Source of the DNA: a virus | Lineage: Duplodnaviria; Heunggongvirae; Uroviricota; Caudoviricetes | Direction: 5' to 3' (one strand) | IMG/VR virus record: IMGVR_UViG_2740892234_000019 | DNA: 21,808 nt | In this document: piece after piece, positions 1-21,808 of the stretch | Layout: each line of letters opens with the position of its first letter | Position numbering within the stretch: position 1 is the first letter of the stretch | Translations under genes and position numbers: made by a program | Notes under the pieces: model-generated | Told to the model about the DNA's origin: nothing | Seen by the model: the letters and a program-made list of their open reading frames with translations, nothing else | The model's database searches: none

Positions 1-318
1 TTGCCTCCCCCCCGTTGATGGGTAAAATAGCCGCAATTTTTCGTTTTCAACAAGCGCGGCGCGATGCCGCTTACTCAAGAAGAAAGAATTATGACGTTGT
101 CTCCTTATTTGCAAGAGGTGGCGAAGCGCCGCACTTTTGCCATTATTTCTCACCCCAATAATTAAGCCTAAATTAAAGCTCTTTTACTCTTTCAAAGTCC
201 TTTCAGTTAATTGAGTGCTAATCATATAACTCATTAATAACATGATGTTATGTGGTTTCTTTAATTGAAAATTCTTTCATGTAACTTTAAATCGATCAGG
301 TTGCTTTCATCAAAAATC

Positions 319-375
319 TGTACATGCGCTTGTACATAATGTACAAAACAGCAGAGGTGTTTTTTTATTTGTACA
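319..375. promoter_or_regulatory. Four TGTACA hexamers (319-324, 331-336, 340-345, 370-375) just upstream of the integrase start, including the inverted pair TTGTACA-taa-TGTACAA at 330-346
   Basis: Read directly from the sequence; the palindromic hexamer recurs 4 times within 57 bp at -66 to -10 relative to the int ATG. Function (operator or arm-type site) is inferred. Confidence 0.3.
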
Positions 376-384
376 AGGTGAGTA

Positions 385-1602
385 ATGGCGCTGTCTGATG
401 CGTGGTTGCGTTCAGTCGTTGGAAAGGAACGTGATAAGGTTTTGGTTAAATCCGATCGTGATGGTCTGTCTGTCAGAGTATCACCGAAAGGTCGCGTAGT
501 GTTCCAATATCGTTATCAATGGGCAGGGAAAGGTGAGCGCCTTGATATCGGAACTTACCCGGCAACTGGATTAAAAGAGGCCAGAGAAGAAGTTATCCGT
601 CTCCGTGGTGAACTCGAGTCAAACCGCAATCCACGATTAGTCAAGCAGGCTGAAAAACGAAAAGCTACTGAAGCCATGACGGTAGAGTCTGTGATCCGTG
701 CCTGGTATGAAGCATATTGTGTAAAAAATAAAAAAGGTTCTGAACAGATACTCCGCTCGTTTGAGCTGCACCTGTTCTCTAAAATCGGGAATATCCCTCA
801 CGATGCAGCTACATTGCATGATTGGTTAGAAGTCCTGGAGCCTCTTAGCACTAAGACTCCAGCAATAGCAGACCGATTGCTAATTAACGCAAAGCAGGCC
901 CATGTCTGGGCGTATAAGAGAAAGCTCATTGAAACTCGCCCGCTGTCGGATATCACGGGTAAAGATATGGATATCCGTAAAGGTCAGAAGAAACGGTTTC
1001 TGACACATGATGAAATTAAAATCCTTTATGCTGCGATCGATGGTTCTCGAATGGTTCCTAAATACCGGGCCTTCATTAAACTATTGCTGCATTTTGGCTG
1101 CCGTAGTTCAGAGCTAATTACCGCTAGGGTGGATGATTTTGATTTCATTAATAAGGTATGGACTGTACCGCCAGAACGACATAAGACAGGGGATATAACA
1201 GGCGAACCGCTAAAGCGCCCCATTATTGAACCGGTTGAAGAGCTTATAAAGTACGTTATCTCTATGAACAATGGTTCCGATATGCTTTTTACTAAGGAAG
1301 GAAGCAGGGAACCCGTTGGCCGGACATCATTGCAGTCGCTGCCTTACAATTTAATGCAGTACGCATGGCGGCGTTTGGGGTATCAATTCCCTCATTGGTC
1401 TCTTCATGATTTGAGACGAACAGCACGAACAAACTTTTCTGATCTTACTGCACCTCATATTGCAGAAATAATGCTCGGTCATAAACTGCCAGGGGTATGG
1501 CAGGTTTATGACAAGAGCGATTATTTAGATGAACAGCGTAAAGCTTACCAGGCATGGTGGGAGAGAGTTGAATCGATAGTTACTTGTACTTGTTCAGACT
1601 AG
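385..1602 (+). CDS. Phage tyrosine integrase, P4-like
   Basis: 405-aa ORF with AGGTGA RBS 5 nt upstream of ATG. Tyrosine recombinase signatures: GCRSSEL (Arg box), HDLRRTART (His/Arg box) and a C-terminal Tyr (VYDKSDY). Lies at the edge of the prophage. Confidence 0.9.
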   Translation: MALSDAWLRSVVGKERDKVLVKSDRDGLSVRVSPKGRVVFQYRYQWAGKGERLDIGTYPATGLKEAREEVIRLRGELESNRNPRLVKQAEKRKATEAMTVESVIRAWYEAYCVKNKKGSEQILRSFELHLFSKIGNIPHDAATLHDWLEVLEPLSTKTPAIADRLLINAKQAHVWAYKRKLIETRPLSDITGKDMDIRKGQKKRFLTHDEIKILYAAIDGSRMVPKYRAFIKLLLHFGCRSSELITARVDDFDFINKVWTVPPERHKTGDITGEPLKRPIIEPVEELIKYVISMNNGSDMLFTKEGSREPVGRTSLQSLPYNLMQYAWRRLGYQFPHWSLHDLRRTARTNFSDLTAPHIAEIMLGHKLPGVWQVYDKSDYLDEQRKAYQAWWERVESIVTCTCSD

Positions 1603-1735
1603 TACTGACATTTTGCATAGGCAGAACGCAATTATGCATATTGCGGTATAATCCCCTTCTTAAAACTGTAAGAATTGCTTGCTAATCCTTGCAGTTTTTG
1701 ATTATAACATTCTTATTTGTTTATTAGGATTTTTG

Positions 1736-3868
1736 ATGGAACTGTTACAGGAACACGGGGCGATACTTAAAGTTGTAATCATGCCTACTACTGGGGAACA
1801 AACCATAATCCAAGGTTTCGATACTGGCCTCCTCAACCCAGAGATATCCAACATTCTTTTTTTATTGGCCAAAACACCAAAAGAAATTAGTGAGATTTTT
1901 GTCAATGAAAATGATAACTTTCAGCCTACTCTAAGCGGGCTAAATCCTATTTTTTTAATATCTAAAGAAAATCTTGAAAAAATACCAAATATTTATCAAA
2001 CGCCATTTTGCTTAATTTTTTGTGCTAAAGAAGATTTTTCGTATGTTTGTGCTTTAAAAAAACATTTTGCTATACCACCTATAATTTGTTGCAATTCTAA
2101 ACGCGCTGATCTACCACTTAATAAGATTAATAGTATATACTCATTTGATAAGGTGCTCTTCTCTCGGTTGAAATTCATTGAGGATAAAATAAGAAAAAAT
2201 CACAGTGAAAAGAAAATATCAACGAAGTTGAAGCGAAGAGGGGCTTTATTTAATAAATCACCTTGGAGATCGACGCTTAACAATTCAACACTACCCAATG
2301 AGTTGTTAATTGAATCACTTGGCTATATGCTATCTCCACCAAAAAGAATTAAAGATGGTAGTAGCAAAAGAGAGTTTATAGAAATAATACTTCATAGCGT
2401 TGATGCATACACCGAATGTTTAAAGGAATTAGATATACCACTTCCAACGGAAGTCTTACTTTTTGCTCCGGGTATGCACTCTTTTTTATATGATAAAAAT
2501 AATGACTTTTATGAGTTAATAACGGAAAATTTATCCACAATTGAGAAAAAATTCCTTATTGATGGAGTGTTGAGGAATCCAGGCTATTCTGGAATTAGAC
2601 TTGATATAAATTCAGATAGAAAAGAACTTTTTAAAAGTCCTGCTTTCCGTTACCTCACCTCACTAAGACGCGCTGAAATGCGATTAACAACAGCTGCGAT
2701 TACTTTATTTAGCATAAATAAAAAAATCCCAGCAATAAGATTGCCAAATGCAATAAATCATTACTCCAATTATTTGAAAAATCTTGAAGATCTTGCAACT
2801 TCTTCTGGGATAAATAGTGAAGCATTCATCACTAAATCTAAAGCATTCAATACTGTTATTCGAAGAGCCCTTGGTTGCAAGTTGAGAACATATATAAGTA
2901 AAAACTATAGCGATTTGTCCTTTGTTTGTGATGTACCATTGGATTGGATTAGGTTTAATAACATACCTATAATGTTCAGTCATGAGATATCAAGAATAAA
3001 TGCTACGCCTGGTAACGTTCTTCTACAGAGCGCCTCTGCTTTTCCGCGCGTTTTAGTAAAAGCATCTGAGTTGAGAAAGGTTTTAGTTATACGTTCTTTT
3101 GAGCCTGATGATCACTTAAAGTTCATATTAGAGAACGCAATTGAGATATTTAAAAAACAGATGCCAGATCTTGATTGCGAGATTATTGATGTTAGATCGA
3201 AAGCTGAGTTTATTGATGCTCTAAATCAATATCAAGGTCATATTCTTGTTATGGATTGTCATGGAAACCATGATGGCAATGGGAGTCATGGATGGTTAAT
3301 AATAGGTGAGGATAAAGTGGACACTTGGAGTTTGAGAAAAATAGCAAGAATTCCTCCTATCGTAATTCTGAGTGCATGTTTAACATCTGCCCTAAGTGGT
3401 TCTCATGCCTCTGTTGCTAATGGCTTCGTTATAAGTGGTGCATTAAGTGTCATCGGAACATTACTGCCTGTAAATGCGATAGACTCTGCTGTTTTTGTAA
3501 GTCGGTTGATCTACCGGTTTTACGAGTTTCCTTCGACGCTATCTACAAATTTTACACATGTTAATGTAAGGCTTTTTCTTTCTGTTTTTCTTAGGATGTC
3601 CTATGCAAGCGATTTAATAAGAGGATTTTTATCTGAAGATTTGATACCGAATAATTCATGGAAGAAAGATGCAGTTGATATTAACATGTATATAAACATG
3701 CTTCACCATGATTGGTATGATTATGTAATTAACAAATTGACGATGTTAACGGGGCTCACGAAAAAAGATGTACTTGATTTTATCGATAGAAAATTATTCA
3801 TAACTGAAACTATGTGCTATAGCCAAATTGGATTTCCAGATGCAATCACAATTAGTCTTAAAGATTGA
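1736..3868 (+). CDS. Large AT-rich protein with C-terminal caspase-like (CHAT / peptidase C14 clan) domain; candidate stand-alone defence or abortive-infection effector
   Basis: 710-aa ORF from ATG 1736 (AGGA RBS 7 nt upstream; the track ORF starts at an upstream TTG 1679). Composition is visibly AT-rich compared with flanking phage genes. Caspase-fold dyad signature: GHILVMDCHGNHD, then about 38 aa later PPIVILSACLTSA. No Walker A motif; the N-terminal ~470 aa have no motif I can name. Confidence 0.7.
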   Translation: MELLQEHGAILKVVIMPTTGEQTIIQGFDTGLLNPEISNILFLLAKTPKEISEIFVNENDNFQPTLSGLNPIFLISKENLEKIPNIYQTPFCLIFCAKEDFSYVCALKKHFAIPPIICCNSKRADLPLNKINSIYSFDKVLFSRLKFIEDKIRKNHSEKKISTKLKRRGALFNKSPWRSTLNNSTLPNELLIESLGYMLSPPKRIKDGSSKREFIEIILHSVDAYTECLKELDIPLPTEVLLFAPGMHSFLYDKNNDFYELITENLSTIEKKFLIDGVLRNPGYSGIRLDINSDRKELFKSPAFRYLTSLRRAEMRLTTAAITLFSINKKIPAIRLPNAINHYSNYLKNLEDLATSSGINSEAFITKSKAFNTVIRRALGCKLRTYISKNYSDLSFVCDVPLDWIRFNNIPIMFSHEISRINATPGNVLLQSASAFPRVLVKASELRKVLVIRSFEPDDHLKFILENAIEIFKKQMPDLDCEIIDVRSKAEFIDALNQYQGHILVMDCHGNHDGNGSHGWLIIGEDKVDTWSLRKIARIPPIVILSACLTSALSGSHASVANGFVISGALSVIGTLLPVNAIDSAVFVSRLIYRFYEFPSTLSTNFTHVNVRLFLSVFLRMSYASDLIRGFLSEDLIPNNSWKKDAVDINMYINMLHHDWYDYVINKLTMLTGLTKKDVLDFIDRKLFITETMCYSQIGFPDAITISLKD

Positions 3869-3899
3869 CAACTGTATGTAATAAATATGGCATACTTCC

Positions 3900-3940
3900 G
3901 GCACAGAGCGAATATAACAGATCAGGTTTAGCTCTGTGCC
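3900..3940. repeat. 10-bp perfect inverted repeat (GGCACAGAGC ... GCTCTGTGCC) with a 21-nt loop, between the convergent CHAT and xis genes
   Basis: Read directly from the sequence. Could be a bidirectional terminator or a protein-binding site; no clear T-run. Confidence 0.3.
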
Positions 3941-3975
3941 ATAGGTGTACCAACTCTCATCTGAGCTAATGCTCG

Positions 3976-4170
3976 TTACTCAATAACTCCCGCAAATTTG
4001 TAAATCTTGCGTGATGCCCATTTATTTGGGCATGATTTAATATCAGGATCTGGAAAGTCTGGCCTGTATTTCTGGCCAGTTCTCCTGTTTACGCTGTTCC
4101 AGCGAAGAACTGTCGATACTGAAACTCCACAGAAGTTGGCGACTTGTTTAGTTGTCATTAAGTTGTTCAT
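3976..4170 (-). CDS. Excisionase-like small HTH DNA-binding protein (Xis/AlpA-like)
   Basis: 64-aa ORF whose start overlaps the upstream stop (translational coupling). Motifs STVLRW ... DFPDPD ... KIYKF resemble the excisionase-type winged helix. Lies at the int-proximal end of the leftward operon. Confidence 0.55.
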   Translation of the reverse strand: MNNLMTTKQVANFCGVSVSTVLRWNSVNRRTGQKYRPDFPDPDIKSCPNKWASRKIYKFAGVIE

Positions 4171-4790
4171 TACTTTACCTCCTGCGGCGGCTCCGGTAGC
4201 GGCATCCAGTGGGTTACTTTCGATGCCGGTTCTTCCACATCGTCAGTAACTGCCCACCATTTGTTTCTCGACCAATCGTAATACCCTTCGAAGGTATCGC
4301 ACTCAGTCCAGCCGTAAGACTTCCCCCAACACCAAACATACTGTTTATCGTTCGGCATTCGCTCACTACAGCTTATCCAACCATCCGGAGTTACCGGAGA
4401 GTTGCCCGACAGCTCGTTCAACTTGTAAGTCTGGCTTACAGGTTTGGCACCATGAAGCATGGCGGCGCGGCAGGCGTTCCAGCCTTCATCAAAGCCGACT
4501 ATGCCATTATTTAAAGACGGAAGAGCATCCGGCACCACCGACACTGGCTGAGCCATATATAGCGGCTGAACATACCAGCCCTTTGATAACCAACTGTCAG
4601 CAATGTTTTTGCTCCTGGTTATTGCCGGAATACCTAAGCCATTGTCTGAATGAAGCCACGCCACCGGCTCTGCTTCCAGTGATGCCAGAGCAATTTCATA
4701 AGCAAGGCGCTCAACATTGTCTCGCACGTCTAGGCTGCCGATTCGTTCTTTGATTTCTTTAATCTGTTCCTTATCGGTGTAAGTGGTCAT
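4170..4790 (-). CDS. Phage protein with C-terminal DUF551-like motif
   Basis: 206-aa ORF; C-terminal W/C-rich segment ending THWMPLPEPP, as in DUF551 phage proteins; start overlaps the upstream stop. Confidence 0.6.
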   Translation of the reverse strand: MTTYTDKEQIKEIKERIGSLDVRDNVERLAYEIALASLEAEPVAWLHSDNGLGIPAITRSKNIADSWLSKGWYVQPLYMAQPVSVVPDALPSLNNGIVGFDEGWNACRAAMLHGAKPVSQTYKLNELSGNSPVTPDGWISCSERMPNDKQYVWCWGKSYGWTECDTFEGYYDWSRNKWWAVTDDVEEPASKVTHWMPLPEPPQEVK

Positions 4791-5152
4791 TATGCTCCAG
4801 CCTCCGGTGCTTTTGGCATTACTGCCCAGTGAGTGATATTAATATTTTCAAGGTCCCCGATCTGAAATGTCCACTGCCATTCTCCGGTTTCTTTTTGTCC
4901 CCAGGTGTACCAGAGAGAACGCCAGCCAATCAGCCAGCCTTCTCCGTTAGCATCAAATAACAGAACACTTTCATTTGCTGGTGGCAGTTCAACTGATACT
5001 GGTATTACTTTGTTTTCCTGTGCTGCACATTTAGCTTCAAGCGCATCGAATTTACGCACCAGGTATTCAGCATCCGTTTCATTCACTTTCAGGTCTCGTG
5101 GTACACATCTCCCGTGAAGAAACCCTTCCATTTCGAAAACATTCATGCGCAT
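4790..5152 (-). CDS. Phage protein, DUF551-like (yfdS-like position and length)
   Basis: 120-aa ORF ending THWAVMPKAPE; overlaps the stop of the upstream HD-domain gene (ATG at 5152 or 5146). Confidence 0.55.
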   Translation of the reverse strand: MRMNVFEMEGFLHGRCVPRDLKVNETDAEYLVRKFDALEAKCAAQENKVIPVSVELPPANESVLLFDANGEGWLIGWRSLWYTWGQKETGEWQWTFQIGDLENINITHWAVMPKAPEAGA

Positions 5153-5679
5153 TTGCGTAACTCCGATAACTCGTTAAAACGTTCCATAAACATCCCGTAG
5201 GCATGGCCCGGAGCCAGTGGAATAACTTTGAACATCTCTGTTGCCGGGATACCTTCCAGTACTGGCCAGAAAGAGCCATCATCAAGCCCGAGATCGCGGC
5301 GTTCAGTTGCCAGCATGATGAGATCGGCATATTTCACAGGCGTGCTCATAACCGGGGGTAACCCGTATTTCTCACGGATTACGGCGTCTATTTTTTCTTC
5401 CATCCGTTTATAGTCAGGAAGAAGGCGTTTCAGTGGTGCGGGAATGTCCTGGCAATACGCTTCTGTTGCATCATGCATTAACGCTTCAAAAGCAAATTCC
5501 TGCGGTACCAGCTGGCTGCAAAGCACCGCATGTTGGGCGACGCTGTAGAAGTGTGAAAGATGTCCTGCAAAGCGACAGATATTTGAAAGGGAAACCGCGA
5601 TATCGTTAATCACGATGTCGTCTTTATTTATCTTGTCATAATAAAAATGCTTCCCAGAAAAAGTTTTAATAAATGACAT
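5143..5679 (-). CDS. yfdR: HD-domain phosphohydrolase (5'-deoxynucleotidase YfdR-like)
   Basis: 178 aa from ATG 5679 (MSFIKTF...), with GGAGAA RBS 5 nt upstream. HD-domain His and His-Asp motifs (VAQHAVL, ALMHDATEAY). Length and neighbourhood match my recollection of the CPS-53 yfdPQRS block; the symbol is from memory, not a search. Confidence 0.65.
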   Translation of the reverse strand: MSFIKTFSGKHFYYDKINKDDIVINDIAVSLSNICRFAGHLSHFYSVAQHAVLCSQLVPQEFAFEALMHDATEAYCQDIPAPLKRLLPDYKRMEEKIDAVIREKYGLPPVMSTPVKYADLIMLATERRDLGLDDGSFWPVLEGIPATEMFKVIPLAPGHAYGMFMERFNELSELRKCA

Positions 5680-5812
5680 TTTGTTCTCCACGTATATGTG
5701 CTGCACCACGCTGAATTCTGGTAAAAGGAAGCCCTCACCATCCGGCGATTATTGAGTCGATTATGTTTCCATAAATGCCCCCGCAGGGGCATTTGCAGTA
5801 ATGAAATCAGGC

Positions 5813-5822
5813 NNNNNNNNNN
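5813..5822. other. Assembly gap (N x10)
   Basis: Run of N. Right flank 5823-6123 is a ~95% identical copy of 5506-5812. Confidence 0.95.
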
Positions 5823-5996
5823 CACCAGCTGGCTGCAAAGCACCGCATGTTGGGCGACGCTGTAGAAGTGAGAAAGATGACCGGCAAAGCGACAGATATT
5901 TGAAAGGGAAACCGCGATATCGTTAATAACGATGTCATCTTTATTTATCTTGTCATAATAAAAATGCTTCCCGGAAAAAGTTTTAATAAATGACAT
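5823..5996 (-). pseudogene. Partial second copy of the yfdR-like 5' end (MSFIKTF... start at 5996), truncated at the gap; contig-overlap or paralog artefact
   Basis: Sequence nearly identical to 5506-5679 but with point differences; ends at the N-run. Confidence 0.5.
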
Positions 5997-6123
5997 TTTG
6001 TTCTCCACGTATATGCGCTGCACCGCGCTGAATTTGGGTAAAAGGAAGCCCTCACCATCCGGTGATTATTGAGTTAATTACGTTTCCATAAATGCCCCCG
6101 CAGGGGCATTTGCAGTAATGAAA

Positions 6124-7144
6124 TCAGGCGGTGAAAGTACCAATAAAGGTTTCTACTTTGCTGTCTTTGAATTTCTCAACAAGCAGATCACGAAATTCGT
6201 TAGCCATTTCTTCCTGCACCGCTTCCAGCTGAATAATGCGCAGAACCAGTACAGGACGATCGCCAGTGATAATGCTGAGGCGTAATTTAAACGGACGTTC
6301 TTTCAGACCTTCAAACGGAACGCATTTAAATTCAAATGCCACTGGCATAATGTCTTTGGTCTTCGCTTCGACAGATTCCATCAGGGAGCGTTTGCCGCTG
6401 AAGTCATTATCTTCAAAATCAGCGGTCTGGTTTGCTTCAATCGTGATTTTACGGATTGCCGCAGCCGCTTTTGTTGCCTGAATGGCGCCACCATTAGCAT
6501 CAAAGCCCACAAGGTAGTCGGCCCAGTCTTCAATCCATTCTGCCAGNNNNNNNNNNTTTCGCTTCGACAGACTCCATCAGAGAGCGTTTGCCGCTGAAGT
6601 CATTATCTTCAAAATCAGCGGTCTGGTTCGCTTCAATCGTGATTTTACGGACCGCCGCAGCCGCTTTTGTTGCCTGAATGGTGTCACCATTAGTATCAAA
6701 GCCCACAAGGTAGTCGGCCCAGTCTTCAATCCATTCTGCCAGTGATTTCTGGGAGTTACGCTCGCCGTTAACAGACAACAGGGCAGAGAACGGTGCTGTC
6801 TTTTTCAGTTTGAGAGTGGCGGTGTTATCTGCGTGACCTGGTTCATCAATAGTACCCAGGTTAAGCACACTGACGGCACGCATATTATCAGCATCGATAA
6901 AGCAGCGGGTGCCTTCATCTGCAAGATCTTTAGAATAACGGGTAAAGTCATCGATGCTGGCAGTGGAAAGCGCACCACGGAAACGGAAGCGATTTAAATT
7001 AAATTTTTCCAGATCATGAATGCGGAAATTCTCAGGCAATGCCACAGCATCGGCACCAATCTTACTGATAATTTCATTAACACCCTGAGCAGAAATAAGG
7101 GCATGGATTTGATTAATTGCGGTTGCGTCTAAGTTCTGAGACAT
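6124..7144 (-). CDS. Phage protein, yfdQ-like; interrupted by gap and diverged duplicate
   Basis: Track ORFs 6530-7144 and 6124-6510 are the N- and C-terminal parts of one protein. 6557-6742 duplicates 6361-6546 with mismatches. Removing the overlap gives about 274 aa. Family not recognised beyond position. Confidence 0.55.
6547..6556. other. Assembly gap (N x10)
   Basis: Run of N flanked by a ~186-bp diverged duplicate. Confidence 0.95.
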
Positions 7145-7209
7145 AATAAGTCCTCACTATATAAAGATATTCAGTGATGAGATAAATAATCAGTTAATTA
7201 AGAACGATA

Positions 7210-7572
7210 TTAATGACCTGCTGCGCGTAGTTTTCCGTCAGGTTCACCGGCAAGAGTCAGTAATTGTCCCTGGTCTGCCTGCAGAATAGTCAGGCGACCA
7301 CCGCGATTGACATACATCGGTGTTTCGGTGGTGTCTTCTTCGGAAATTTTCCCGCGGTTAGTCGGGCGAACATATGAGAGTTTGTGTTTGATTTTCACAC
7401 GGTTCTCATCAAATGGTTCGATTTCCAGGTTGAGTGAGACCTTACCTTTGGTTTTCGTGTTCATCACACCGGAAGCGACTTCACTGAGAACTGCGCCGAT
7501 TTTGGTTTCAAATACGCCGCCGTCCAGCTCCCCGATAAATGCCTGCACATCAGTACTGCGTTCGCTAGCCAT
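7210..7572 (-). CDS. Small phage protein, first gene of the leftward early operon (yfdP-like)
   Basis: 120 aa from ATG 7572 (MASERSTD...), with GAGGAG RBS 7 nt upstream. The track ORF extends further upstream without RBS support. Confidence 0.55.
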   Translation of the reverse strand: MASERSTDVQAFIGELDGGVFETKIGAVLSEVASGVMNTKTKGKVSLNLEIEPFDENRVKIKHKLSYVRPTNRGKISEEDTTETPMYVNRGGRLTILQADQGQLLTLAGEPDGKLRAAGH

Positions 7573-7913
7573 TTTGCTGCTCCTCATCATATCGACCCTG
7601 CAAGGTCGGTTGGTTTCTCCACAAAACAGAGAAGAACACCTGCGGTGGCAGCCGCCCGGATGGATTGGGTTATGAGCCCGTCGTCCGGTGATGCTCTTCT
7701 CTGTTTTGTAAAAAGAGCGGTACCAGCCGGAAGCAAGTGTACAAACTGGTACCGCCAAAGCAGTGGCTGTTGTGGTGACCGGTGCTGATCTCCGGCTTGC
7801 GGTTATTTCAGACTCTCACGGGCGTTTAATTGCCCCGCCGAACAGCTCTTTTCCGCAATAGCTGCAATGTCTTTCGCGCATCAGCCTGCGCATTCACCAC
7901 AACTCTAAAAACA

Positions 7914-7967
7914 AATGTAGGATATCCAACATGTGAGTGTCAAGAGTTTATGTTGGTTATCCTACAT
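7914..7967 (-). promoter_or_regulatory. pL-like leftward promoter with two operator sites
   Basis: Minus-strand -35 TTGACA (7938-7943), 18-nt spacer, -10 TACATT (7914-7919). Operators ATGTAGGATATCCAACAT (7915-7932) and ATGTTGGTTATCCTACAT (7950-7967). The 7915 site is the exact reverse complement of the OR site at 8729. Confidence 0.55.
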
Positions 7968-7983
7968 AAAAAGATAGGCTCAT

Positions 7984-8005
7984 AAAAAAACCGGGGATAC
8001 CCCGG
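7984..8005 (-). terminator. Rho-independent terminator downstream of the repressor gene
   Basis: CCGGGG-ata-CCCCGG hairpin; on the minus strand it is followed by a 7-T run (plus-strand A run 7984-7990). Confidence 0.6.
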
Positions 8006-8029
8006 TTTTGCGATAGTGAGGAAGATGTG

Positions 8030-8683
8030 TCAAAAATCCATTATTACTTGTTTGACAAGACCAACTATTCTGCAGTTCTCACCGCATTCAATAGTTTTAT
8101 AGTTAGGATTTAGTGGGACGAGATACCTGTTCGGCCAGTCCTCAACAAATTTTTTGAGTGTCGCTTCTTGCCCACCATTGATATGGGCAACAACGATTTT
8201 TCCGTTAATACACTCTGTATCAATAATATCTGGCTCTACGATAACGATAGAACCTTCTGGTATCGATGGTGAGCCGAGGGGATTGGTCATTGAATCACCA
8301 CGGACCCGTAGTGCAAATGCCATTTCTGATACAAGGGCGGTAGTATAAACCCACTCTTCAGCATCTTCTTTCCTGACACCAGGCTCCGTCATTGTCCATG
8401 AACCCGCCTGAACCCACGAGATGAGGGGGACTTTTTTAACTGCGAATATTTCAGGTTTTAGATTTATCTTTGGTTCAGGCGAGCCTTTTCCGCTAACAAG
8501 CCACAGAGGATCGCATTTAAGTGCGTTGGCTAGGGCTTGAAGGTTGGCTCCATTTGGTTGGTAGTCGTCCTTTTCCCATCCAGTAACCGTGACACGGTTC
8601 ACACCAGTCAAATCAGCCAGTGCTTGTTGTGTCAGGTTCAGTTCTTTTCGCCTTTGGCGAATACGATCACTCATGTTCATCAT
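8030..8683 (-). CDS. CI-type prophage repressor (N-terminal HTH, C-terminal S24 LexA-like peptidase domain)
   Basis: 217 aa. HTH region LTQQALADLTGVNRVTVTGWE; Ala-Gly candidate autocleavage site (VQAGSW); S24 catalytic Ser in VRGDSMTNP and a downstream Lys (LKKF). Divergent from the cro-like gene. Start may be ATG 8683, 8680 or 8674. Confidence 0.85.
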   Translation of the reverse strand: MMNMSDRIRQRRKELNLTQQALADLTGVNRVTVTGWEKDDYQPNGANLQALANALKCDPLWLVSGKGSPEPKINLKPEIFAVKKVPLISWVQAGSWTMTEPGVRKEDAEEWVYTTALVSEMAFALRVRGDSMTNPLGSPSIPEGSIVIVEPDIIDTECINGKIVVAHINGGQEATLKKFVEDWPNRYLVPLNPNYKTIECGENCRIVGLVKQVIMDF

Positions 8684-8747
8684 GTAGGCAATCCTACCAC
8701 ATGCCTATGTAAGATTCTTGACATTGGTATGTTGGATATCCTACATT
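8682..8747 (+). promoter_or_regulatory. OR region: two operator sites and pR-like promoter for the cro-like gene
   Basis: Operators ATGTAGGCAATCCTACCA (8682-8699, overlapping the repressor start codon) and ATGTTGGATATCCTACAT (8729-8746). -35 TTGACA 8718-8723, 18-nt spacer, -10 TACATT 8742-8747. Confidence 0.6.
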
Positions 8748-8778
8748 TCTGCTTAACGTAATTTAACGGGAGACAGAA

Positions 8779-8976
8779 ATGCGGAAATCCGACGTGATTA
8801 ATTATTTCGGCGGAGTTTGTAAAACCGCCGAAGCCCTAGGTATTAAGCATCCGTCTGTTTCAGAGTGGCCTGAGATTATTCCTGAAGGCCGAGCGTACCA
8901 GTTAGAAAAAATTACTAACGGGAAACTGAAAGTTGACGTGTCTTTATATCAAAAGACTAACAGTGCTGCGGCATAA
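8779..8976 (+). CDS. Cro-like small regulator
   Basis: 65-aa ORF with GGGAGA RBS, divergent from the repressor and immediately downstream of the pR-like promoter. Assigned by position and size rather than by motif. Confidence 0.55.
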   Translation: MRKSDVINYFGGVCKTAEALGIKHPSVSEWPEIIPEGRAYQLEKITNGKLKVDVSLYQKTNSAAA

Positions 8977-9003
8977 AAACACCACAGAAATGAGGAATTA
9001 ACC

Positions 9004-9588
9004 GTGGGTAAAGAACCTGAATGGAAAGTTGATAAACAACCAGCATGGCTGGTGGCAGCAATACGAAGAACGATTGCTGATTTACCTCATGGCTATGAGG
9101 AAGCAGCAGAAATTCTTGGTTTGTATAAATCTGATGATATCACCCCAGCAAAAGATCAATTGCATAACAGACTGCGTAGCGGTGGGGATCAAATTTTTCC
9201 ACTTGAGTGGGCCATGGTTTTACAGGATGCCAGTGGTACCAGGCATGTAACAGATGCAATAGCCCGTCGTAGTAATGGGGTGTTTGTGCCGCTGGTGGTC
9301 ATTGATGACATTGACAATGGTGACATTAATCAGCGGCTGATGGAGTCAATAGAATGGATTGGCAAGCATTCCCAGTACTTACGCAAGGCAACTGCTGATG
9401 GAGTTATTGACCAGGCTGAGCGTGAGCAAATCGAAGAGAACAGCTACCAAGTAATGGCGAAGTGGCAGGAGCATTTAACACTGTTATTTCGTGTTTTTTG
9501 TGCACCGGAAAAGAGTAACGCCCGCGAGTGTGCAGCTCCGGGCGTCGTGGCGTCGATTGCTTCTGGTTGTGGAGAAACTAACGCATGA
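9004..9588 (+). CDS. Phage regulatory protein, possibly CII-like (YdaT/CP76-like)
   Basis: 194-aa ORF with GTG start and GAGGAA RBS 5 nt upstream; sits in the cII position after cro. Family assignment is tentative. Confidence 0.45.
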
Positions 9589-9923
9589 ACAGTTTAACAA
9601 CACACTACCGTCGCTCGCAACTGATTGCGCTTCCTGTACCGGGTGGAAAAGCGAAGGTGGAGTATTGCTATGCAGTGAATGTACCAGGTGACAGGGAAAT
9701 TGTAACCCACAGCTTTGCAGAGTGGGCTGTGGGTGATTTCAACCGGCAGAAGGAGACAGTCCTTTGCGACAAGTTAACCGCTGGTTCAAAGATCACTACG
9801 GAGTGCCCGTCAGAGTCATTCGTTGGGAGCCGGAAACACAACGGGTTATCTACCTCCGTGAAGGCTATGAACATGAATGCTTCAGTCCGCTCGAACAGTT
9901 TCGTCGTAAATTCAGGGAAATAG
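9585..9923 (+). CDS. Hypothetical protein (first of an overlapping pair; possible frameshifted gene)
   Basis: ATG overlaps the upstream stop (ATGA). The N-terminal ~60 aa look protein-like; the C-terminal part is Ser-rich and overlaps 9764-9976 in another frame. Confidence 0.3.
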
Positions 9924-9976
9924 AGGTCGGTCATGAGCCTGTTAATGACATCCCAGCCCATTGTGATAAATCGTGA
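9764..9976 (+). CDS. Hypothetical small protein
   Basis: TTG start preceded by AGGAGA 7 nt upstream; charged, W-containing, protein-like sequence. Confidence 0.35.
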
Positions 9977-10925
9977 TCTTGCATGCCGTATTGGTCTGAA
10001 TGAGGCAATTGTGTTGCAGCAGCTTCATTACTGGCTGAATGAAACGAATTCAGGCACTGAGCATGGCGGAATTCGCTGGGTTTATAACACGACAGAACAG
10101 TGGCTGGAGCAGTTTCCGTTCTGGTCAGAGTCCACTCTGAAACGCACATTTGCAAGCCTGAAATCACTTGGGGTTTTGCGTCGCGAGCAACTCAATAAAT
10201 CGAAGCGTGACATGACCAACTTCTACACGATCAACTATGAAAGTGAGCTTTTAGAAGAGGTCAAAGTGAACGAATCCATCAGGTCAAAATGCACTTCTCC
10301 ATCGGGTCAAAGTGACCTGATGGATGGGCGCAAAATGACACGATCCATTGGTTCAAAACGACACGCTGTCATCGGGTCAAAATGGCCCAATGATCTTACA
10401 GAGAATACAACAGAGATTACTACAGAGAATAAAACCTCTTCTCGTCCGGACGCTTCGCAACCGGACACGCAAACGGCTGAACAGGAGTTTTTAACTCGCC
10501 ATCCTGATGCGGTTGTATTCAGCCCTAAAAAGCGCCAGTGGGGAACGCAGGATGATTTGACCTGCGCACAGTGGCTCTGGAAAAAAATCATCGCCCTGTA
10601 CGAGCAGGCCGCCGAATGTGACGGCGAGGTGGTTCGTCCCAAAGAACCGAACTGGACAGCATGGGCAAACGAAATTCGCCTGATGTGTGTGCAGGATGGT
10701 CGTACTCACAAACAAATCTGCGAGATGTACAGCCGCGTCAGCCGCGATCCGTTCTGGTGCCGTAACGTGCTCAGCCCGTCGAAGTTGCGGGAAAAATGGG
10801 ATGAGCTTTCCCTGCGCTTATCGCCGTCCGTCAGCACGCACACAGAAAAACGTGAAGACCCGTACTTCAAAGCCAGTTACGACAACGTGGACTACAGCCA
10901 GATCCCGGCAGGATTCAGGGGGTGA
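9933..10925 (+). CDS. Phage replication initiation protein, O-like (replisome organizer)
   Basis: 330-aa ORF in the O position with AGAGG RBS. Contains an internal iteron array followed by an AT-rich stretch, the classic lambdoid ori-inside-O arrangement. Confidence 0.65.
   Translation: MSLLMTSQPIVINRDLACRIGLNEAIVLQQLHYWLNETNSGTEHGGIRWVYNTTEQWLEQFPFWSESTLKRTFASLKSLGVLRREQLNKSKRDMTNFYTINYESELLEEVKVNESIRSKCTSPSGQSDLMDGRKMTRSIGSKRHAVIGSKWPNDLTENTTEITTENKTSSRPDASQPDTQTAEQEFLTRHPDAVVFSPKKRQWGTQDDLTCAQWLWKKIIALYEQAAECDGEVVRPKEPNWTAWANEIRLMCVQDGRTHKQICEMYSRVSRDPFWCRNVLSPSKLREKWDELSLRLSPSVSTHTEKREDPYFKASYDNVDYSQIPAGFRG
10257..10386. repeat. Origin-of-replication iterons (five copies of about CATCRGGTCAAARTG)
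   Basis: Direct repeats at about 10257, 10277, 10299, 10347 and 10369, followed by an A-rich segment 10390-10435. Confidence 0.6.
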
Positions 10926-10927
10926 TC

Positions 10928-11020
10928 ATGAGTCTGTTAAATGACGTTCAGAAATTCATTGAAGCCCATCCGGGCTGTACTTCCGGAGACATTGCGGATG
11001 CTTTTTACGTGGGGGCTTAA
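10928..11020 (+). CDS. Small hypothetical protein (30 aa), translationally coupled
   Basis: ATG 10928 with AGGGGG RBS; its stop overlaps the Dam ATG (TAATG). Not in the track because it is shorter than 60 aa. Confidence 0.3.
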   Translation: MSLLNDVQKFIEAHPGCTSGDIADAFYVGA

Positions 11021-11631
11021 TGAGTAATAAATATTGCCAGGCGCTGGTAGAACTGCGGAACAAACCAGCCCATGAACTGAAGGAAGTGGGCGATCAGTGG
11101 CGCACGCCGGACAACATTTTCTGGGGAATTAACACCCTGTTTGGCCCGTTTGTTCTGGATCTGTTCACCGACGGTGATAACGCCAAATGTGCCGCGTATT
11201 ACACGGCGGAAGACAATGCGCTGGCGCATGACTGGTCAGAACGTCTTGCGGAGCTTAAAGGTGCTGCCTTTGGTAATCCCCCATACAGCCGCGCCAGTCA
11301 GCATGAGGGGCAATACATCACCGGCATGCGTTACATCATGAAACATGCCAGTGCCATGCGTGATAAGGGCGGGCGCTATGTTTTCCTGATCAAAGCTGCC
11401 ACCAGCGAAGTGTGGTGGCCGGAAGATGCAGATCATATTGCTTTTATTCGCGGGCGTATTGGTTTTGAAGTGCCTGCCTGGTTTATCCCGAAAGACGAGA
11501 AGCAGGTGCCGACAGGCGCTTTCTTCGCTGGTGCTATTGCTGTTTTCGATAAGACCTGGAAGGGACCGGCAATCAGCTACATCGGGCGCGATGAACTTGA
11601 GGCATGTGGTGAGGCGTTTCTGGCGCAGGTT
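11020..11631 (+). CDS. Phage DNA N6-adenine methyltransferase (Dam family, PF05869-like); 3' end lost in gap
   Basis: Motifs DQWRTPDNIF, LDLFTDGDNAKCAAYYT and catalytic NPPY (AFGNPPYSRA). The ORF runs into the N gap at 11632. Confidence 0.75.
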
Positions 11632-11641
11632 NNNNNNNNNN
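11632..11641. other. Assembly gap (N x10)
   Basis: Run of N. Confidence 0.95.
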
Positions 11642-11921
11642 GGAACTGCGGAATAAACCAGCCCATGAACTGAAGGAAGTGGGAGATCAGTGGCGCACGC
11701 CGGATAACATTTTCTGGGGAATTAACACCCTGTTTGGTCCGTTTGTTCTGGATCTGTTCACTGACGGTGATAACGCCAAATGTGCCGCGTATTACACGGC
11801 GGAAGACAACGCGCTGGCGCATGACTGGTCAGAACGCCTTGCGGAGCTTAAAGGTGCTGCCTTTGGTAATCCTCCATACAGCCGCGCCAGTCAGCATGAG
11901 GGGCAATACATCACCGGCATG
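11642..11921 (+). other. 280-bp island between two gaps: a ~97% identical copy of the Dam 5' region (11050-11329)
   Basis: Aligns by eye to the intact Dam gene with scattered substitutions; probably a small contig from a paralogous prophage. Confidence 0.5.
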
Positions 11922-11931
11922 NNNNNNNNNN
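11922..11931. other. Assembly gap (N x10)
   Basis: Run of N. Confidence 0.95.
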
Positions 11932-11958
11932 GGAAAAACTGGTCAGGGAGATGGCGGC

Positions 11959-12285
11959 ATGACGACATTAACTCAATGCCAGCAGCAGGTGCTGGATATG
12001 CTGATTTCTTATCAGAAAGAGCGTGGCTTTCCGCCAACCAATCAGGAGGTGGCAACCATGCTGGGATACCGTTCAGTGAATGCAGCGGTAGAGCATCTTC
12101 GCGCACTGGAGAAAAAAGGCGTCATCACGATAAAGCGTGGCGTGGCCCGGGGGATAACGCTTCATACCGCGGTGAAGGACGACGACAGCGAGGCGGTCGG
12201 GATTATCCACTCACTGCTTGCCGGTGAGGAAAACGCAAGGCTGCGTGCAACCCACTGGTTACATGAGAGGGGCCTGAAAGTATGA
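11959..12285 (+). CDS. LexA N-terminal DNA-binding-domain homologue lacking the peptidase domain
   Basis: 108 aa from ATG 11959 (GGGAGA RBS 8 nt upstream). Matches the LexA winged-helix pattern: LT.CQQQVLD ... G.PPT ... LGYRS.NAA.EHL.AL.KKGVI.I..G..RGI.L. No S24 Ser/Lys domain follows. Stop overlaps the rusA start. Confidence 0.65.
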   Translation: MTTLTQCQQQVLDMLISYQKERGFPPTNQEVATMLGYRSVNAAVEHLRALEKKGVITIKRGVARGITLHTAVKDDDSEAVGIIHSLLAGEENARLRATHWLHERGLKV

Positions 12286-12677
12286 AGCTGATCCTGCCTT
12301 TTCCGCCCAGCGTGAACACGTACTGGCGACACCCCAACAAAGGGGCGTTTGCTGGTAAGAGCCTGATAAGCGCGGCGGGGCGCAAATTCCAGAGCGCGGC
12401 GTGTGCAGCAATAGTTGAGCAGTTACGTCGTCTGCCAAAACCAACGTCGGCACCTGCATCAGTGGAGATCGTGTTGTTTCCTCCGGATAACCGGATCCGC
12501 GATCTGGACAACTATAACAAGGCGCTGTTTGACGCCCTGACCCACGCGGGTGTGTGGGAAGACGACAGTCAGGTGAAAAGAATGCTGGTGGAGTGGGGAC
12601 CGGTTATCCCGGAAGGGAAGGTCGAGATCACTATCAGTAAGTACGAAAAAGCGAGTTGCAAATTAGCAACTCGGTAA
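12282..12677 (+). CDS. rusA: Holliday junction resolvase RusA
   Basis: 131 aa with the RusA family pattern (PSVNTYWRH ... RIRDLDNYNKALFDALT ... EDDSQV). Confidence 0.85.
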   Translation: MKLILPFPPSVNTYWRHPNKGAFAGKSLISAAGRKFQSAACAAIVEQLRRLPKPTSAPASVEIVLFPPDNRIRDLDNYNKALFDALTHAGVWEDDSQVKRMLVEWGPVIPEGKVEITISKYEKASCKLATR

Positions 12678-12828
12678 CGGAATTGAGCAACACCCTAAAT
12701 TTGGGTATTACCTCGTTAAAGATACTGTATTTATGAACAGTGTATCCTTGATAACTATTAAAAATCGCAGTAAGTTCATCTTGCATCAACGAAAAGGGAG
12801 TGCAGTCCCGAAATTTGTGGAGAAACCA

Positions 12829-13644
12829 ATGAATCAGTTGCTTGTAATTGATGGCGTTTCTGTGCGCCAGTACTTTGAATCTAACTACTGTCTTAACGAC
12901 CTTCAGAAAGCTGCTCTTCTTGCCGCTGGTGAGAATCGCTCCTCCCGTTCGCTGGAAGTTCACGAGTTTATGCGTCGTCCTGAAACGAAGGCTCTTGTGG
13001 AATTACTGGAAGAAGAAACTACGGGAGATTCCCGTAGTATTCCTGTCATCACCATTCAGGGGCGCAATGGTGGGACGTATGTCTGTAAAGAGCTGGTCTA
13101 TGCATATGCAATGTGGATCAGCCCGGCATTCAGCTTAAAAGTGATACGTACTTTTGATGCGCTTCATAATTCATCACCAGAAGAAACCACATCCGACAAA
13201 ATTAAATCCGGGGTCATTCTGCTTGAATCAGCAGCAAAGACTCTAAATCTGTCAAACTCCTCGAAACTTGGTGCATACCAGAAATTATCAAAGGTAGCAG
13301 GTCTTCCTGAACTTATGCCGAGCTATGCCATTGATGCACCTGCTGATGCGCCAGATGGTTCAAGCCGCCCGACACTGTCACTGAGTGCACTGCTGAAACA
13401 GTATGGTATACGCCTGACGGCTAATCAGGCATATCACCAGATGGTGAAACTGGGGATCGTCGAGCAGCGCGAACGATACAGCCGTACCGCGATTAACAAC
13501 ATCAAAAAATTCTGGTCGCTGACAGCGAAAGGTTGCATGTTCGGCAAGAACATCACCAGTCCTGCAAATCCGCGCGAGACGCAGCCGCATTTCTTCGAAT
13601 CCCGATTCCCTGAGCTGTTAAAGCTGCTCGATACCGTTCACTGA
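12829..13644 (+). CDS. KilA-N domain protein (antirepressor-like)
   Basis: ATG 12829 with GGAGAA RBS. N-terminal segment ...GTYVCKELVYAYAMWISPAFSLKVIRTF resembles the KilA-N/APSES fold. AT-rich leader. Confidence 0.55.
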   Translation: MNQLLVIDGVSVRQYFESNYCLNDLQKAALLAAGENRSSRSLEVHEFMRRPETKALVELLEEETTGDSRSIPVITIQGRNGGTYVCKELVYAYAMWISPAFSLKVIRTFDALHNSSPEETTSDKIKSGVILLESAAKTLNLSNSSKLGAYQKLSKVAGLPELMPSYAIDAPADAPDGSSRPTLSLSALLKQYGIRLTANQAYHQMVKLGIVEQRERYSRTAINNIKKFWSLTAKGCMFGKNITSPANPRETQPHFFESRFPELLKLLDTVH

Positions 13645-13659
13645 TGGGAGGCGTGGAGC

Positions 13660-14175
13660 ATGAGAATTACACCACCCCATCTGCAGCCAGTTTTATCCAG
13701 GGTTAAACGTTTTGTTGAACGAATGCCGGAAGGCGCAACACTGACCCAGATATCACAGAAAGTGCAGGCGTACAGTCTACTGAATAAAAGGGATAAGGAG
13801 ATACTCATTGGCATTATCCGCGACAGTGGACTTCTGGTCGTTGCGAATGATGGAAGAACTACAACGTTACATCATCCTAAATTTGGACATCAGGCAGTAA
13901 ATAGTGAAATACCAGTAAAAACAGAGGAACCCGTTGTGATTAAAAAGACCGTTACTCCGGATGAATTACGCAGGCATGCTGAGGAGCTGATCAGGGCTGC
14001 GGAAGAAGCAGAGAAGAAATTTAATGATCGTGCGGAAATTAAAAAGCAACTGGATCCTCTGAAACTGGAAATCCTCCAGGCGTATGGAATGGCAAGTCGT
14101 AAATTTGATGAGTTTGTTGATGCTATGGCGGATATGGGGAAAGCGGTACAGAAACTGAAACAGATTGTGCTGTGA
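13660..14175 (+). CDS. Hypothetical phage protein
   Basis: 171-aa ORF, tightly packed in the operon, with RBS. No recognisable motif. Confidence 0.5.
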   Translation: MRITPPHLQPVLSRVKRFVERMPEGATLTQISQKVQAYSLLNKRDKEILIGIIRDSGLLVVANDGRTTTLHHPKFGHQAVNSEIPVKTEEPVVIKKTVTPDELRRHAEELIRAAEEAEKKFNDRAEIKKQLDPLKLEILQAYGMASRKFDEFVDAMADMGKAVQKLKQIVL

Positions 14176-14184
14176 GGTTCTACG

Positions 14185-15174
14185 TTGAGAGCACTGCTGA
14201 CCCCTGAAATTGCCCCGCGTATGGGGATCGTCTTGTTCAGACCAGGTTCAGAGCTGATGCCCCTGTTTATGCAGGGGCGTGTCCTGCTGGAGCCTGAGCC
14301 GGAACGTTATTCATCTTTTGCCAGTGGTGCCGTTCCGGCAGCATCACAACCGCTGGCGGATGATCCTGCCGTTCGGGCCGTGTTCCGCCATGAGGCGGTG
14401 ATCCGTCGTGCTGGTGGCGTGGAATGTCTTGAAAGCTGGTTACTTCGTGAAAAAGGCTGCCAGTGGCCTCATTCCGACTGGCACAGCGAGAACATGACCA
14501 CAATGCGACACGCTCCGGGCGCAATCCGTCTGTGCTGGCACTGCGATAACCAGCTGCGCGATCAGTTCACGGAACGGCTGGAAGCAATGGCAACGGATAA
14601 CTGTGCCCGCTGGGTGTTGTCTGTTGTGCGTCGGGATCTCGGTTTTGATGATAGTCACGTTGTGACAATGCCGGAACTGTGCTGGTGGCTGATTCGTAAT
14701 GACCTGGCGTATGCCTTACCGGAAAGTGCAGCCCGTAAGGCACTGAGATTACCGAAGCNNNNNNNNNNGTCTGTCACCCGGGAAAGTGACCTTGTGCCTT
14801 CGGTTACTGCCACCAGCATCATCCAGGATAAGGCGAAAAAGGTGCTGGCGCTGAAAGTGGATCCGGAGTCGCCGGAGTCTTTTATGTTACGCCCCAAACG
14901 TCGTCGCTGGGTTAATGAAAAGTACACGCGCTGGGTTAAGACACAGCCTTGCGCGTGTTGTGGTAAGCCAGCCGACGATCCACATCACCTGATTGGCCAT
15001 GGTCAGGGTGGAATGGGTACAAAAGCGCATGACCTTTTTGTGTTGCCTTTGTGCAGAAAACACCATGACGAACTGCATGCGGATACCGTGGCATTTGAAG
15101 AGAAGTATGGTTCCCAACTGGAGCTGATATTTCGTTTTATCGATCGCGCGCTGGCGATTGGTGTGCTGTCCTGA
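14185..15174 (+). CDS. DUF968-like protein with C-terminal HNH/zinc-finger-like motif; contains an assembly gap
   Basis: C-terminal CACCGKPADDPHHLIGHG ... LCRKHHDELH. The frame across the gap at 14759-14768 is not trustworthy; TTG start is uncertain. Confidence 0.5.
   Translation: MRALLTPEIAPRMGIVLFRPGSELMPLFMQGRVLLEPEPERYSSFASGAVPAASQPLADDPAVRAVFRHEAVIRRAGGVECLESWLLREKGCQWPHSDWHSENMTTMRHAPGAIRLCWHCDNQLRDQFTERLEAMATDNCARWVLSVVRRDLGFDDSHVVTMPELCWWLIRNDLAYALPESAARKALRLPKXXXXSVTRESDLVPSVTATSIIQDKAKKVLALKVDPESPESFMLRPKRRRWVNEKYTRWVKTQPCACCGKPADDPHHLIGHGQGGMGTKAHDLFVLPLCRKHHDELHADTVAFEEKYGSQLELIFRFIDRALAIGVLS
14759..14768. other. Assembly gap (N x10)
   Basis: Run of N; no flanking duplicate noticed. 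Confidence 0.95.
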
Positions 15175-15191
15175 TTTTGTGGAGAAAGTTG

Positions 15192-15572
15192 ATGCGTGAT
15201 ATTCAGATGGTTCTTGAACGCTGGGGGGCATGGGCGGCAAGTGGTAACACCGGGGTGGACTATTCTCCGATCGCTGCCGGATTCAAAGGACTTTTACCAT
15301 CTGCCACTAAACCACGTCCGGCCTGCTGCGATGATGACGGACTTATCATTGAAAACTGTCTTGCTCGTCTGAAGCAGAAAAAACCTGAGGAGTATTCGCT
15401 TCTCATTGCTCATTATTTGTTGCGAATATCAAAAAGACAGATAGCCAGGACGAGAAAGAAAAGCGAAAAAGCAATACGAATTGAGATGCAGATAGCCGAA
15501 GGGTTTATTGACGGATGTTTGTCTGTGCTGGGGGTAAGACTGGAGATGGACGACTGGCTGCTAAAAAAGTAA
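15192..15572 (+). CDS. Late-gene antitermination protein Q
   Basis: 126 aa from ATG 15192 (GGAGAA RBS). N-terminus MRDIQMVLERWGAWAA... and CCDDDG motif as recalled for E. coli prophage Q (QuuD-like) antiterminators. Confidence 0.8.
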   Translation: MRDIQMVLERWGAWAASGNTGVDYSPIAAGFKGLLPSATKPRPACCDDDGLIIENCLARLKQKKPEEYSLLIAHYLLRISKRQIARTRKKSEKAIRIEMQIAEGFIDGCLSVLGVRLEMDDWLLKK

Positions 15573-15640
15573 AAAATGATTAGTGCGGTCCGCAAAAAGT
15601 ATGTCAGTATGTTAAGAGTGGTTACTTCGCCACACAGCTT

Positions 15641-15666
15641 AAACCCGCCGCGAGCGGGTTTTTTTA
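15641..15666 (+). terminator. Rho-independent terminator downstream of Q (tR'-like)
   Basis: CCCGC-cgcga-GCGGG hairpin followed by a 7-T run. The late promoter and Q-utilisation site are expected in 15573-15640. Confidence 0.6.
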
Positions 15667-15787
15667 TGGCTGAAATCGGTCCAGTACAGTAAACGTGCTG
15701 GTGGCGGTGAATACCTGTCTTTCAGCTTGCCGGCTTTTTCGACAAGAGTTATTGGTGTGTCACGTTAACCGGAAAAGGGAAAAAGAC

Positions 15788-16285
15788 ATGCTGAAACAGC
15801 AGGATATGACAGAAACCGCCAGAGTGGTGTTTAATGAATTANNNNNNNNNNTCAGTTAATACTGACCCAACTATCAGCGGGGTGAACTGGAAAAGCCACA
15901 TCACCAACTGGTCAGCACATACAGTGAGCTGAACCGGCAGTATACGGAACTGCTGAGTGAATATAAAAATTTGCGGCGGTATTTCGGTGTGACGGTGCAG
16001 GTGCCGTACACCGATGTGTGGACGTATAAACCGGTGCAGTACTATCCAGGGAAACATCCGTGCGAAAAACCGGCAGAAATGCTGCGGCAGATAATCTGCG
16101 CGAGCAGTCGTCCGGGTGACCTGGTGGCGGATTTTTTCATGGGTTCTGGCTCAACCATAAAAGCAGCTATGGCGCTCGGGCGTCGTGCAACTGGTGTTGA
16201 ACTGGAGGCAGAACGTTTTGCGCAGACCGTTAAGGAGATTAGTCACATCCTTACATGCTCAATTGATGACGGGAAGGATGGATAA
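15788..16285 (+). CDS. DNA methyltransferase (beta-class N6A/N4C, PF01555-like); interior lost in gap
   Basis: C-terminal part carries HPCEKP and FFMGSGST (motif I FxGxG) and ends at 16285. An 18-codon N-terminal piece (15788-15841) precedes the gap at 15842-15851. The true gene must be longer than drawn. Confidence 0.55.
15842..15851. other. Assembly gap (N x10)
   Basis: Run of N. Confidence 0.95.
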
Positions 16286-16678
16286 AGATATGGTCAGTTC
16301 AGGCTGTGAAGCAAGTAGACAGATAAGGCTGCAATAAAAACTGACAATAGTAAAATAGCTTTTTCTCAGGTAGTCATGAATACGATCTCTTAAAGCGCCC
16401 GCTGATACCAGCGGGCAATACATACTGGCATTAATGTTAAGTTCAGGGATAATTCATCGTATTTTGTGGTACGACGCTATCAATATTAATAAACAGTATT
16501 TTTCATGTAAAATTTCTGTTTTTTTGATCTGATTCTCGTTTCCTGGGTTATGATGTTGTTGTGAACCATGCTGTTGAATGATAATGTTCGGATATAAAAT
16601 TGTTGCTGATATGTAGCGCAGTGAGCAGGTGGTATTTCTGTTGCTGAGTGTACGGATACAGTGCTTCCCTCCCTCAGC

Positions 16679-16688
16679 GGGGGGGGGG
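16679..16688. repeat. G10 homopolymer tract
   Basis: Ten consecutive G in the AT-rich region; could be a slippage-prone tract or a sequencing artefact. Confidence 0.4.
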
Positions 16689-17511
16689 CAGGTGTGCTGT
16701 GGTTTTAGAGACACCGGAAACGAGAATGATGCGGGTTTGCTGGTGCCGGGATAGAGTCGCCGGAGGTCATGACATAGAGCAAAAAAGGAATGTGCATGCA
16801 AATACACACCTCTTCGGAGAGCTCTTCTTTATATGGATGAGCCTCAAGGTCAATAGTTTATCTGTTATGTATTCATATGTTGTTACTTATATAATCCATA
16901 CGGGCATATCATCAGTACACACATACTATTATGGCATTTTATTTTTGTTTTAACTGAATTCCCGGGGCACTCTTTTTGATTTCTGATAAGGAACCAGAAT
17001 TTTCTGTTAAATGGTGTCACGTTGTAAATGGTTAATGGAAGCAGCTTATTATCCATAATCACACCTGAGTTAACAGGTGTGAGAATACTTCCGGGTGGCA
17101 GGAACACATCTGACTGATACCAGATTATCAACTTTATTTTACACCATACAGTTGAAAACGTTATTCCGCTTGATGGGCATATCACTGTGTCAATAACTAT
17201 CCATTCCATCTTTTAACCTTCTCGGTACACATTGCTTTCGATTGTTTTGCTAAAAATCATAGTCAATAAATCAGTGTAACTCATTGAAAAAGATCGTCTT
17301 CTTTGTCTTCCTGGGGTTTTCTTTTCTAATTTTGTATCACTTTGGTTCAAGTTGTTTCATTTTTTTGTAATACAAATTAGCAGGATGAGCGGGAATATAA
17401 AAAAATCGGATGTTTTTGTAATGGATATTATTTTTTTTGTAAAATAATGTATTTTTATTTAAATTTCTATCAGAAAAGAATTTATTGTTCCTTTATATGG
17501 TGGAAAAGGTC

Positions 17512-19449
17512 ATGGTATTTAAACACTACGATGTGGTCAGGGCGGCGTCGCCGTCAGATCTTGCGGAAAAGCTGACACAAAAACTGAAGGAGGGGGGGCA
17601 GCCATTTGGCAGCCCGGTGGCCATCACGCCTTATACTCTGATGCAGGCCATTGCGGCGGAAGGTGATGTCACCACACCTGTGTTGGTGAAGCCGTCGGAT
17701 GGAGAAGGCACAGTAATCAGCGCCACCAGAGACCCGGAGTATTACTTTGTTGTGGTTCTGGCGGGGCAGTCAAACAGCATGGCATATGGTGAAGGCCTTC
17801 CGCTGCCGGAGACATATGACCGTCCGGACCCGCGTATTAAGCAGCTGGCGCGCCGCAGTACGGTGACACCGGGCGGTGCAGCATGCAAATATAACGACAT
17901 CATTCCGGCGGACCATTGTCTGCATGATGTGCAGGACATGAGCCGTCTTAACCATCCGAAAGCGGACCTGTCAAAGGGGCAGTACGGAACCGTGGGGCAG
18001 GGGCTGCATATCGCCAAAAAACTGCTGCCGTTTATACCGGCGAATGCGGGCATTCTGCTGGTTCCGTGCTGTCGTGGTGGTTCAGCGTTCACCACCGGAG
18101 CCGATGGCACATACAGTGACGCGAGTGGTGCCTCGGAGAATTCAACCCGCTGGGGTGTGGACAAGCCGCTGTATAAGGACCTTATCGGTCGAACAAAAGC
18201 AGCACTGAAGAAGAATCCGAAAAATGTGCTGTTTGCCGTGGTGTGGATGCAGGGGGAATTTGATTTTGGCGGTACGCCGGTAAATCACGCCGCACAGTTT
18301 GGTGCGCTGGTTGATAAATTCCGTGCAGACCTGGCGGATATGGCAGGCCAGTGCGTCGGTGGCTCTGCTGGCGGTGTTCCCTGGATATGCGGGGACACGA
18401 CGTATTTCTGGAAGCAGAAGAACGAATCCACGTACCAGACGGTGTATGGCAGCTATAAAAACAAAACGGAAAAGAATATCCATTTCGTACCGTTCATGAC
18501 GGATGAGAACGGGGTGAATGTGCCGACGAACAAACCGGAAGAAGACCCGGACATTCCGGGTATCGGATATTACGGTTCGAAATGGCGTGACAGCTCAGCC
18601 ACCTGGACGTCACAGGACAGGGCGAGCCATTTCAGTTCATGGGCTCGCCGCGGGATTATTTCCGACCGTCTGGCAACGGCGATTTTGCGCCATGCGGGAA
18701 GAGTGGCGCTAAACGCGGGGGCATCATCGACAGTATCAGAGGTGCGCCCGTCATCGCCTTCCGGTGCAGAAGCCACAGGCGTCACAACACTGCTCTCTTA
18801 CCTTGCCAGCGAGTCAGAGGGAAGCCTGAAAGTACAGGGATGGTCAGCCAGTGGCGGCAGGGCAGAAGTGGTCAGCGATGCGGAGGGAACCGGAGGTAAG
18901 GCAGTGAAGCTGACCAAGGAAGCCGGTAAAAGCAGCTGGGTGCTGGAGTACGCCGCGGGCAACGGTGCGGCTCTGTTACAGAAAGGGGGGCAGATTCGCT
19001 GCCGCTTTAAGGTTTCGGGAGCGCTGGCTGCGAACCAGTATGTTATGGCGTTTTACTGGCCGGTATCTTCACTGCCACAGGGCGTTGCCCTGACCGGAGA
19101 CGGGGGGAATAACCTGCTGGCAGCGTTCTACATCCAGACAGATGCAAAAGACCTGAATGTGATGTACCACAATGCGAAAGTGGCGACAAACAACCTGAAA
19201 CTGGGAACCTTTGGCGCATTTGATAACGAATGGCATACGCTGGCTTTCCGCTTTGCCGGGAATAACAGCCTTCAGGTGACGCCGGTTATTGATGGTCAGG
19301 ATGGCACACCGTTCACGCTGACGCAGTCACCGGTCAGTGCCTTTGCGGCGGATAAACTGCATGTGACAGACATTACCAGAGGTGCGACTTACCCGGTACT
19401 GATAGACAGCATTGCGGTGGAAGTGAACAGCACAGACACTGCGGCATGA
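17512..19449 (+). CDS. nanS-p: Prophage sialate 9-O-acetylesterase (NanS-p type, SASA/DUF303 esterase domain plus C-terminal domain)
   Basis: GQSN esterase motif (VVVLAGQSNSMAYG). N-terminus MVFKHYDVVRAASP... and position between Q and the lysis genes match the esterase I recall from Stx/lambdoid prophages. Start ATG 17512 is preferred over the track TTG 17485. Confidence 0.75.
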   Translation: MVFKHYDVVRAASPSDLAEKLTQKLKEGGQPFGSPVAITPYTLMQAIAAEGDVTTPVLVKPSDGEGTVISATRDPEYYFVVVLAGQSNSMAYGEGLPLPETYDRPDPRIKQLARRSTVTPGGAACKYNDIIPADHCLHDVQDMSRLNHPKADLSKGQYGTVGQGLHIAKKLLPFIPANAGILLVPCCRGGSAFTTGADGTYSDASGASENSTRWGVDKPLYKDLIGRTKAALKKNPKNVLFAVVWMQGEFDFGGTPVNHAAQFGALVDKFRADLADMAGQCVGGSAGGVPWICGDTTYFWKQKNESTYQTVYGSYKNKTEKNIHFVPFMTDENGVNVPTNKPEEDPDIPGIGYYGSKWRDSSATWTSQDRASHFSSWARRGIISDRLATAILRHAGRVALNAGASSTVSEVRPSSPSGAEATGVTTLLSYLASESEGSLKVQGWSASGGRAEVVSDAEGTGGKAVKLTKEAGKSSWVLEYAAGNGAALLQKGGQIRCRFKVSGALAANQYVMAFYWPVSSLPQGVALTGDGGNNLLAAFYIQTDAKDLNVMYHNAKVATNNLKLGTFGAFDNEWHTLAFRFAGNNSLQVTPVIDGQDGTPFTLTQSPVSAFAADKLHVTDITRGATYPVLIDSIAVEVNSTDTAA

Positions 19450-19457
19450 TAAAAAAA

Positions 19458-19486
19458 CCGCCAGCGACAGGAATGGACGCTGGCGG
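19458..19486 (-). terminator. Hairpin with the T-run on the minus strand, immediately after the nanS-p stop
   Basis: CCGCCAGCG-11 nt-CGCTGGCGG preceded on the plus strand by a 7-A run (19451-19457). Terminator-like only for a leftward transcript. Confidence 0.3.
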
Positions 19487-19583
19487 TGGTGATACCTATG
19501 GAGAAAAAATAAAGGAACGATACTTTCGTACTCTGGTTTTTAATGAAAACAGTTCTTATTGTCAACAATAACGGAAAGAAATT

Positions 19584-19763
19584 ATGACATTTCTGAACCA
19601 GTTAATGCTGTACTTCTGTACGGTGGTCTGTGTGCTGTATCTCCTTTCGGGTGGGTACAGGGCCATGCGTGACTTCTGGCGCAGACAGATTGACAAAAGG
19701 GCCGCTGAGAAAATCAGCGCCAGTCAGTCAGCCGGAAGCAAACCCGAAGAGCCGCTCATTTAG
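19584..19763 (+). CDS. Small single-pass membrane protein (59 aa)
   Basis: ATG 19584 with GGAAAG upstream. Hydrophobic segment LMLYFCTVVCVLYLL followed by a charged tail. Below the track length cut-off. Confidence 0.35.
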   Translation: MTFLNQLMLYFCTVVCVLYLLSGGYRAMRDFWRRQIDKRAAEKISASQSAGSKPEEPLI

Positions 19764-19803
19764 CGGCAACTTTCTTAATCACACCTTTCGACGAGAAAAT
19801 CCC

Positions 19804-20076
19804 ATGTCAGAAATTACATCCCTGGTCACTGCAGAGGCAGTGAAGGAAGTCCTGCGCTCTGAAGAAGTCCTGAGCGCACTGAAACAAAAACTCCGCCAGA
19901 ATCTTGAGGCGCGTCTTGATGCAGAGGTTGATGCCATTCTGGATGAGCTGCTTGGTGTACAGGCAGAGCCACCGACTGAAGCGGGAGATACCACCGCAGA
20001 GAGCGGTGAAGTTCAGCCTGAATCACCGGTCGCCGATGCGACTGAACCTCAACCCGAATCGGTCATGATGCTGTAA
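19804..20076 (+). CDS. Small strongly acidic protein (about 90 aa)
   Basis: About 20 Asp/Glu against 6 Lys/Arg, predicted helical N-terminal half. The internal ATG 19804 is preferred because the upstream extension overlaps the small membrane ORF. Confidence 0.45.
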
Positions 20077-20087
20077 CGGGGAGTCAG

Positions 20088-20117
20088 GGCCATCAGTAAA
20101 CAGCTGCTGGCCTTTTT
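20088..20117 (+). terminator. Rho-independent terminator just upstream of the holin gene
   Basis: 9-bp stem GGCCATCAG / CTGCTGGCC (one mismatch), 7-nt loop, then TTTTT. Confidence 0.55.
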
Positions 20118-20152
20118 CATGTTGTGAGCTTCCGGATTGCGGGAGACGGGGT

Positions 20153-20368
20153 ATGTACCAGATGGAAAAAATCACAACAGGTGTGTCATACACCACGTCA
20201 GCGGTGGGAACGGGCTACTGGTTCCTGCAGTTGCTGGACAGGGTTTCCCCGTCTCAGTGGGCGGCAATAGGCGTGCTGGGGAGTCTGCTGTTTGGTCTGC
20301 TGACGTACCTGACGAACCTGTATTTCAAGATTAAAGAAGACCGGCGTAAGGCGGCGCGGGGAGAGTAA
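20153..20368 (+). CDS. Class II holin (phage 21 S-type pinholin)
   Basis: 71 aa, almost identical in pattern to the phage 21 S / EssD sequence I recall (...GYWFLQ ... [15 protein letters not shown] ... [21 protein letters not shown]). Dual-start motif MYQMEK. Confidence 0.85.
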
Positions 20369-20372
20369 GCTG

Positions 20373-20992
20373 ATGAGCAGGAAATTCCGCTATGGTTTAT
20401 CAGCGGTAGTTCTGGCGCTGATTGCCGCAGGTGCTTCTGCGCCTGAAATCCTCGACCAGTTTCTGGATGAAAAGGAAGGCAACCACACCACGGCATACCG
20501 TGATGGTGTGGGTATCTGGACCATCTGCCGTGGAGCCACCCGGGTGGATGGTAAGCCTGTTATTCCTGGCATGAAGCTGTCGAAGGGGAAATGCGACCAG
20601 GTTAACGCCATTGAGCGTGATAAGGCGCTGGCATGGNNNNNNNNNNGATTCCTGGCATGAAGCTGTCGAAGGAAAAATGCGACCGGGTTAACGCTATCGA
20701 ACGGGATAAGGCGCTGGCATGGGTGGCGAAGAACATCAGAGTGCCACTGACTGAACCCCAGAAAGCGGGTATTGCGTCATTCTGTCCTTACAACATTGGC
20801 CCAGGTAAGTGTTTCCCGTCGACGTTTTATAAACGAATTAATGCAGGAGATCGAAAAGGTGCCTGCGAAGCGATTCGCTGGTGGATTAAGGACGGTGGCA
20901 GAGACTGCCGTATTCGCTCAAATAACTGTTATGGTCAGGTCTCACGGCGTGACCAGGAGAGCGCGCTGGCGTGCTGGGGAATTGACAGATAA
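20373..20992 (+). CDS. SAR endolysin (T4-lysozyme-like, phage 21 R-type); interrupted by gap and diverged duplicate
   Basis: N-terminal signal-anchor-release segment GLSAVVLALIAAGASA; catalytic E-D-T region DEKEGNHTTAYRDGVGIWTICRGAT. 20647-20716 repeats the ~75 bp before the gap with mismatches, so the frame shifts across the junction. Confidence 0.8.
20637..20646. other. Assembly gap (N x10)
   Basis: Run of N flanked by a diverged duplicate. Confidence 0.95.
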
Positions 20993-21190
20993 GCAGAATA
21001 TTTTGCTGAAAAATGCGGTTTGCTCACACGGACGGATAACACAAAATCCTGCGAACTGACAAAAACTAAGTGAATAAAAGTAAAAACCCCATTTGTTGGC
21101 TGCAAGCGGGGTTTTGTGTTTCCTGACTCCGGAAAAGTCAAAGGAGAAAGTGTGTTTGATTTTAGCAAACTGATTCGGGAGATTCGAGTG

Positions 21191-21289
21191 ATGGCTGAAA
21201 AATTATCAACCTGGAAGTACATCCTTATCTGGCTGGTGTTTGTGATTATGGCCTCCGGTTATTTCATCGGTCAGATACGCTGGTGGTGA
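21191..21289 (+). CDS. Small hydrophobic ORF between endolysin and Rz (32 aa; 46 aa from GTG 21152 with AAGGAG RBS)
   Basis: Single hydrophobic segment WKYILIWLVFVIMASGYFIG. Speculative. Confidence 0.25.
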   Translation: MAEKLSTWKYILIWLVFVIMASGYFIGQIRWW

Positions 21290-21290
21290 A

Positions 21291-21370
21291 ATGAACCGCG
21301 TACTGTGCGTGGTCATCATTGCCCTGCTGGTGGCCTGTGGTGCGCTTAGTCTGGGGCTGAATCATTACCG
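21291..21370 (+). CDS. Rz i-spanin, 5' fragment truncated by gap
   Basis: MNRVLCVVIIALLVACGALSLGLNHY... matches the Rz N-terminal TM segment and NHYR motif; runs into the N gap at 21371. Confidence 0.6.
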
Positions 21371-21380
21371 NNNNNNNNNN
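21371..21380. other. Assembly gap (N x10)
   Basis: Run of N. Confidence 0.95.
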
Positions 21381-21429
21381 AAGACGTGACCAGGAGAGTG
21401 CGCTGTCATGCTGGGGTATCGACAGGTAA
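21381..21429 (+). other. 3' end of a second, diverged endolysin copy (...RDQESALSCWGIDR stop) and its downstream region
   Basis: 21381-21520 aligns with 20941-21080 with several substitutions. Confidence 0.45.
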
Positions 21430-21538
21430 GCAGAATATTTTGCTGAAAAATGACGTTGGCCAACGCGGGCAGATAACACGAAATCCTGCGAACTGGCAAA
21501 ATGTAAGTGAATAAAGTCAACAAGATTGTTTCATGAAG

Positions 21539-21566
21539 AGGCACCGTAATGGTGCCTTTGTCATTT
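21539..21566 (+). terminator. Putative rho-independent terminator
   Basis: AGGCACC-gtaat-GGTGCCT hairpin followed by a T-rich tract (TTTGTCATTT). Confidence 0.45.
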
Positions 21567-21703
21567 CTGCGCTTCGCACAAGCGTAAATAAACCAAAGAA
21601 CCTTTCAGGATGAGCCCTGGTGGATAACCGGCAGTGGTCTGGTTAACCCTCTTTGGGCTGGTTATTCCTGTGCGCAGGGTTCATCACTAAAAGGAAATAA
21701 CCG

Positions 21704-21808
21704 ATGAATATGATGACCGTGCCGTTTCACGGCGATTCTCTTTATGTGGTTAACCATAACGGCGAACCATACGTTCCCATGAAACCTGTCGTTGCGGGGA
21801 TGGGGCTG
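21704..21808 (+). CDS. 5' part of a phage gene (possibly antirepressor-like) running off the window
   Basis: ATG 21704 with AAAAGGAAA RBS; MNMMTVPFHGDSLYVVNHNGEPYVPMKPVVAGMGL...; open to the window end. Family guess is weak. Confidence 0.4.
   Translation, partial: MNMMTVPFHGDSLYVVNHNGEPYVPMKPVVAGMGL

Follow-up and report, generated by a model that had tools for sequence, protein, structure and literature searches.

Borvo is given in the table of a review as a CHAT-protease (PF12770) system originating from Millman et al. (2022), and BovA, the product of its only gene, was named in the same year (Millman et al., 2022); the bioRxiv version of that work contains neither the name Borvo nor a CHAT system. 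In the trigger study (Stokar-Avihail et al., 2022/2023), Borvo of E. coli 403116 (plasmid pSG1-Borvo, SG178) was placed in MG1655 with its expression driven by the native promoter, as in the published Borvo plasmids. The phages T5, SECphi4 and SECphi18 escaped it when the proofreading cleft of their DNA polymerase carried missense mutations, and co-expression of the SECphi4 DNA polymerase with Borvo resulted in toxicity. Cultures carrying Borvo collapsed or arrested at high MOI and survived at low MOI, which is the pattern of abortive infection. The authors of that study stated that their own results could not decide whether the polymerase is sensed directly or indirectly, and a paper from 2024 described Borvo as 'poorly understood' and its activation as 'unclear'. 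In the literature searched we found no report of His/Cys mutants, of protease activity or of a substrate of BovA, and no mechanistic paper dedicated to Borvo from 2023 to 2026.

Proteases with a related fold occur in several other settings. Csx29 (TPR-CHAT), of the type III-E CRISPR complex Craspase, carries TPR repeats, is accompanied by Cas7-11/gRAMP, Csx30/31 and a CRISPR array, and is activated by target RNA, whereas Borvo is activated by phage DNA polymerase. Separase is a eukaryotic protein of 1000–2000 amino acids that is under the control of securin and Cdk1. The SAVED-CHAT proteins linked to CBASS and type III CRISPR, and the proteases that activate gasdermins, are like BovA in being abortive-infection effectors with a CHAT fold, but their modules contain a SAVED domain, a cyclase or a gasdermin. 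The gene considered here lies in a stretch of viral DNA of 21,808 nucleotides (the window). We regard it with high confidence as bovA, the single-protein Borvo anti-phage system, carried on a cassette in an E. coli lambdoid prophage that integrates at prfC and probably acting by the mechanism proposed below.

Identity of the AT-rich gene between int and xis

The first-pass annotation, made from the letters of the sequence, had described a 710-codon, AT-rich open reading frame with its own AGGA ribosome-binding site and an upstream TATAAT, lying between int and xis and convergent with the latter across a 10-bp inverted repeat, and had interpreted its product as a stand-alone CHAT/caspase-like protease and a candidate undescribed defence module. 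The frame and the AGGA site were confirmed by reading the sequence, and the two flanking genes by their Pfam and PHROG matches (Table 1). The AT-richness was also evident, as the GC content of bovA was 0.34 (GC3 0.27) versus 0.45 for the integrase and 0.49 elsewhere in the window. At the DNA level bovA in the window is a 100% match to E. coli 2013C-3264. Homology searches gave a family of 833 representatives (50% clustering, E ≤ 1e-3), most of them 700–770 amino acids long, and this, together with the length of the frame (2.1 kb) at 34% GC, places the ORF far beyond chance. An alternative in-frame TTG at 1679, upstream of the ATG, would give a protein of 729 amino acids, and this start is used by PHROG 34827 and by the annotation of phage Ayreon; the ATG start is favoured by RefSeq, by phage cdtI and by the conserved MEL... 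N-terminus among the homologues.

Table 1. Features of the window in and around bovA.
Feature	Position	Strand	Remarks
Host-gene 5' remnant (22 aa), left prophage junction	91..156	+	direct reading
Prophage tyrosine integrase, 405 aa	385..1602	+	Pfam Phage_integrase, Arm-DNA-bind_3, Phage_int_M; phrog_1 integrase
AT-rich variable cargo cassette with bovA and its own upstream region	1633..3925 (approximate)	.	~2.3 kb; GC 0.32–0.39
TATAAT, candidate –10 element within cassette	1647..1652	+	direct reading
AGGA ribosome-binding site	1726..1729	+	6 nt 5' of the bovA ATG; direct reading
bovA ORF	1736..3868	+	ATG 1736, stop 3866–3868, 710 aa; RefSeq WP_000421881.1 'CHAT domain-containing protein'
N-terminal module, aa 1–165	1736..2230	+	most variable part; generic flavodoxin/CheY-like alpha/beta fold (predicted)
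Putative active caspase-like (CHAT) core, aa 393–610	2912..3565	+	most conserved region; Csx29/separase/gingipain fold matches
Codon of His509	3260..3262	+	end of predicted strand 503–508
Codon of Cys548	3377..3379	+	end of predicted strand 542–549
Stable hairpin between convergent bovA and xis	3900..3940	.	at right-hand cassette junction
Excisionase (xis), 64 aa	3976..4170	-	phrog_1553, E 1.9e-35; weak Pfam HTH_17 match

The strongest evidence for the identity of the gene came from the PADLOC model of BovA (PDLC03831), which matched residues 4–709 of the protein on profile positions 3–715 of 720 (E 2.1e-241, 801 bits). When 11 family members were scored with the model, this value came out on top, ahead of 592–760 bits for the others. 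Of the two Pfam families proposed beforehand, CHAT (PF12770) was matched at residues 488–592 with 26.5 bits, above the gathering score of 24, and was the sole Pfam report at E up to 10, whereas Peptidase_C14 gave no match at that limit. In PHROGs the protein was assigned to PHROG 34827, a family whose function is unknown, and the identical protein WP_000421881.1 belongs to a cluster that comprises 508 sequences from E. coli. All of the Borvo features that can be computed were found, namely the full-length profile match, the CHAT domain and the single gene; the protein further shares with Borvo its length of about 710 amino acids, the host species and an upstream region of its own, and no difference was detectable. 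Judged by its sequence, the protein is a member of Borvo, a system that is already described and not new: the full-length, top-scoring match to BovA, published in 2022, overturned the 'undescribed' part of the earlier interpretation.

Screening of the 5426 complete E. coli genomes revealed bovA in 32, with one chromosomal copy in each and all copies at least 99.5% identical, and even in a distant, more sensitive blastn mode a single type was seen. From this, and from the top BovA-model score and the cluster of WP_000421881.1, we infer that the gene in the window is very probably of the same allele type as the Borvo of E. coli 403116 that was tested for defence.

The comparison with the other CHAT systems gave a different picture. 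Pfam reported no TPR repeats in BovA, no cas genes were present in the annotated 42-kb neighbourhood of bovA, and the NCBIfam model of Csx29 (NF041237) scored BovA at 14.7 bits, the cut-off being 300, and the two proteins were 12–15% identical. The likeness to separase was one of fold only (10–12% identity). No SAVED domain was found in BovA, and no cyclase or gasdermin partner in the window or close to its homologues; BovA has its own N-terminal module in place of the SAVED sensor domain. Although BovA works like these other CHAT immune proteases (Csx29, SAVED-CHAT), membership of Craspase, of CBASS/SAVED-CHAT or of a gasdermin module was rejected on the absence of these partner genes and domains and on the far sub-threshold Csx29 score.

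As for the signals around the gene, the TATAAT hexamer noted by the first-pass annotation is present, but it was not picked up as a promoter in a consensus scan, as an acceptable –35 element is absent, and promoter-like sites around bovA were no commoner than in shuffled sequence. A bovA promoter at this hexamer is plausible. The inverted repeat between bovA and xis (GGCACAGAGC at 3900–3909 and GCTCTGTGCC at 3931–3940) was found as described, with a perfect 10-bp stem around a 21-nt loop, and extends imperfectly to arms of 25 nt. The resulting hairpin was stable on both strands (z of –4.1 and –3.4, with 0 of 200 shuffled sequences folding as well), and it may act as a bidirectional transcription stop. 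Despite this stability it was not called as a canonical intrinsic terminator by the scan, since the loop is long and a U-tract is absent.

The prophage and its cargo slot

Positions 1–5812 of the window were 99.95% identical to E. coli 2013C-3264, in which a lambdoid prophage that carries bovA has inserted immediately behind yjjG. The order yjjG, 69-bp remnant, int, bovA, (xis), DUF551, yfdR, yfdQ, yfdP was present in every carrier inspected, and the part from int to yfdQ was also found in phages cdtI and Ayreon. A partial coding sequence of 69 bp stands directly between yjjG and the integrase in all related genomes, and the remnant in the window (Table 1) is one that we take, from the gene order yjjG–prfC in E. 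coli K-12, to be the N-terminus of prfC. The carriers of bovA include pathogenic E. coli, among them STEC O145 and O121 and APEC; in O121 strains the gene is frameshifted (pseudogenised). Duplicated ORFs and runs of N further downstream in the window were set aside as a scaffolding artefact and not biology.

The integrase is far more widespread than the gene next to it, being present at 95% identity or more in 700 of the 5426 complete E. coli genomes versus 32 for bovA. In four prophages that have the same integrase and lack bovA, homology to the window ended at 1618–1635 and resumed at 3900–3940. These breaks define a cassette of approximately 2.3 kb, which takes in the TATAAT-bearing upstream region and has its right end at the hairpin. 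Strain 143 has a dGTPase defence gene in the same slot (PADLOC E 8e-105), and in CE10, A3 and APEC E19035 the slot is occupied by three different unannotated proteins that gave no Pfam or PADLOC match. The accessions of these three cargos are WP_015674827.1, WP_225092812.1 and WP_000040219.1. By sequence comparison, the slot behind this integrase is a cargo hotspot and bovA a horizontally acquired cargo in it, in agreement with the earlier suggestion that the gene is a moron in a hotspot close to the integrase.

The suggestion that the gene stands alone also held, as the window revealed no partner of the cyclase, gasdermin, CRISPR or NTPase kind. Divergent BovA homologues elsewhere lay in regions of conjugative elements, or beside an SMC-like ATPase or defence-like genes, and the loci of three such homologues had no conserved neighbour in common, which agrees with a single-gene system.

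Predicted fold and putative catalytic dyad of BovA

The first-pass annotation had based its protease assignment on the motif HILVMDCHG and a Cys motif about 38 residues later. Both motifs are present, at residues 502–510 and 540–552 (PPIVILSACLTSA) respectively, and the two residues of the proposed dyad, His509 (in DCHG) and Cys548 (in LSAC), occur in the expected order; their spacing, however, is 39 residues. A His followed by a Cys, each ending a central strand, is the arrangement expected of clan CD proteases. Both residues were invariant in the 32 closer homologues (32/32) and in all 161 full-length family members, with identities down to 21%, so that the conservation among homologues called for by the earlier interpretation was borne out; D507, G510, S546, A547 and T550 were invariant or nearly so in the same 161 sequences. 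This suggests that His509 and Cys548 are the catalytic dyad and that proteolysis by BovA would depend on them. No Walker A motif was found in the protein, again as noted at first reading.

An AlphaFold2 model of BovA, built from an alignment of 32 sequences (mean pLDDT 87, pTM 0.88), has the caspase-type alpha/beta fold of clan CD. When this model was compared with solved structures using Foldseek, all 33 matches at E ≤ 0.001 were CHAT-clan proteases, namely separase, SAVED-CHAT, the DdvA anti-sigma factor and the Csx29/TPR-CHAT protein of Craspase. The fold comparison thus agrees with the Pfam CHAT match above cut-off, and the identification as a CHAT protease, for which structure prediction had been proposed as a check, was upheld. 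Searching the solved structures by sequence, with full-length BovA as the query, gave nothing at E up to 10, and the likeness of BovA to caspases is at the level of fold and not of sequence. The predicted architecture is a two-lobed unit like that of separase, Csx29 and gingipain, comprising a pseudo-caspase and an active caspase (CHAT).

Conservation across the BovA family reached its peak in residues 393–610 and its minimum in residues 1–165. In a segment-wise BLASTP search the core was found in 160 of 160 relatives and the first 165 residues in no more than 59 of them, although short segments lower the sensitivity of BLAST and this may explain part of the signal of N-terminal variability. 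Many full-length representatives of the family aligned only from about residue 180 on. Structure prediction, by which the N-terminal domain was to be classified, gave it the generic fold entered in Table 1. Solely on account of its variability, the module may be considered a candidate sensor or specificity domain.

Proposed mode of action and its alternatives

We propose that a lysogen would hold BovA as a latent single-chain protease, built from a flavodoxin-like N-terminal module that varies within the family, together with a helical insert and the unit of pseudo-caspase and active caspase (CHAT). On infection by a sensitive lytic phage, its DNA polymerase, and more exactly some feature tied to the proofreading cleft, would activate BovA, and the activated CHAT protease would cleave one or more essential proteins by means of His509/Cys548. 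The infected cell would then arrest or die before phage release, and this abortive infection would protect the prophage as well as the population of lysogens. The probable killing step is proteolysis by the dyad. The role in abortive infection, which the first-pass annotation had raised as a possibility, agrees with what has been published on how the Borvo family acts, as described for the Borvo of E. coli 403116.

How the polymerase might be sensed can be suggested more tentatively. The fast-evolving N-terminal flavodoxin-like module may bind directly to family-A DNA polymerases of phages at their proofreading (3'–5' exonuclease) cleft. Such binding would free the separase-like unit of pseudo-caspase and caspase, which would cut an essential protein of the host, and the N-terminal variants among the more than 800 family representatives would each be suited to other phage proteins. 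We consider this a possibility, though a doubtful one. A direct-binding, pattern-recognition mechanism of this kind was not found for BovA in the literature searched.

The published escape mutations could also be read in another way, namely that BovA cleaves the phage DNA polymerase, or another replication protein of the phage, directly, without abortive infection, and that the mutations remove a cleavage or recognition site. It would fit that the mutations lie in one phage protein across three unrelated phages, and that other CHAT proteases are highly substrate-specific (separase on cohesin, Csx29 on Csx30). However, the polymerase and Borvo together are toxic to cells that are not infected, and this toxicity without infection, combined with the collapse or arrest of cultures at high MOI, indicates a host-directed, abortive outcome; direct cleavage of the phage protein is consequently improbable. 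If, on the other hand, the CHAT domain were a non-catalytic scaffold (a pseudo-protease), the toxicity would have to come from some other activity, for example from binding of a nucleotide or host factor by the N-terminal module. This we find very hard to reconcile with the invariance or near-invariance of His509, Cys548 and their flanks across 161 sequences whose identity falls as low as 21%, or with an N-terminal module that is the least conserved part of the protein and is without a Walker A motif.

It might further be argued that bovA is a virulence moron serving the bacterium, for example as a protease effector, and has no part in phage defence, since phage cdtI has cdtABC and a truncated cif within a few kb of bovA, and many of the carriers are pathogenic E. 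coli (STEC O145, O121, APEC). But the Borvo family is defined by an anti-phage phenotype that was shown in a K-12 background, its homologues in unrelated bacteria lie within conjugative elements and beside genes that resemble defence genes, and the slot that bovA fills is in another strain filled by a dGTPase defence gene. We therefore give a virulence function almost no credence, and retain the reading of bovA as an abortive-infection gene of the Borvo type.

The class of the protein and its biological role were thus readable from the raw sequence, and the claim of novelty was wrong: bovA is already catalogued, in that PADLOC detects it directly and RefSeq labels its product a CHAT domain protein. 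What the window adds is the int–xis slot at prfC, the presence of the gene in cdtI and Ayreon, and its pseudogenisation in O121, where the frameshift represents a natural loss-of-function or split-gene variant. As candidates for something new, the three unannotated cargos of the slot are better than bovA itself. For work on the mechanism of BovA, the predicted two-lobed unit, the invariant dyad and the variable N-terminal module suggest concrete constructs. Finally, Borvo of E. coli is a phage-borne cargo, carried among others by the inducible phages cdtI and Ayreon, so that prophage-mediated exclusion could be studied in natural lysogens.

Assembly of the window and its SASA-domain gene

The window contains eight runs of exactly 10 N (see table). 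On the complete E. coli 2013C-3264 genome, the pieces flanking the first three of the eight, to which the overlap check applied, mapped to positions that overlap by 0.2-0.6 kb, and two of the overlapping pieces were only 96-97% identical to that genome. Overlapping pieces also gave rise to duplicated ORFs, such as those at window 5143-5709 and 5628-6023; a biological origin for these was rejected, and they are an artefact that arose in scaffolding the repeated sequence of lambdoid prophages, with overlapping pieces meeting at N runs. The bovA region lies inside an uninterrupted block (window 1-5812).

Towards the other end of the window, a GC-rich ORF (∼57%) with a SASA domain is preceded by a very AT-rich stretch (∼32% GC at 17001-17500). 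We take its product to resemble the NanS-p esterases; in the lambdoid prophages that pathogenic E. coli carry, the genes for these enzymes lie downstream of the late-gene or toxin region.

Features of the window and of the comparison loci (coordinates local to each locus)
Feature	Locus	Position	Strand	Remarks
N runs, first four	window	5813-5822, 6547-6556, 11632-11641, 11922-11931		
N runs, last four	window	14759-14768, 15842-15851, 20637-20646, 21371-21380		
654-aa ORF	window	17485-19449	+	DUF1737, SASA (sialate O-acetylesterase), DUF6645
Split bovA	L015, O121 RM8352	1501-3632		
WP_015674827.1, 413 aa	L011, CE10	5909-7150	+	equivalent of window slot ∼1633-3925
WP_225092812.1, 342 aa	L013, strain A3	6000-7028	+	equivalent of window slot ∼1633-3925
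WP_000040219.1, 239 aa	L014, APEC E19035	6010-6729	+	equivalent of window slot ∼1633-3925
dGTPase-family defence gene	L012, strain 143	6096-7322	-	same slot as bovA
811-aa protein	L003	3192-5627	-	weak HATPase_c_3 match; in conjugative element, beside bovA homologue
881-aa protein	L006	3052-5697	+	SMC_N/AAA_23; beside bovA homologue
cdtABC, cytolethal distending toxin operon	L001, phage cdtI	1814-3914		
bovA	L001, phage cdtI	6133-8265		

Damaged bovA in the O121 lineage

In the survey of complete E. coli genomes, all nine matches from the O121 lineage (H47-H55; named O121 strains together with CDC isolates carrying the same lesion) had a damaged bovA. Eight of them (H48-H55) have one lesion in common: the match spans 2132 bp and its CDS is annotated as split. 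Alignment of one of these, RM8352 (H48), revealed the loss of 1 bp from the A5 tract at codon 254, which divides the gene into CDSs of 260 aa and 396 aa. The ninth, GTVSS-020 (H47), has an IS600 insertion in addition. Because a two-gene 'Borvo-like' system composed of two BovA parts has been reported to be active in Streptococcus thermophilus, the splitting of bovA would not necessarily mean that it is inactive in this lineage.

Cargo accompanying or replacing bovA

In prophages with the same integrase, three differing unannotated proteins replace bovA in the integrase-proximal slot, and none of them matched any Pfam or PADLOC model. The slot gene of E. coli strain 143, on the opposite strand, was identified by PADLOC as a dGTPase (E 8e-105) and has HD and HD_assoc domains. 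Since bovA and this dGTPase defence gene fill the same slot in other strains, the three proteins are, by position, candidate defence genes of unknown kind. Large ATPase-like genes adjoin divergent bovA homologues at two loci (L003 and L006), and these may be further defence genes in small defence islands.

In phage cdtI, cdtABC and the bovA cassette are ∼2 kb apart, with the integrase gene and two small ORFs between them, and a truncated copy of the effector gene cif is found near the cassette. From the proximity of cdtABC and bovA, therefore, a toxin and a defence gene travel together in one inducible phage.

Follow-up and report, generated by a model that had tools for sequence, protein, structure and literature searches.

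The window analysed here, a stretch of 21,808 nt, is the final part of the public draft scaffold CCQE01000119.1 (GCA_000752595.1). It leads from an integrase and a CHAT/BovA gene through replication-region genes and the antiterminator Q to a lysis module. The scaffold record (L017) was identical to window positions 7512–21808 including the N runs, and both sequences stop at the scaffold end. The eight N10 gaps of the original prediction were counted as eight runs of exactly 10 N, separating nine segments. The features are listed in Table 1.

Table 1. Segments, gaps, diverged duplicates and reference paths for the window (A, B and C, prophages of the closed reference genome; D, Stx-phage-type module; distances are those between the flanks in the source prophages)
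Feature	Coordinates	Strand	Source and content
seg1	1..5812	+	prophage A, yjjG site; integrase 385-1602, CHAT/BovA 1736-3868, DUF551, hypothetical gene, yfdR 5143-5679, last 6 nt of yfdQ
gap 1 (N10)	5813..5822	.	seg2 parallel to seg1 tail, overlap -306 nt
seg2	5823..6546 (724 nt)	+	prophage B; yfdR 5' part and yfdQ 3' part
gap 2 (N10)	6547..6556	.	seg3 head parallel to seg2 tail, -185 nt
seg3	6557..11631	+	prophage A; yfdQ 5' part, yfdP, cI-like repressor 8030-8683 (-), cro, ymfL, DUF4222, replication-region ORF, Dam 11020-11631
gap 3 (N10)	11632..11641	.	seg4 parallel to seg3 interior 11049-11328, true offset -582 nt
seg4	11642..11921 (280 nt)	+	internal fragment of the prophage B Dam gene, one graph node
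gap 4 (N10)	11922..11931	.	true distance on prophage B +314 nt
seg5	11932..14758	+	prophage B; Dam 3' end, LexA-like gene, RusA, KilA-N, hypothetical gene, DUF968 5' part
gap 5 (N10)	14759..14768	.	inside DUF968; stands for exactly 10 real bases (+10), CTGTTGTGCC; collinear with the reference
seg6	14769..15841	+	prophage B; DUF968 3' part, antiterminator Q, small ORF start
gap 6 (N10)	15842..15851	.	true distance on prophage B +65 nt
seg7	15852..20636	+	chimeric contig: prophage B 15852-16081, prophage C from 16082, D-type alleles 20329-20509; methyltransferase 3' part, iraM (-), DUF6645/SASA esterase 17512-19449, DUF1378, DUF826, holin, lysozyme 5' part
gap 7 (N10)	20637..20646	.	seg8 head parallel to seg7 tail, -75 nt
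seg8	20647..21370 (724 nt)	+	D-type lysozyme branch 20647-20740, then prophage C: rest of lysozyme and first 80 nt of Rz
gap 8 (N10)	21371..21380	.	seg9 parallel to seg8 from about 20944, true offset about -427 nt
seg9	21381..21808	+	D-type (Stx-phage-type); lysozyme 3' end and antirepressor gene start; reaches scaffold end
duplicate pair 1	5507-5812 vs 5824-6129		95.4% identity, E 4e-140
duplicate pair 2	6362-6546 vs 6558-6742		95.7% identity
duplicate pair 3	11050-11328 vs 11643-11921		97.1% identity
duplicate pair 4	20562-20636 vs 20648-20722		90.7% identity
duplicate pair 5	20948-21078 vs 21385-21515		86.3% identity
A-out path	A 21130 onward		begins AGAACGGCTGG...
B-out path	beyond B 22329

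Pairwise alignment of the flanks revealed ungapped, diverged duplicates with identities of 86–97% at five of the eight junctions. Junctions 11922, 14759 and 15842 lack a flanking duplicate. Duplicates beside most gaps had been predicted, and their coordinates proved correct to within 1–7 nt. The predicted identity of 95–97% applies to the first three pairs, but pairs 4 and 5 are lower. The two copies differ by substitutions only, and a single codon phase holds all eight differences in pair 3 and 10 of the 14 in pair 1. This concentration points to evolutionary divergence and not to sequencing error. The latter was ruled out as the source of the mismatches by the absence of indels, the codon-phase bias and the exact match of each version to a paralogue.

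As the closed reference we used E. coli strain 2013C-3264 (NZ_CP027544.1), of serotype O103:H25 (PMC7285328). Its prophages A (L002), B (L004) and C (L005) lie at 3.77 Mb (yjjG site), 3.35 Mb and 5.23 Mb (mtfA/tRNA-Ser site), respectively; A and B are approximately 420–430 kb apart in direct orientation. In the RefSeq annotation, all three carry an integrase, a cI/cro-type switch, a Q antiterminator and holin–lysozyme–Rz in lambda order, as lambdoid prophages do. The D-type module (L006) is documented only from other STEC genomes, and no record of this lysis module at ≥99.5% was found in 2013C-3264. Used as queries, window segments hit as many as 19 places per genome. None of 5,426 complete E. 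coli genomes covered ≥80% of the whole window at one place, and no single closed-genome locus matched it collinearly. The segments instead fall into three loci of NZ_CP027544.1 and the fourth module, in the order A, B, A, B, B, B, B to C, D/C and D.

All 5812 nt of seg1 aligned to L002 10001–15812 with three mismatches (5437, 5443 and 5452), and seg3 was 99.80% identical to L002 16044–21118, with 10 mismatches in 5075 nt, all at isolated sites. Each of these bases is the prophage B allele. Conversely, seg2 was 99.86% identical to L004 12291–13014 (best match in NZ_CP027544.1 at 3,347,290) versus 96.4% to prophage A, and its sole mismatch in 724 nt (6208) is the A allele. The next three segments matched prophage B without a mismatch in 4180 nt: seg4 at L004 17530–17809 (280/280; 97.1% to prophage A), seg5 at L004 18124–20950 (2827/2827; NZ_CP027544.1 3,353,123–3,355,949) and seg6 at L004 20961–22033 (1073/1073), the first base of seg6 being a variant position (G in B, A in A). 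Thus, wherever seg1–seg3 differ from their source prophage (14 sites in total), they have the allele of the other prophage, and seg1–seg6 contain no private SNP over 15.8 kb. Judged from these alignments, the source strain is essentially identical to 2013C-3264 across these prophages.

The remaining segments are more composite. The first 230 nt of seg7 were identical to L004 22099–22328, and 15869–20636 matched L005 19508–24271 at 99.35%. A B-to-C mis-join therefore lies around 16026–16081, within the contig and with no N marking it; the stretch 15852–16300 had no match at ≥99% among the 5,426 complete genomes. Prophage C was the best match of both seg7 and seg8. Of the 27 substitutions that separate seg7 from C, five match no compared locus. 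The head of seg8 was identical to L006 2704–2797 (94/94), all 10 mismatches of seg8 to C lie within 20673–20739, and the remainder is identical to C. All 428 nt of seg9 matched L006 3001–3428 as well as at least 20 of the STEC genomes listed, with 258 records at ≥99%.

These mappings, at 99.9–100% to different prophages of one closed genome, bear out the proposal that the scaffold combines several related lambdoid prophages of a single genome. Diverged copies at 95–97% could in principle be inter-strain alleles of one prophage, brought in by a second E. coli strain through co-culture or contamination. We consider this hardly credible: both versions of every tested block occur in one closed genome, 0.4–1.9 Mb apart, at 99.9–100% identity and with zero private SNPs, and seg2 and seg4 have two places each in seven other closed genomes too.

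Genuine diverged tandem duplications within the prophage would look similar on paper, as adjacent copies of 75–306 nt with 86–97% identity, and the sequence as written is all that speaks for them. However, the independent reference loci that carry a duplicated block (16 of 16) have it only once, with no locus showing the two copies side by side. The copies in the window are also separated by N, are bounded by the k-1 rule described below, and are each 99.9–100% identical to a different, distant prophage; moreover, their arrangement would disrupt yfdQ, Dam and lysozyme. This explanation is effectively refuted, and the duplications beside the N runs are an assembly artefact, not real biology.

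The segment boundaries follow a strict pattern. Seven of the eight segment ends have exactly 48 nt in common with a paralogue, the segment running on for 48 nt past its last difference from it (seg1 and seg3 end in this way relative to the last A/B difference); exactly 48 shared nucleotides occur at 0.15% of arbitrary positions. All seven starts compared, including that of seg3 on an A/B variant base, lie on the first differing base and are preceded by 48 or more shared nucleotides (53 to >399 nt). For the end of seg8 and the start of seg9, the paralogue would be the source strain's own D prophage. Ends lying k-1 after the last difference and starts lying at a fork are the node boundaries of a graph with k = 49. 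For this k, the closed genome predicts branches of exactly the lengths observed in seg4 (280 nt) and in the two arms of seg2. The latter segment opens with a B-in branch (307 nt), continues through collapsed A/B sequence (6130–6360) and closes with a B-out branch (186 nt, 6361–6546). Variant clusters showed the same regularity. The 14 collapsible A/B clusters with branches of ≤93 k-mers are each present once, with either allele, while all five clusters of ≥162 k-mers keep their own version, and three of these five supply the "duplicates". From these features we infer that the scaffold was built from a de Bruijn graph with k = 49.

The N runs fit into this picture as placeholders. Their length was the same in 8/8 cases whatever the real distance between the flanks, which extends from -582 to +314 nt (Table 1). 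Plain masking of real bases holds only for gap 5 and was rejected for the other gaps. The A/B-shared stretch at gap 5 measures 58 nt, corresponding to 48 nt plus 10 k-mers. Gaps 3 and 4 together hide a false A-to-B join, in which the end of seg3 and the start of seg5 are 11 nt apart via 59 nt that A and B have in common; the sequence 11470–11583 in seg3 is A-specific, and the LexA-like gene in seg5 (11959–12285) is B-specific. These real spacings of 10 nt (gap 5) and 11 nt (seg3 to seg5) match the sizes of shared nodes, 10 and 11 k-mers, respectively. Furthermore, appended segments start 48 nt "too late", while segment ends keep the full k-1 tail, an asymmetry that fits concatenation inside the assembler.

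A conceivable origin of such a scaffold is that contigs were assembled separately and ordered on a reference (Mauve, ABACAS or similar) with a fixed 10-N spacer, so that paralogous contigs were all placed on one prophage. The segments do follow the start coordinates on a single lambdoid map, and the spacer is constant whatever the true distance. Nevertheless, a de Bruijn contig that stands alone retains its first k-1 bases, whereas the appended segments here lack theirs, and the match of the 10 and 11 nt gaps to shared nodes points to the graph. The intra-contig switch from B to C likewise arises in a graph and not in ordering. Reference ordering is thus very unlikely.

The assembler itself was probably Velvet, because the appended nodes are devoid of their first k-1 bases, the minimum gap is 10 N and the bubble cut-off lies near 100. 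In Velvet, the sequence of a node takes a single base, the final one, from each k-mer, the minimum gap is 10 and the default max_branch_length is 100. Nodes are reportedly joined by paired-end links and bubbles popped by the Tour Bus algorithm, as Zerbino and Birney are said to have described in 2008. The window shares with Velvet-type scaffolds the k-1 = 48 nt ends, the missing first k-1 bases, the constant 10 N and the popping of short but not of long bubbles, with the limit somewhere from 93 to 162 k-mers. It departs from them at the gaps of +314 and +65 nt: the former would normally be written as approximately 314 N, and a run of 10 N is not what Velvet's plain distance estimates would give for either. 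The forced insertion of parallel nodes may have consumed the estimated distance at the +314 gap, an accumulated overshoot that we propose for these gaps. Our literature search for the 10-N rule of Velvet returned no statement of it, only irrelevant uses of "10 Ns". Velvet 1.2.04 served for both assembly and scaffolding of contemporaneous Norwegian STEC drafts, O103:H25 among them, which were built from 100-bp pairs and submitted to ENA in 2014 (PMC4216125). The prefix CCQE01 was not mentioned in the literature found by our search and is not listed in the supplements of that paper.

With the above results in hand, we conclude with high confidence that a short-read scaffold built on a k = 49 graph has mis-joined at least four related prophages of one Shiga-toxin-type E. 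coli genome. In this graph, stretches identical between paralogues merged, and dense clusters of differences stayed as separate branches. Isolated SNP bubbles (≤93 k-mers) were popped to a single allele, and long branches (≥162 k-mers) were retained. The scaffolder probably then strung parallel branches of different prophages in series, with a fixed 10-N placeholder wherever the distance estimate was small or negative. The outcome is a sequence with false tandem duplicates, with genes whose models are divided among paralogues, with an unflagged B-to-C switch, and with the left arm of prophage A falsely joined to the right arm of prophage B. The original prediction of collapsed or mis-joined reads is therefore right as to mis-joining, and as to collapse at isolated intra-contig SNPs only; the pieces themselves are discrete, paralogue-specific graph nodes. 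Similarly, gene models at the junctions are unreliable, as predicted (Dam in seg3 is cut 42 nt short of its end, and the gene calls for Dam and DUF968 extend across N runs, with no recorded Pfam hit), but DUF968 is neither chimeric nor truncated, since both of its sides are 100% prophage B and the N10 stands for 10 real bases.

Lambdoid prophages in STEC recombine readily, and we also weighed a real recombinant prophage at yjjG, with an A left arm carrying the Borvo gene, B-type replication and Q genes and a C-type late region, in which only seg2, seg4, the seg8 head and seg9 would be artefacts. It would have originated by recent exchange between resident prophages via shared stretches of 56–59 nt. 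The allele combination of seg7 was seen in no other assembly, and the SASA esterase protein was found in this one contig only among 153 billion gene calls, as a new recombinant might show. However, the A/B and B/C switch points coincide with graph forks; the alternative "in" and "out" branches were therefore both in the reads, as expected of intact A, B and C. The switches also fall in shared stretches of merely 56–59 nt, just above k. That private SNPs are absent speaks for a strain of the 2013C-3264 clone, which would then have its architecture as well. Finally, reciprocal exchange between A and B in direct orientation would delete the interval between them. Taken together, these points make a real recombinant highly improbable.

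The linkage of seg1 to seg3 is real, and the linkage of seg3 to seg5 and that within seg7 are false. The linkage of the CHAT gene to the rest of the window had been regarded as unproven; as far as seg3 it is genuine, being collinear in prophage A of 2013C-3264. The core from int and CHAT to yfdR, yfdQ and yfdP was kept in 10 of 10 assemblies among those listed. By its match to the PADLOC profile, the CHAT gene is a predicted member (BovA) of the Borvo defence system. The protein matched PADLOC BovA over residues 4–709 (E 2e-241) and Pfam CHAT with 26.5 bits (cut-off 24). It is also widespread, occurring in 762 blocks.

The case resembles other repeat-induced mis-assemblies in STEC/EHEC, where resident lambdoid prophages share yfdQ/R, Dam, DUF968, methyltransferase and holin–lysozyme–Rz at 85–99%. 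Nothing is unusual here beyond the resolution, which reaches the single base thanks to the closed genome available for this clone. The window holds no new biology, and its value is a warning: a plausible-looking 21.8-kb "prophage" in a public record is pieced together from at least four elements. Provirus catalogues, gene-neighbourhood statistics and models trained on such scaffolds inherit the false linkages, such as the seeming tie of the Borvo/CHAT gene to a particular Q–lysis module. Checking whether segments end k-1 after the last paralogue difference offers a quick, read-free way to detect such scaffolds and to recover k.

The eight N runs with diverged flanking repeats described in the original prediction were confirmed. 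Each run is exactly 10 nt long, giving nine segments (seg1-seg9), and segment self-BLAST returned ungapped repeats at five of the eight junctions (E-values 1e-24 to 1e-140), with no flanking repeat at the junctions at 11922, 14759 and 15842. The repeat copies differ by substitutions only, mostly in one codon phase (8/8 for the Dam pair), which points to divergence of coding sequences under selection rather than read errors.

The window consists of lambdoid prophage DNA of E. coli. Each of the 5,426 complete genomes searched gave some match, and none gave a collinear match to at least 80% of it. With the segments mapped separately, the best reference was strain 2013C-3264 (NZ_CP027544.1), a clinical STEC of serotype O103:H25 (PMC7285328). 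Three of its lambdoid prophages (A, B and C; loci L002, L004 and L005) account for most segments, prophage C lying at the mtfA/tRNA-Ser site, about 5.23 Mb. Seg9 (428/428 nt) and the head of seg8 (20647-20740, 94/94) are identical to a Stx-phage-type lysis module (D) with a lysozyme-antirepressor-Rz arrangement, whose carriers include 2013C-3342, O104:H4 strains and O157:H7 86-24. The order along the scaffold is A / B / A / B / B / B / B->C / D/C / D. Since the lysozyme-antirepressor module was not found at >=99.5% in 2013C-3264, the source strain seems to have an extra Stx-phage-type prophage or remnant that is absent from this closed same-clone reference.

Segments, flanking repeats and gene models, with sources in 2013C-3264 or module D and true offsets read from the closed genome
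Feature	Window position	Length	Source and reference locus	Agreement or state	True offset at following gap
seg1	1-5812	5812 nt	prophage A, beside yjjG, about 3.77 Mb; L002 10001-15812	3 mismatches	gap 1, -306 nt
seg2	5823-6546	724 nt	prophage B, about 3.35 Mb; L004 12291-13014	1 mismatch	gap 2, -185 nt
seg3	6557-11631	5075 nt	prophage A; L002 16044-21118	10 mismatches	gap 3, -582 nt
seg4	11642-11921	280 nt	prophage B; L004 17530-17809	0 differences	gap 4, +314 nt
seg5	11932-14758	2827 nt	prophage B; L004 18124-20950	0 differences	gap 5, +10 nt
seg6	14769-15841	1073 nt	prophage B; L004 20961-22033	0 differences	gap 6, +65 nt
seg7	15852-20636	4785 nt	B 22099-22328, then prophage C; L005 19508-24271	initial 230 nt = B; 99.35% to C	gap 7, -75 nt
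seg8	20647-21370	724 nt	D-type head, then prophage C; L005 24197-24919	10 mismatches, all within initial 93 nt	gap 8, about -427 nt
seg9	21381-21808	428 nt	D module		
Repeat pair	5507-5812 vs 5824-6129			95.4% identity	
Repeat pair	6362-6546 vs 6558-6742			95.7% identity	
Repeat pair (Dam)	11050-11328 vs 11643-11921			97.1% identity	
Repeat pair	20562-20636 vs 20648-20722			90.7% identity	
Repeat pair	20948-21078 vs 21385-21515			86.3% identity	
A-out path			prophage A of 2013C-3264; L002 21130 onward	begins AGAACGGCTGGTCAGG	
yfdQ				split: B-type 3' part and A-type 5' part	
yfdR				5' end present twice	
Dam				A-type, truncated; then B-type internal fragment and B-type tail	
Methyltransferase				B/C chimera without 5' part	
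Lysozyme				mosaic C, D, C	
Rz				cut after 80 nt	
DUF968				intact; both sides B-type; only 10 nt masked	

Across seg1-6 (15.8 kb), all 14 differences from a segment's own prophage carry the other prophage's allele and no site is private, so the source strain matches 2013C-3264 essentially completely in these elements. The differences within contigs are allele swaps between paralogues. A mixture of strains is unnecessary as the source of the variants, as both versions of every A/B block lie within one closed genome. Comparison of seg7 with prophage C, which comes from a closed PacBio genome, showed no indels other than those in homopolymers at 16670-16680 (G10 vs G8) and 17424-17431 (T8 vs T7), and a single-base indel at 15872. 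Because many prophage genes are marked 'frameshifted' in the closed annotation, some of these indels may stem from mistakes in the reference and not in the draft.

To characterize the boundaries, we measured at each segment end the length of the suffix identical to a paralogue. This was exactly 48 nt at the ends of seg1, 2, 3, 4, 5, 6 and 7; in the regions homologous between A and B, just 0.15% of arbitrary sites give that value. At all seven testable starts, the source prophage and its paralogue share >=48 nt immediately upstream (53 to >399 nt), and they diverge at the segment's initial base. These boundaries are exactly what a de Bruijn graph with k = 49 would yield if every k-mer of a node contributed only its last base; a segment would then start at the first base that sets it apart and stop 48 nt beyond the last such base. 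The B-specific Dam branch predicted from the closed genome has 280 k-mers, equal to seg4, and the predicted B branches in yfdR/yfdQ (307 and 186) give seg2 as 307 + 231 + 186 = 724. The other 'bridge' segment, seg8, has this same length, which is probably a coincidence. A true recombinant prophage in the source strain would be an alternative, though unlikely, origin of the mosaic; the segment boundaries, however, coincide with graph forks, which means that both alternative branches existed in the data.

The 10 N are a placeholder and no measure of distance. In gap 5 they stand for exactly CTGTTGTGCC inside DUF968, a shared node of 10 k-mers derived from 58 nt that do not differ between A and B, and the seg3-to-seg5 join spans a 59-nt stretch common to both. 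Ordering of the segments against a reference genome and joining them with a spacer would account for their order, but it leaves the truncated segment starts unexplained and the exact 10- and 11-k-mer gaps as coincidence.

The graph reading was extended to bubbles by grouping A/B differences separated by <49 nt into clusters. Each of the 14 collapsible clusters with branches of <=93 k-mers occurs once in the window, with either allele, A or B. Sites popped in this way include 5437-5452, 6208, 6767 and 11373, and collapsed stretches include 6130-6360 and 11281-11516. One more short cluster (A 21130-21153, 72 k-mers) marks the A-out/B-out fork and forms no bubble. Where the branch reaches >=162 k-mers (five clusters), the A contig always carries the A version, and three of these clusters (307, 186 and 280) are also present as additional B segments, yielding the 'duplicates'. 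Velvet has a default maximum bubble length of 100, with which a cut-off between 93 and 162 is consistent. Its scaffolder uses a fixed minimum gap of 10 N and appends nodes without their first k-1 bases. Bubble merging in Velvet is performed by Tour Bus (PMC3441218). Velvet 1.2.04 was used both to assemble and to scaffold Norwegian STEC drafts, O103:H25 included, which were built from 100-bp pairs (370-bp inserts) and submitted to ENA in 2014 (PMC4216125). This is in keeping with the Velvet-like features of the window; a tie between that project and CCQE01 was looked for and none was found.

The repeats are not real, each repeated block being single-copy in 16/16 reference loci; genuine tandem duplication is refuted, being contradicted by every independent assembly. 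With the segments mapping to A, B, C and D, the proposal of a scaffold artefact from several related prophages was borne out. The doubt cast on linkage across the gaps held in part. Seg1, with the CHAT gene, and seg3 are truly parts of one prophage, and positions 6130-6360 in seg2 stand for the roughly 231 nt between them. The order int, CHAT, DUF551, yfdR, yfdQ, yfdP is retained in nine of the 10 independent assemblies shown, the exception (L013) having additional genes between DUF551 and yfdR, and yfdR and yfdQ are single and intact in all 10. Prophage B carries seg4, seg5, seg6 and the start of seg7 (its initial 230 nt) in collinear order. The join of the A Dam to the B LexA-like/RusA/KilA-N/DUF968/Q region is false, as are the C/D mixture in the lysozyme and the B-to-C switch in seg7. 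This switch lies within a contig, where B and C have 56 nt in common (16026-16081) and no N is present, so the N runs do not mark every mis-join; 15852-16300 (449 nt) had no match at >=99% among complete E. coli genomes.

Gene models that had been expected to be chimeric or truncated proved unreliable for yfdQ, Dam, methyltransferase, lysozyme and Rz; DUF968 did not. Public gene calls cross the N runs for Dam (217 aa, 11020-11673; 3509-4162 of the CCQE01000119.1 stretch, L017) and DUF968 (329 aa, 14185-15174; L017 6674-7663). Both products look full-length. No Pfam matches are on record for these two calls, although intact copies in other assemblies match PF05869 and PF06147. The 217-aa Dam call is a false model with its tail read from the B-type internal fragment.

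A 645-aa DUF6645/SASA esterase (17512-19449, +) occurs in exactly one contig among a 153-billion-gene collection, at the end of the 187,862-nt scaffold CCQE01000119.1 (GCA_000752595.1). The stretch of this scaffold is identical to window 7512-21808, six N runs included, and the last base is common to both; the window is thus positions 166,055-187,862 of CCQE01000119.1. The esterase combines alleles from different paralogues, and its substitutions at 17946, 18281, 18291 and 18348 match none of the fetched loci. It is probably a chimeric protein without a natural counterpart.

The 'CHAT' gene beside the integrase (1736-3868, +) gave a full-length match to PADLOC BovA (E 2e-241), the single-gene Borvo defence system, and its Pfam CHAT score barely exceeds the cut-off. 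The yjjG prophage of 2013C-3342 has a dGTPase-family gene in the corresponding slot (L001 7980-9206), so this integrase-adjacent slot resembles a position at which defence cargo is exchanged.

Assembly artefacts of this kind are well understood, and this one is resolved to the base. It is otherwise of little scientific interest; its value is a caution on using such scaffolds as prophage genomes.

Follow-up and report, generated by a model that had tools for sequence, protein, structure and literature searches.

The stretch of DNA analysed here (21,808 nt, referred to below as the window) contains a repressor gene lying between two divergent promoters at 7914–8747. The question raised by this locus is which kind of switch it encodes and whether that switch is intact. 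A sequence-only reading had described it as a complete lambda-style switch with four operators, functional rather than decayed. The region is very probably the immunity region of a lambdoid E. coli prophage, a bistable switch of the immC type built on the plan of P22. It is of an ordinary, widespread type, in which a P22/lambda-type repressor gene is flanked by its own binding sites, and what sets it apart is no more than a fifth operator (OR2) that was overlooked earlier and, within OR2, a rare point mutation. The core of the earlier reading (a CI-type, SOS-cleavable repressor, divergent early promoters, palindromic operators and an autoregulatory site at the cI start) is supported by the domain content, by alignment to lambda CI and P22 C2, by the P22-family Cro and by population footprints, and further by the mitomycin C induction of Lys8385Vzw, a phage with the identical repressor.

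Repressor, operators and promoters

The repressor gene (cI/c2 type, 217 aa) occupies 8030–8683 on the minus strand. Pfam placed an HTH_3 domain, a helix-turn-helix of the XRE type, at residues 8-62 (1.1e-15) and a Peptidase_S24 domain in the same protein (3.7e-25). The N-terminal domain aligned to the P22 C2 structures 1adr and 3jxb, with E = 4e-14 for the N-terminal domain of P22 C2, and over its full length the repressor was 44% (tblastn) or 43% (MAFFT) identical to P22 C2. Alignment to lambda CI covered residues 9-210 (E = 7e-25), and the C-terminal domain gave E = 1e-22. The Ala-Gly site and the S24 Ser/Lys motifs that had been read from the sequence aligned to lambda CI: VQAG (residues 91-94, with the A93-G94 site) fell on the VQAG cleavage site of lambda, and S131 (GDSM) and K178 (LKKF), which form the dyad, fell on the GNSM and KK motifs of lambda CI. 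A93, G94, S131 and K178 were invariant in seven homologues. The repressor was 100% identical in Lys8385Vzw, 720R4, SKA5 and three Stx2c phages, and the whole switch of Lys8385Vzw was 99.5% identical to that of the window. Mitomycin C at 0.5 ug/ml induced Lys8385Vzw, and the phage was plaque-purified (PMC7946995).

The operators are 18-bp palindromes with the consensus ATGTWGG-N4-CCWACAT, and the four strong copies that had been described are all present, namely OL1 (ATGTAGGATATCCAACAT, 7915–7932), OL2 (ATGTTGGTTATCCTACAT, 7950–7967), OR3 (ATGTAGGCAATCCTACCA, 8682–8699, read on the cI strand as TGGTAGGATTGCCTACAT) and OR1 (ATGTTGGATATCCTACAT, 8729–8746). OL1 is the exact reverse complement of OR1. 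When the window was scanned with ATGTWGGNNNNCCWACA at up to 2 mismatches, the check that had been suggested for these sites, nine strand-matches were obtained, eight of which were the four strong sites; shuffled windows gave a mean of 1.6 matches, and none of 100 reached nine. A position weight matrix built from the operator sites scored them at 20.6-29.4 bits, and the rest of the 21.8-kb window at 7 bits or less. A weak site, OR2 (ATGTAAGATTCTTGACAT, 8707–8724), brings the number of operators to five, so that the four stand but the count of four does not. A promoter consensus scan recovered both of the TTGACA-18-TACATT promoters directed away from the repressor gene, at 8718–8747 on the plus strand and 7943–7914 on the minus strand, with 10 of 12 matches each. 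Comparison of OR and OL alleles showed purifying selection on all five operators and none on the gaps between them.

On the left, pL (7914–7943, minus strand) has its -35 TTGACA at 7943–7938, an 18-nt spacer and its -10 TACATT at 7919–7914, with a start probably near 7907; the layout is the same as that of the annotated P22 pL. OL1 takes in the spacer of pL together with 5 nt of its -10, and OL2 lies upstream of the -35, so that the centres of the two operators (7923.5 and 7958.5) are 35 bp apart with the -35 in between. Among 25 distinct alleles, 2 of 14 half-site columns of OL1 varied (both singletons) and none of the six -35 columns did, compared with 4/5 columns in the stretch between the -35 and OL1. 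A sub-lineage with diverged flanks has kept all operators, with OL1 unchanged and OL2 replaced in the same place by its exact reverse complement. No third OL operator was found near OL by the matrix scan of the window; the corresponding stretch is occupied by the intrinsic terminator after cI (7984–8009, minus strand), read from the sequence as CCGGGG-TAT-CCCCGG followed by seven T. All relatives have an equivalent hairpin and T-run after cI, and in the sub-lineage the stem has changed in a compensatory manner (CCGAGC..GCTCGG). A site downstream of pL, such as that of 733R5 (2266–2283), is absent from the window.

On the right, the three sites span 65 bp (8682–8746), and the centre of OR2 is 22 bp from that of OR1 and 25 bp from that of OR3, which resembles P22 and five relatives. 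The promoter pR (8718–8747, plus strand) has its -35 TTGACA (8718–8723) inside OR2, an 18-nt spacer and its -10 TACATT at 8742–8747, with a predicted start near 8754; OR1 lies in the spacer and the -10. OR3 had been said to overlap the repressor start codon, and it does so by 2 nt: on the cI strand it ends with the first two letters, A and T, of the cI start codon (ATG, 8683–8681). It lies likewise at the repressor start in five relatives, and OR3 of P22 abuts the c2 ATG. The footprint of 33 distinct OR alleles comprised 9/11 variable gap columns versus 2/28 variable half-site columns in OR1 and OR3 (one singleton in the 14 columns of each), and the pR hexamers were invariant.

The maintenance promoter PRM is best placed by its position in the P22-pbi record, where PRM is annotated as AGGAAT-17-TAAGAT with a start 4 nt before the ATG. 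By this analogy, PRM of the window would lie at 8691–8719 on the minus strand, with its -35 AAGAAT (8719–8714) in OR2, its -10 TAGGAT (8696–8691) in OR3 and a start near 8685 that leaves a 2-nt leader. No column varied in either hexamer, and the variable gap falls in the PRM spacer. The placement, taken as it is from a GenBank annotation, would make OR2 directly cover the PRM -35, an arrangement that fits poorly with activation in the manner of lambda. An alternative -10, TACATA at 8710–8705, was rejected because alleles differ at 8705 and 8706, the majority having TACATG. A leaderless start as in lambda, at the conserved Met4 codon, was also dropped: it would suit the spacing from OR2 in the window (41.5 bp) but not that in P22 (49.5 bp).

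These features suggest a mechanism in which we infer the order of binding, cooperativity, the position and activation of PRM, looping and cleavage. Dimers of the repressor would bind the palindromes, and OR1 together with the weak OR2 would silence cro, the CII-like gene and the replication genes. OR3, over the -10 and start of the near-leaderless PRM and the cI ATG, would cap repressor synthesis at high concentration. OL1 would occlude pL with the help of OL2, and the terminator 3' of cI would insulate the pL operon. Cro is expected to act on the same operators and to lock the lytic state, and DNA damage would lead to RecA-stimulated self-cleavage between Ala93 and Gly94 by Ser131 and Lys178, and so to prophage induction. 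A literature search yielded no measurements of binding, transcription or cleavage with this repressor, and no characterisation of the switch came from full-text searches on mEp390, the protein accessions and the operator sequence.

Early genes and the pL leader

The cro gene (65 aa, 8779–8976, plus strand) faces cI; its product matched Pfam P22_Cro at 7.6e-22 and, along its entire length, the P22 Cro structure 1rzs (E = 7e-12). The next gene (194 aa, 9004–9588, plus strand) encodes a CII-like protein of the YmfL/Phage_CP76 type (Pfam Phage_CP76 1.3e-6; phrog_101, 'CII-like transcriptional activator', 3.4e-62), which RefSeq names 'YmfL family' and which belongs to another family than C1 and lambda CII. 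By analogy with YdaT of CP-933P (PMC8630535), it is probably an activator.

The first gene of pL is yfdP. It is preceded by a leader (7573–7907, minus strand) of mosaic composition with a terminator-like hairpin at 7717–7755 and a T-tract at 7710–7716. Relatives carry three unrelated conserved leader modules after pL, and the homologues of the window leader, at 94-100% alike, were too similar to reveal covariation. No N-like gene was found between pL and yfdP, a stretch with no minus-strand ORF longer than 49 aa, and the small ORFs had no Pfam match. An arginine-rich ORF of 24 aa (7826–7900) was rejected as an N protein, being too short, without a family match and overlapping a plp remnant. 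There was no boxA-like match for a nut site in 1245–12522, a range that covers the whole switch, and no CIII was found. Rfam searches of the whole window at gathering thresholds and of 7400–9100 at permissive settings gave no credible RNA family; the sole match was a sub-threshold Termite-leu over the cI terminator. The switch described as complete is thus present, but without an N-like gene, a boxA/nut site or CIII, and with a CII-like gene of the YmfL/CP76 type. The lack of a third OL site, N/nut and CIII, which leaves early-left expression unaccounted for beyond the leader hairpin, was counted against the preferred reading.

A rare OR2 allele and rival explanations

The window carries A at 8712, the sixth position of the strong OR2 half-site, where G is usual (ATGTAGG); the cro-side half-site matches the consensus at only 4/7 positions. 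The A allele occurred in two of 74 homologous sequences. In seven other alleles, chosen by BLAST without regard to OR2, the operator was always ATGTAGGATTCTTGACAT, so that across the eight BLAST rows OR2 was invariant apart from the A of the window, while both flanking gaps were polymorphic. The viral rows of the OR comparison had been chosen by an OR2 19-mer and are therefore uninformative on OR2 itself. Identity of at least 99% over OR was found in one of 142 E. coli records, and the exact OR allele in only one complete E. coli genome, 2013C-3264. The G to A change would likely weaken repression mildly. The description of the switch as not decayed holds with this caveat.

A possible though doubtful reading is that the prophage is cryptic, the module being real but kept mainly for superinfection immunity or gene silencing, with the OR2 change reflecting relaxed selection or adaptation. 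In 2013C-3264, the closest complete-genome copy, the terminase of the prophage is frameshifted and several other genes are partial, so the copy analysed here may serve a defective prophage; the rarity of the A8712 allele points the same way, as do the eight N-gaps of the window, which is a scaffold. In its right half, however, the window departs from 2013C-3264, and the defects of that prophage are not transferable to this copy. The repressor, cro, all promoter hexamers and four operators are moreover intact and the same as in inducible plaque-forming phages, and mEp390, with the same recognition helix, has ATGTAAG half-sites in three operators, which implies that the OR2 change may be tolerated. 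A different reading treats the cro and CII-like genes as a toxin-antitoxin pair of the YdaS/YdaT type, with the palindromes as its autoregulatory operator. Cro does match Pfam YdaS_toxin at 31.6 bits (cut-off 30), but it scores 77.3 bits for P22_Cro and matches the P22 Cro structure from its first residues to its last, operators also lie on the pL side of the repressor, and YdaS and YdaT themselves are by experiment analogues of Cro and CII, not a toxin-antitoxin pair (PMC8630535). The pair was rejected as such on the P22_Cro score and that work, which leave it extremely improbable.

Induction could also proceed by a LexA-controlled antirepressor in the manner of Gifsy or 186 Tum, a KilA-N protein encoded behind a LexA box at 12723–12742 inactivating CI in place of self-cleavage. 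Ahead of the box (TACTGTATTTATGAACAGTG) stands a promoter-like TTGAGC-17-TATTAC, and the KilA-N gene (about 12829–13644) probably starts some 87 nt downstream of the box; six IMG/VR contigs with this immunity region bear the same module; these six copies are identical, however, and give no independent signal of conservation. The box differs from the 20-mer consensus at 4 positions and was picked up by a search for CTGT-N8-ACAG, one match to which arises by chance in 26% of shuffles; a strict search for LexA boxes (up to 3 mismatches) returned no match. The 2013C-3264 copy has the KilA-N gene without such a box, the PHROG label of the KilA-N family is transcriptional regulator and not antirepressor, and the repressor retains every residue of autocleavage, all of which make the antirepressor improbable. 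A further proposal has two parts, that N-less P22-type switches pass the leader hairpin (7710–7755) by an antitermination device of a new type, a cis-acting RNA or another that is factor-independent, and that the OR2 change is a natural operator-down variant which alters how stable the prophage is, or the threshold for its induction, in pathogenic E. coli; this proposal is improbable.

The module was found in 140 of the 5426 complete E. coli genomes (~2.6%), and the immunity type occurs also in Stx1- and Stx2c-converting phages. Its genes carry no annotation there beyond 'LexA family protein' and 'Cro/CI family regulator', and Cro and CII were reported as absent in one phage paper. The biology is that of textbooks and the value practical: defined operators, promoters and a specificity class allow a testable grouping by immunity, predictions of induction (and hence of Shiga toxin release) and the design of reporters, and the private OR2 mutation is a ready natural operator variant.

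Comparison with known systems

In the window, YeP1, mEp390, 733R5, AH07, ZF40 and P22, the OR1-OR2-OR3 centres are spaced at 22/23 and 25 bp and the OL2-OL1 centres at 33-35 bp. The half-site varied with the recognition helix in these seven phages: ATGTAGG occurred with RVTVTGWE, ATGTAAC with RV(S/T)(V/I)TKWE and ATTTAAG with NVAISQWE. This co-variation argues indirectly that the repressor, and Cro, would be specific for these operators. The set forms a natural series on the change of DNA specificity in P22-type repressors, the geometry being constant while three half-site classes follow two or three residues of the recognition helix.

HK022, an N-independent lambdoid phage with put RNAs, resembles the window in that pL is followed directly by a structured leader and by no N-type antiterminator gene. 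Read side by side, putL of HK022 and the window leader had no obvious similarity, and no Rfam family matched; antitermination by the window leader would be pure conjecture. The PaaR2/YdaS/YdaT region of CP-933P likewise has a Cro-like and CII-like pair facing the repressor, 18-bp palindromes in an intergenic region of ~97 bp and a leaderless repressor mRNA, and its PRE is activated by the CII analogue, as determined experimentally (PMC8630535). It differs in that PaaR2 has neither similarity to CI nor an S24 domain, in its embedded toxin-antitoxin pair and in its operator consensus, GTTTAGTAA.

The window shares with mEp390 and YeP1 the half-site class (ATGTAGG/ATGTAAG), the helix (N/S)RVTVTGWE and the geometry, and its OR3 is identical to that of mEp390. 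The repressors of these two phages are only 61-65% identical to that of the window (65-74% in the N-terminal domain) and several operator positions differ, YeP1 having ATGTCAG; a literature search found no experimental work on either immunity region.

With lambda, the window has in common the C-terminal domain of the repressor, its cleavage site and Ser/Lys dyad, the divergent pL and pR, and a maintenance mRNA that would be leaderless or nearly so. In lambda, OR1 lies in the pR spacer and -10 and OR2 at the pR -35, as in the window. The operators are however 18 bp versus 17 bp and unrelated in sequence, there are two OL and three OR sites versus three and three, OL and OR are ~0.8 kb apart versus ~2.4 kb, N/nut, cIII and rexAB are missing, and the N-terminal domain of the repressor is nearer to P22 C2 than to lambda CI. 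The term lambda-style does not suit the architecture, which is of the P22 immC type in every measurable detail.

P22 immC itself differs in its half-site (ATTTAAG versus ATGTWGG here) and recognition helix (NVAISQ versus RVTVTG). In P22, OR2 fills the pR spacer and OR1 covers the start, whereas pR of the window lies about one operator nearer to cro, with OR1 in its spacer and -10 and OR2 over its -35. The window is also without gene 24 (N) and nutL/nutR, its activator is of the YmfL/CP76 type and not C1, and no third OL site was found in it. The likenesses are otherwise extensive. The repressors are 43-44% identical, Cro is in the same Pfam family and matches 1rzs, and the operators are 18 bp long with 7-bp half-sites (AT-T-A--G) and a 4-bp centre. 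The P22 OR sites tile the annotated 66-bp C2-binding region exactly, and OR tiles 65-66 bp in the two systems, with centres 22 and 25 bp apart here and 23 and 25 bp apart in P22. In both, the pL -35 stands between OL2 and OL1, which are spaced at 35 bp, and the end of OL1 shares bases with the pL -10; OR3 is found at the ATG of the repressor gene, which has a terminator behind it.

Operators, promoters and early genes

The sequence-only reading had described four 18-bp operators around a CI-type repressor gene. When re-read in the window, the four near-palindromes had the positions and readings claimed: OL1 at 7915-7932 (ATGTAGGATATCCAACAT), OL2 at 7950-7967 (ATGTTGGTTATCCTACAT), OR3 at 8682-8699 (ATGTAGGCAATCCTACCA) and OR1 at 8729-8746 (ATGTTGGATATCCTACAT), OL1 being the exact reverse complement of OR1. 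A degenerate motif scan of the window returned nothing comparable beyond these sites, and the observed palindrome count was matched in 0 of 100 dinucleotide shuffles. With a PWM built from the four sites, their own scores were 20.6-29.4 bits and the rest of the window reached at most 7 bits. The TTGACA-18-TACATT promoters were returned independently by a promoter scan, pR at 8718-8747 on the + strand and pL at 7943-7914 on the - strand. Both are built alike, the spacer and -10 holding OR1 in pR and OL1 in pL. The finding is real, and its earlier interpretation is correct in outline.

The 217-aa repressor ORF (cI, 8683..8030, - strand; HTH_3 and Peptidase_S24) aligned over residues 9-210 to lambda CI (3bdn, E = 7e-25) and also to the DNA-binding domain of P22 C2 (1adr, 3jxb). 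P22 C2 was its closest characterised full-length relative (44% identity by tblastn, 43% in the MAFFT alignment). The proposed Ala-Gly site and S24 Ser/Lys residues were located as VQAG (A93-G94), GDSM (S131) and LKK (K178), aligned with the cleavage site and catalytic dyad of lambda CI, and are invariant across seven homologues. The Met at cI codon 4 (8674-8672) is kept in all seven aligned repressors, exactly two residues before (D/E/T)RIR, and might have a structural role or serve as an alternative start; the spacing in the window fits a leaderless start at this codon, that in P22 does not. The 65-aa Cro (8779-8976; P22_Cro family, 7.6e-22) matches the P22 Cro structure 1rzs end to end. A YmfL/Phage_CP76/phrog_101 "CII-like activator" gene lies at 9004-9588, with an O-like replication initiator gene after it, and the first leftward genes beyond pL are yfdP, yfdQ (DUF2303) and yfdR.

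A fifth operator and conservation of the sites

All four operators were present, but the count is five: OR2 (8707-8724, ATGTAAGATTCTTGACAT) was added from P22-type geometry and population data. This predicted site covers the pR -35. Its cI-side half-site matches at 6 of 7 positions and its cro-side half-site, which carries the -35, at 4 of 7; the same asymmetry, with a good half-site on the cI side, was seen in all six relatives scanned with their own half-sites. Eight OR alleles were picked without regard to operators: the window's own, those of two phages, and those of five E. coli genomes spaced evenly down the BLAST ranking. All variable columns in their alignment belonged to the two inter-operator gaps (OR3-OR2 and OR2-OR1) or lay beyond the -10 on its downstream side, and OR2 was ATGTAGGATTCTTGACAT, with a perfect half-site, in 7/7 of the non-window alleles. 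At the level of sequence, these population data are decisive for OR2 as a fifth operator.

The OR alignment was enlarged with IMG/VR contigs to 74 homologous sequences (33 distinct). The viral rows, chosen by an OR2 19-mer, are uninformative for OR2 itself and unbiased for OR1, OR3 and OL. Among the 33 distinct alleles, 9 of 11 columns in the inter-operator gaps were variable (mean minor-allele fraction 0.18-0.23), as were 2 of 28 in the OR1 and OR3 half-sites, both singletons. The OL alignment held 69 sequences, and across its 25 distinct alleles variation was found in 4 of the 5 columns separating OL1 from the pL -35, in 0/6 columns of that -35, in 2/14 of the OL1 half-sites (both singletons) and in 6/14 of the OL2 half-sites, where the non-singletons were the two degenerate W positions only. 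A diverged sub-lineage of six contigs (L050, L057, L064, L074, L079 and L085) has a leader and gaps unlike those of the window and a terminator with compensatory stem changes; OR1, OR2, OR3, OL1 and the -35 are unchanged. The orientation of OL2 is reversed in four of them (L050, L057, L064, L085), three of which (L050, L057, L085) carry the exact reverse complement of the window OL2. Such reversal is what a palindrome bound by a dimer is expected to show.

In the strong half-site of OR2, position 6 (8712) is A in the window and G in 72 of the 74 sequences. Because the A allele recurs in E. coli 2013C-3264 and IMG/VR contig L018, sequencing error is excluded. Of 142 E. coli records, just one matched the window over OR at 99% identity or more. 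The relative mEp390, whose recognition helix is the same as that of the window repressor, has ATGTAAG half-sites in use, so repressor binding to the A8712 OR2 may only be weakened.

The maintenance promoter PRM was placed from its counterpart in the P22-pbi annotation, AGGAAT-17-TAAGAT, which has its start 4 nt ahead of the ATG. The predicted PRM is AAGAAT (8719..8714)-17-TAGGAT (8696..8691) on the - strand, with a start near 8685 and therefore a 2-nt leader. The columns of both hexamers are invariant in the OR alignment and the variable gap falls inside the spacer, which fits the assignment, short of proof. The placement has one awkward feature, the PRM -35 lying under OR2. With PRM placed over OR3, a high repressor level would lead to OR3 occupancy and PRM repression, and the autoregulation proposed earlier would follow from this placement. 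From lambda and P22 biology, PRM would be activated from OR2, repressor binding would be cooperative, and OL-OR looping might span the 814 bp separating OL1 and OR1.

Mosaic surroundings of the switch

A prophage adjoining yjjG in E. coli 2013C-3264 matches the 1.3-kb switch region at 100% identity, and 140 of 5426 complete E. coli genomes cover at least 80% of the region. Identities of 99.5-99.8% were found in Stx2c-converting phages, the Stx1 phage Lys8385Vzw and phages 720R4 and SKA5. Mitomycin C at 0.5 ug/ml induced Lys8385Vzw, whose repressor is identical to that of the window, and the phage was plaque-purified; the same report calls the repressor "LexA family" and gives Cro, CII and N as absent (PMC7946995). 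Public records annotate the switch only generically, and no experimental description of these operators was found in the literature. Homology with heteroimmune phages (e.g. mEp460, Stx2a phages) ends at 7903, at the predicted pL start, which makes this break a classic mosaic boundary for an immunity cassette.

The window was scaffolded from separate contigs, as its eight gaps of exactly 10 N each show (5813-5822, 6547-6556, 11632-11641, 11922-11931, 14759-14768, 15842-15851, 20637-20646 and 21371-21380). One piece, 5823-6546, overlaps its neighbours and repeats the yfdQ region as a 96% variant, so the appearance of yfdQ as split or duplicated ORFs (6124-6510, 6530-7144) is an assembly artefact. 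Positions 1-11631 match the yjjG-adjacent prophage of 2013C-3264 at 99.8-99.9%, whereas the nin-like and late regions beyond 11632 are 83-98% similar or rearranged; the window is therefore a mosaic relative of that prophage rather than the same one. Because the right half differs, the frameshifted terminase of the 2013C-3264 prophage is not transferable to the window prophage. A 729-aa CHAT-domain protein (1679-3868, +), encoded between the integrase (385-1602) and the early-left genes, is a candidate cargo or defence gene product.

The description of the switch as complete goes too far: no N-like ORF was found in the 335-nt leader between pL and yfdP (7573-7907, - strand), and no boxA-like sequence anywhere near pL or pR. 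The leader showed no similarity to HK022 putL and matched no Rfam family. Its long-range fold (z = -2.3) takes in a 10-bp perfect hairpin (7717-7755), which, followed before yfdP by TCTTTTT on the transcribed strand (T-tract 7710-7716), looks like a terminator. The leader is itself mosaic, its opposite strand carrying a remnant of a P1-family plp gene: a 136-bp stretch in 7763-7903 (+) shares 98.5% identity with the plp lipoprotein gene (3' end and downstream sequence) of P1-family phages (RCS47, P1, JL22), and ORF 7763-7861, antisense within the leader, appears to be what is left of the plp C-terminus. Since 720R4 and SKA5 have ~720 bp with small + strand ORFs in place of 7757-7819, a moron or recombination hotspot seems likely here. 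Two other conserved leader types follow pL in relatives, CATCAACAGCGAACAGGCAGGACGCCC... in YeP1, AH07 and ZF40, with a related form (CATCAACAGCGGACAG...) in the diverged sub-lineage, and GGTGTGGTAGTGAGCATTACGGCATATGGCACATGTGCCGCAGCGG in 733R5, of which mEp390 has a near-identical version. An extra operator-like site also lies downstream of pL in 733R5 (L004 2266-2283).

A putative LexA box (TACTGTATTTATGAACAGTG, 12723-12742) was found by sequence match in region 12684-12850, preceded by a promoter-like TTGAGC-17-TATTAC. A KilA-N/phrog_129 gene (ORF 12733-13644, +) lies downstream and probably starts at an ATG near 12829, ~87 nt from the box. Six IMG/VR contigs that carry this immunity region have an identical copy of the module. 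It may represent an SOS-controlled antirepressor or regulator, and with it a possible second induction route, but this is only a lead. Contig L042, which shares this immunity region, has a different putative LexA box (TACTGTAAAAATAAACAGTG, 3308-3326) before a gene with a DPPY methyltransferase motif, and LexA boxes may be common in the late-early region of these prophages.

Comparison with P22 and relatives

Seven switch regions were compared with the repressor set on the + strand, each scanned with its own half-site: the window, YeP1, mEp390, 733R5, AH07, ZF40 and P22 (repressor identity to the window's 65, 61, 51, 50, 45 and 43%, respectively, for the last six). Because extra weak matches pass the scan threshold in places, the choice of the middle site, OR2, was guided by the P22 annotation; in P22 the three OR sites tile exactly the 66-bp region annotated as C2-binding OR1-OR2-OR3. 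The OR2-OR3 spacing is 25 bp in all seven, OR1-OR2 is 22 bp in the window and YeP1 and 23 bp in the other five, and OL2-OL1 is 35 bp except in AH07 (34 bp) and ZF40 (33 bp). All seven, P22 included, have the pL -35 between OL2 and OL1, the pL -10 overlapping the end of OL1, and a hairpin and T-run after the repressor gene. The OR3 end ...ACAT|G supplies the repressor start codon in the window and the five closer relatives, whereas in P22 OR3 abuts the ATG.

Half-site and recognition helix vary together: ATGTAGG with (N/S)RVTVTGWE in the window, YeP1 and mEp390, ATGTAAC with SRV(S/T)(V/I)TKWE in 733R5, AH07 and ZF40, and ATTTAAG with SNVAISQWE in P22. This co-variation supports the palindromes as the repressor's own sites. 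The OR3 of mEp390 is identical to that of the window, so partial cross-immunity between mEp390 and the window phage type is possible. Overall, this is an ordinary P22-type lambdoid immunity region with no N/nut system, five operators and one rare operator substitution in the window copy, and its switch architecture, as read from these alignments, is that of P22.

Follow-up and report, generated by a model that had tools for sequence, protein, structure and literature searches.

A LexA-type DNA-binding domain with a helical tail, encoded in the nin region of Escherichia coli prophages, as a candidate RecA-insensitive repressor of SOS boxes

Between dam and rusA of a lambdoid Escherichia coli prophage lies a gene of 108 codons whose product resembles the DNA-binding part of LexA and ends without any self-cleavage domain. 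The question raised by this locus is whether such a protein would occupy SOS boxes while being insensitive to RecA, or whether the phage uses the captured domain in some other way. The window analysed here, by which we mean the whole stretch of 21,808 nucleotides, holds an SfV/e14-like prophage in which the gene can be examined together with its neighbours, and we compared it with relatives in phage records, viral contigs and complete bacterial genomes.

The lexA-like gene is a known, common and already annotated E. coli prophage gene, and its presentation as a discovery in an earlier, sequence-only reading of the window does not hold. The product matches PHROG 362 ("transcriptional repressor") with residues 1 to 108 on profile positions 1 to 106 of 106 (E = 4.5e-59), clusters of 93 to 98% identity carry the NCBI name "LexA family transcriptional regulator", and tblastn finds proteins that are 94 to 99% identical in about 50 phage records, where the labels are "LexA DNA binding domain protein", "LexA family transcriptional regulator" or "LexA-like protein". 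Phages with the gene include SfV (orf42), SfII, SfIV, mEp460, cdtI, Stx2a, Stx2c and Stx2k, and by megablast it is present in 2,233 of 5,426 complete E. coli genomes (about 41%), some of which hold as many as four copies. More distant members, at 40 to 66% identity, are found in Citrobacter, Klebsiella, Edwardsiella and Proteus phages. A genomics paper on Stx phages has the gene merely as a pham with pfam01726 (PMC8136144), and the searchable literature, which leaves most subscription journals outside, holds no functional study and no binding or expression data for any family member. Truncated phage LexA homologues also have a characterised precedent in the protein gp6. What is new here is the conservation of the DNA-contacting residues, a conserved helical tail, strong purifying selection, a presence/absence polymorphism of the gene as a cassette, and evidence that the gene does not depend on an SOS box carried by the phage as a constant partner, and our contribution is a re-description of an annotated gene together with a testable hypothesis.

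Boundaries and genomic setting of the gene

The prophage opens with an integrase gene (385-1602) and a BovA/Borvo defence gene (1679-3868, + strand), and a leftward early operon lies between the latter and the CI gene (8030-8683, minus strand; HTH_3 and Peptidase_S24). A CII-like gene (9004-9588) and a replication gene (9933-10925) are followed by dam, encoding an N6-adenine methyltransferase (11020-11631, + strand; PF05869, E = 8e-46), the 3' end of which is broken by scaffold gaps. Dam is the upstream gene in the operon of the lexA-like gene (11959-12285, + strand), and rusA (12282-12677, + strand; PF05866, E = 6e-15) comes next. Further along are the KilA-N gene of 271 codons (12829-13644, + strand; PF04383, E = 1.3e-15; PHROG 129), for which the ATG at 12829 is the start annotated in PV340568, a DUF968/HNH gene (14185-15174) and Q (15177-15572). 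The lexA-like gene thus sits in the nin region, with the replication genes on one side and Q on the other. The series dam, lexA-like gene, rusA, KilA-N, DUF968 and Q is the nin-region setting of the short phage form of PHROG 362, and a nin-region site beside rusA and/or DUF968, upstream of Q, is shared by phiSTEC1575, PhiR49_1, mEp390, a Klebsiella phage and EPP-1. An Rfam scan of the whole window gave no matches.

At the other end of the prophage, the protein encoded next to the integrase is a 729-aa CHAT-domain protein that matches PADLOC BovA (E = 2e-241) and, over its full length, PHROG 34827. By this BovA/Borvo match, the prophage bears a predicted anti-phage defence gene at its attachment-site end.

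The lexA-like ORF runs on the + strand from the ATG at 11959 to the TGA at 12283-12285 and is preceded by a Shine-Dalgarno sequence, AGGGAGA (11945-11951), with GGAG eight bases 5' of the start codon. Its start overlaps the dam stop in an ATGA (11959-11962), its stop overlaps the rusA start in another (12282-12285), and the complete phage records OQ243220 and PV340568 have a 327-nt CDS with the same 4-nt overlap with dam and with rusA. A consensus scan found no terminator on the + strand between dam, the lexA-like gene and rusA. The ATGA overlaps indicate translational coupling to both neighbours; the coupling to rusA had already been proposed from the window itself, and the complete phages agree with it.

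Position 11932, at which the feature had originally been taken to begin, is merely the first base past a 10-N gap (11922-11931), and 11932-11958 belong to the 3' end of dam. The window contains eight such 10-N scaffold gaps (5813-5822, 6547-6556, 11632-11641, 11922-11931, 14759-14768, 15842-15851, 20637-20646 and 21371-21380). The stretch 11632-11931 is a scaffold artefact in which two of them enclose a misplaced, paralogous dam fragment of 280 nt: 11642-11921 is identical to dam 11050-11328 at 271 of 279 positions (97%) and probably comes from a second prophage of the same genome. Comparison with phage PhiR49_1 (L002) shows that dam has really lost no more than some 11 nt at its 3' end. The gap immediately upstream, in which the sequence-only reading had allowed for the rest of a longer, unrelated protein, is therefore an artefact of the scaffold. 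That the ORF might be the C-terminal part of such a protein is ruled out by complete phages and chromosomes, in which the 327-nt CDS starts at the dam ATGA overlap. The gene is intact, as had been supposed in spite of the gap, and at least 10 E. coli chromosomes hold copies that are 100% identical to it in DNA.

The DNA-binding domain and its predicted specificity

The central structural claim of the earlier reading, a LexA DNA-binding domain without the autocleavage domain, was confirmed by the HMM search that had been proposed as its check. Residues 1 to 65 of the protein match PF01726 (LexA_DNA_bind) over the entire model (positions 1 to 65 of 65; E = 3e-19; 69 bits against a cutoff of 23.7). 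With phmmer against the PDB, the N-terminal domain of E. coli LexA, 1lea, is matched at E = 7e-16, and the numbering of the two proteins is shared through residue 69. The AF2 model (mean pLDDT of 85) folds, as expected, into three helices and a wing of two strands, and by Foldseek it superposes on the LexA-DNA complex 3jso with an rmsd of 1.0 Å over 68 columns at 50% identity. The winged helix-turn-helix takes up codons 1 to 69 (11959-12165, + strand), with helices at 6-22, 28-35 and 40-52 and strands at 56-58 and 66-68, and over this domain the identity to E. coli LexA is 45 to 51%. The likeness to LexA is confined to these 69 residues. An alignment along the whole length had been seen by eye; it stands for residues 1 to 69 and fails for residues 70 to 108, which form a separate two-helix tail.

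Pfam gives no match to an S24 peptidase domain in the protein, which stops at residue 108, where rusA begins at once, whereas the CI protein of the same window does match PF00717. The TIGR00498 lexA equivalog model is hit with 71 bits, below its cutoff of 110.95, and only at model positions 1 to 91 of 203. Measured against LexA proper as this model defines it, the protein has the winged helix-turn-helix and lacks the S24 domain with its Ser119/Lys156 dyad, a conserved counterpart of the Ala84-Gly85 cleavage site and a score above the curated cutoff.

A library of representatives at 50% identity includes proteins of 140 to 350 aa, among them P0129, P0132, P0148, P0151, P0152, P0155 and P0156, to which our query aligns twice, at different places. 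Such proteins may contain two LexA DNA-binding domains in tandem, which would make them single-chain pseudo-dimers.

The recognition helix reads SVNAAVEHLR, compared with SPNAAEEHLK in E. coli LexA. In the latter, S39, N41, A42 and E45 mediate the direct read-out of CTGT, and mutations at these residues alter specificity (PMC11442139). All four are identical, and at the same positions, in the lexA-like protein; within the family S39 and N41 never vary, and most members retain A42 and E45, in homologues down to 40% identity. H46 and the wing residues R64-G65-I66 are also identical to those of LexA. Three substitutions near the DNA surface, P40V, E44V and R28N, could make the affinity or specificity differ from that of LexA.

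The sole characterised phage-borne truncated LexA homologue is gp6 of the Bacillus phage GIL01, which activates the late promoter P3, is 44% identical to the host LexA and binds GaCACA-nn-TGTGaC and not the host LexA box (PMC6182141). It has 66 aa and a recognition helix, SHKTAHRYL, in which K38 is essential. BLASTP of the lexA-like protein against gp6 gave no alignment at E<=100, so that the two, which are linked only by their common Pfam domain, are independent captures of a LexA domain; neither homology to gp6 nor a diverged helix with a distinct operator was found for the protein studied here.

Gp6 nevertheless provides the main rival to SOS-box binding, namely that the captured domain has drifted to a private, non-SOS operator from which it activates or represses a phage promoter. 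Besides the precedent itself, this explanation can point to a comparable divergence from the host LexA and to the lack of a nearby SOS box in most relatives. The box upstream of the KilA-N gene that is described below could, depending on which of the weak promoters there is the real one, even sit upstream of a -35 element in the manner of an activator site. On the other hand, the four CTGT-reading residues are all kept, while the helix of gp6 is rewritten, the two proteins do not align, and late transcription in lambdoid phages is the task of Q. When we searched for an alternative operator with CTGT and ACAG at spacings of 4 to 12, we found only inherited sites, apparently within coding sequence, and no alternative conserved palindrome. 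Because the CTGT contacts are preserved here, whereas the similarly diverged gp6 has a rewritten helix, it is more likely that SOS-box specificity has been retained than lost. We consider drift to a private operator, which would make the protein an ordinary phage regulator, to be unlikely.

SOS boxes near the gene and in related phages

A scan of the prophage for CTGT-N8-ACAG, which the sequence-only reading had called for, yielded one perfect box in the window (box B, TACTGTATTTATGAACAGTG, 12723-12742). It lies upstream of the KilA-N gene, 46 nt past the rusA stop and 87 nt ahead of the KilA-N start codon, and is 440 nt downstream of the lexA-like ORF. On a rough matrix, built from known E. 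coli operators, box B has a heterology index of 5.3; all other sites in the window score 10.9 or higher, and the operators used for training score 0.3 to 9.8. In the intergenic region between rusA and KilA-N no promoter site satisfied strict criteria, and several weak candidates can be picked out by eye. The KilA-N gene is a candidate for control by LexA, and its product may be antirepressor-like.

An identical box B occurs in 98 viral contigs, and among relatives the distance from the box to the KilA-N start is either 106 or 117 nt, a variation of 11 nt. Where there is enough flanking sequence, the lexA-like gene is found just upstream of the box in 61 of 66 contigs. These contigs are about 99% identical in DNA, and the co-occurrence of box and gene is therefore a matter of linkage and not independent evidence. 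In other subfamilies boxes are mostly missing, and co-occurrence gives no clear evidence of function. A strong SOS box is absent within about 10 kb at about 35 of 80 E. coli subfamily loci, and at about 70 of 80 mEp390-type loci there is none within 6 kb, which means that a phage-borne SOS box is not an obligate partner of the lexA-like gene.

The reverse situation is also found. In four viral contigs (L087, L092, L128 and L144) dam runs straight into rusA through an ATGA (junction ...GGCATGAAGCTA...); exactly the lexA-like ORF is missing, and further downstream both the SOS box and KilA-N are still in place. Since all four join dam to rusA at the same ATGA, the ORF acts as a precise presence/absence cassette, and the lexA-like gene is accessory.

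Strong SOS boxes occur at other places in related phages. One, TACTGTTTTTACATACAGTA, is inside the cI coding sequence and another, TACTGTAAAAATAAACAGTG, covers codons 4 to 10 of a gene for a 350-aa DNA methylase; they are found, for example, at 5546-5565 and 15000-15019 of L004, respectively, and recur in many of the loci L003 to L082. In the Klebsiella phage ST846-OXA48phi9.1 (L182), the SOS box TACTGTTTTTTTGTACAGTA (3994-4013) stands 16 nt ahead of two leftward genes that form a unit downstream of Q. One product of this unit is weakly similar to KwaB of the Kiwa defence system, just under the Pfam cutoff, and dinI and a 91-aa lexA-like gene are nearby.

A different arrangement is seen in the Edwardsiella phage EPP-1 (L183), where the SOS box AACTGTATGTAAATCCAGTA (8231-8250) fills the spacer of a CTGAAA-17-TACAAT promoter. 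The operon behind this promoter begins with a Rha-domain gene, continues with a lexA-like gene whose 71-aa product has no tail, and includes a DUF968 gene, and the box recurs in four of nine related contigs (L185-L188). SOS control seems, in this independent lineage, to extend to the LexA-like gene itself, and the arrangement counts in favour of a tie between such proteins and SOS boxes.

Taken by itself, box B invites a narrower version of our main idea, in which the protein is a dedicated local repressor that shuts off the KilA-N gene after cleavage of the host LexA, so that KilA-N would be expressed as a pulse. No other strong SOS box exists in the 21.8-kb window, box B lies a short distance downstream of the gene, most of the box B contigs with sufficient flank have the gene just upstream, and the lexA-like gene of EPP-1 is part of an SOS-box operon led by a Rha-type regulator gene. 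The association of box and gene is, however, one of linkage among nearly identical contigs; the four contigs that have lost the gene still have box B and KilA-N, and phiSTEC1575-Stx2k, mEp390 and most other relatives have the gene but no box nearby. We regard a purely local role as distinctly improbable.

The tail, selection and a possible role

Codons 75 to 102 (12181-12264, + strand) encode the tail, with two predicted amphipathic helices at residues 75-88 and 93-102. In the AF2 model, the linker at residues 71-75 is disordered and the tail helices have a pLDDT of about 90, and the Foldseek/AF2 comparison found no counterpart of the tail in LexA structures. Its pattern is kept in homologues of 44 to 51% identity, with the consensus EAVxxIRALLAGEExARxRAxxWLxxRG, in which conservation reaches at least 90% at L86 and L87 and is complete at A97 and L101. 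The EPP-1 and gp6 proteins have no tail whatever. We infer that the tail is a family-specific dimerisation module.

The tail also raises the idea that the protein acts through protein contacts, for example as a mimic of the LexA cleavage site that would serve as a decoy or trans-substrate for LexA or for the RecA* machinery. The HMMER alignment, which extends to residue 90, does set A88-G89 opposite A84-G85 of LexA (LLAGE compared with VAAGE). This Ala-Gly pair is nonetheless lost in diverged members of the family (40 to 50% identity), which have ER, TR, SG, DD, CS or EE in its place, and because the pair is not conserved, the resemblance of LLAGE to VAAGE is a coincidence. The segment is moreover predicted to be helical, unlike the strand-loop of LexA, and the strongest constraint falls on the DNA-binding domain. 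In view of the lack of conservation and the predicted helix we rejected the trans-cleavable or decoy idea, and action through protein contacts is largely excluded and very improbable.

Selection was estimated from 159 copies in the fetched loci, all of 327 nt, which comprise 62 DNA alleles and 22 proteins. The pooled dN/dS over the 62 alleles is 0.096, with 0.031 for the winged helix-turn-helix and 0.23 for the tail. Purifying selection on the gene is strong, most of all on the DNA-binding part. Although some database copies (P0024, P0062 and P0068) are frameshifted or truncated and the gene is dispensable in some phages, the view that it is a decaying, functionless fragment of a full-length LexA or CI-type gene is effectively refuted by this low dN/dS, by a length of 108 aa in 159 of 159 recovered copies, by its presence in 2,233 genomes, by a tail that is still recognisable in homologues of 44 to 51% identity and by precise translational coupling at both ends of the ORF.

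The proposal that we tentatively put first, and to which we give slightly less than an even chance, is that the lexA-like protein is a RecA-insensitive repressor of SOS boxes that is produced with the delayed-early genes. The coupling of the gene to dam and rusA in the nin region would place its synthesis in the delayed-early phase, once repression by CI has been lifted. The protein would bind CTGT-N8-ACAG boxes as a dimer, formed probably through the tail or else on the DNA. As the CTGT-reading residues are kept and the S24 self-cleavage domain is missing, it could be an uncleavable substitute for LexA, and in an induced or infected cell, where the LexA of the host is being broken down, it would bring LexA-controlled promoters back under repression. 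It might act on the host SOS regulon, on genes that LexA controls in other prophages of the same cell and, in the present phage, on the KilA-N gene. Targets on the host or on other prophages are more likely than targets on the phage itself because in most of the diverged relatives the phage carries no SOS box near the gene.

RecA-insensitive occupancy of SOS boxes, first suggested by the sequence-only reading, is partly supported, being consistent with the kept CTGT contacts, the absence of S24 and the presence of a box near KilA-N. It is limited by the gene-less variants that keep both box and KilA-N, by the box-poor mEp390-type loci and by the precedent of gp6, which is an activator with a different operator. 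In its broadest form, the claim would be that about 41% of complete E. coli genomes carry an uncleavable LexA surrogate by which induced lambdoid prophages re-silence the SOS regulon in spite of active RecA*, and this we find possible but doubtful.

If uncleavable occupancy of SOS boxes is real, a prophage gene would modulate SOS-dependent mutagenesis, filamentation and the expression of toxins and colicins, as well as the induction of neighbouring prophages, Stx phages included. The effect would arise under stress by antibiotics or DNA damage, in near half of complete E. coli genomes. By silencing host SOS functions together with the LexA-controlled antirepressors of rival prophages, the induced phage would gain priority. 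The gene would then constitute a widespread and so far unstudied, phage-imposed and RecA-independent brake on the SOS response of E. coli, and a natural counterpart of the non-cleavable LexA alleles that have been engineered.

Among known systems, E. coli LexA (1lea, 1jhh and 3jso) is the closest in structure, with the same N-terminal winged helix-turn-helix fold and shared numbering through residue 69. The phage protein differs from it in having the two-helix tail in place of the S24 Ser/Lys peptidase and dimerisation domain, and its gene is phage-borne, is co-translated with dam and rusA and has no SOS box upstream. A natural precedent for repression by a protein that consists of the N-terminal domain only is the LexA fragment of residues 1 to 84. 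The free fragment shows residual or weak operator binding, so that SOS induction is complete only once ClpXP has degraded it, and it is short-lived because cleavage exposes a signal for ClpX (PMC11442139). Since this fragment still binds operators until ClpXP removes it, a stable protein of this kind is a plausible repressor. Neher et al. are said to have identified in 2003 the new C-terminal ...VAA of the fragment as the ClpX signal; the phage protein, by comparison, ends in ...GLKV and has the added helical tail.

With gp6, the lexA-like protein shares its origin in a phage and the possession of a LexA DNA-binding domain but no cleavage domain, and gp6 is expressed as an early gene; it is, however, a tail-less protein with a rewritten helix, whereas the protein described here keeps the contact residues of the host type. 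The host-type SOS box ahead of a phage gene, here KilA-N, resembles the LexA-controlled antirepressor modules of 186 (Tum), N15 (AntC) and Gifsy (GfoA/GfhA) (cited in PMC8044961). In those modules control is by the host LexA alone and the immunity repressors are uncleavable, whereas the phage studied here combines a CI protein that has an S24 domain with a LexA-like protein of its own.

Follow-up and report, generated by a model that had tools for sequence, protein, structure and literature searches.

An iraM-family gene cassette beside a probably emptied or replaced cargo position in the late region of a Stx-phage-like lambdoid prophage

The window analysed here is a stretch of 21,808 nucleotides from a virus of the class Caudoviricetes (IMG/VR record IMGVR_UViG_2740892234_000019). 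Within it, the 1.2-kb region 16286-17511 lies directly ahead of the sialate O-acetylesterase gene nanS-p. The G + C content of this region is 36.9% compared to 46.9% for the whole window, which bears out its preliminary description as AT-rich, and falls to 27.8% at its right end (17210-17511). The same description located the region between the antiterminator gene Q and nanS-p. This is correct for the nanS-p side; the left border, however, is the stop codon of a DNA methylase gene and not Q. Between Q and the methylase lie a tR'-like terminator, the beginning of a small ORF and one of the eight N10 runs of the window (Table 1). The small ORF corresponds to the start of a 198-bp coding sequence in strain STEC299 (locus L004) and is labelled as TrmB-family or hypothetical in relatives. 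The flanks of the gap map to positions 3628 and 4588 of L004 and to 4602 and 5588 of the related locus L001, in which the full-length methylase gene measures 1077 bp. The roughly 0.95 kb behind the gap should thus comprise what remains of the small ORF as well as the 5' two thirds of the methylase gene. As the link from Q to the region spans this gap (15842-15851), its contiguity is judged from the relatives.

Table 1. Features of the region 16286-17511 and its surroundings (positions refer to the window)
Feature	Position	Strand	Basis or remark
Antiterminator Q (context)	15177-15572	+	Pfam Phage_antitermQ, E=1.6e-52
tR'-like intrinsic terminator directly after Q (context)	15641-15667	+	Terminator scan: 8-bp stem and T-run; fold -16 kcal/mol
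Small ORF, 5' end, truncated by assembly gap	15789-15841	+	98% identity to L004 3577-3628
N10 assembly gap	15842-15851		Stands for ~0.95 kb, judged from relatives
DNA methyltransferase (N6_N4_Mtase), 3' part	15852-16285	+	Pfam PF01555, E=2.7e-23
Non-coding spacer after methylase	16286-16541		77-85% identity with tRNA-carrying relatives (blastn)
8-bp GC-rich hairpin GCCCGCTG-ATAC-CAGCGGGC	16397-16416		Fold -17.4 kcal/mol, z -3.5 (against shuffles)
Lineage-specific filler, 267 bp, 49% GC, non-coding	16542-16808		Cargo position of relatives
Hypervariable G homopolymer, G10 here	16679-16688		Length comparison across strains
Candidate intrinsic terminator of iraM	16781-16810	-	Hairpin 16810-16789, then CC, then U6 at 16786-16781; predicted
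Degraded counterpart of STEC299 plus-strand terminator; left cassette edge	16809-16835	+	Alignment to STEC299
iraM-family anti-adaptor gene, 108 aa and stop	16883-17209	-	NF007393, PDB 8TWD, PHROG 4407, RefSeq WP_001443281.1
Upstream (promoter) part of iraM cassette	17210-17362	-	Kept in other alleles (homology block)
AAGG ribosome-binding site	17217-17220	-	7 nt ahead of ATG; kept in three alleles
Candidate -10 hexamer TATGAT of iraM promoter	17256-17261	-	Aligned TATRMT hexamer in five alleles; predicted
Very AT-rich lineage-specific DNA ahead of nanS-p	17363-17511		A/T homopolymers differ by +/-1 among strains
nanS-p-type sialate O-acetylesterase (context)	17512-19449	+	Pfam DUF1737, SASA and DUF6645; RefSeq CDS start

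Of 5426 complete E. coli genomes searched with megablast, 28 contain the entire 1.2-kb region with an identity of 98.8-99.7%; their serotypes include O111:H8, O111:NM, O121:H19, O103 and O39. Megablast of the region against the phage collection gave no match; when the collection was searched in distant mode, the iraM core alone matched. ARAGORN detected neither tRNA nor tmRNA genes in the whole window, in agreement with the preliminary description, which had reported no tRNA-like T-loop and proposed tRNA and Rfam scans. The latter was run permissively on 15000-18000 and yielded nothing inside the region at E<=1, with weak matches at the Q terminator alone.

The preliminary description regarded the region as low-coding and without a convincing ORF. 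This does not hold for 27% of it, which is occupied by the minus-strand ORF 16883-17209. The same description had considered this ORF as a potentially genuine AT-rich gene, and its length of 108 amino acids as well as the AAGG motif ahead of the ATG were both found as described. The product matches the NCBIfam model NF007393 ("anti-adapter protein IraM") over residues 1-107 with 144.2 bits (curated cutoff 121 bits), PHROG 4407 with E=3e-55, and chain A of the IraM structure PDB 8TWD in a gapless phmmer alignment of residues 1-77 (E=2e-29). RefSeq uses the label iraM (WP_001443281.1) for the identical locus of 28 complete E. coli genomes. The Pfam copy used gave no match for the product even at E<=10, and the database's precomputed annotation assigns PF11183 (PmrD) to all homologues. 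PmrD itself has phospho-PmrA and not RssB as its target, and the window protein gave no direct sequence match to it. Identity values of the protein are 55% (full length) to IraM of E. coli K-12, 60% to the protein cluster P0016, 63% to the allele of the Stx2c phage 1717 and 84% to the STEC299 allele. All sequence tests applied place the ORF product in the IraM family, and its N-terminal part is predicted to form a PmrD-like beta-barrel core, homologous to that of the solved IraM(1-78). Both the gene and the identical protein carry this name in RefSeq, so that the finding is already known at the annotation level.

Residues of IraM that contact RssB have been assigned to clusters I-III and P66 in the study of the IraM-RssB structure (PMC10844676). 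The window protein is identical in 10 of these 15 residues and conservatively changed in the other five. All of cluster I (I4, I6, W22, K26, I42) is kept, as are F18 and W30 of cluster II, I61 and Y62 of cluster III, and P66. The changes are T13S, C14S and L75I in cluster II and H63N and I64V in cluster III. Beyond the core, the C-terminal motif C-x10-C-x4-C-x4-C-P-Y-G is present (C81, C92, C97, C102, P103, Y104, G105), and this motif is invariant in 19 sequences, including the window protein, down to 44% identity.

K-12 IraM (YcgW/ElbA; PDB 8TWD) belongs to the same family NF007393, is of nearly the same length (107 compared to 108 amino acids), and has the cluster I contacts and the four-Cys-PYG tail in common with the window protein. 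Both genes are AT-rich (34% GC for K-12 iraM) and both adjoin prophage DNA. However, K-12 iraM lies beside e14, whereas the window gene is embedded in the late region of a lambdoid prophage. The homology between the two stops 6 nt ahead of the ATG, and the DNA further upstream is unrelated.

The gene is part of a cassette of about 550 bp (16809-17362) that runs antisense to the late operon and diverges from nanS-p. Its edges at 16809 and around 17360 recur against three different contexts, for example those of STEC299 and of the lpxR-followed allele (L039, L041, L042). A homology block from 16809 to 17358/17362 is common to L004, L039 and L042, and the edge at 16809 is seen in comparison with L041 as well as with these three. 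Given its discrete homology edges and its presence or absence among collinear phages, the cassette appears to be a moron.

Candidate expression signals of the gene were sought on both sides. When the upstream regions of six alleles were aligned, five showed a TATRMT hexamer in the same alignment column, with no conservation of the neighbouring sequence. The hexamer reads TATGAT in the window, TATACT in three alleles and TATAAT in phage 1717. The -35 element of this candidate promoter is poor. A consensus promoter scan skipped TATGAT and proposed a site at 17422-17394 instead. In the abundant P0016 allele (111 amino acids), the hexamer is found 40 nt ahead of the ATG. Based on its identity values, including 62% to K-12 IraM, P0016 is probably IraL. 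The native-promoter construct of iraL was built with a +33 boundary after 5'RACE mapping, which implies a leader of 33 nt (PMC4045071), and the position of the P0016 hexamer would fit such a leader. At the other end, the candidate terminator forms a 9-bp hairpin on the minus strand, 72 nt past the stop codon of iraM, and adjoins the left edge of the cassette from outside. The minus-strand fold of 16775-16830 reaches -17.4 kcal/mol (z -3.2); the consensus scan did not pick this terminator.

According to the structure study, K-12 IraM is under the control of Mg2+ starvation (PMC10844676). For the window, no match to the direct-repeat pattern of the PhoP box was found in 17210-17511 with up to two mismatches, and the count of this pattern across the whole window was near chance (76 compared to 60 +/- 8 expected). 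The upstream DNA of the window gene does not align with that of K-12 iraM. Because of the missing PhoP box and the unrelated upstream DNA, the Mg2+-starvation control of K-12 cannot be transferred to the window gene, and its upstream sequence indicates a regulation that is not K-12-like.

A further parallel within the family is IraL of the uropathogenic E. coli strain CFT073, which was acquired horizontally, has its own promoter and raises the log-phase level of sigma-S (PMC4045071). Like the window gene, iraL is a horizontally acquired homologue of iraM, and its promoter has a short leader. The probable IraL cluster P0016 belongs to a lambdoid prophage, with Q on one side and the DUF1737/holin genes on the other, and slot and orientation resemble those in the window. 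The -10 hexamers of both align, although the flanks differ and the proteins share 60% identity.

Homologues of iraM were detected by tblastn in 46 phage records, nearly all of them Stx2 phages, always on the strand opposite to stx and nanS-p and always in this position. In other lambdoid prophages, the homologue is again situated between Q and the DUF1737/holin genes. In the phages 1717, 2851, Stx2a EH2201 and others, the ORF is on the minus strand directly before nanS-p/yjhS and past Q and the methylase, as in the window. Identity to the window is 63% at the amino acid and 67-72% at the nucleotide level and is confined to the coding region, with unrelated flanks. Some GenBank records of Stx2 phages label the homologue iraM, and a full-text literature search found no paper examining phage-borne alleles.

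The DNA to the left of the cassette differs between relatives. STEC299 has a tRNA array (Thr-Arg-Gly) at this place, the Stx2a phage EH2201 and the Stx2c phage 1717 have tRNAs followed by stx2A/B, and other relatives have the lpxR lipid A deacylase gene. Three loci (L033-L035) share the frame and have tRNAs, but lack iraM; pseudogene fragments in L034 and L035 were considered as remnants of iraM, for which tblastn found no indication. Whereas Stx2 phages carry tRNAs and stx2AB left of the iraM-like ORF, the window carries the 267-bp filler. Between Q/methylase and nanS-p, the window has no similarity to the tRNA and stx segments of L003, L004 and L005. A word-7 blastn search also found no similarity of the filler to tRNA, stx or lpxR DNA, of which it could have been a relic.

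In STEC299, the tRNA unit ends in a strong, canonical plus-strand terminator (AGCCCCUC-UCCG-GAGGGGCU followed by UUUCUUUU, -23.1 kcal/mol), which is located shortly ahead of the iraM 3' end. The counterpart in the window is degraded and reaches only -11.1 kcal/mol. Hence, the earlier proposal of a decayed or replaced cargo locus stands in a narrower form, namely as 267 bp of unrelated filler and a degraded terminator at a variable position, while the frame and the iraM cassette are retained. We interpret the filler (16542-16808) as a probably emptied or replaced cargo position with no function detectable from its sequence.

The copy of iraM could be a silent or decaying passenger, for example one that is permanently silenced by H-NS, with the whole region being cargo-region debris. 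The low G + C content of 28-37%, the poor -35 element and the loss of cargo and terminator at the adjacent position would all be in line with this view. However, the ORF is intact and its dN/dS value is 0.17 in comparison with the STEC299 allele and about 0.10 in comparison with the phage 1717 allele, for which dS is saturated. An alignment of the window with 11 genomes showed no variable position in 16822-17287, whereas the non-coding flanks contain 10 SNP columns. In the same 12-genome alignment nanS-p is mosaic, and the nanS-p genes next to iraM are pseudogenes in several of the genomes; this decay is compatible with debris, yet iraM itself is free of substitutions beside the decaying genes. 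All family-invariant residues are present, and K-12 iraM is functional despite being equally AT-rich. The family matches and the conservation pattern show that the ORF is a real gene under selection, and a silent or decaying passenger is considered unlikely.

The mechanism proposed for the window protein is modelled on IraL of CFT073 and on K-12 IraM, the latter of which bridges the 4-5-5 face of the RssB receiver, the segmented helical linker and the C-terminal domain (PMC10844676). By homology, the window protein would bind RssB in a lysogen across the same three surfaces. This would exclude sigma-S (RpoS) from RssB and block its hand-off to ClpXP, so that RpoS would accumulate and the general stress response would be raised. 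If RssB is bound and RpoS is stabilised in this manner, iraM would therefore be a lysogenic-conversion moron, which we regard as its most likely role.

[quoted passage not shown] The fold of IraM resembles that of PmrD alone, which binds phospho-PmrA (PMC10844676), and IraL and IraM differ in how they bind RssB (PMC4045071). Moreover, the five changed contacts of the window protein are those to the C-terminal domain and linker of RssB. These changes are conservative, however, and none of them affects cluster I, the one that covers the sigma-S-binding 4-5-5 face. RssB is also the target of both family members that have been tested to date. Retargeted or variant binding is thus regarded as very unlikely, and the K-12-like action on RssB remains the reading followed here.

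The remaining parts of the region are non-coding. The spacer 16286-16541 follows the methylase in all relatives with the same frame. It is classified as non-coding because indels in relatives break both of its small ORFs, 16259-16423 on the minus and 16434-16532 on the plus strand. Of the two hairpins in the preliminary description, the one given as 16397-16418 exists, but spans 16397-16416 and is hence 2 nt shorter. It has no U-tract on the plus strand and just UUU on the minus strand. The hairpin is part of a block of some 55 nt (16392-16447) that does not differ among five diverged relatives and was found in 42 of 5426 E. coli genomes, at the same place in every locus examined. RNAfold confirmed the other hairpin, 17060-17081, with a stem of 9 bp (-14.5 kcal/mol, z -4.2). 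As it falls within codons T44-V50 of iraM and is not kept in other alleles, it was rejected as a functional element; its sequence context indicates a by-product of the codons.

The filler is confined to one prophage group, comprising 29 E. coli genomes and 16 IMG/VR contigs with the same context, and no exact 26-mer of it occurs in GTDB species representatives. Its two long ORFs (117 amino acids on the minus and 101 on the plus strand) match no NCBIfam, Pfam or PHROG entry. Neither has a conserved frame; both cross the G-tract, the length of which (6-12) shifts it. The G10 run at 16679-16688 had been reported correctly. Among 13 complete genomes, lengths of 6, 7, 8, 10, 11 and 12 were observed, and the IMG/VR contigs range from 6 to 11. 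By lineage, O111-type genomes have 8-12 and O121/O103-type genomes 6-7, although homopolymer errors of long-read assemblies may account for part of this spread. In the IMG/VR contigs L024 and L028, a 56-bp deletion (16632-16687) removes the tract with 46 further bases, and strain 2014C-3599 carries an IS600 insertion at 16824-16826, just right of the filler. A consensus scan found no promoter hexamers around the tract, which is located past the candidate iraM terminator. A phase-variable contingency tract is expected in a conserved ORF or in the spacer of promoter hexamers; this one lies outside both. The simplest reading of its variation is neutral slippage in dispensable DNA.

The preliminary description had also suggested a small RNA. 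Folding of the filler is no better than that of shuffled sequences on either strand (z -0.6 and +0.5), which together with the empty Rfam result, the 56-bp deletion, the nearby IS600 insertion and the unstable homopolymer speaks against this suggestion. Despite the lineage-dependent tract length and the invariant hairpin block, we consider it extremely improbable that 16286-16808 encodes a small RNA or a contingency element under the control of the G-tract.

Taken together, the region is with good probability an iraM moron cassette beside an emptied or replaced cargo position in the late operon of a lambdoid, Stx-phage-like prophage. It would consist of three pieces: the methylase spacer, the inert filler and a self-contained iraM cassette on the opposite strand. 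The cassette would combine a weak sigma-70-type promoter with the -10 hexamer TATGAT, the AAGG site and the 108-aa gene, with the candidate terminator just past its left edge. No new biology is needed to account for a named gene next to inert filler, and the finding is an ordinary one.

The late operon of lambdoid phages is transcribed from PR' by Q-modified RNA polymerase. As iraM is antisense to this Q-dependent transcript, its expression probably takes place in the prophage state and is subject to transcriptional interference after induction. Binding of RssB, stabilisation of RpoS and expression of the window allele are deduced from homologous systems. A more far-reaching proposal is that the prophage IraM is an active lysogenic-conversion factor that raises sigma-S in non-O157 STEC/EPEC (O111, O121, O103) upon a signal other than Mg2+ starvation and is switched off at induction, with the iraM cassette as the fixed right border of a slot in which tRNA, stx2 and lpxR cargo is exchanged. 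We put this forward tentatively and regard it as possible rather than probable. If true, the antisense shut-off at induction would couple the general stress response of the host to the state of the prophage.

From the comparison, the exchangeable cargo position can be delimited exactly (edges at 16541/16542 and 16808/16809), which is of use when stx-negative relatives of Stx phages are annotated. In Stx-type phages, an anti-adaptor of the RpoS-stabilising family is found repeatedly next to the toxin/tRNA cargo position. If the phage alleles are active, they may help to explain differences between STEC strains in the log-phase level of RpoS and in stress tolerance.

The C-terminal tail of the IraM-family protein encoded in the AT-rich stretch carries seven residues (C81, C92, C97, C102, P103, Y104 and G105) that are invariant in 19 members of the IraM family, with identities down to 44%. 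The tail was left out of the crystallised IraM construct and was called flexible and less conserved (PMC10844676). At the sequence level, its pattern of four cysteines followed by P-Y-G looks like a small metal-binding knuckle. The coordinates of this tail and of the other features are summarised in the table.

Coordinates of the features in the window and in comparison loci
Feature	Position	Strand
Integrase gene	385-1602	
CHAT-domain gene	1679-3868	+
DUF2303 gene, apparently split	6124-7144	
Dam gene, apparently split	11020-12227	
Lysozyme gene, apparently split	20373-20992	
N10 runs	5813-5822, 6547-6556, 11632-11641, 11922-11931, 14759-14768, 15842-15851, 20637-20646, 21371-21380	
Region from Q stop codon to tR'-like terminator	15575-15667	+
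Hairpin block	16392-16447	
56-bp deletion (L024, L028)	16632-16687	
IS600 insertion (strain 2014C-3599)	L006 3449-4605; window-equivalent 16824-16826	
Four-Cys and P-Y-G tail (residues 81-105)	16895-16969	-
iraM allele and lpxR of another prophage group	L039 5001-6773	
Region upstream of K-12 iraM, with G8 run	L002 ~5070-5090	

Downstream of the methylase, a block of ~55 nt with a GCCCGCTG/CAGCGGGC hairpin was observed to be invariant among relatives, and its flanks in the same relatives are only 77-85% identical or unrelated. Among 5426 E. coli genomes, the block was detected in 42, and within the loci examined it lies directly 3' of a window-type methylase. Its plus strand is without a U-tract.

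The short region between the stop codon of the antiterminator gene Q and the tR'-like terminator lies where lambdoid phages produce their short PR'-tR' transcript. A comparison with Rfam yielded weak, sub-threshold matches to isrK (18 bits) and Trp_leader (22 bits).

Two changes were observed in relatives, an IS600 insertion in strain 2014C-3599 and a deletion shared by two IMG/VR contigs (L024 and L028), in which the G-tract is lost. The homology of these two contigs to the window begins only at 16264.

The window features eight runs of exactly 10 N, of which the one at 15842 represents ~0.95 kb. The apparently split DUF2303, Dam and lysozyme genes each span such a gap and may not be genuine pseudogenes. 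None of the complete E. coli genomes searched covers at least 80% of the window, which indicates a mosaic or scaffolded arrangement.

A 729-aa protein with a weak match to the CHAT (caspase-like) domain is named CHAT domain-containing protein in RefSeq entries of relatives. Its gene directly follows the integrase gene, a typical site of prophage-borne defence cargo.

In the alignment of six iraM-family alleles upstream of the ATG, K-12 iraM features a G8 run directly before a TAATAT hexamer, ~75 nt upstream of the start codon, which is a different location from that of the G-tract in the window. An iraM allele with 82% identity was also observed in another group of lambdoid prophages (L039-L042). 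In this group, the gene lpxR, coding for a lipid A 3'-O-deacylase, is located ~490 nt downstream of iraM. Since both genes lie on the same strand and antisense to the late operon, they make up an envelope/stress cargo of two genes in the slot that iraM also occupies in the window.
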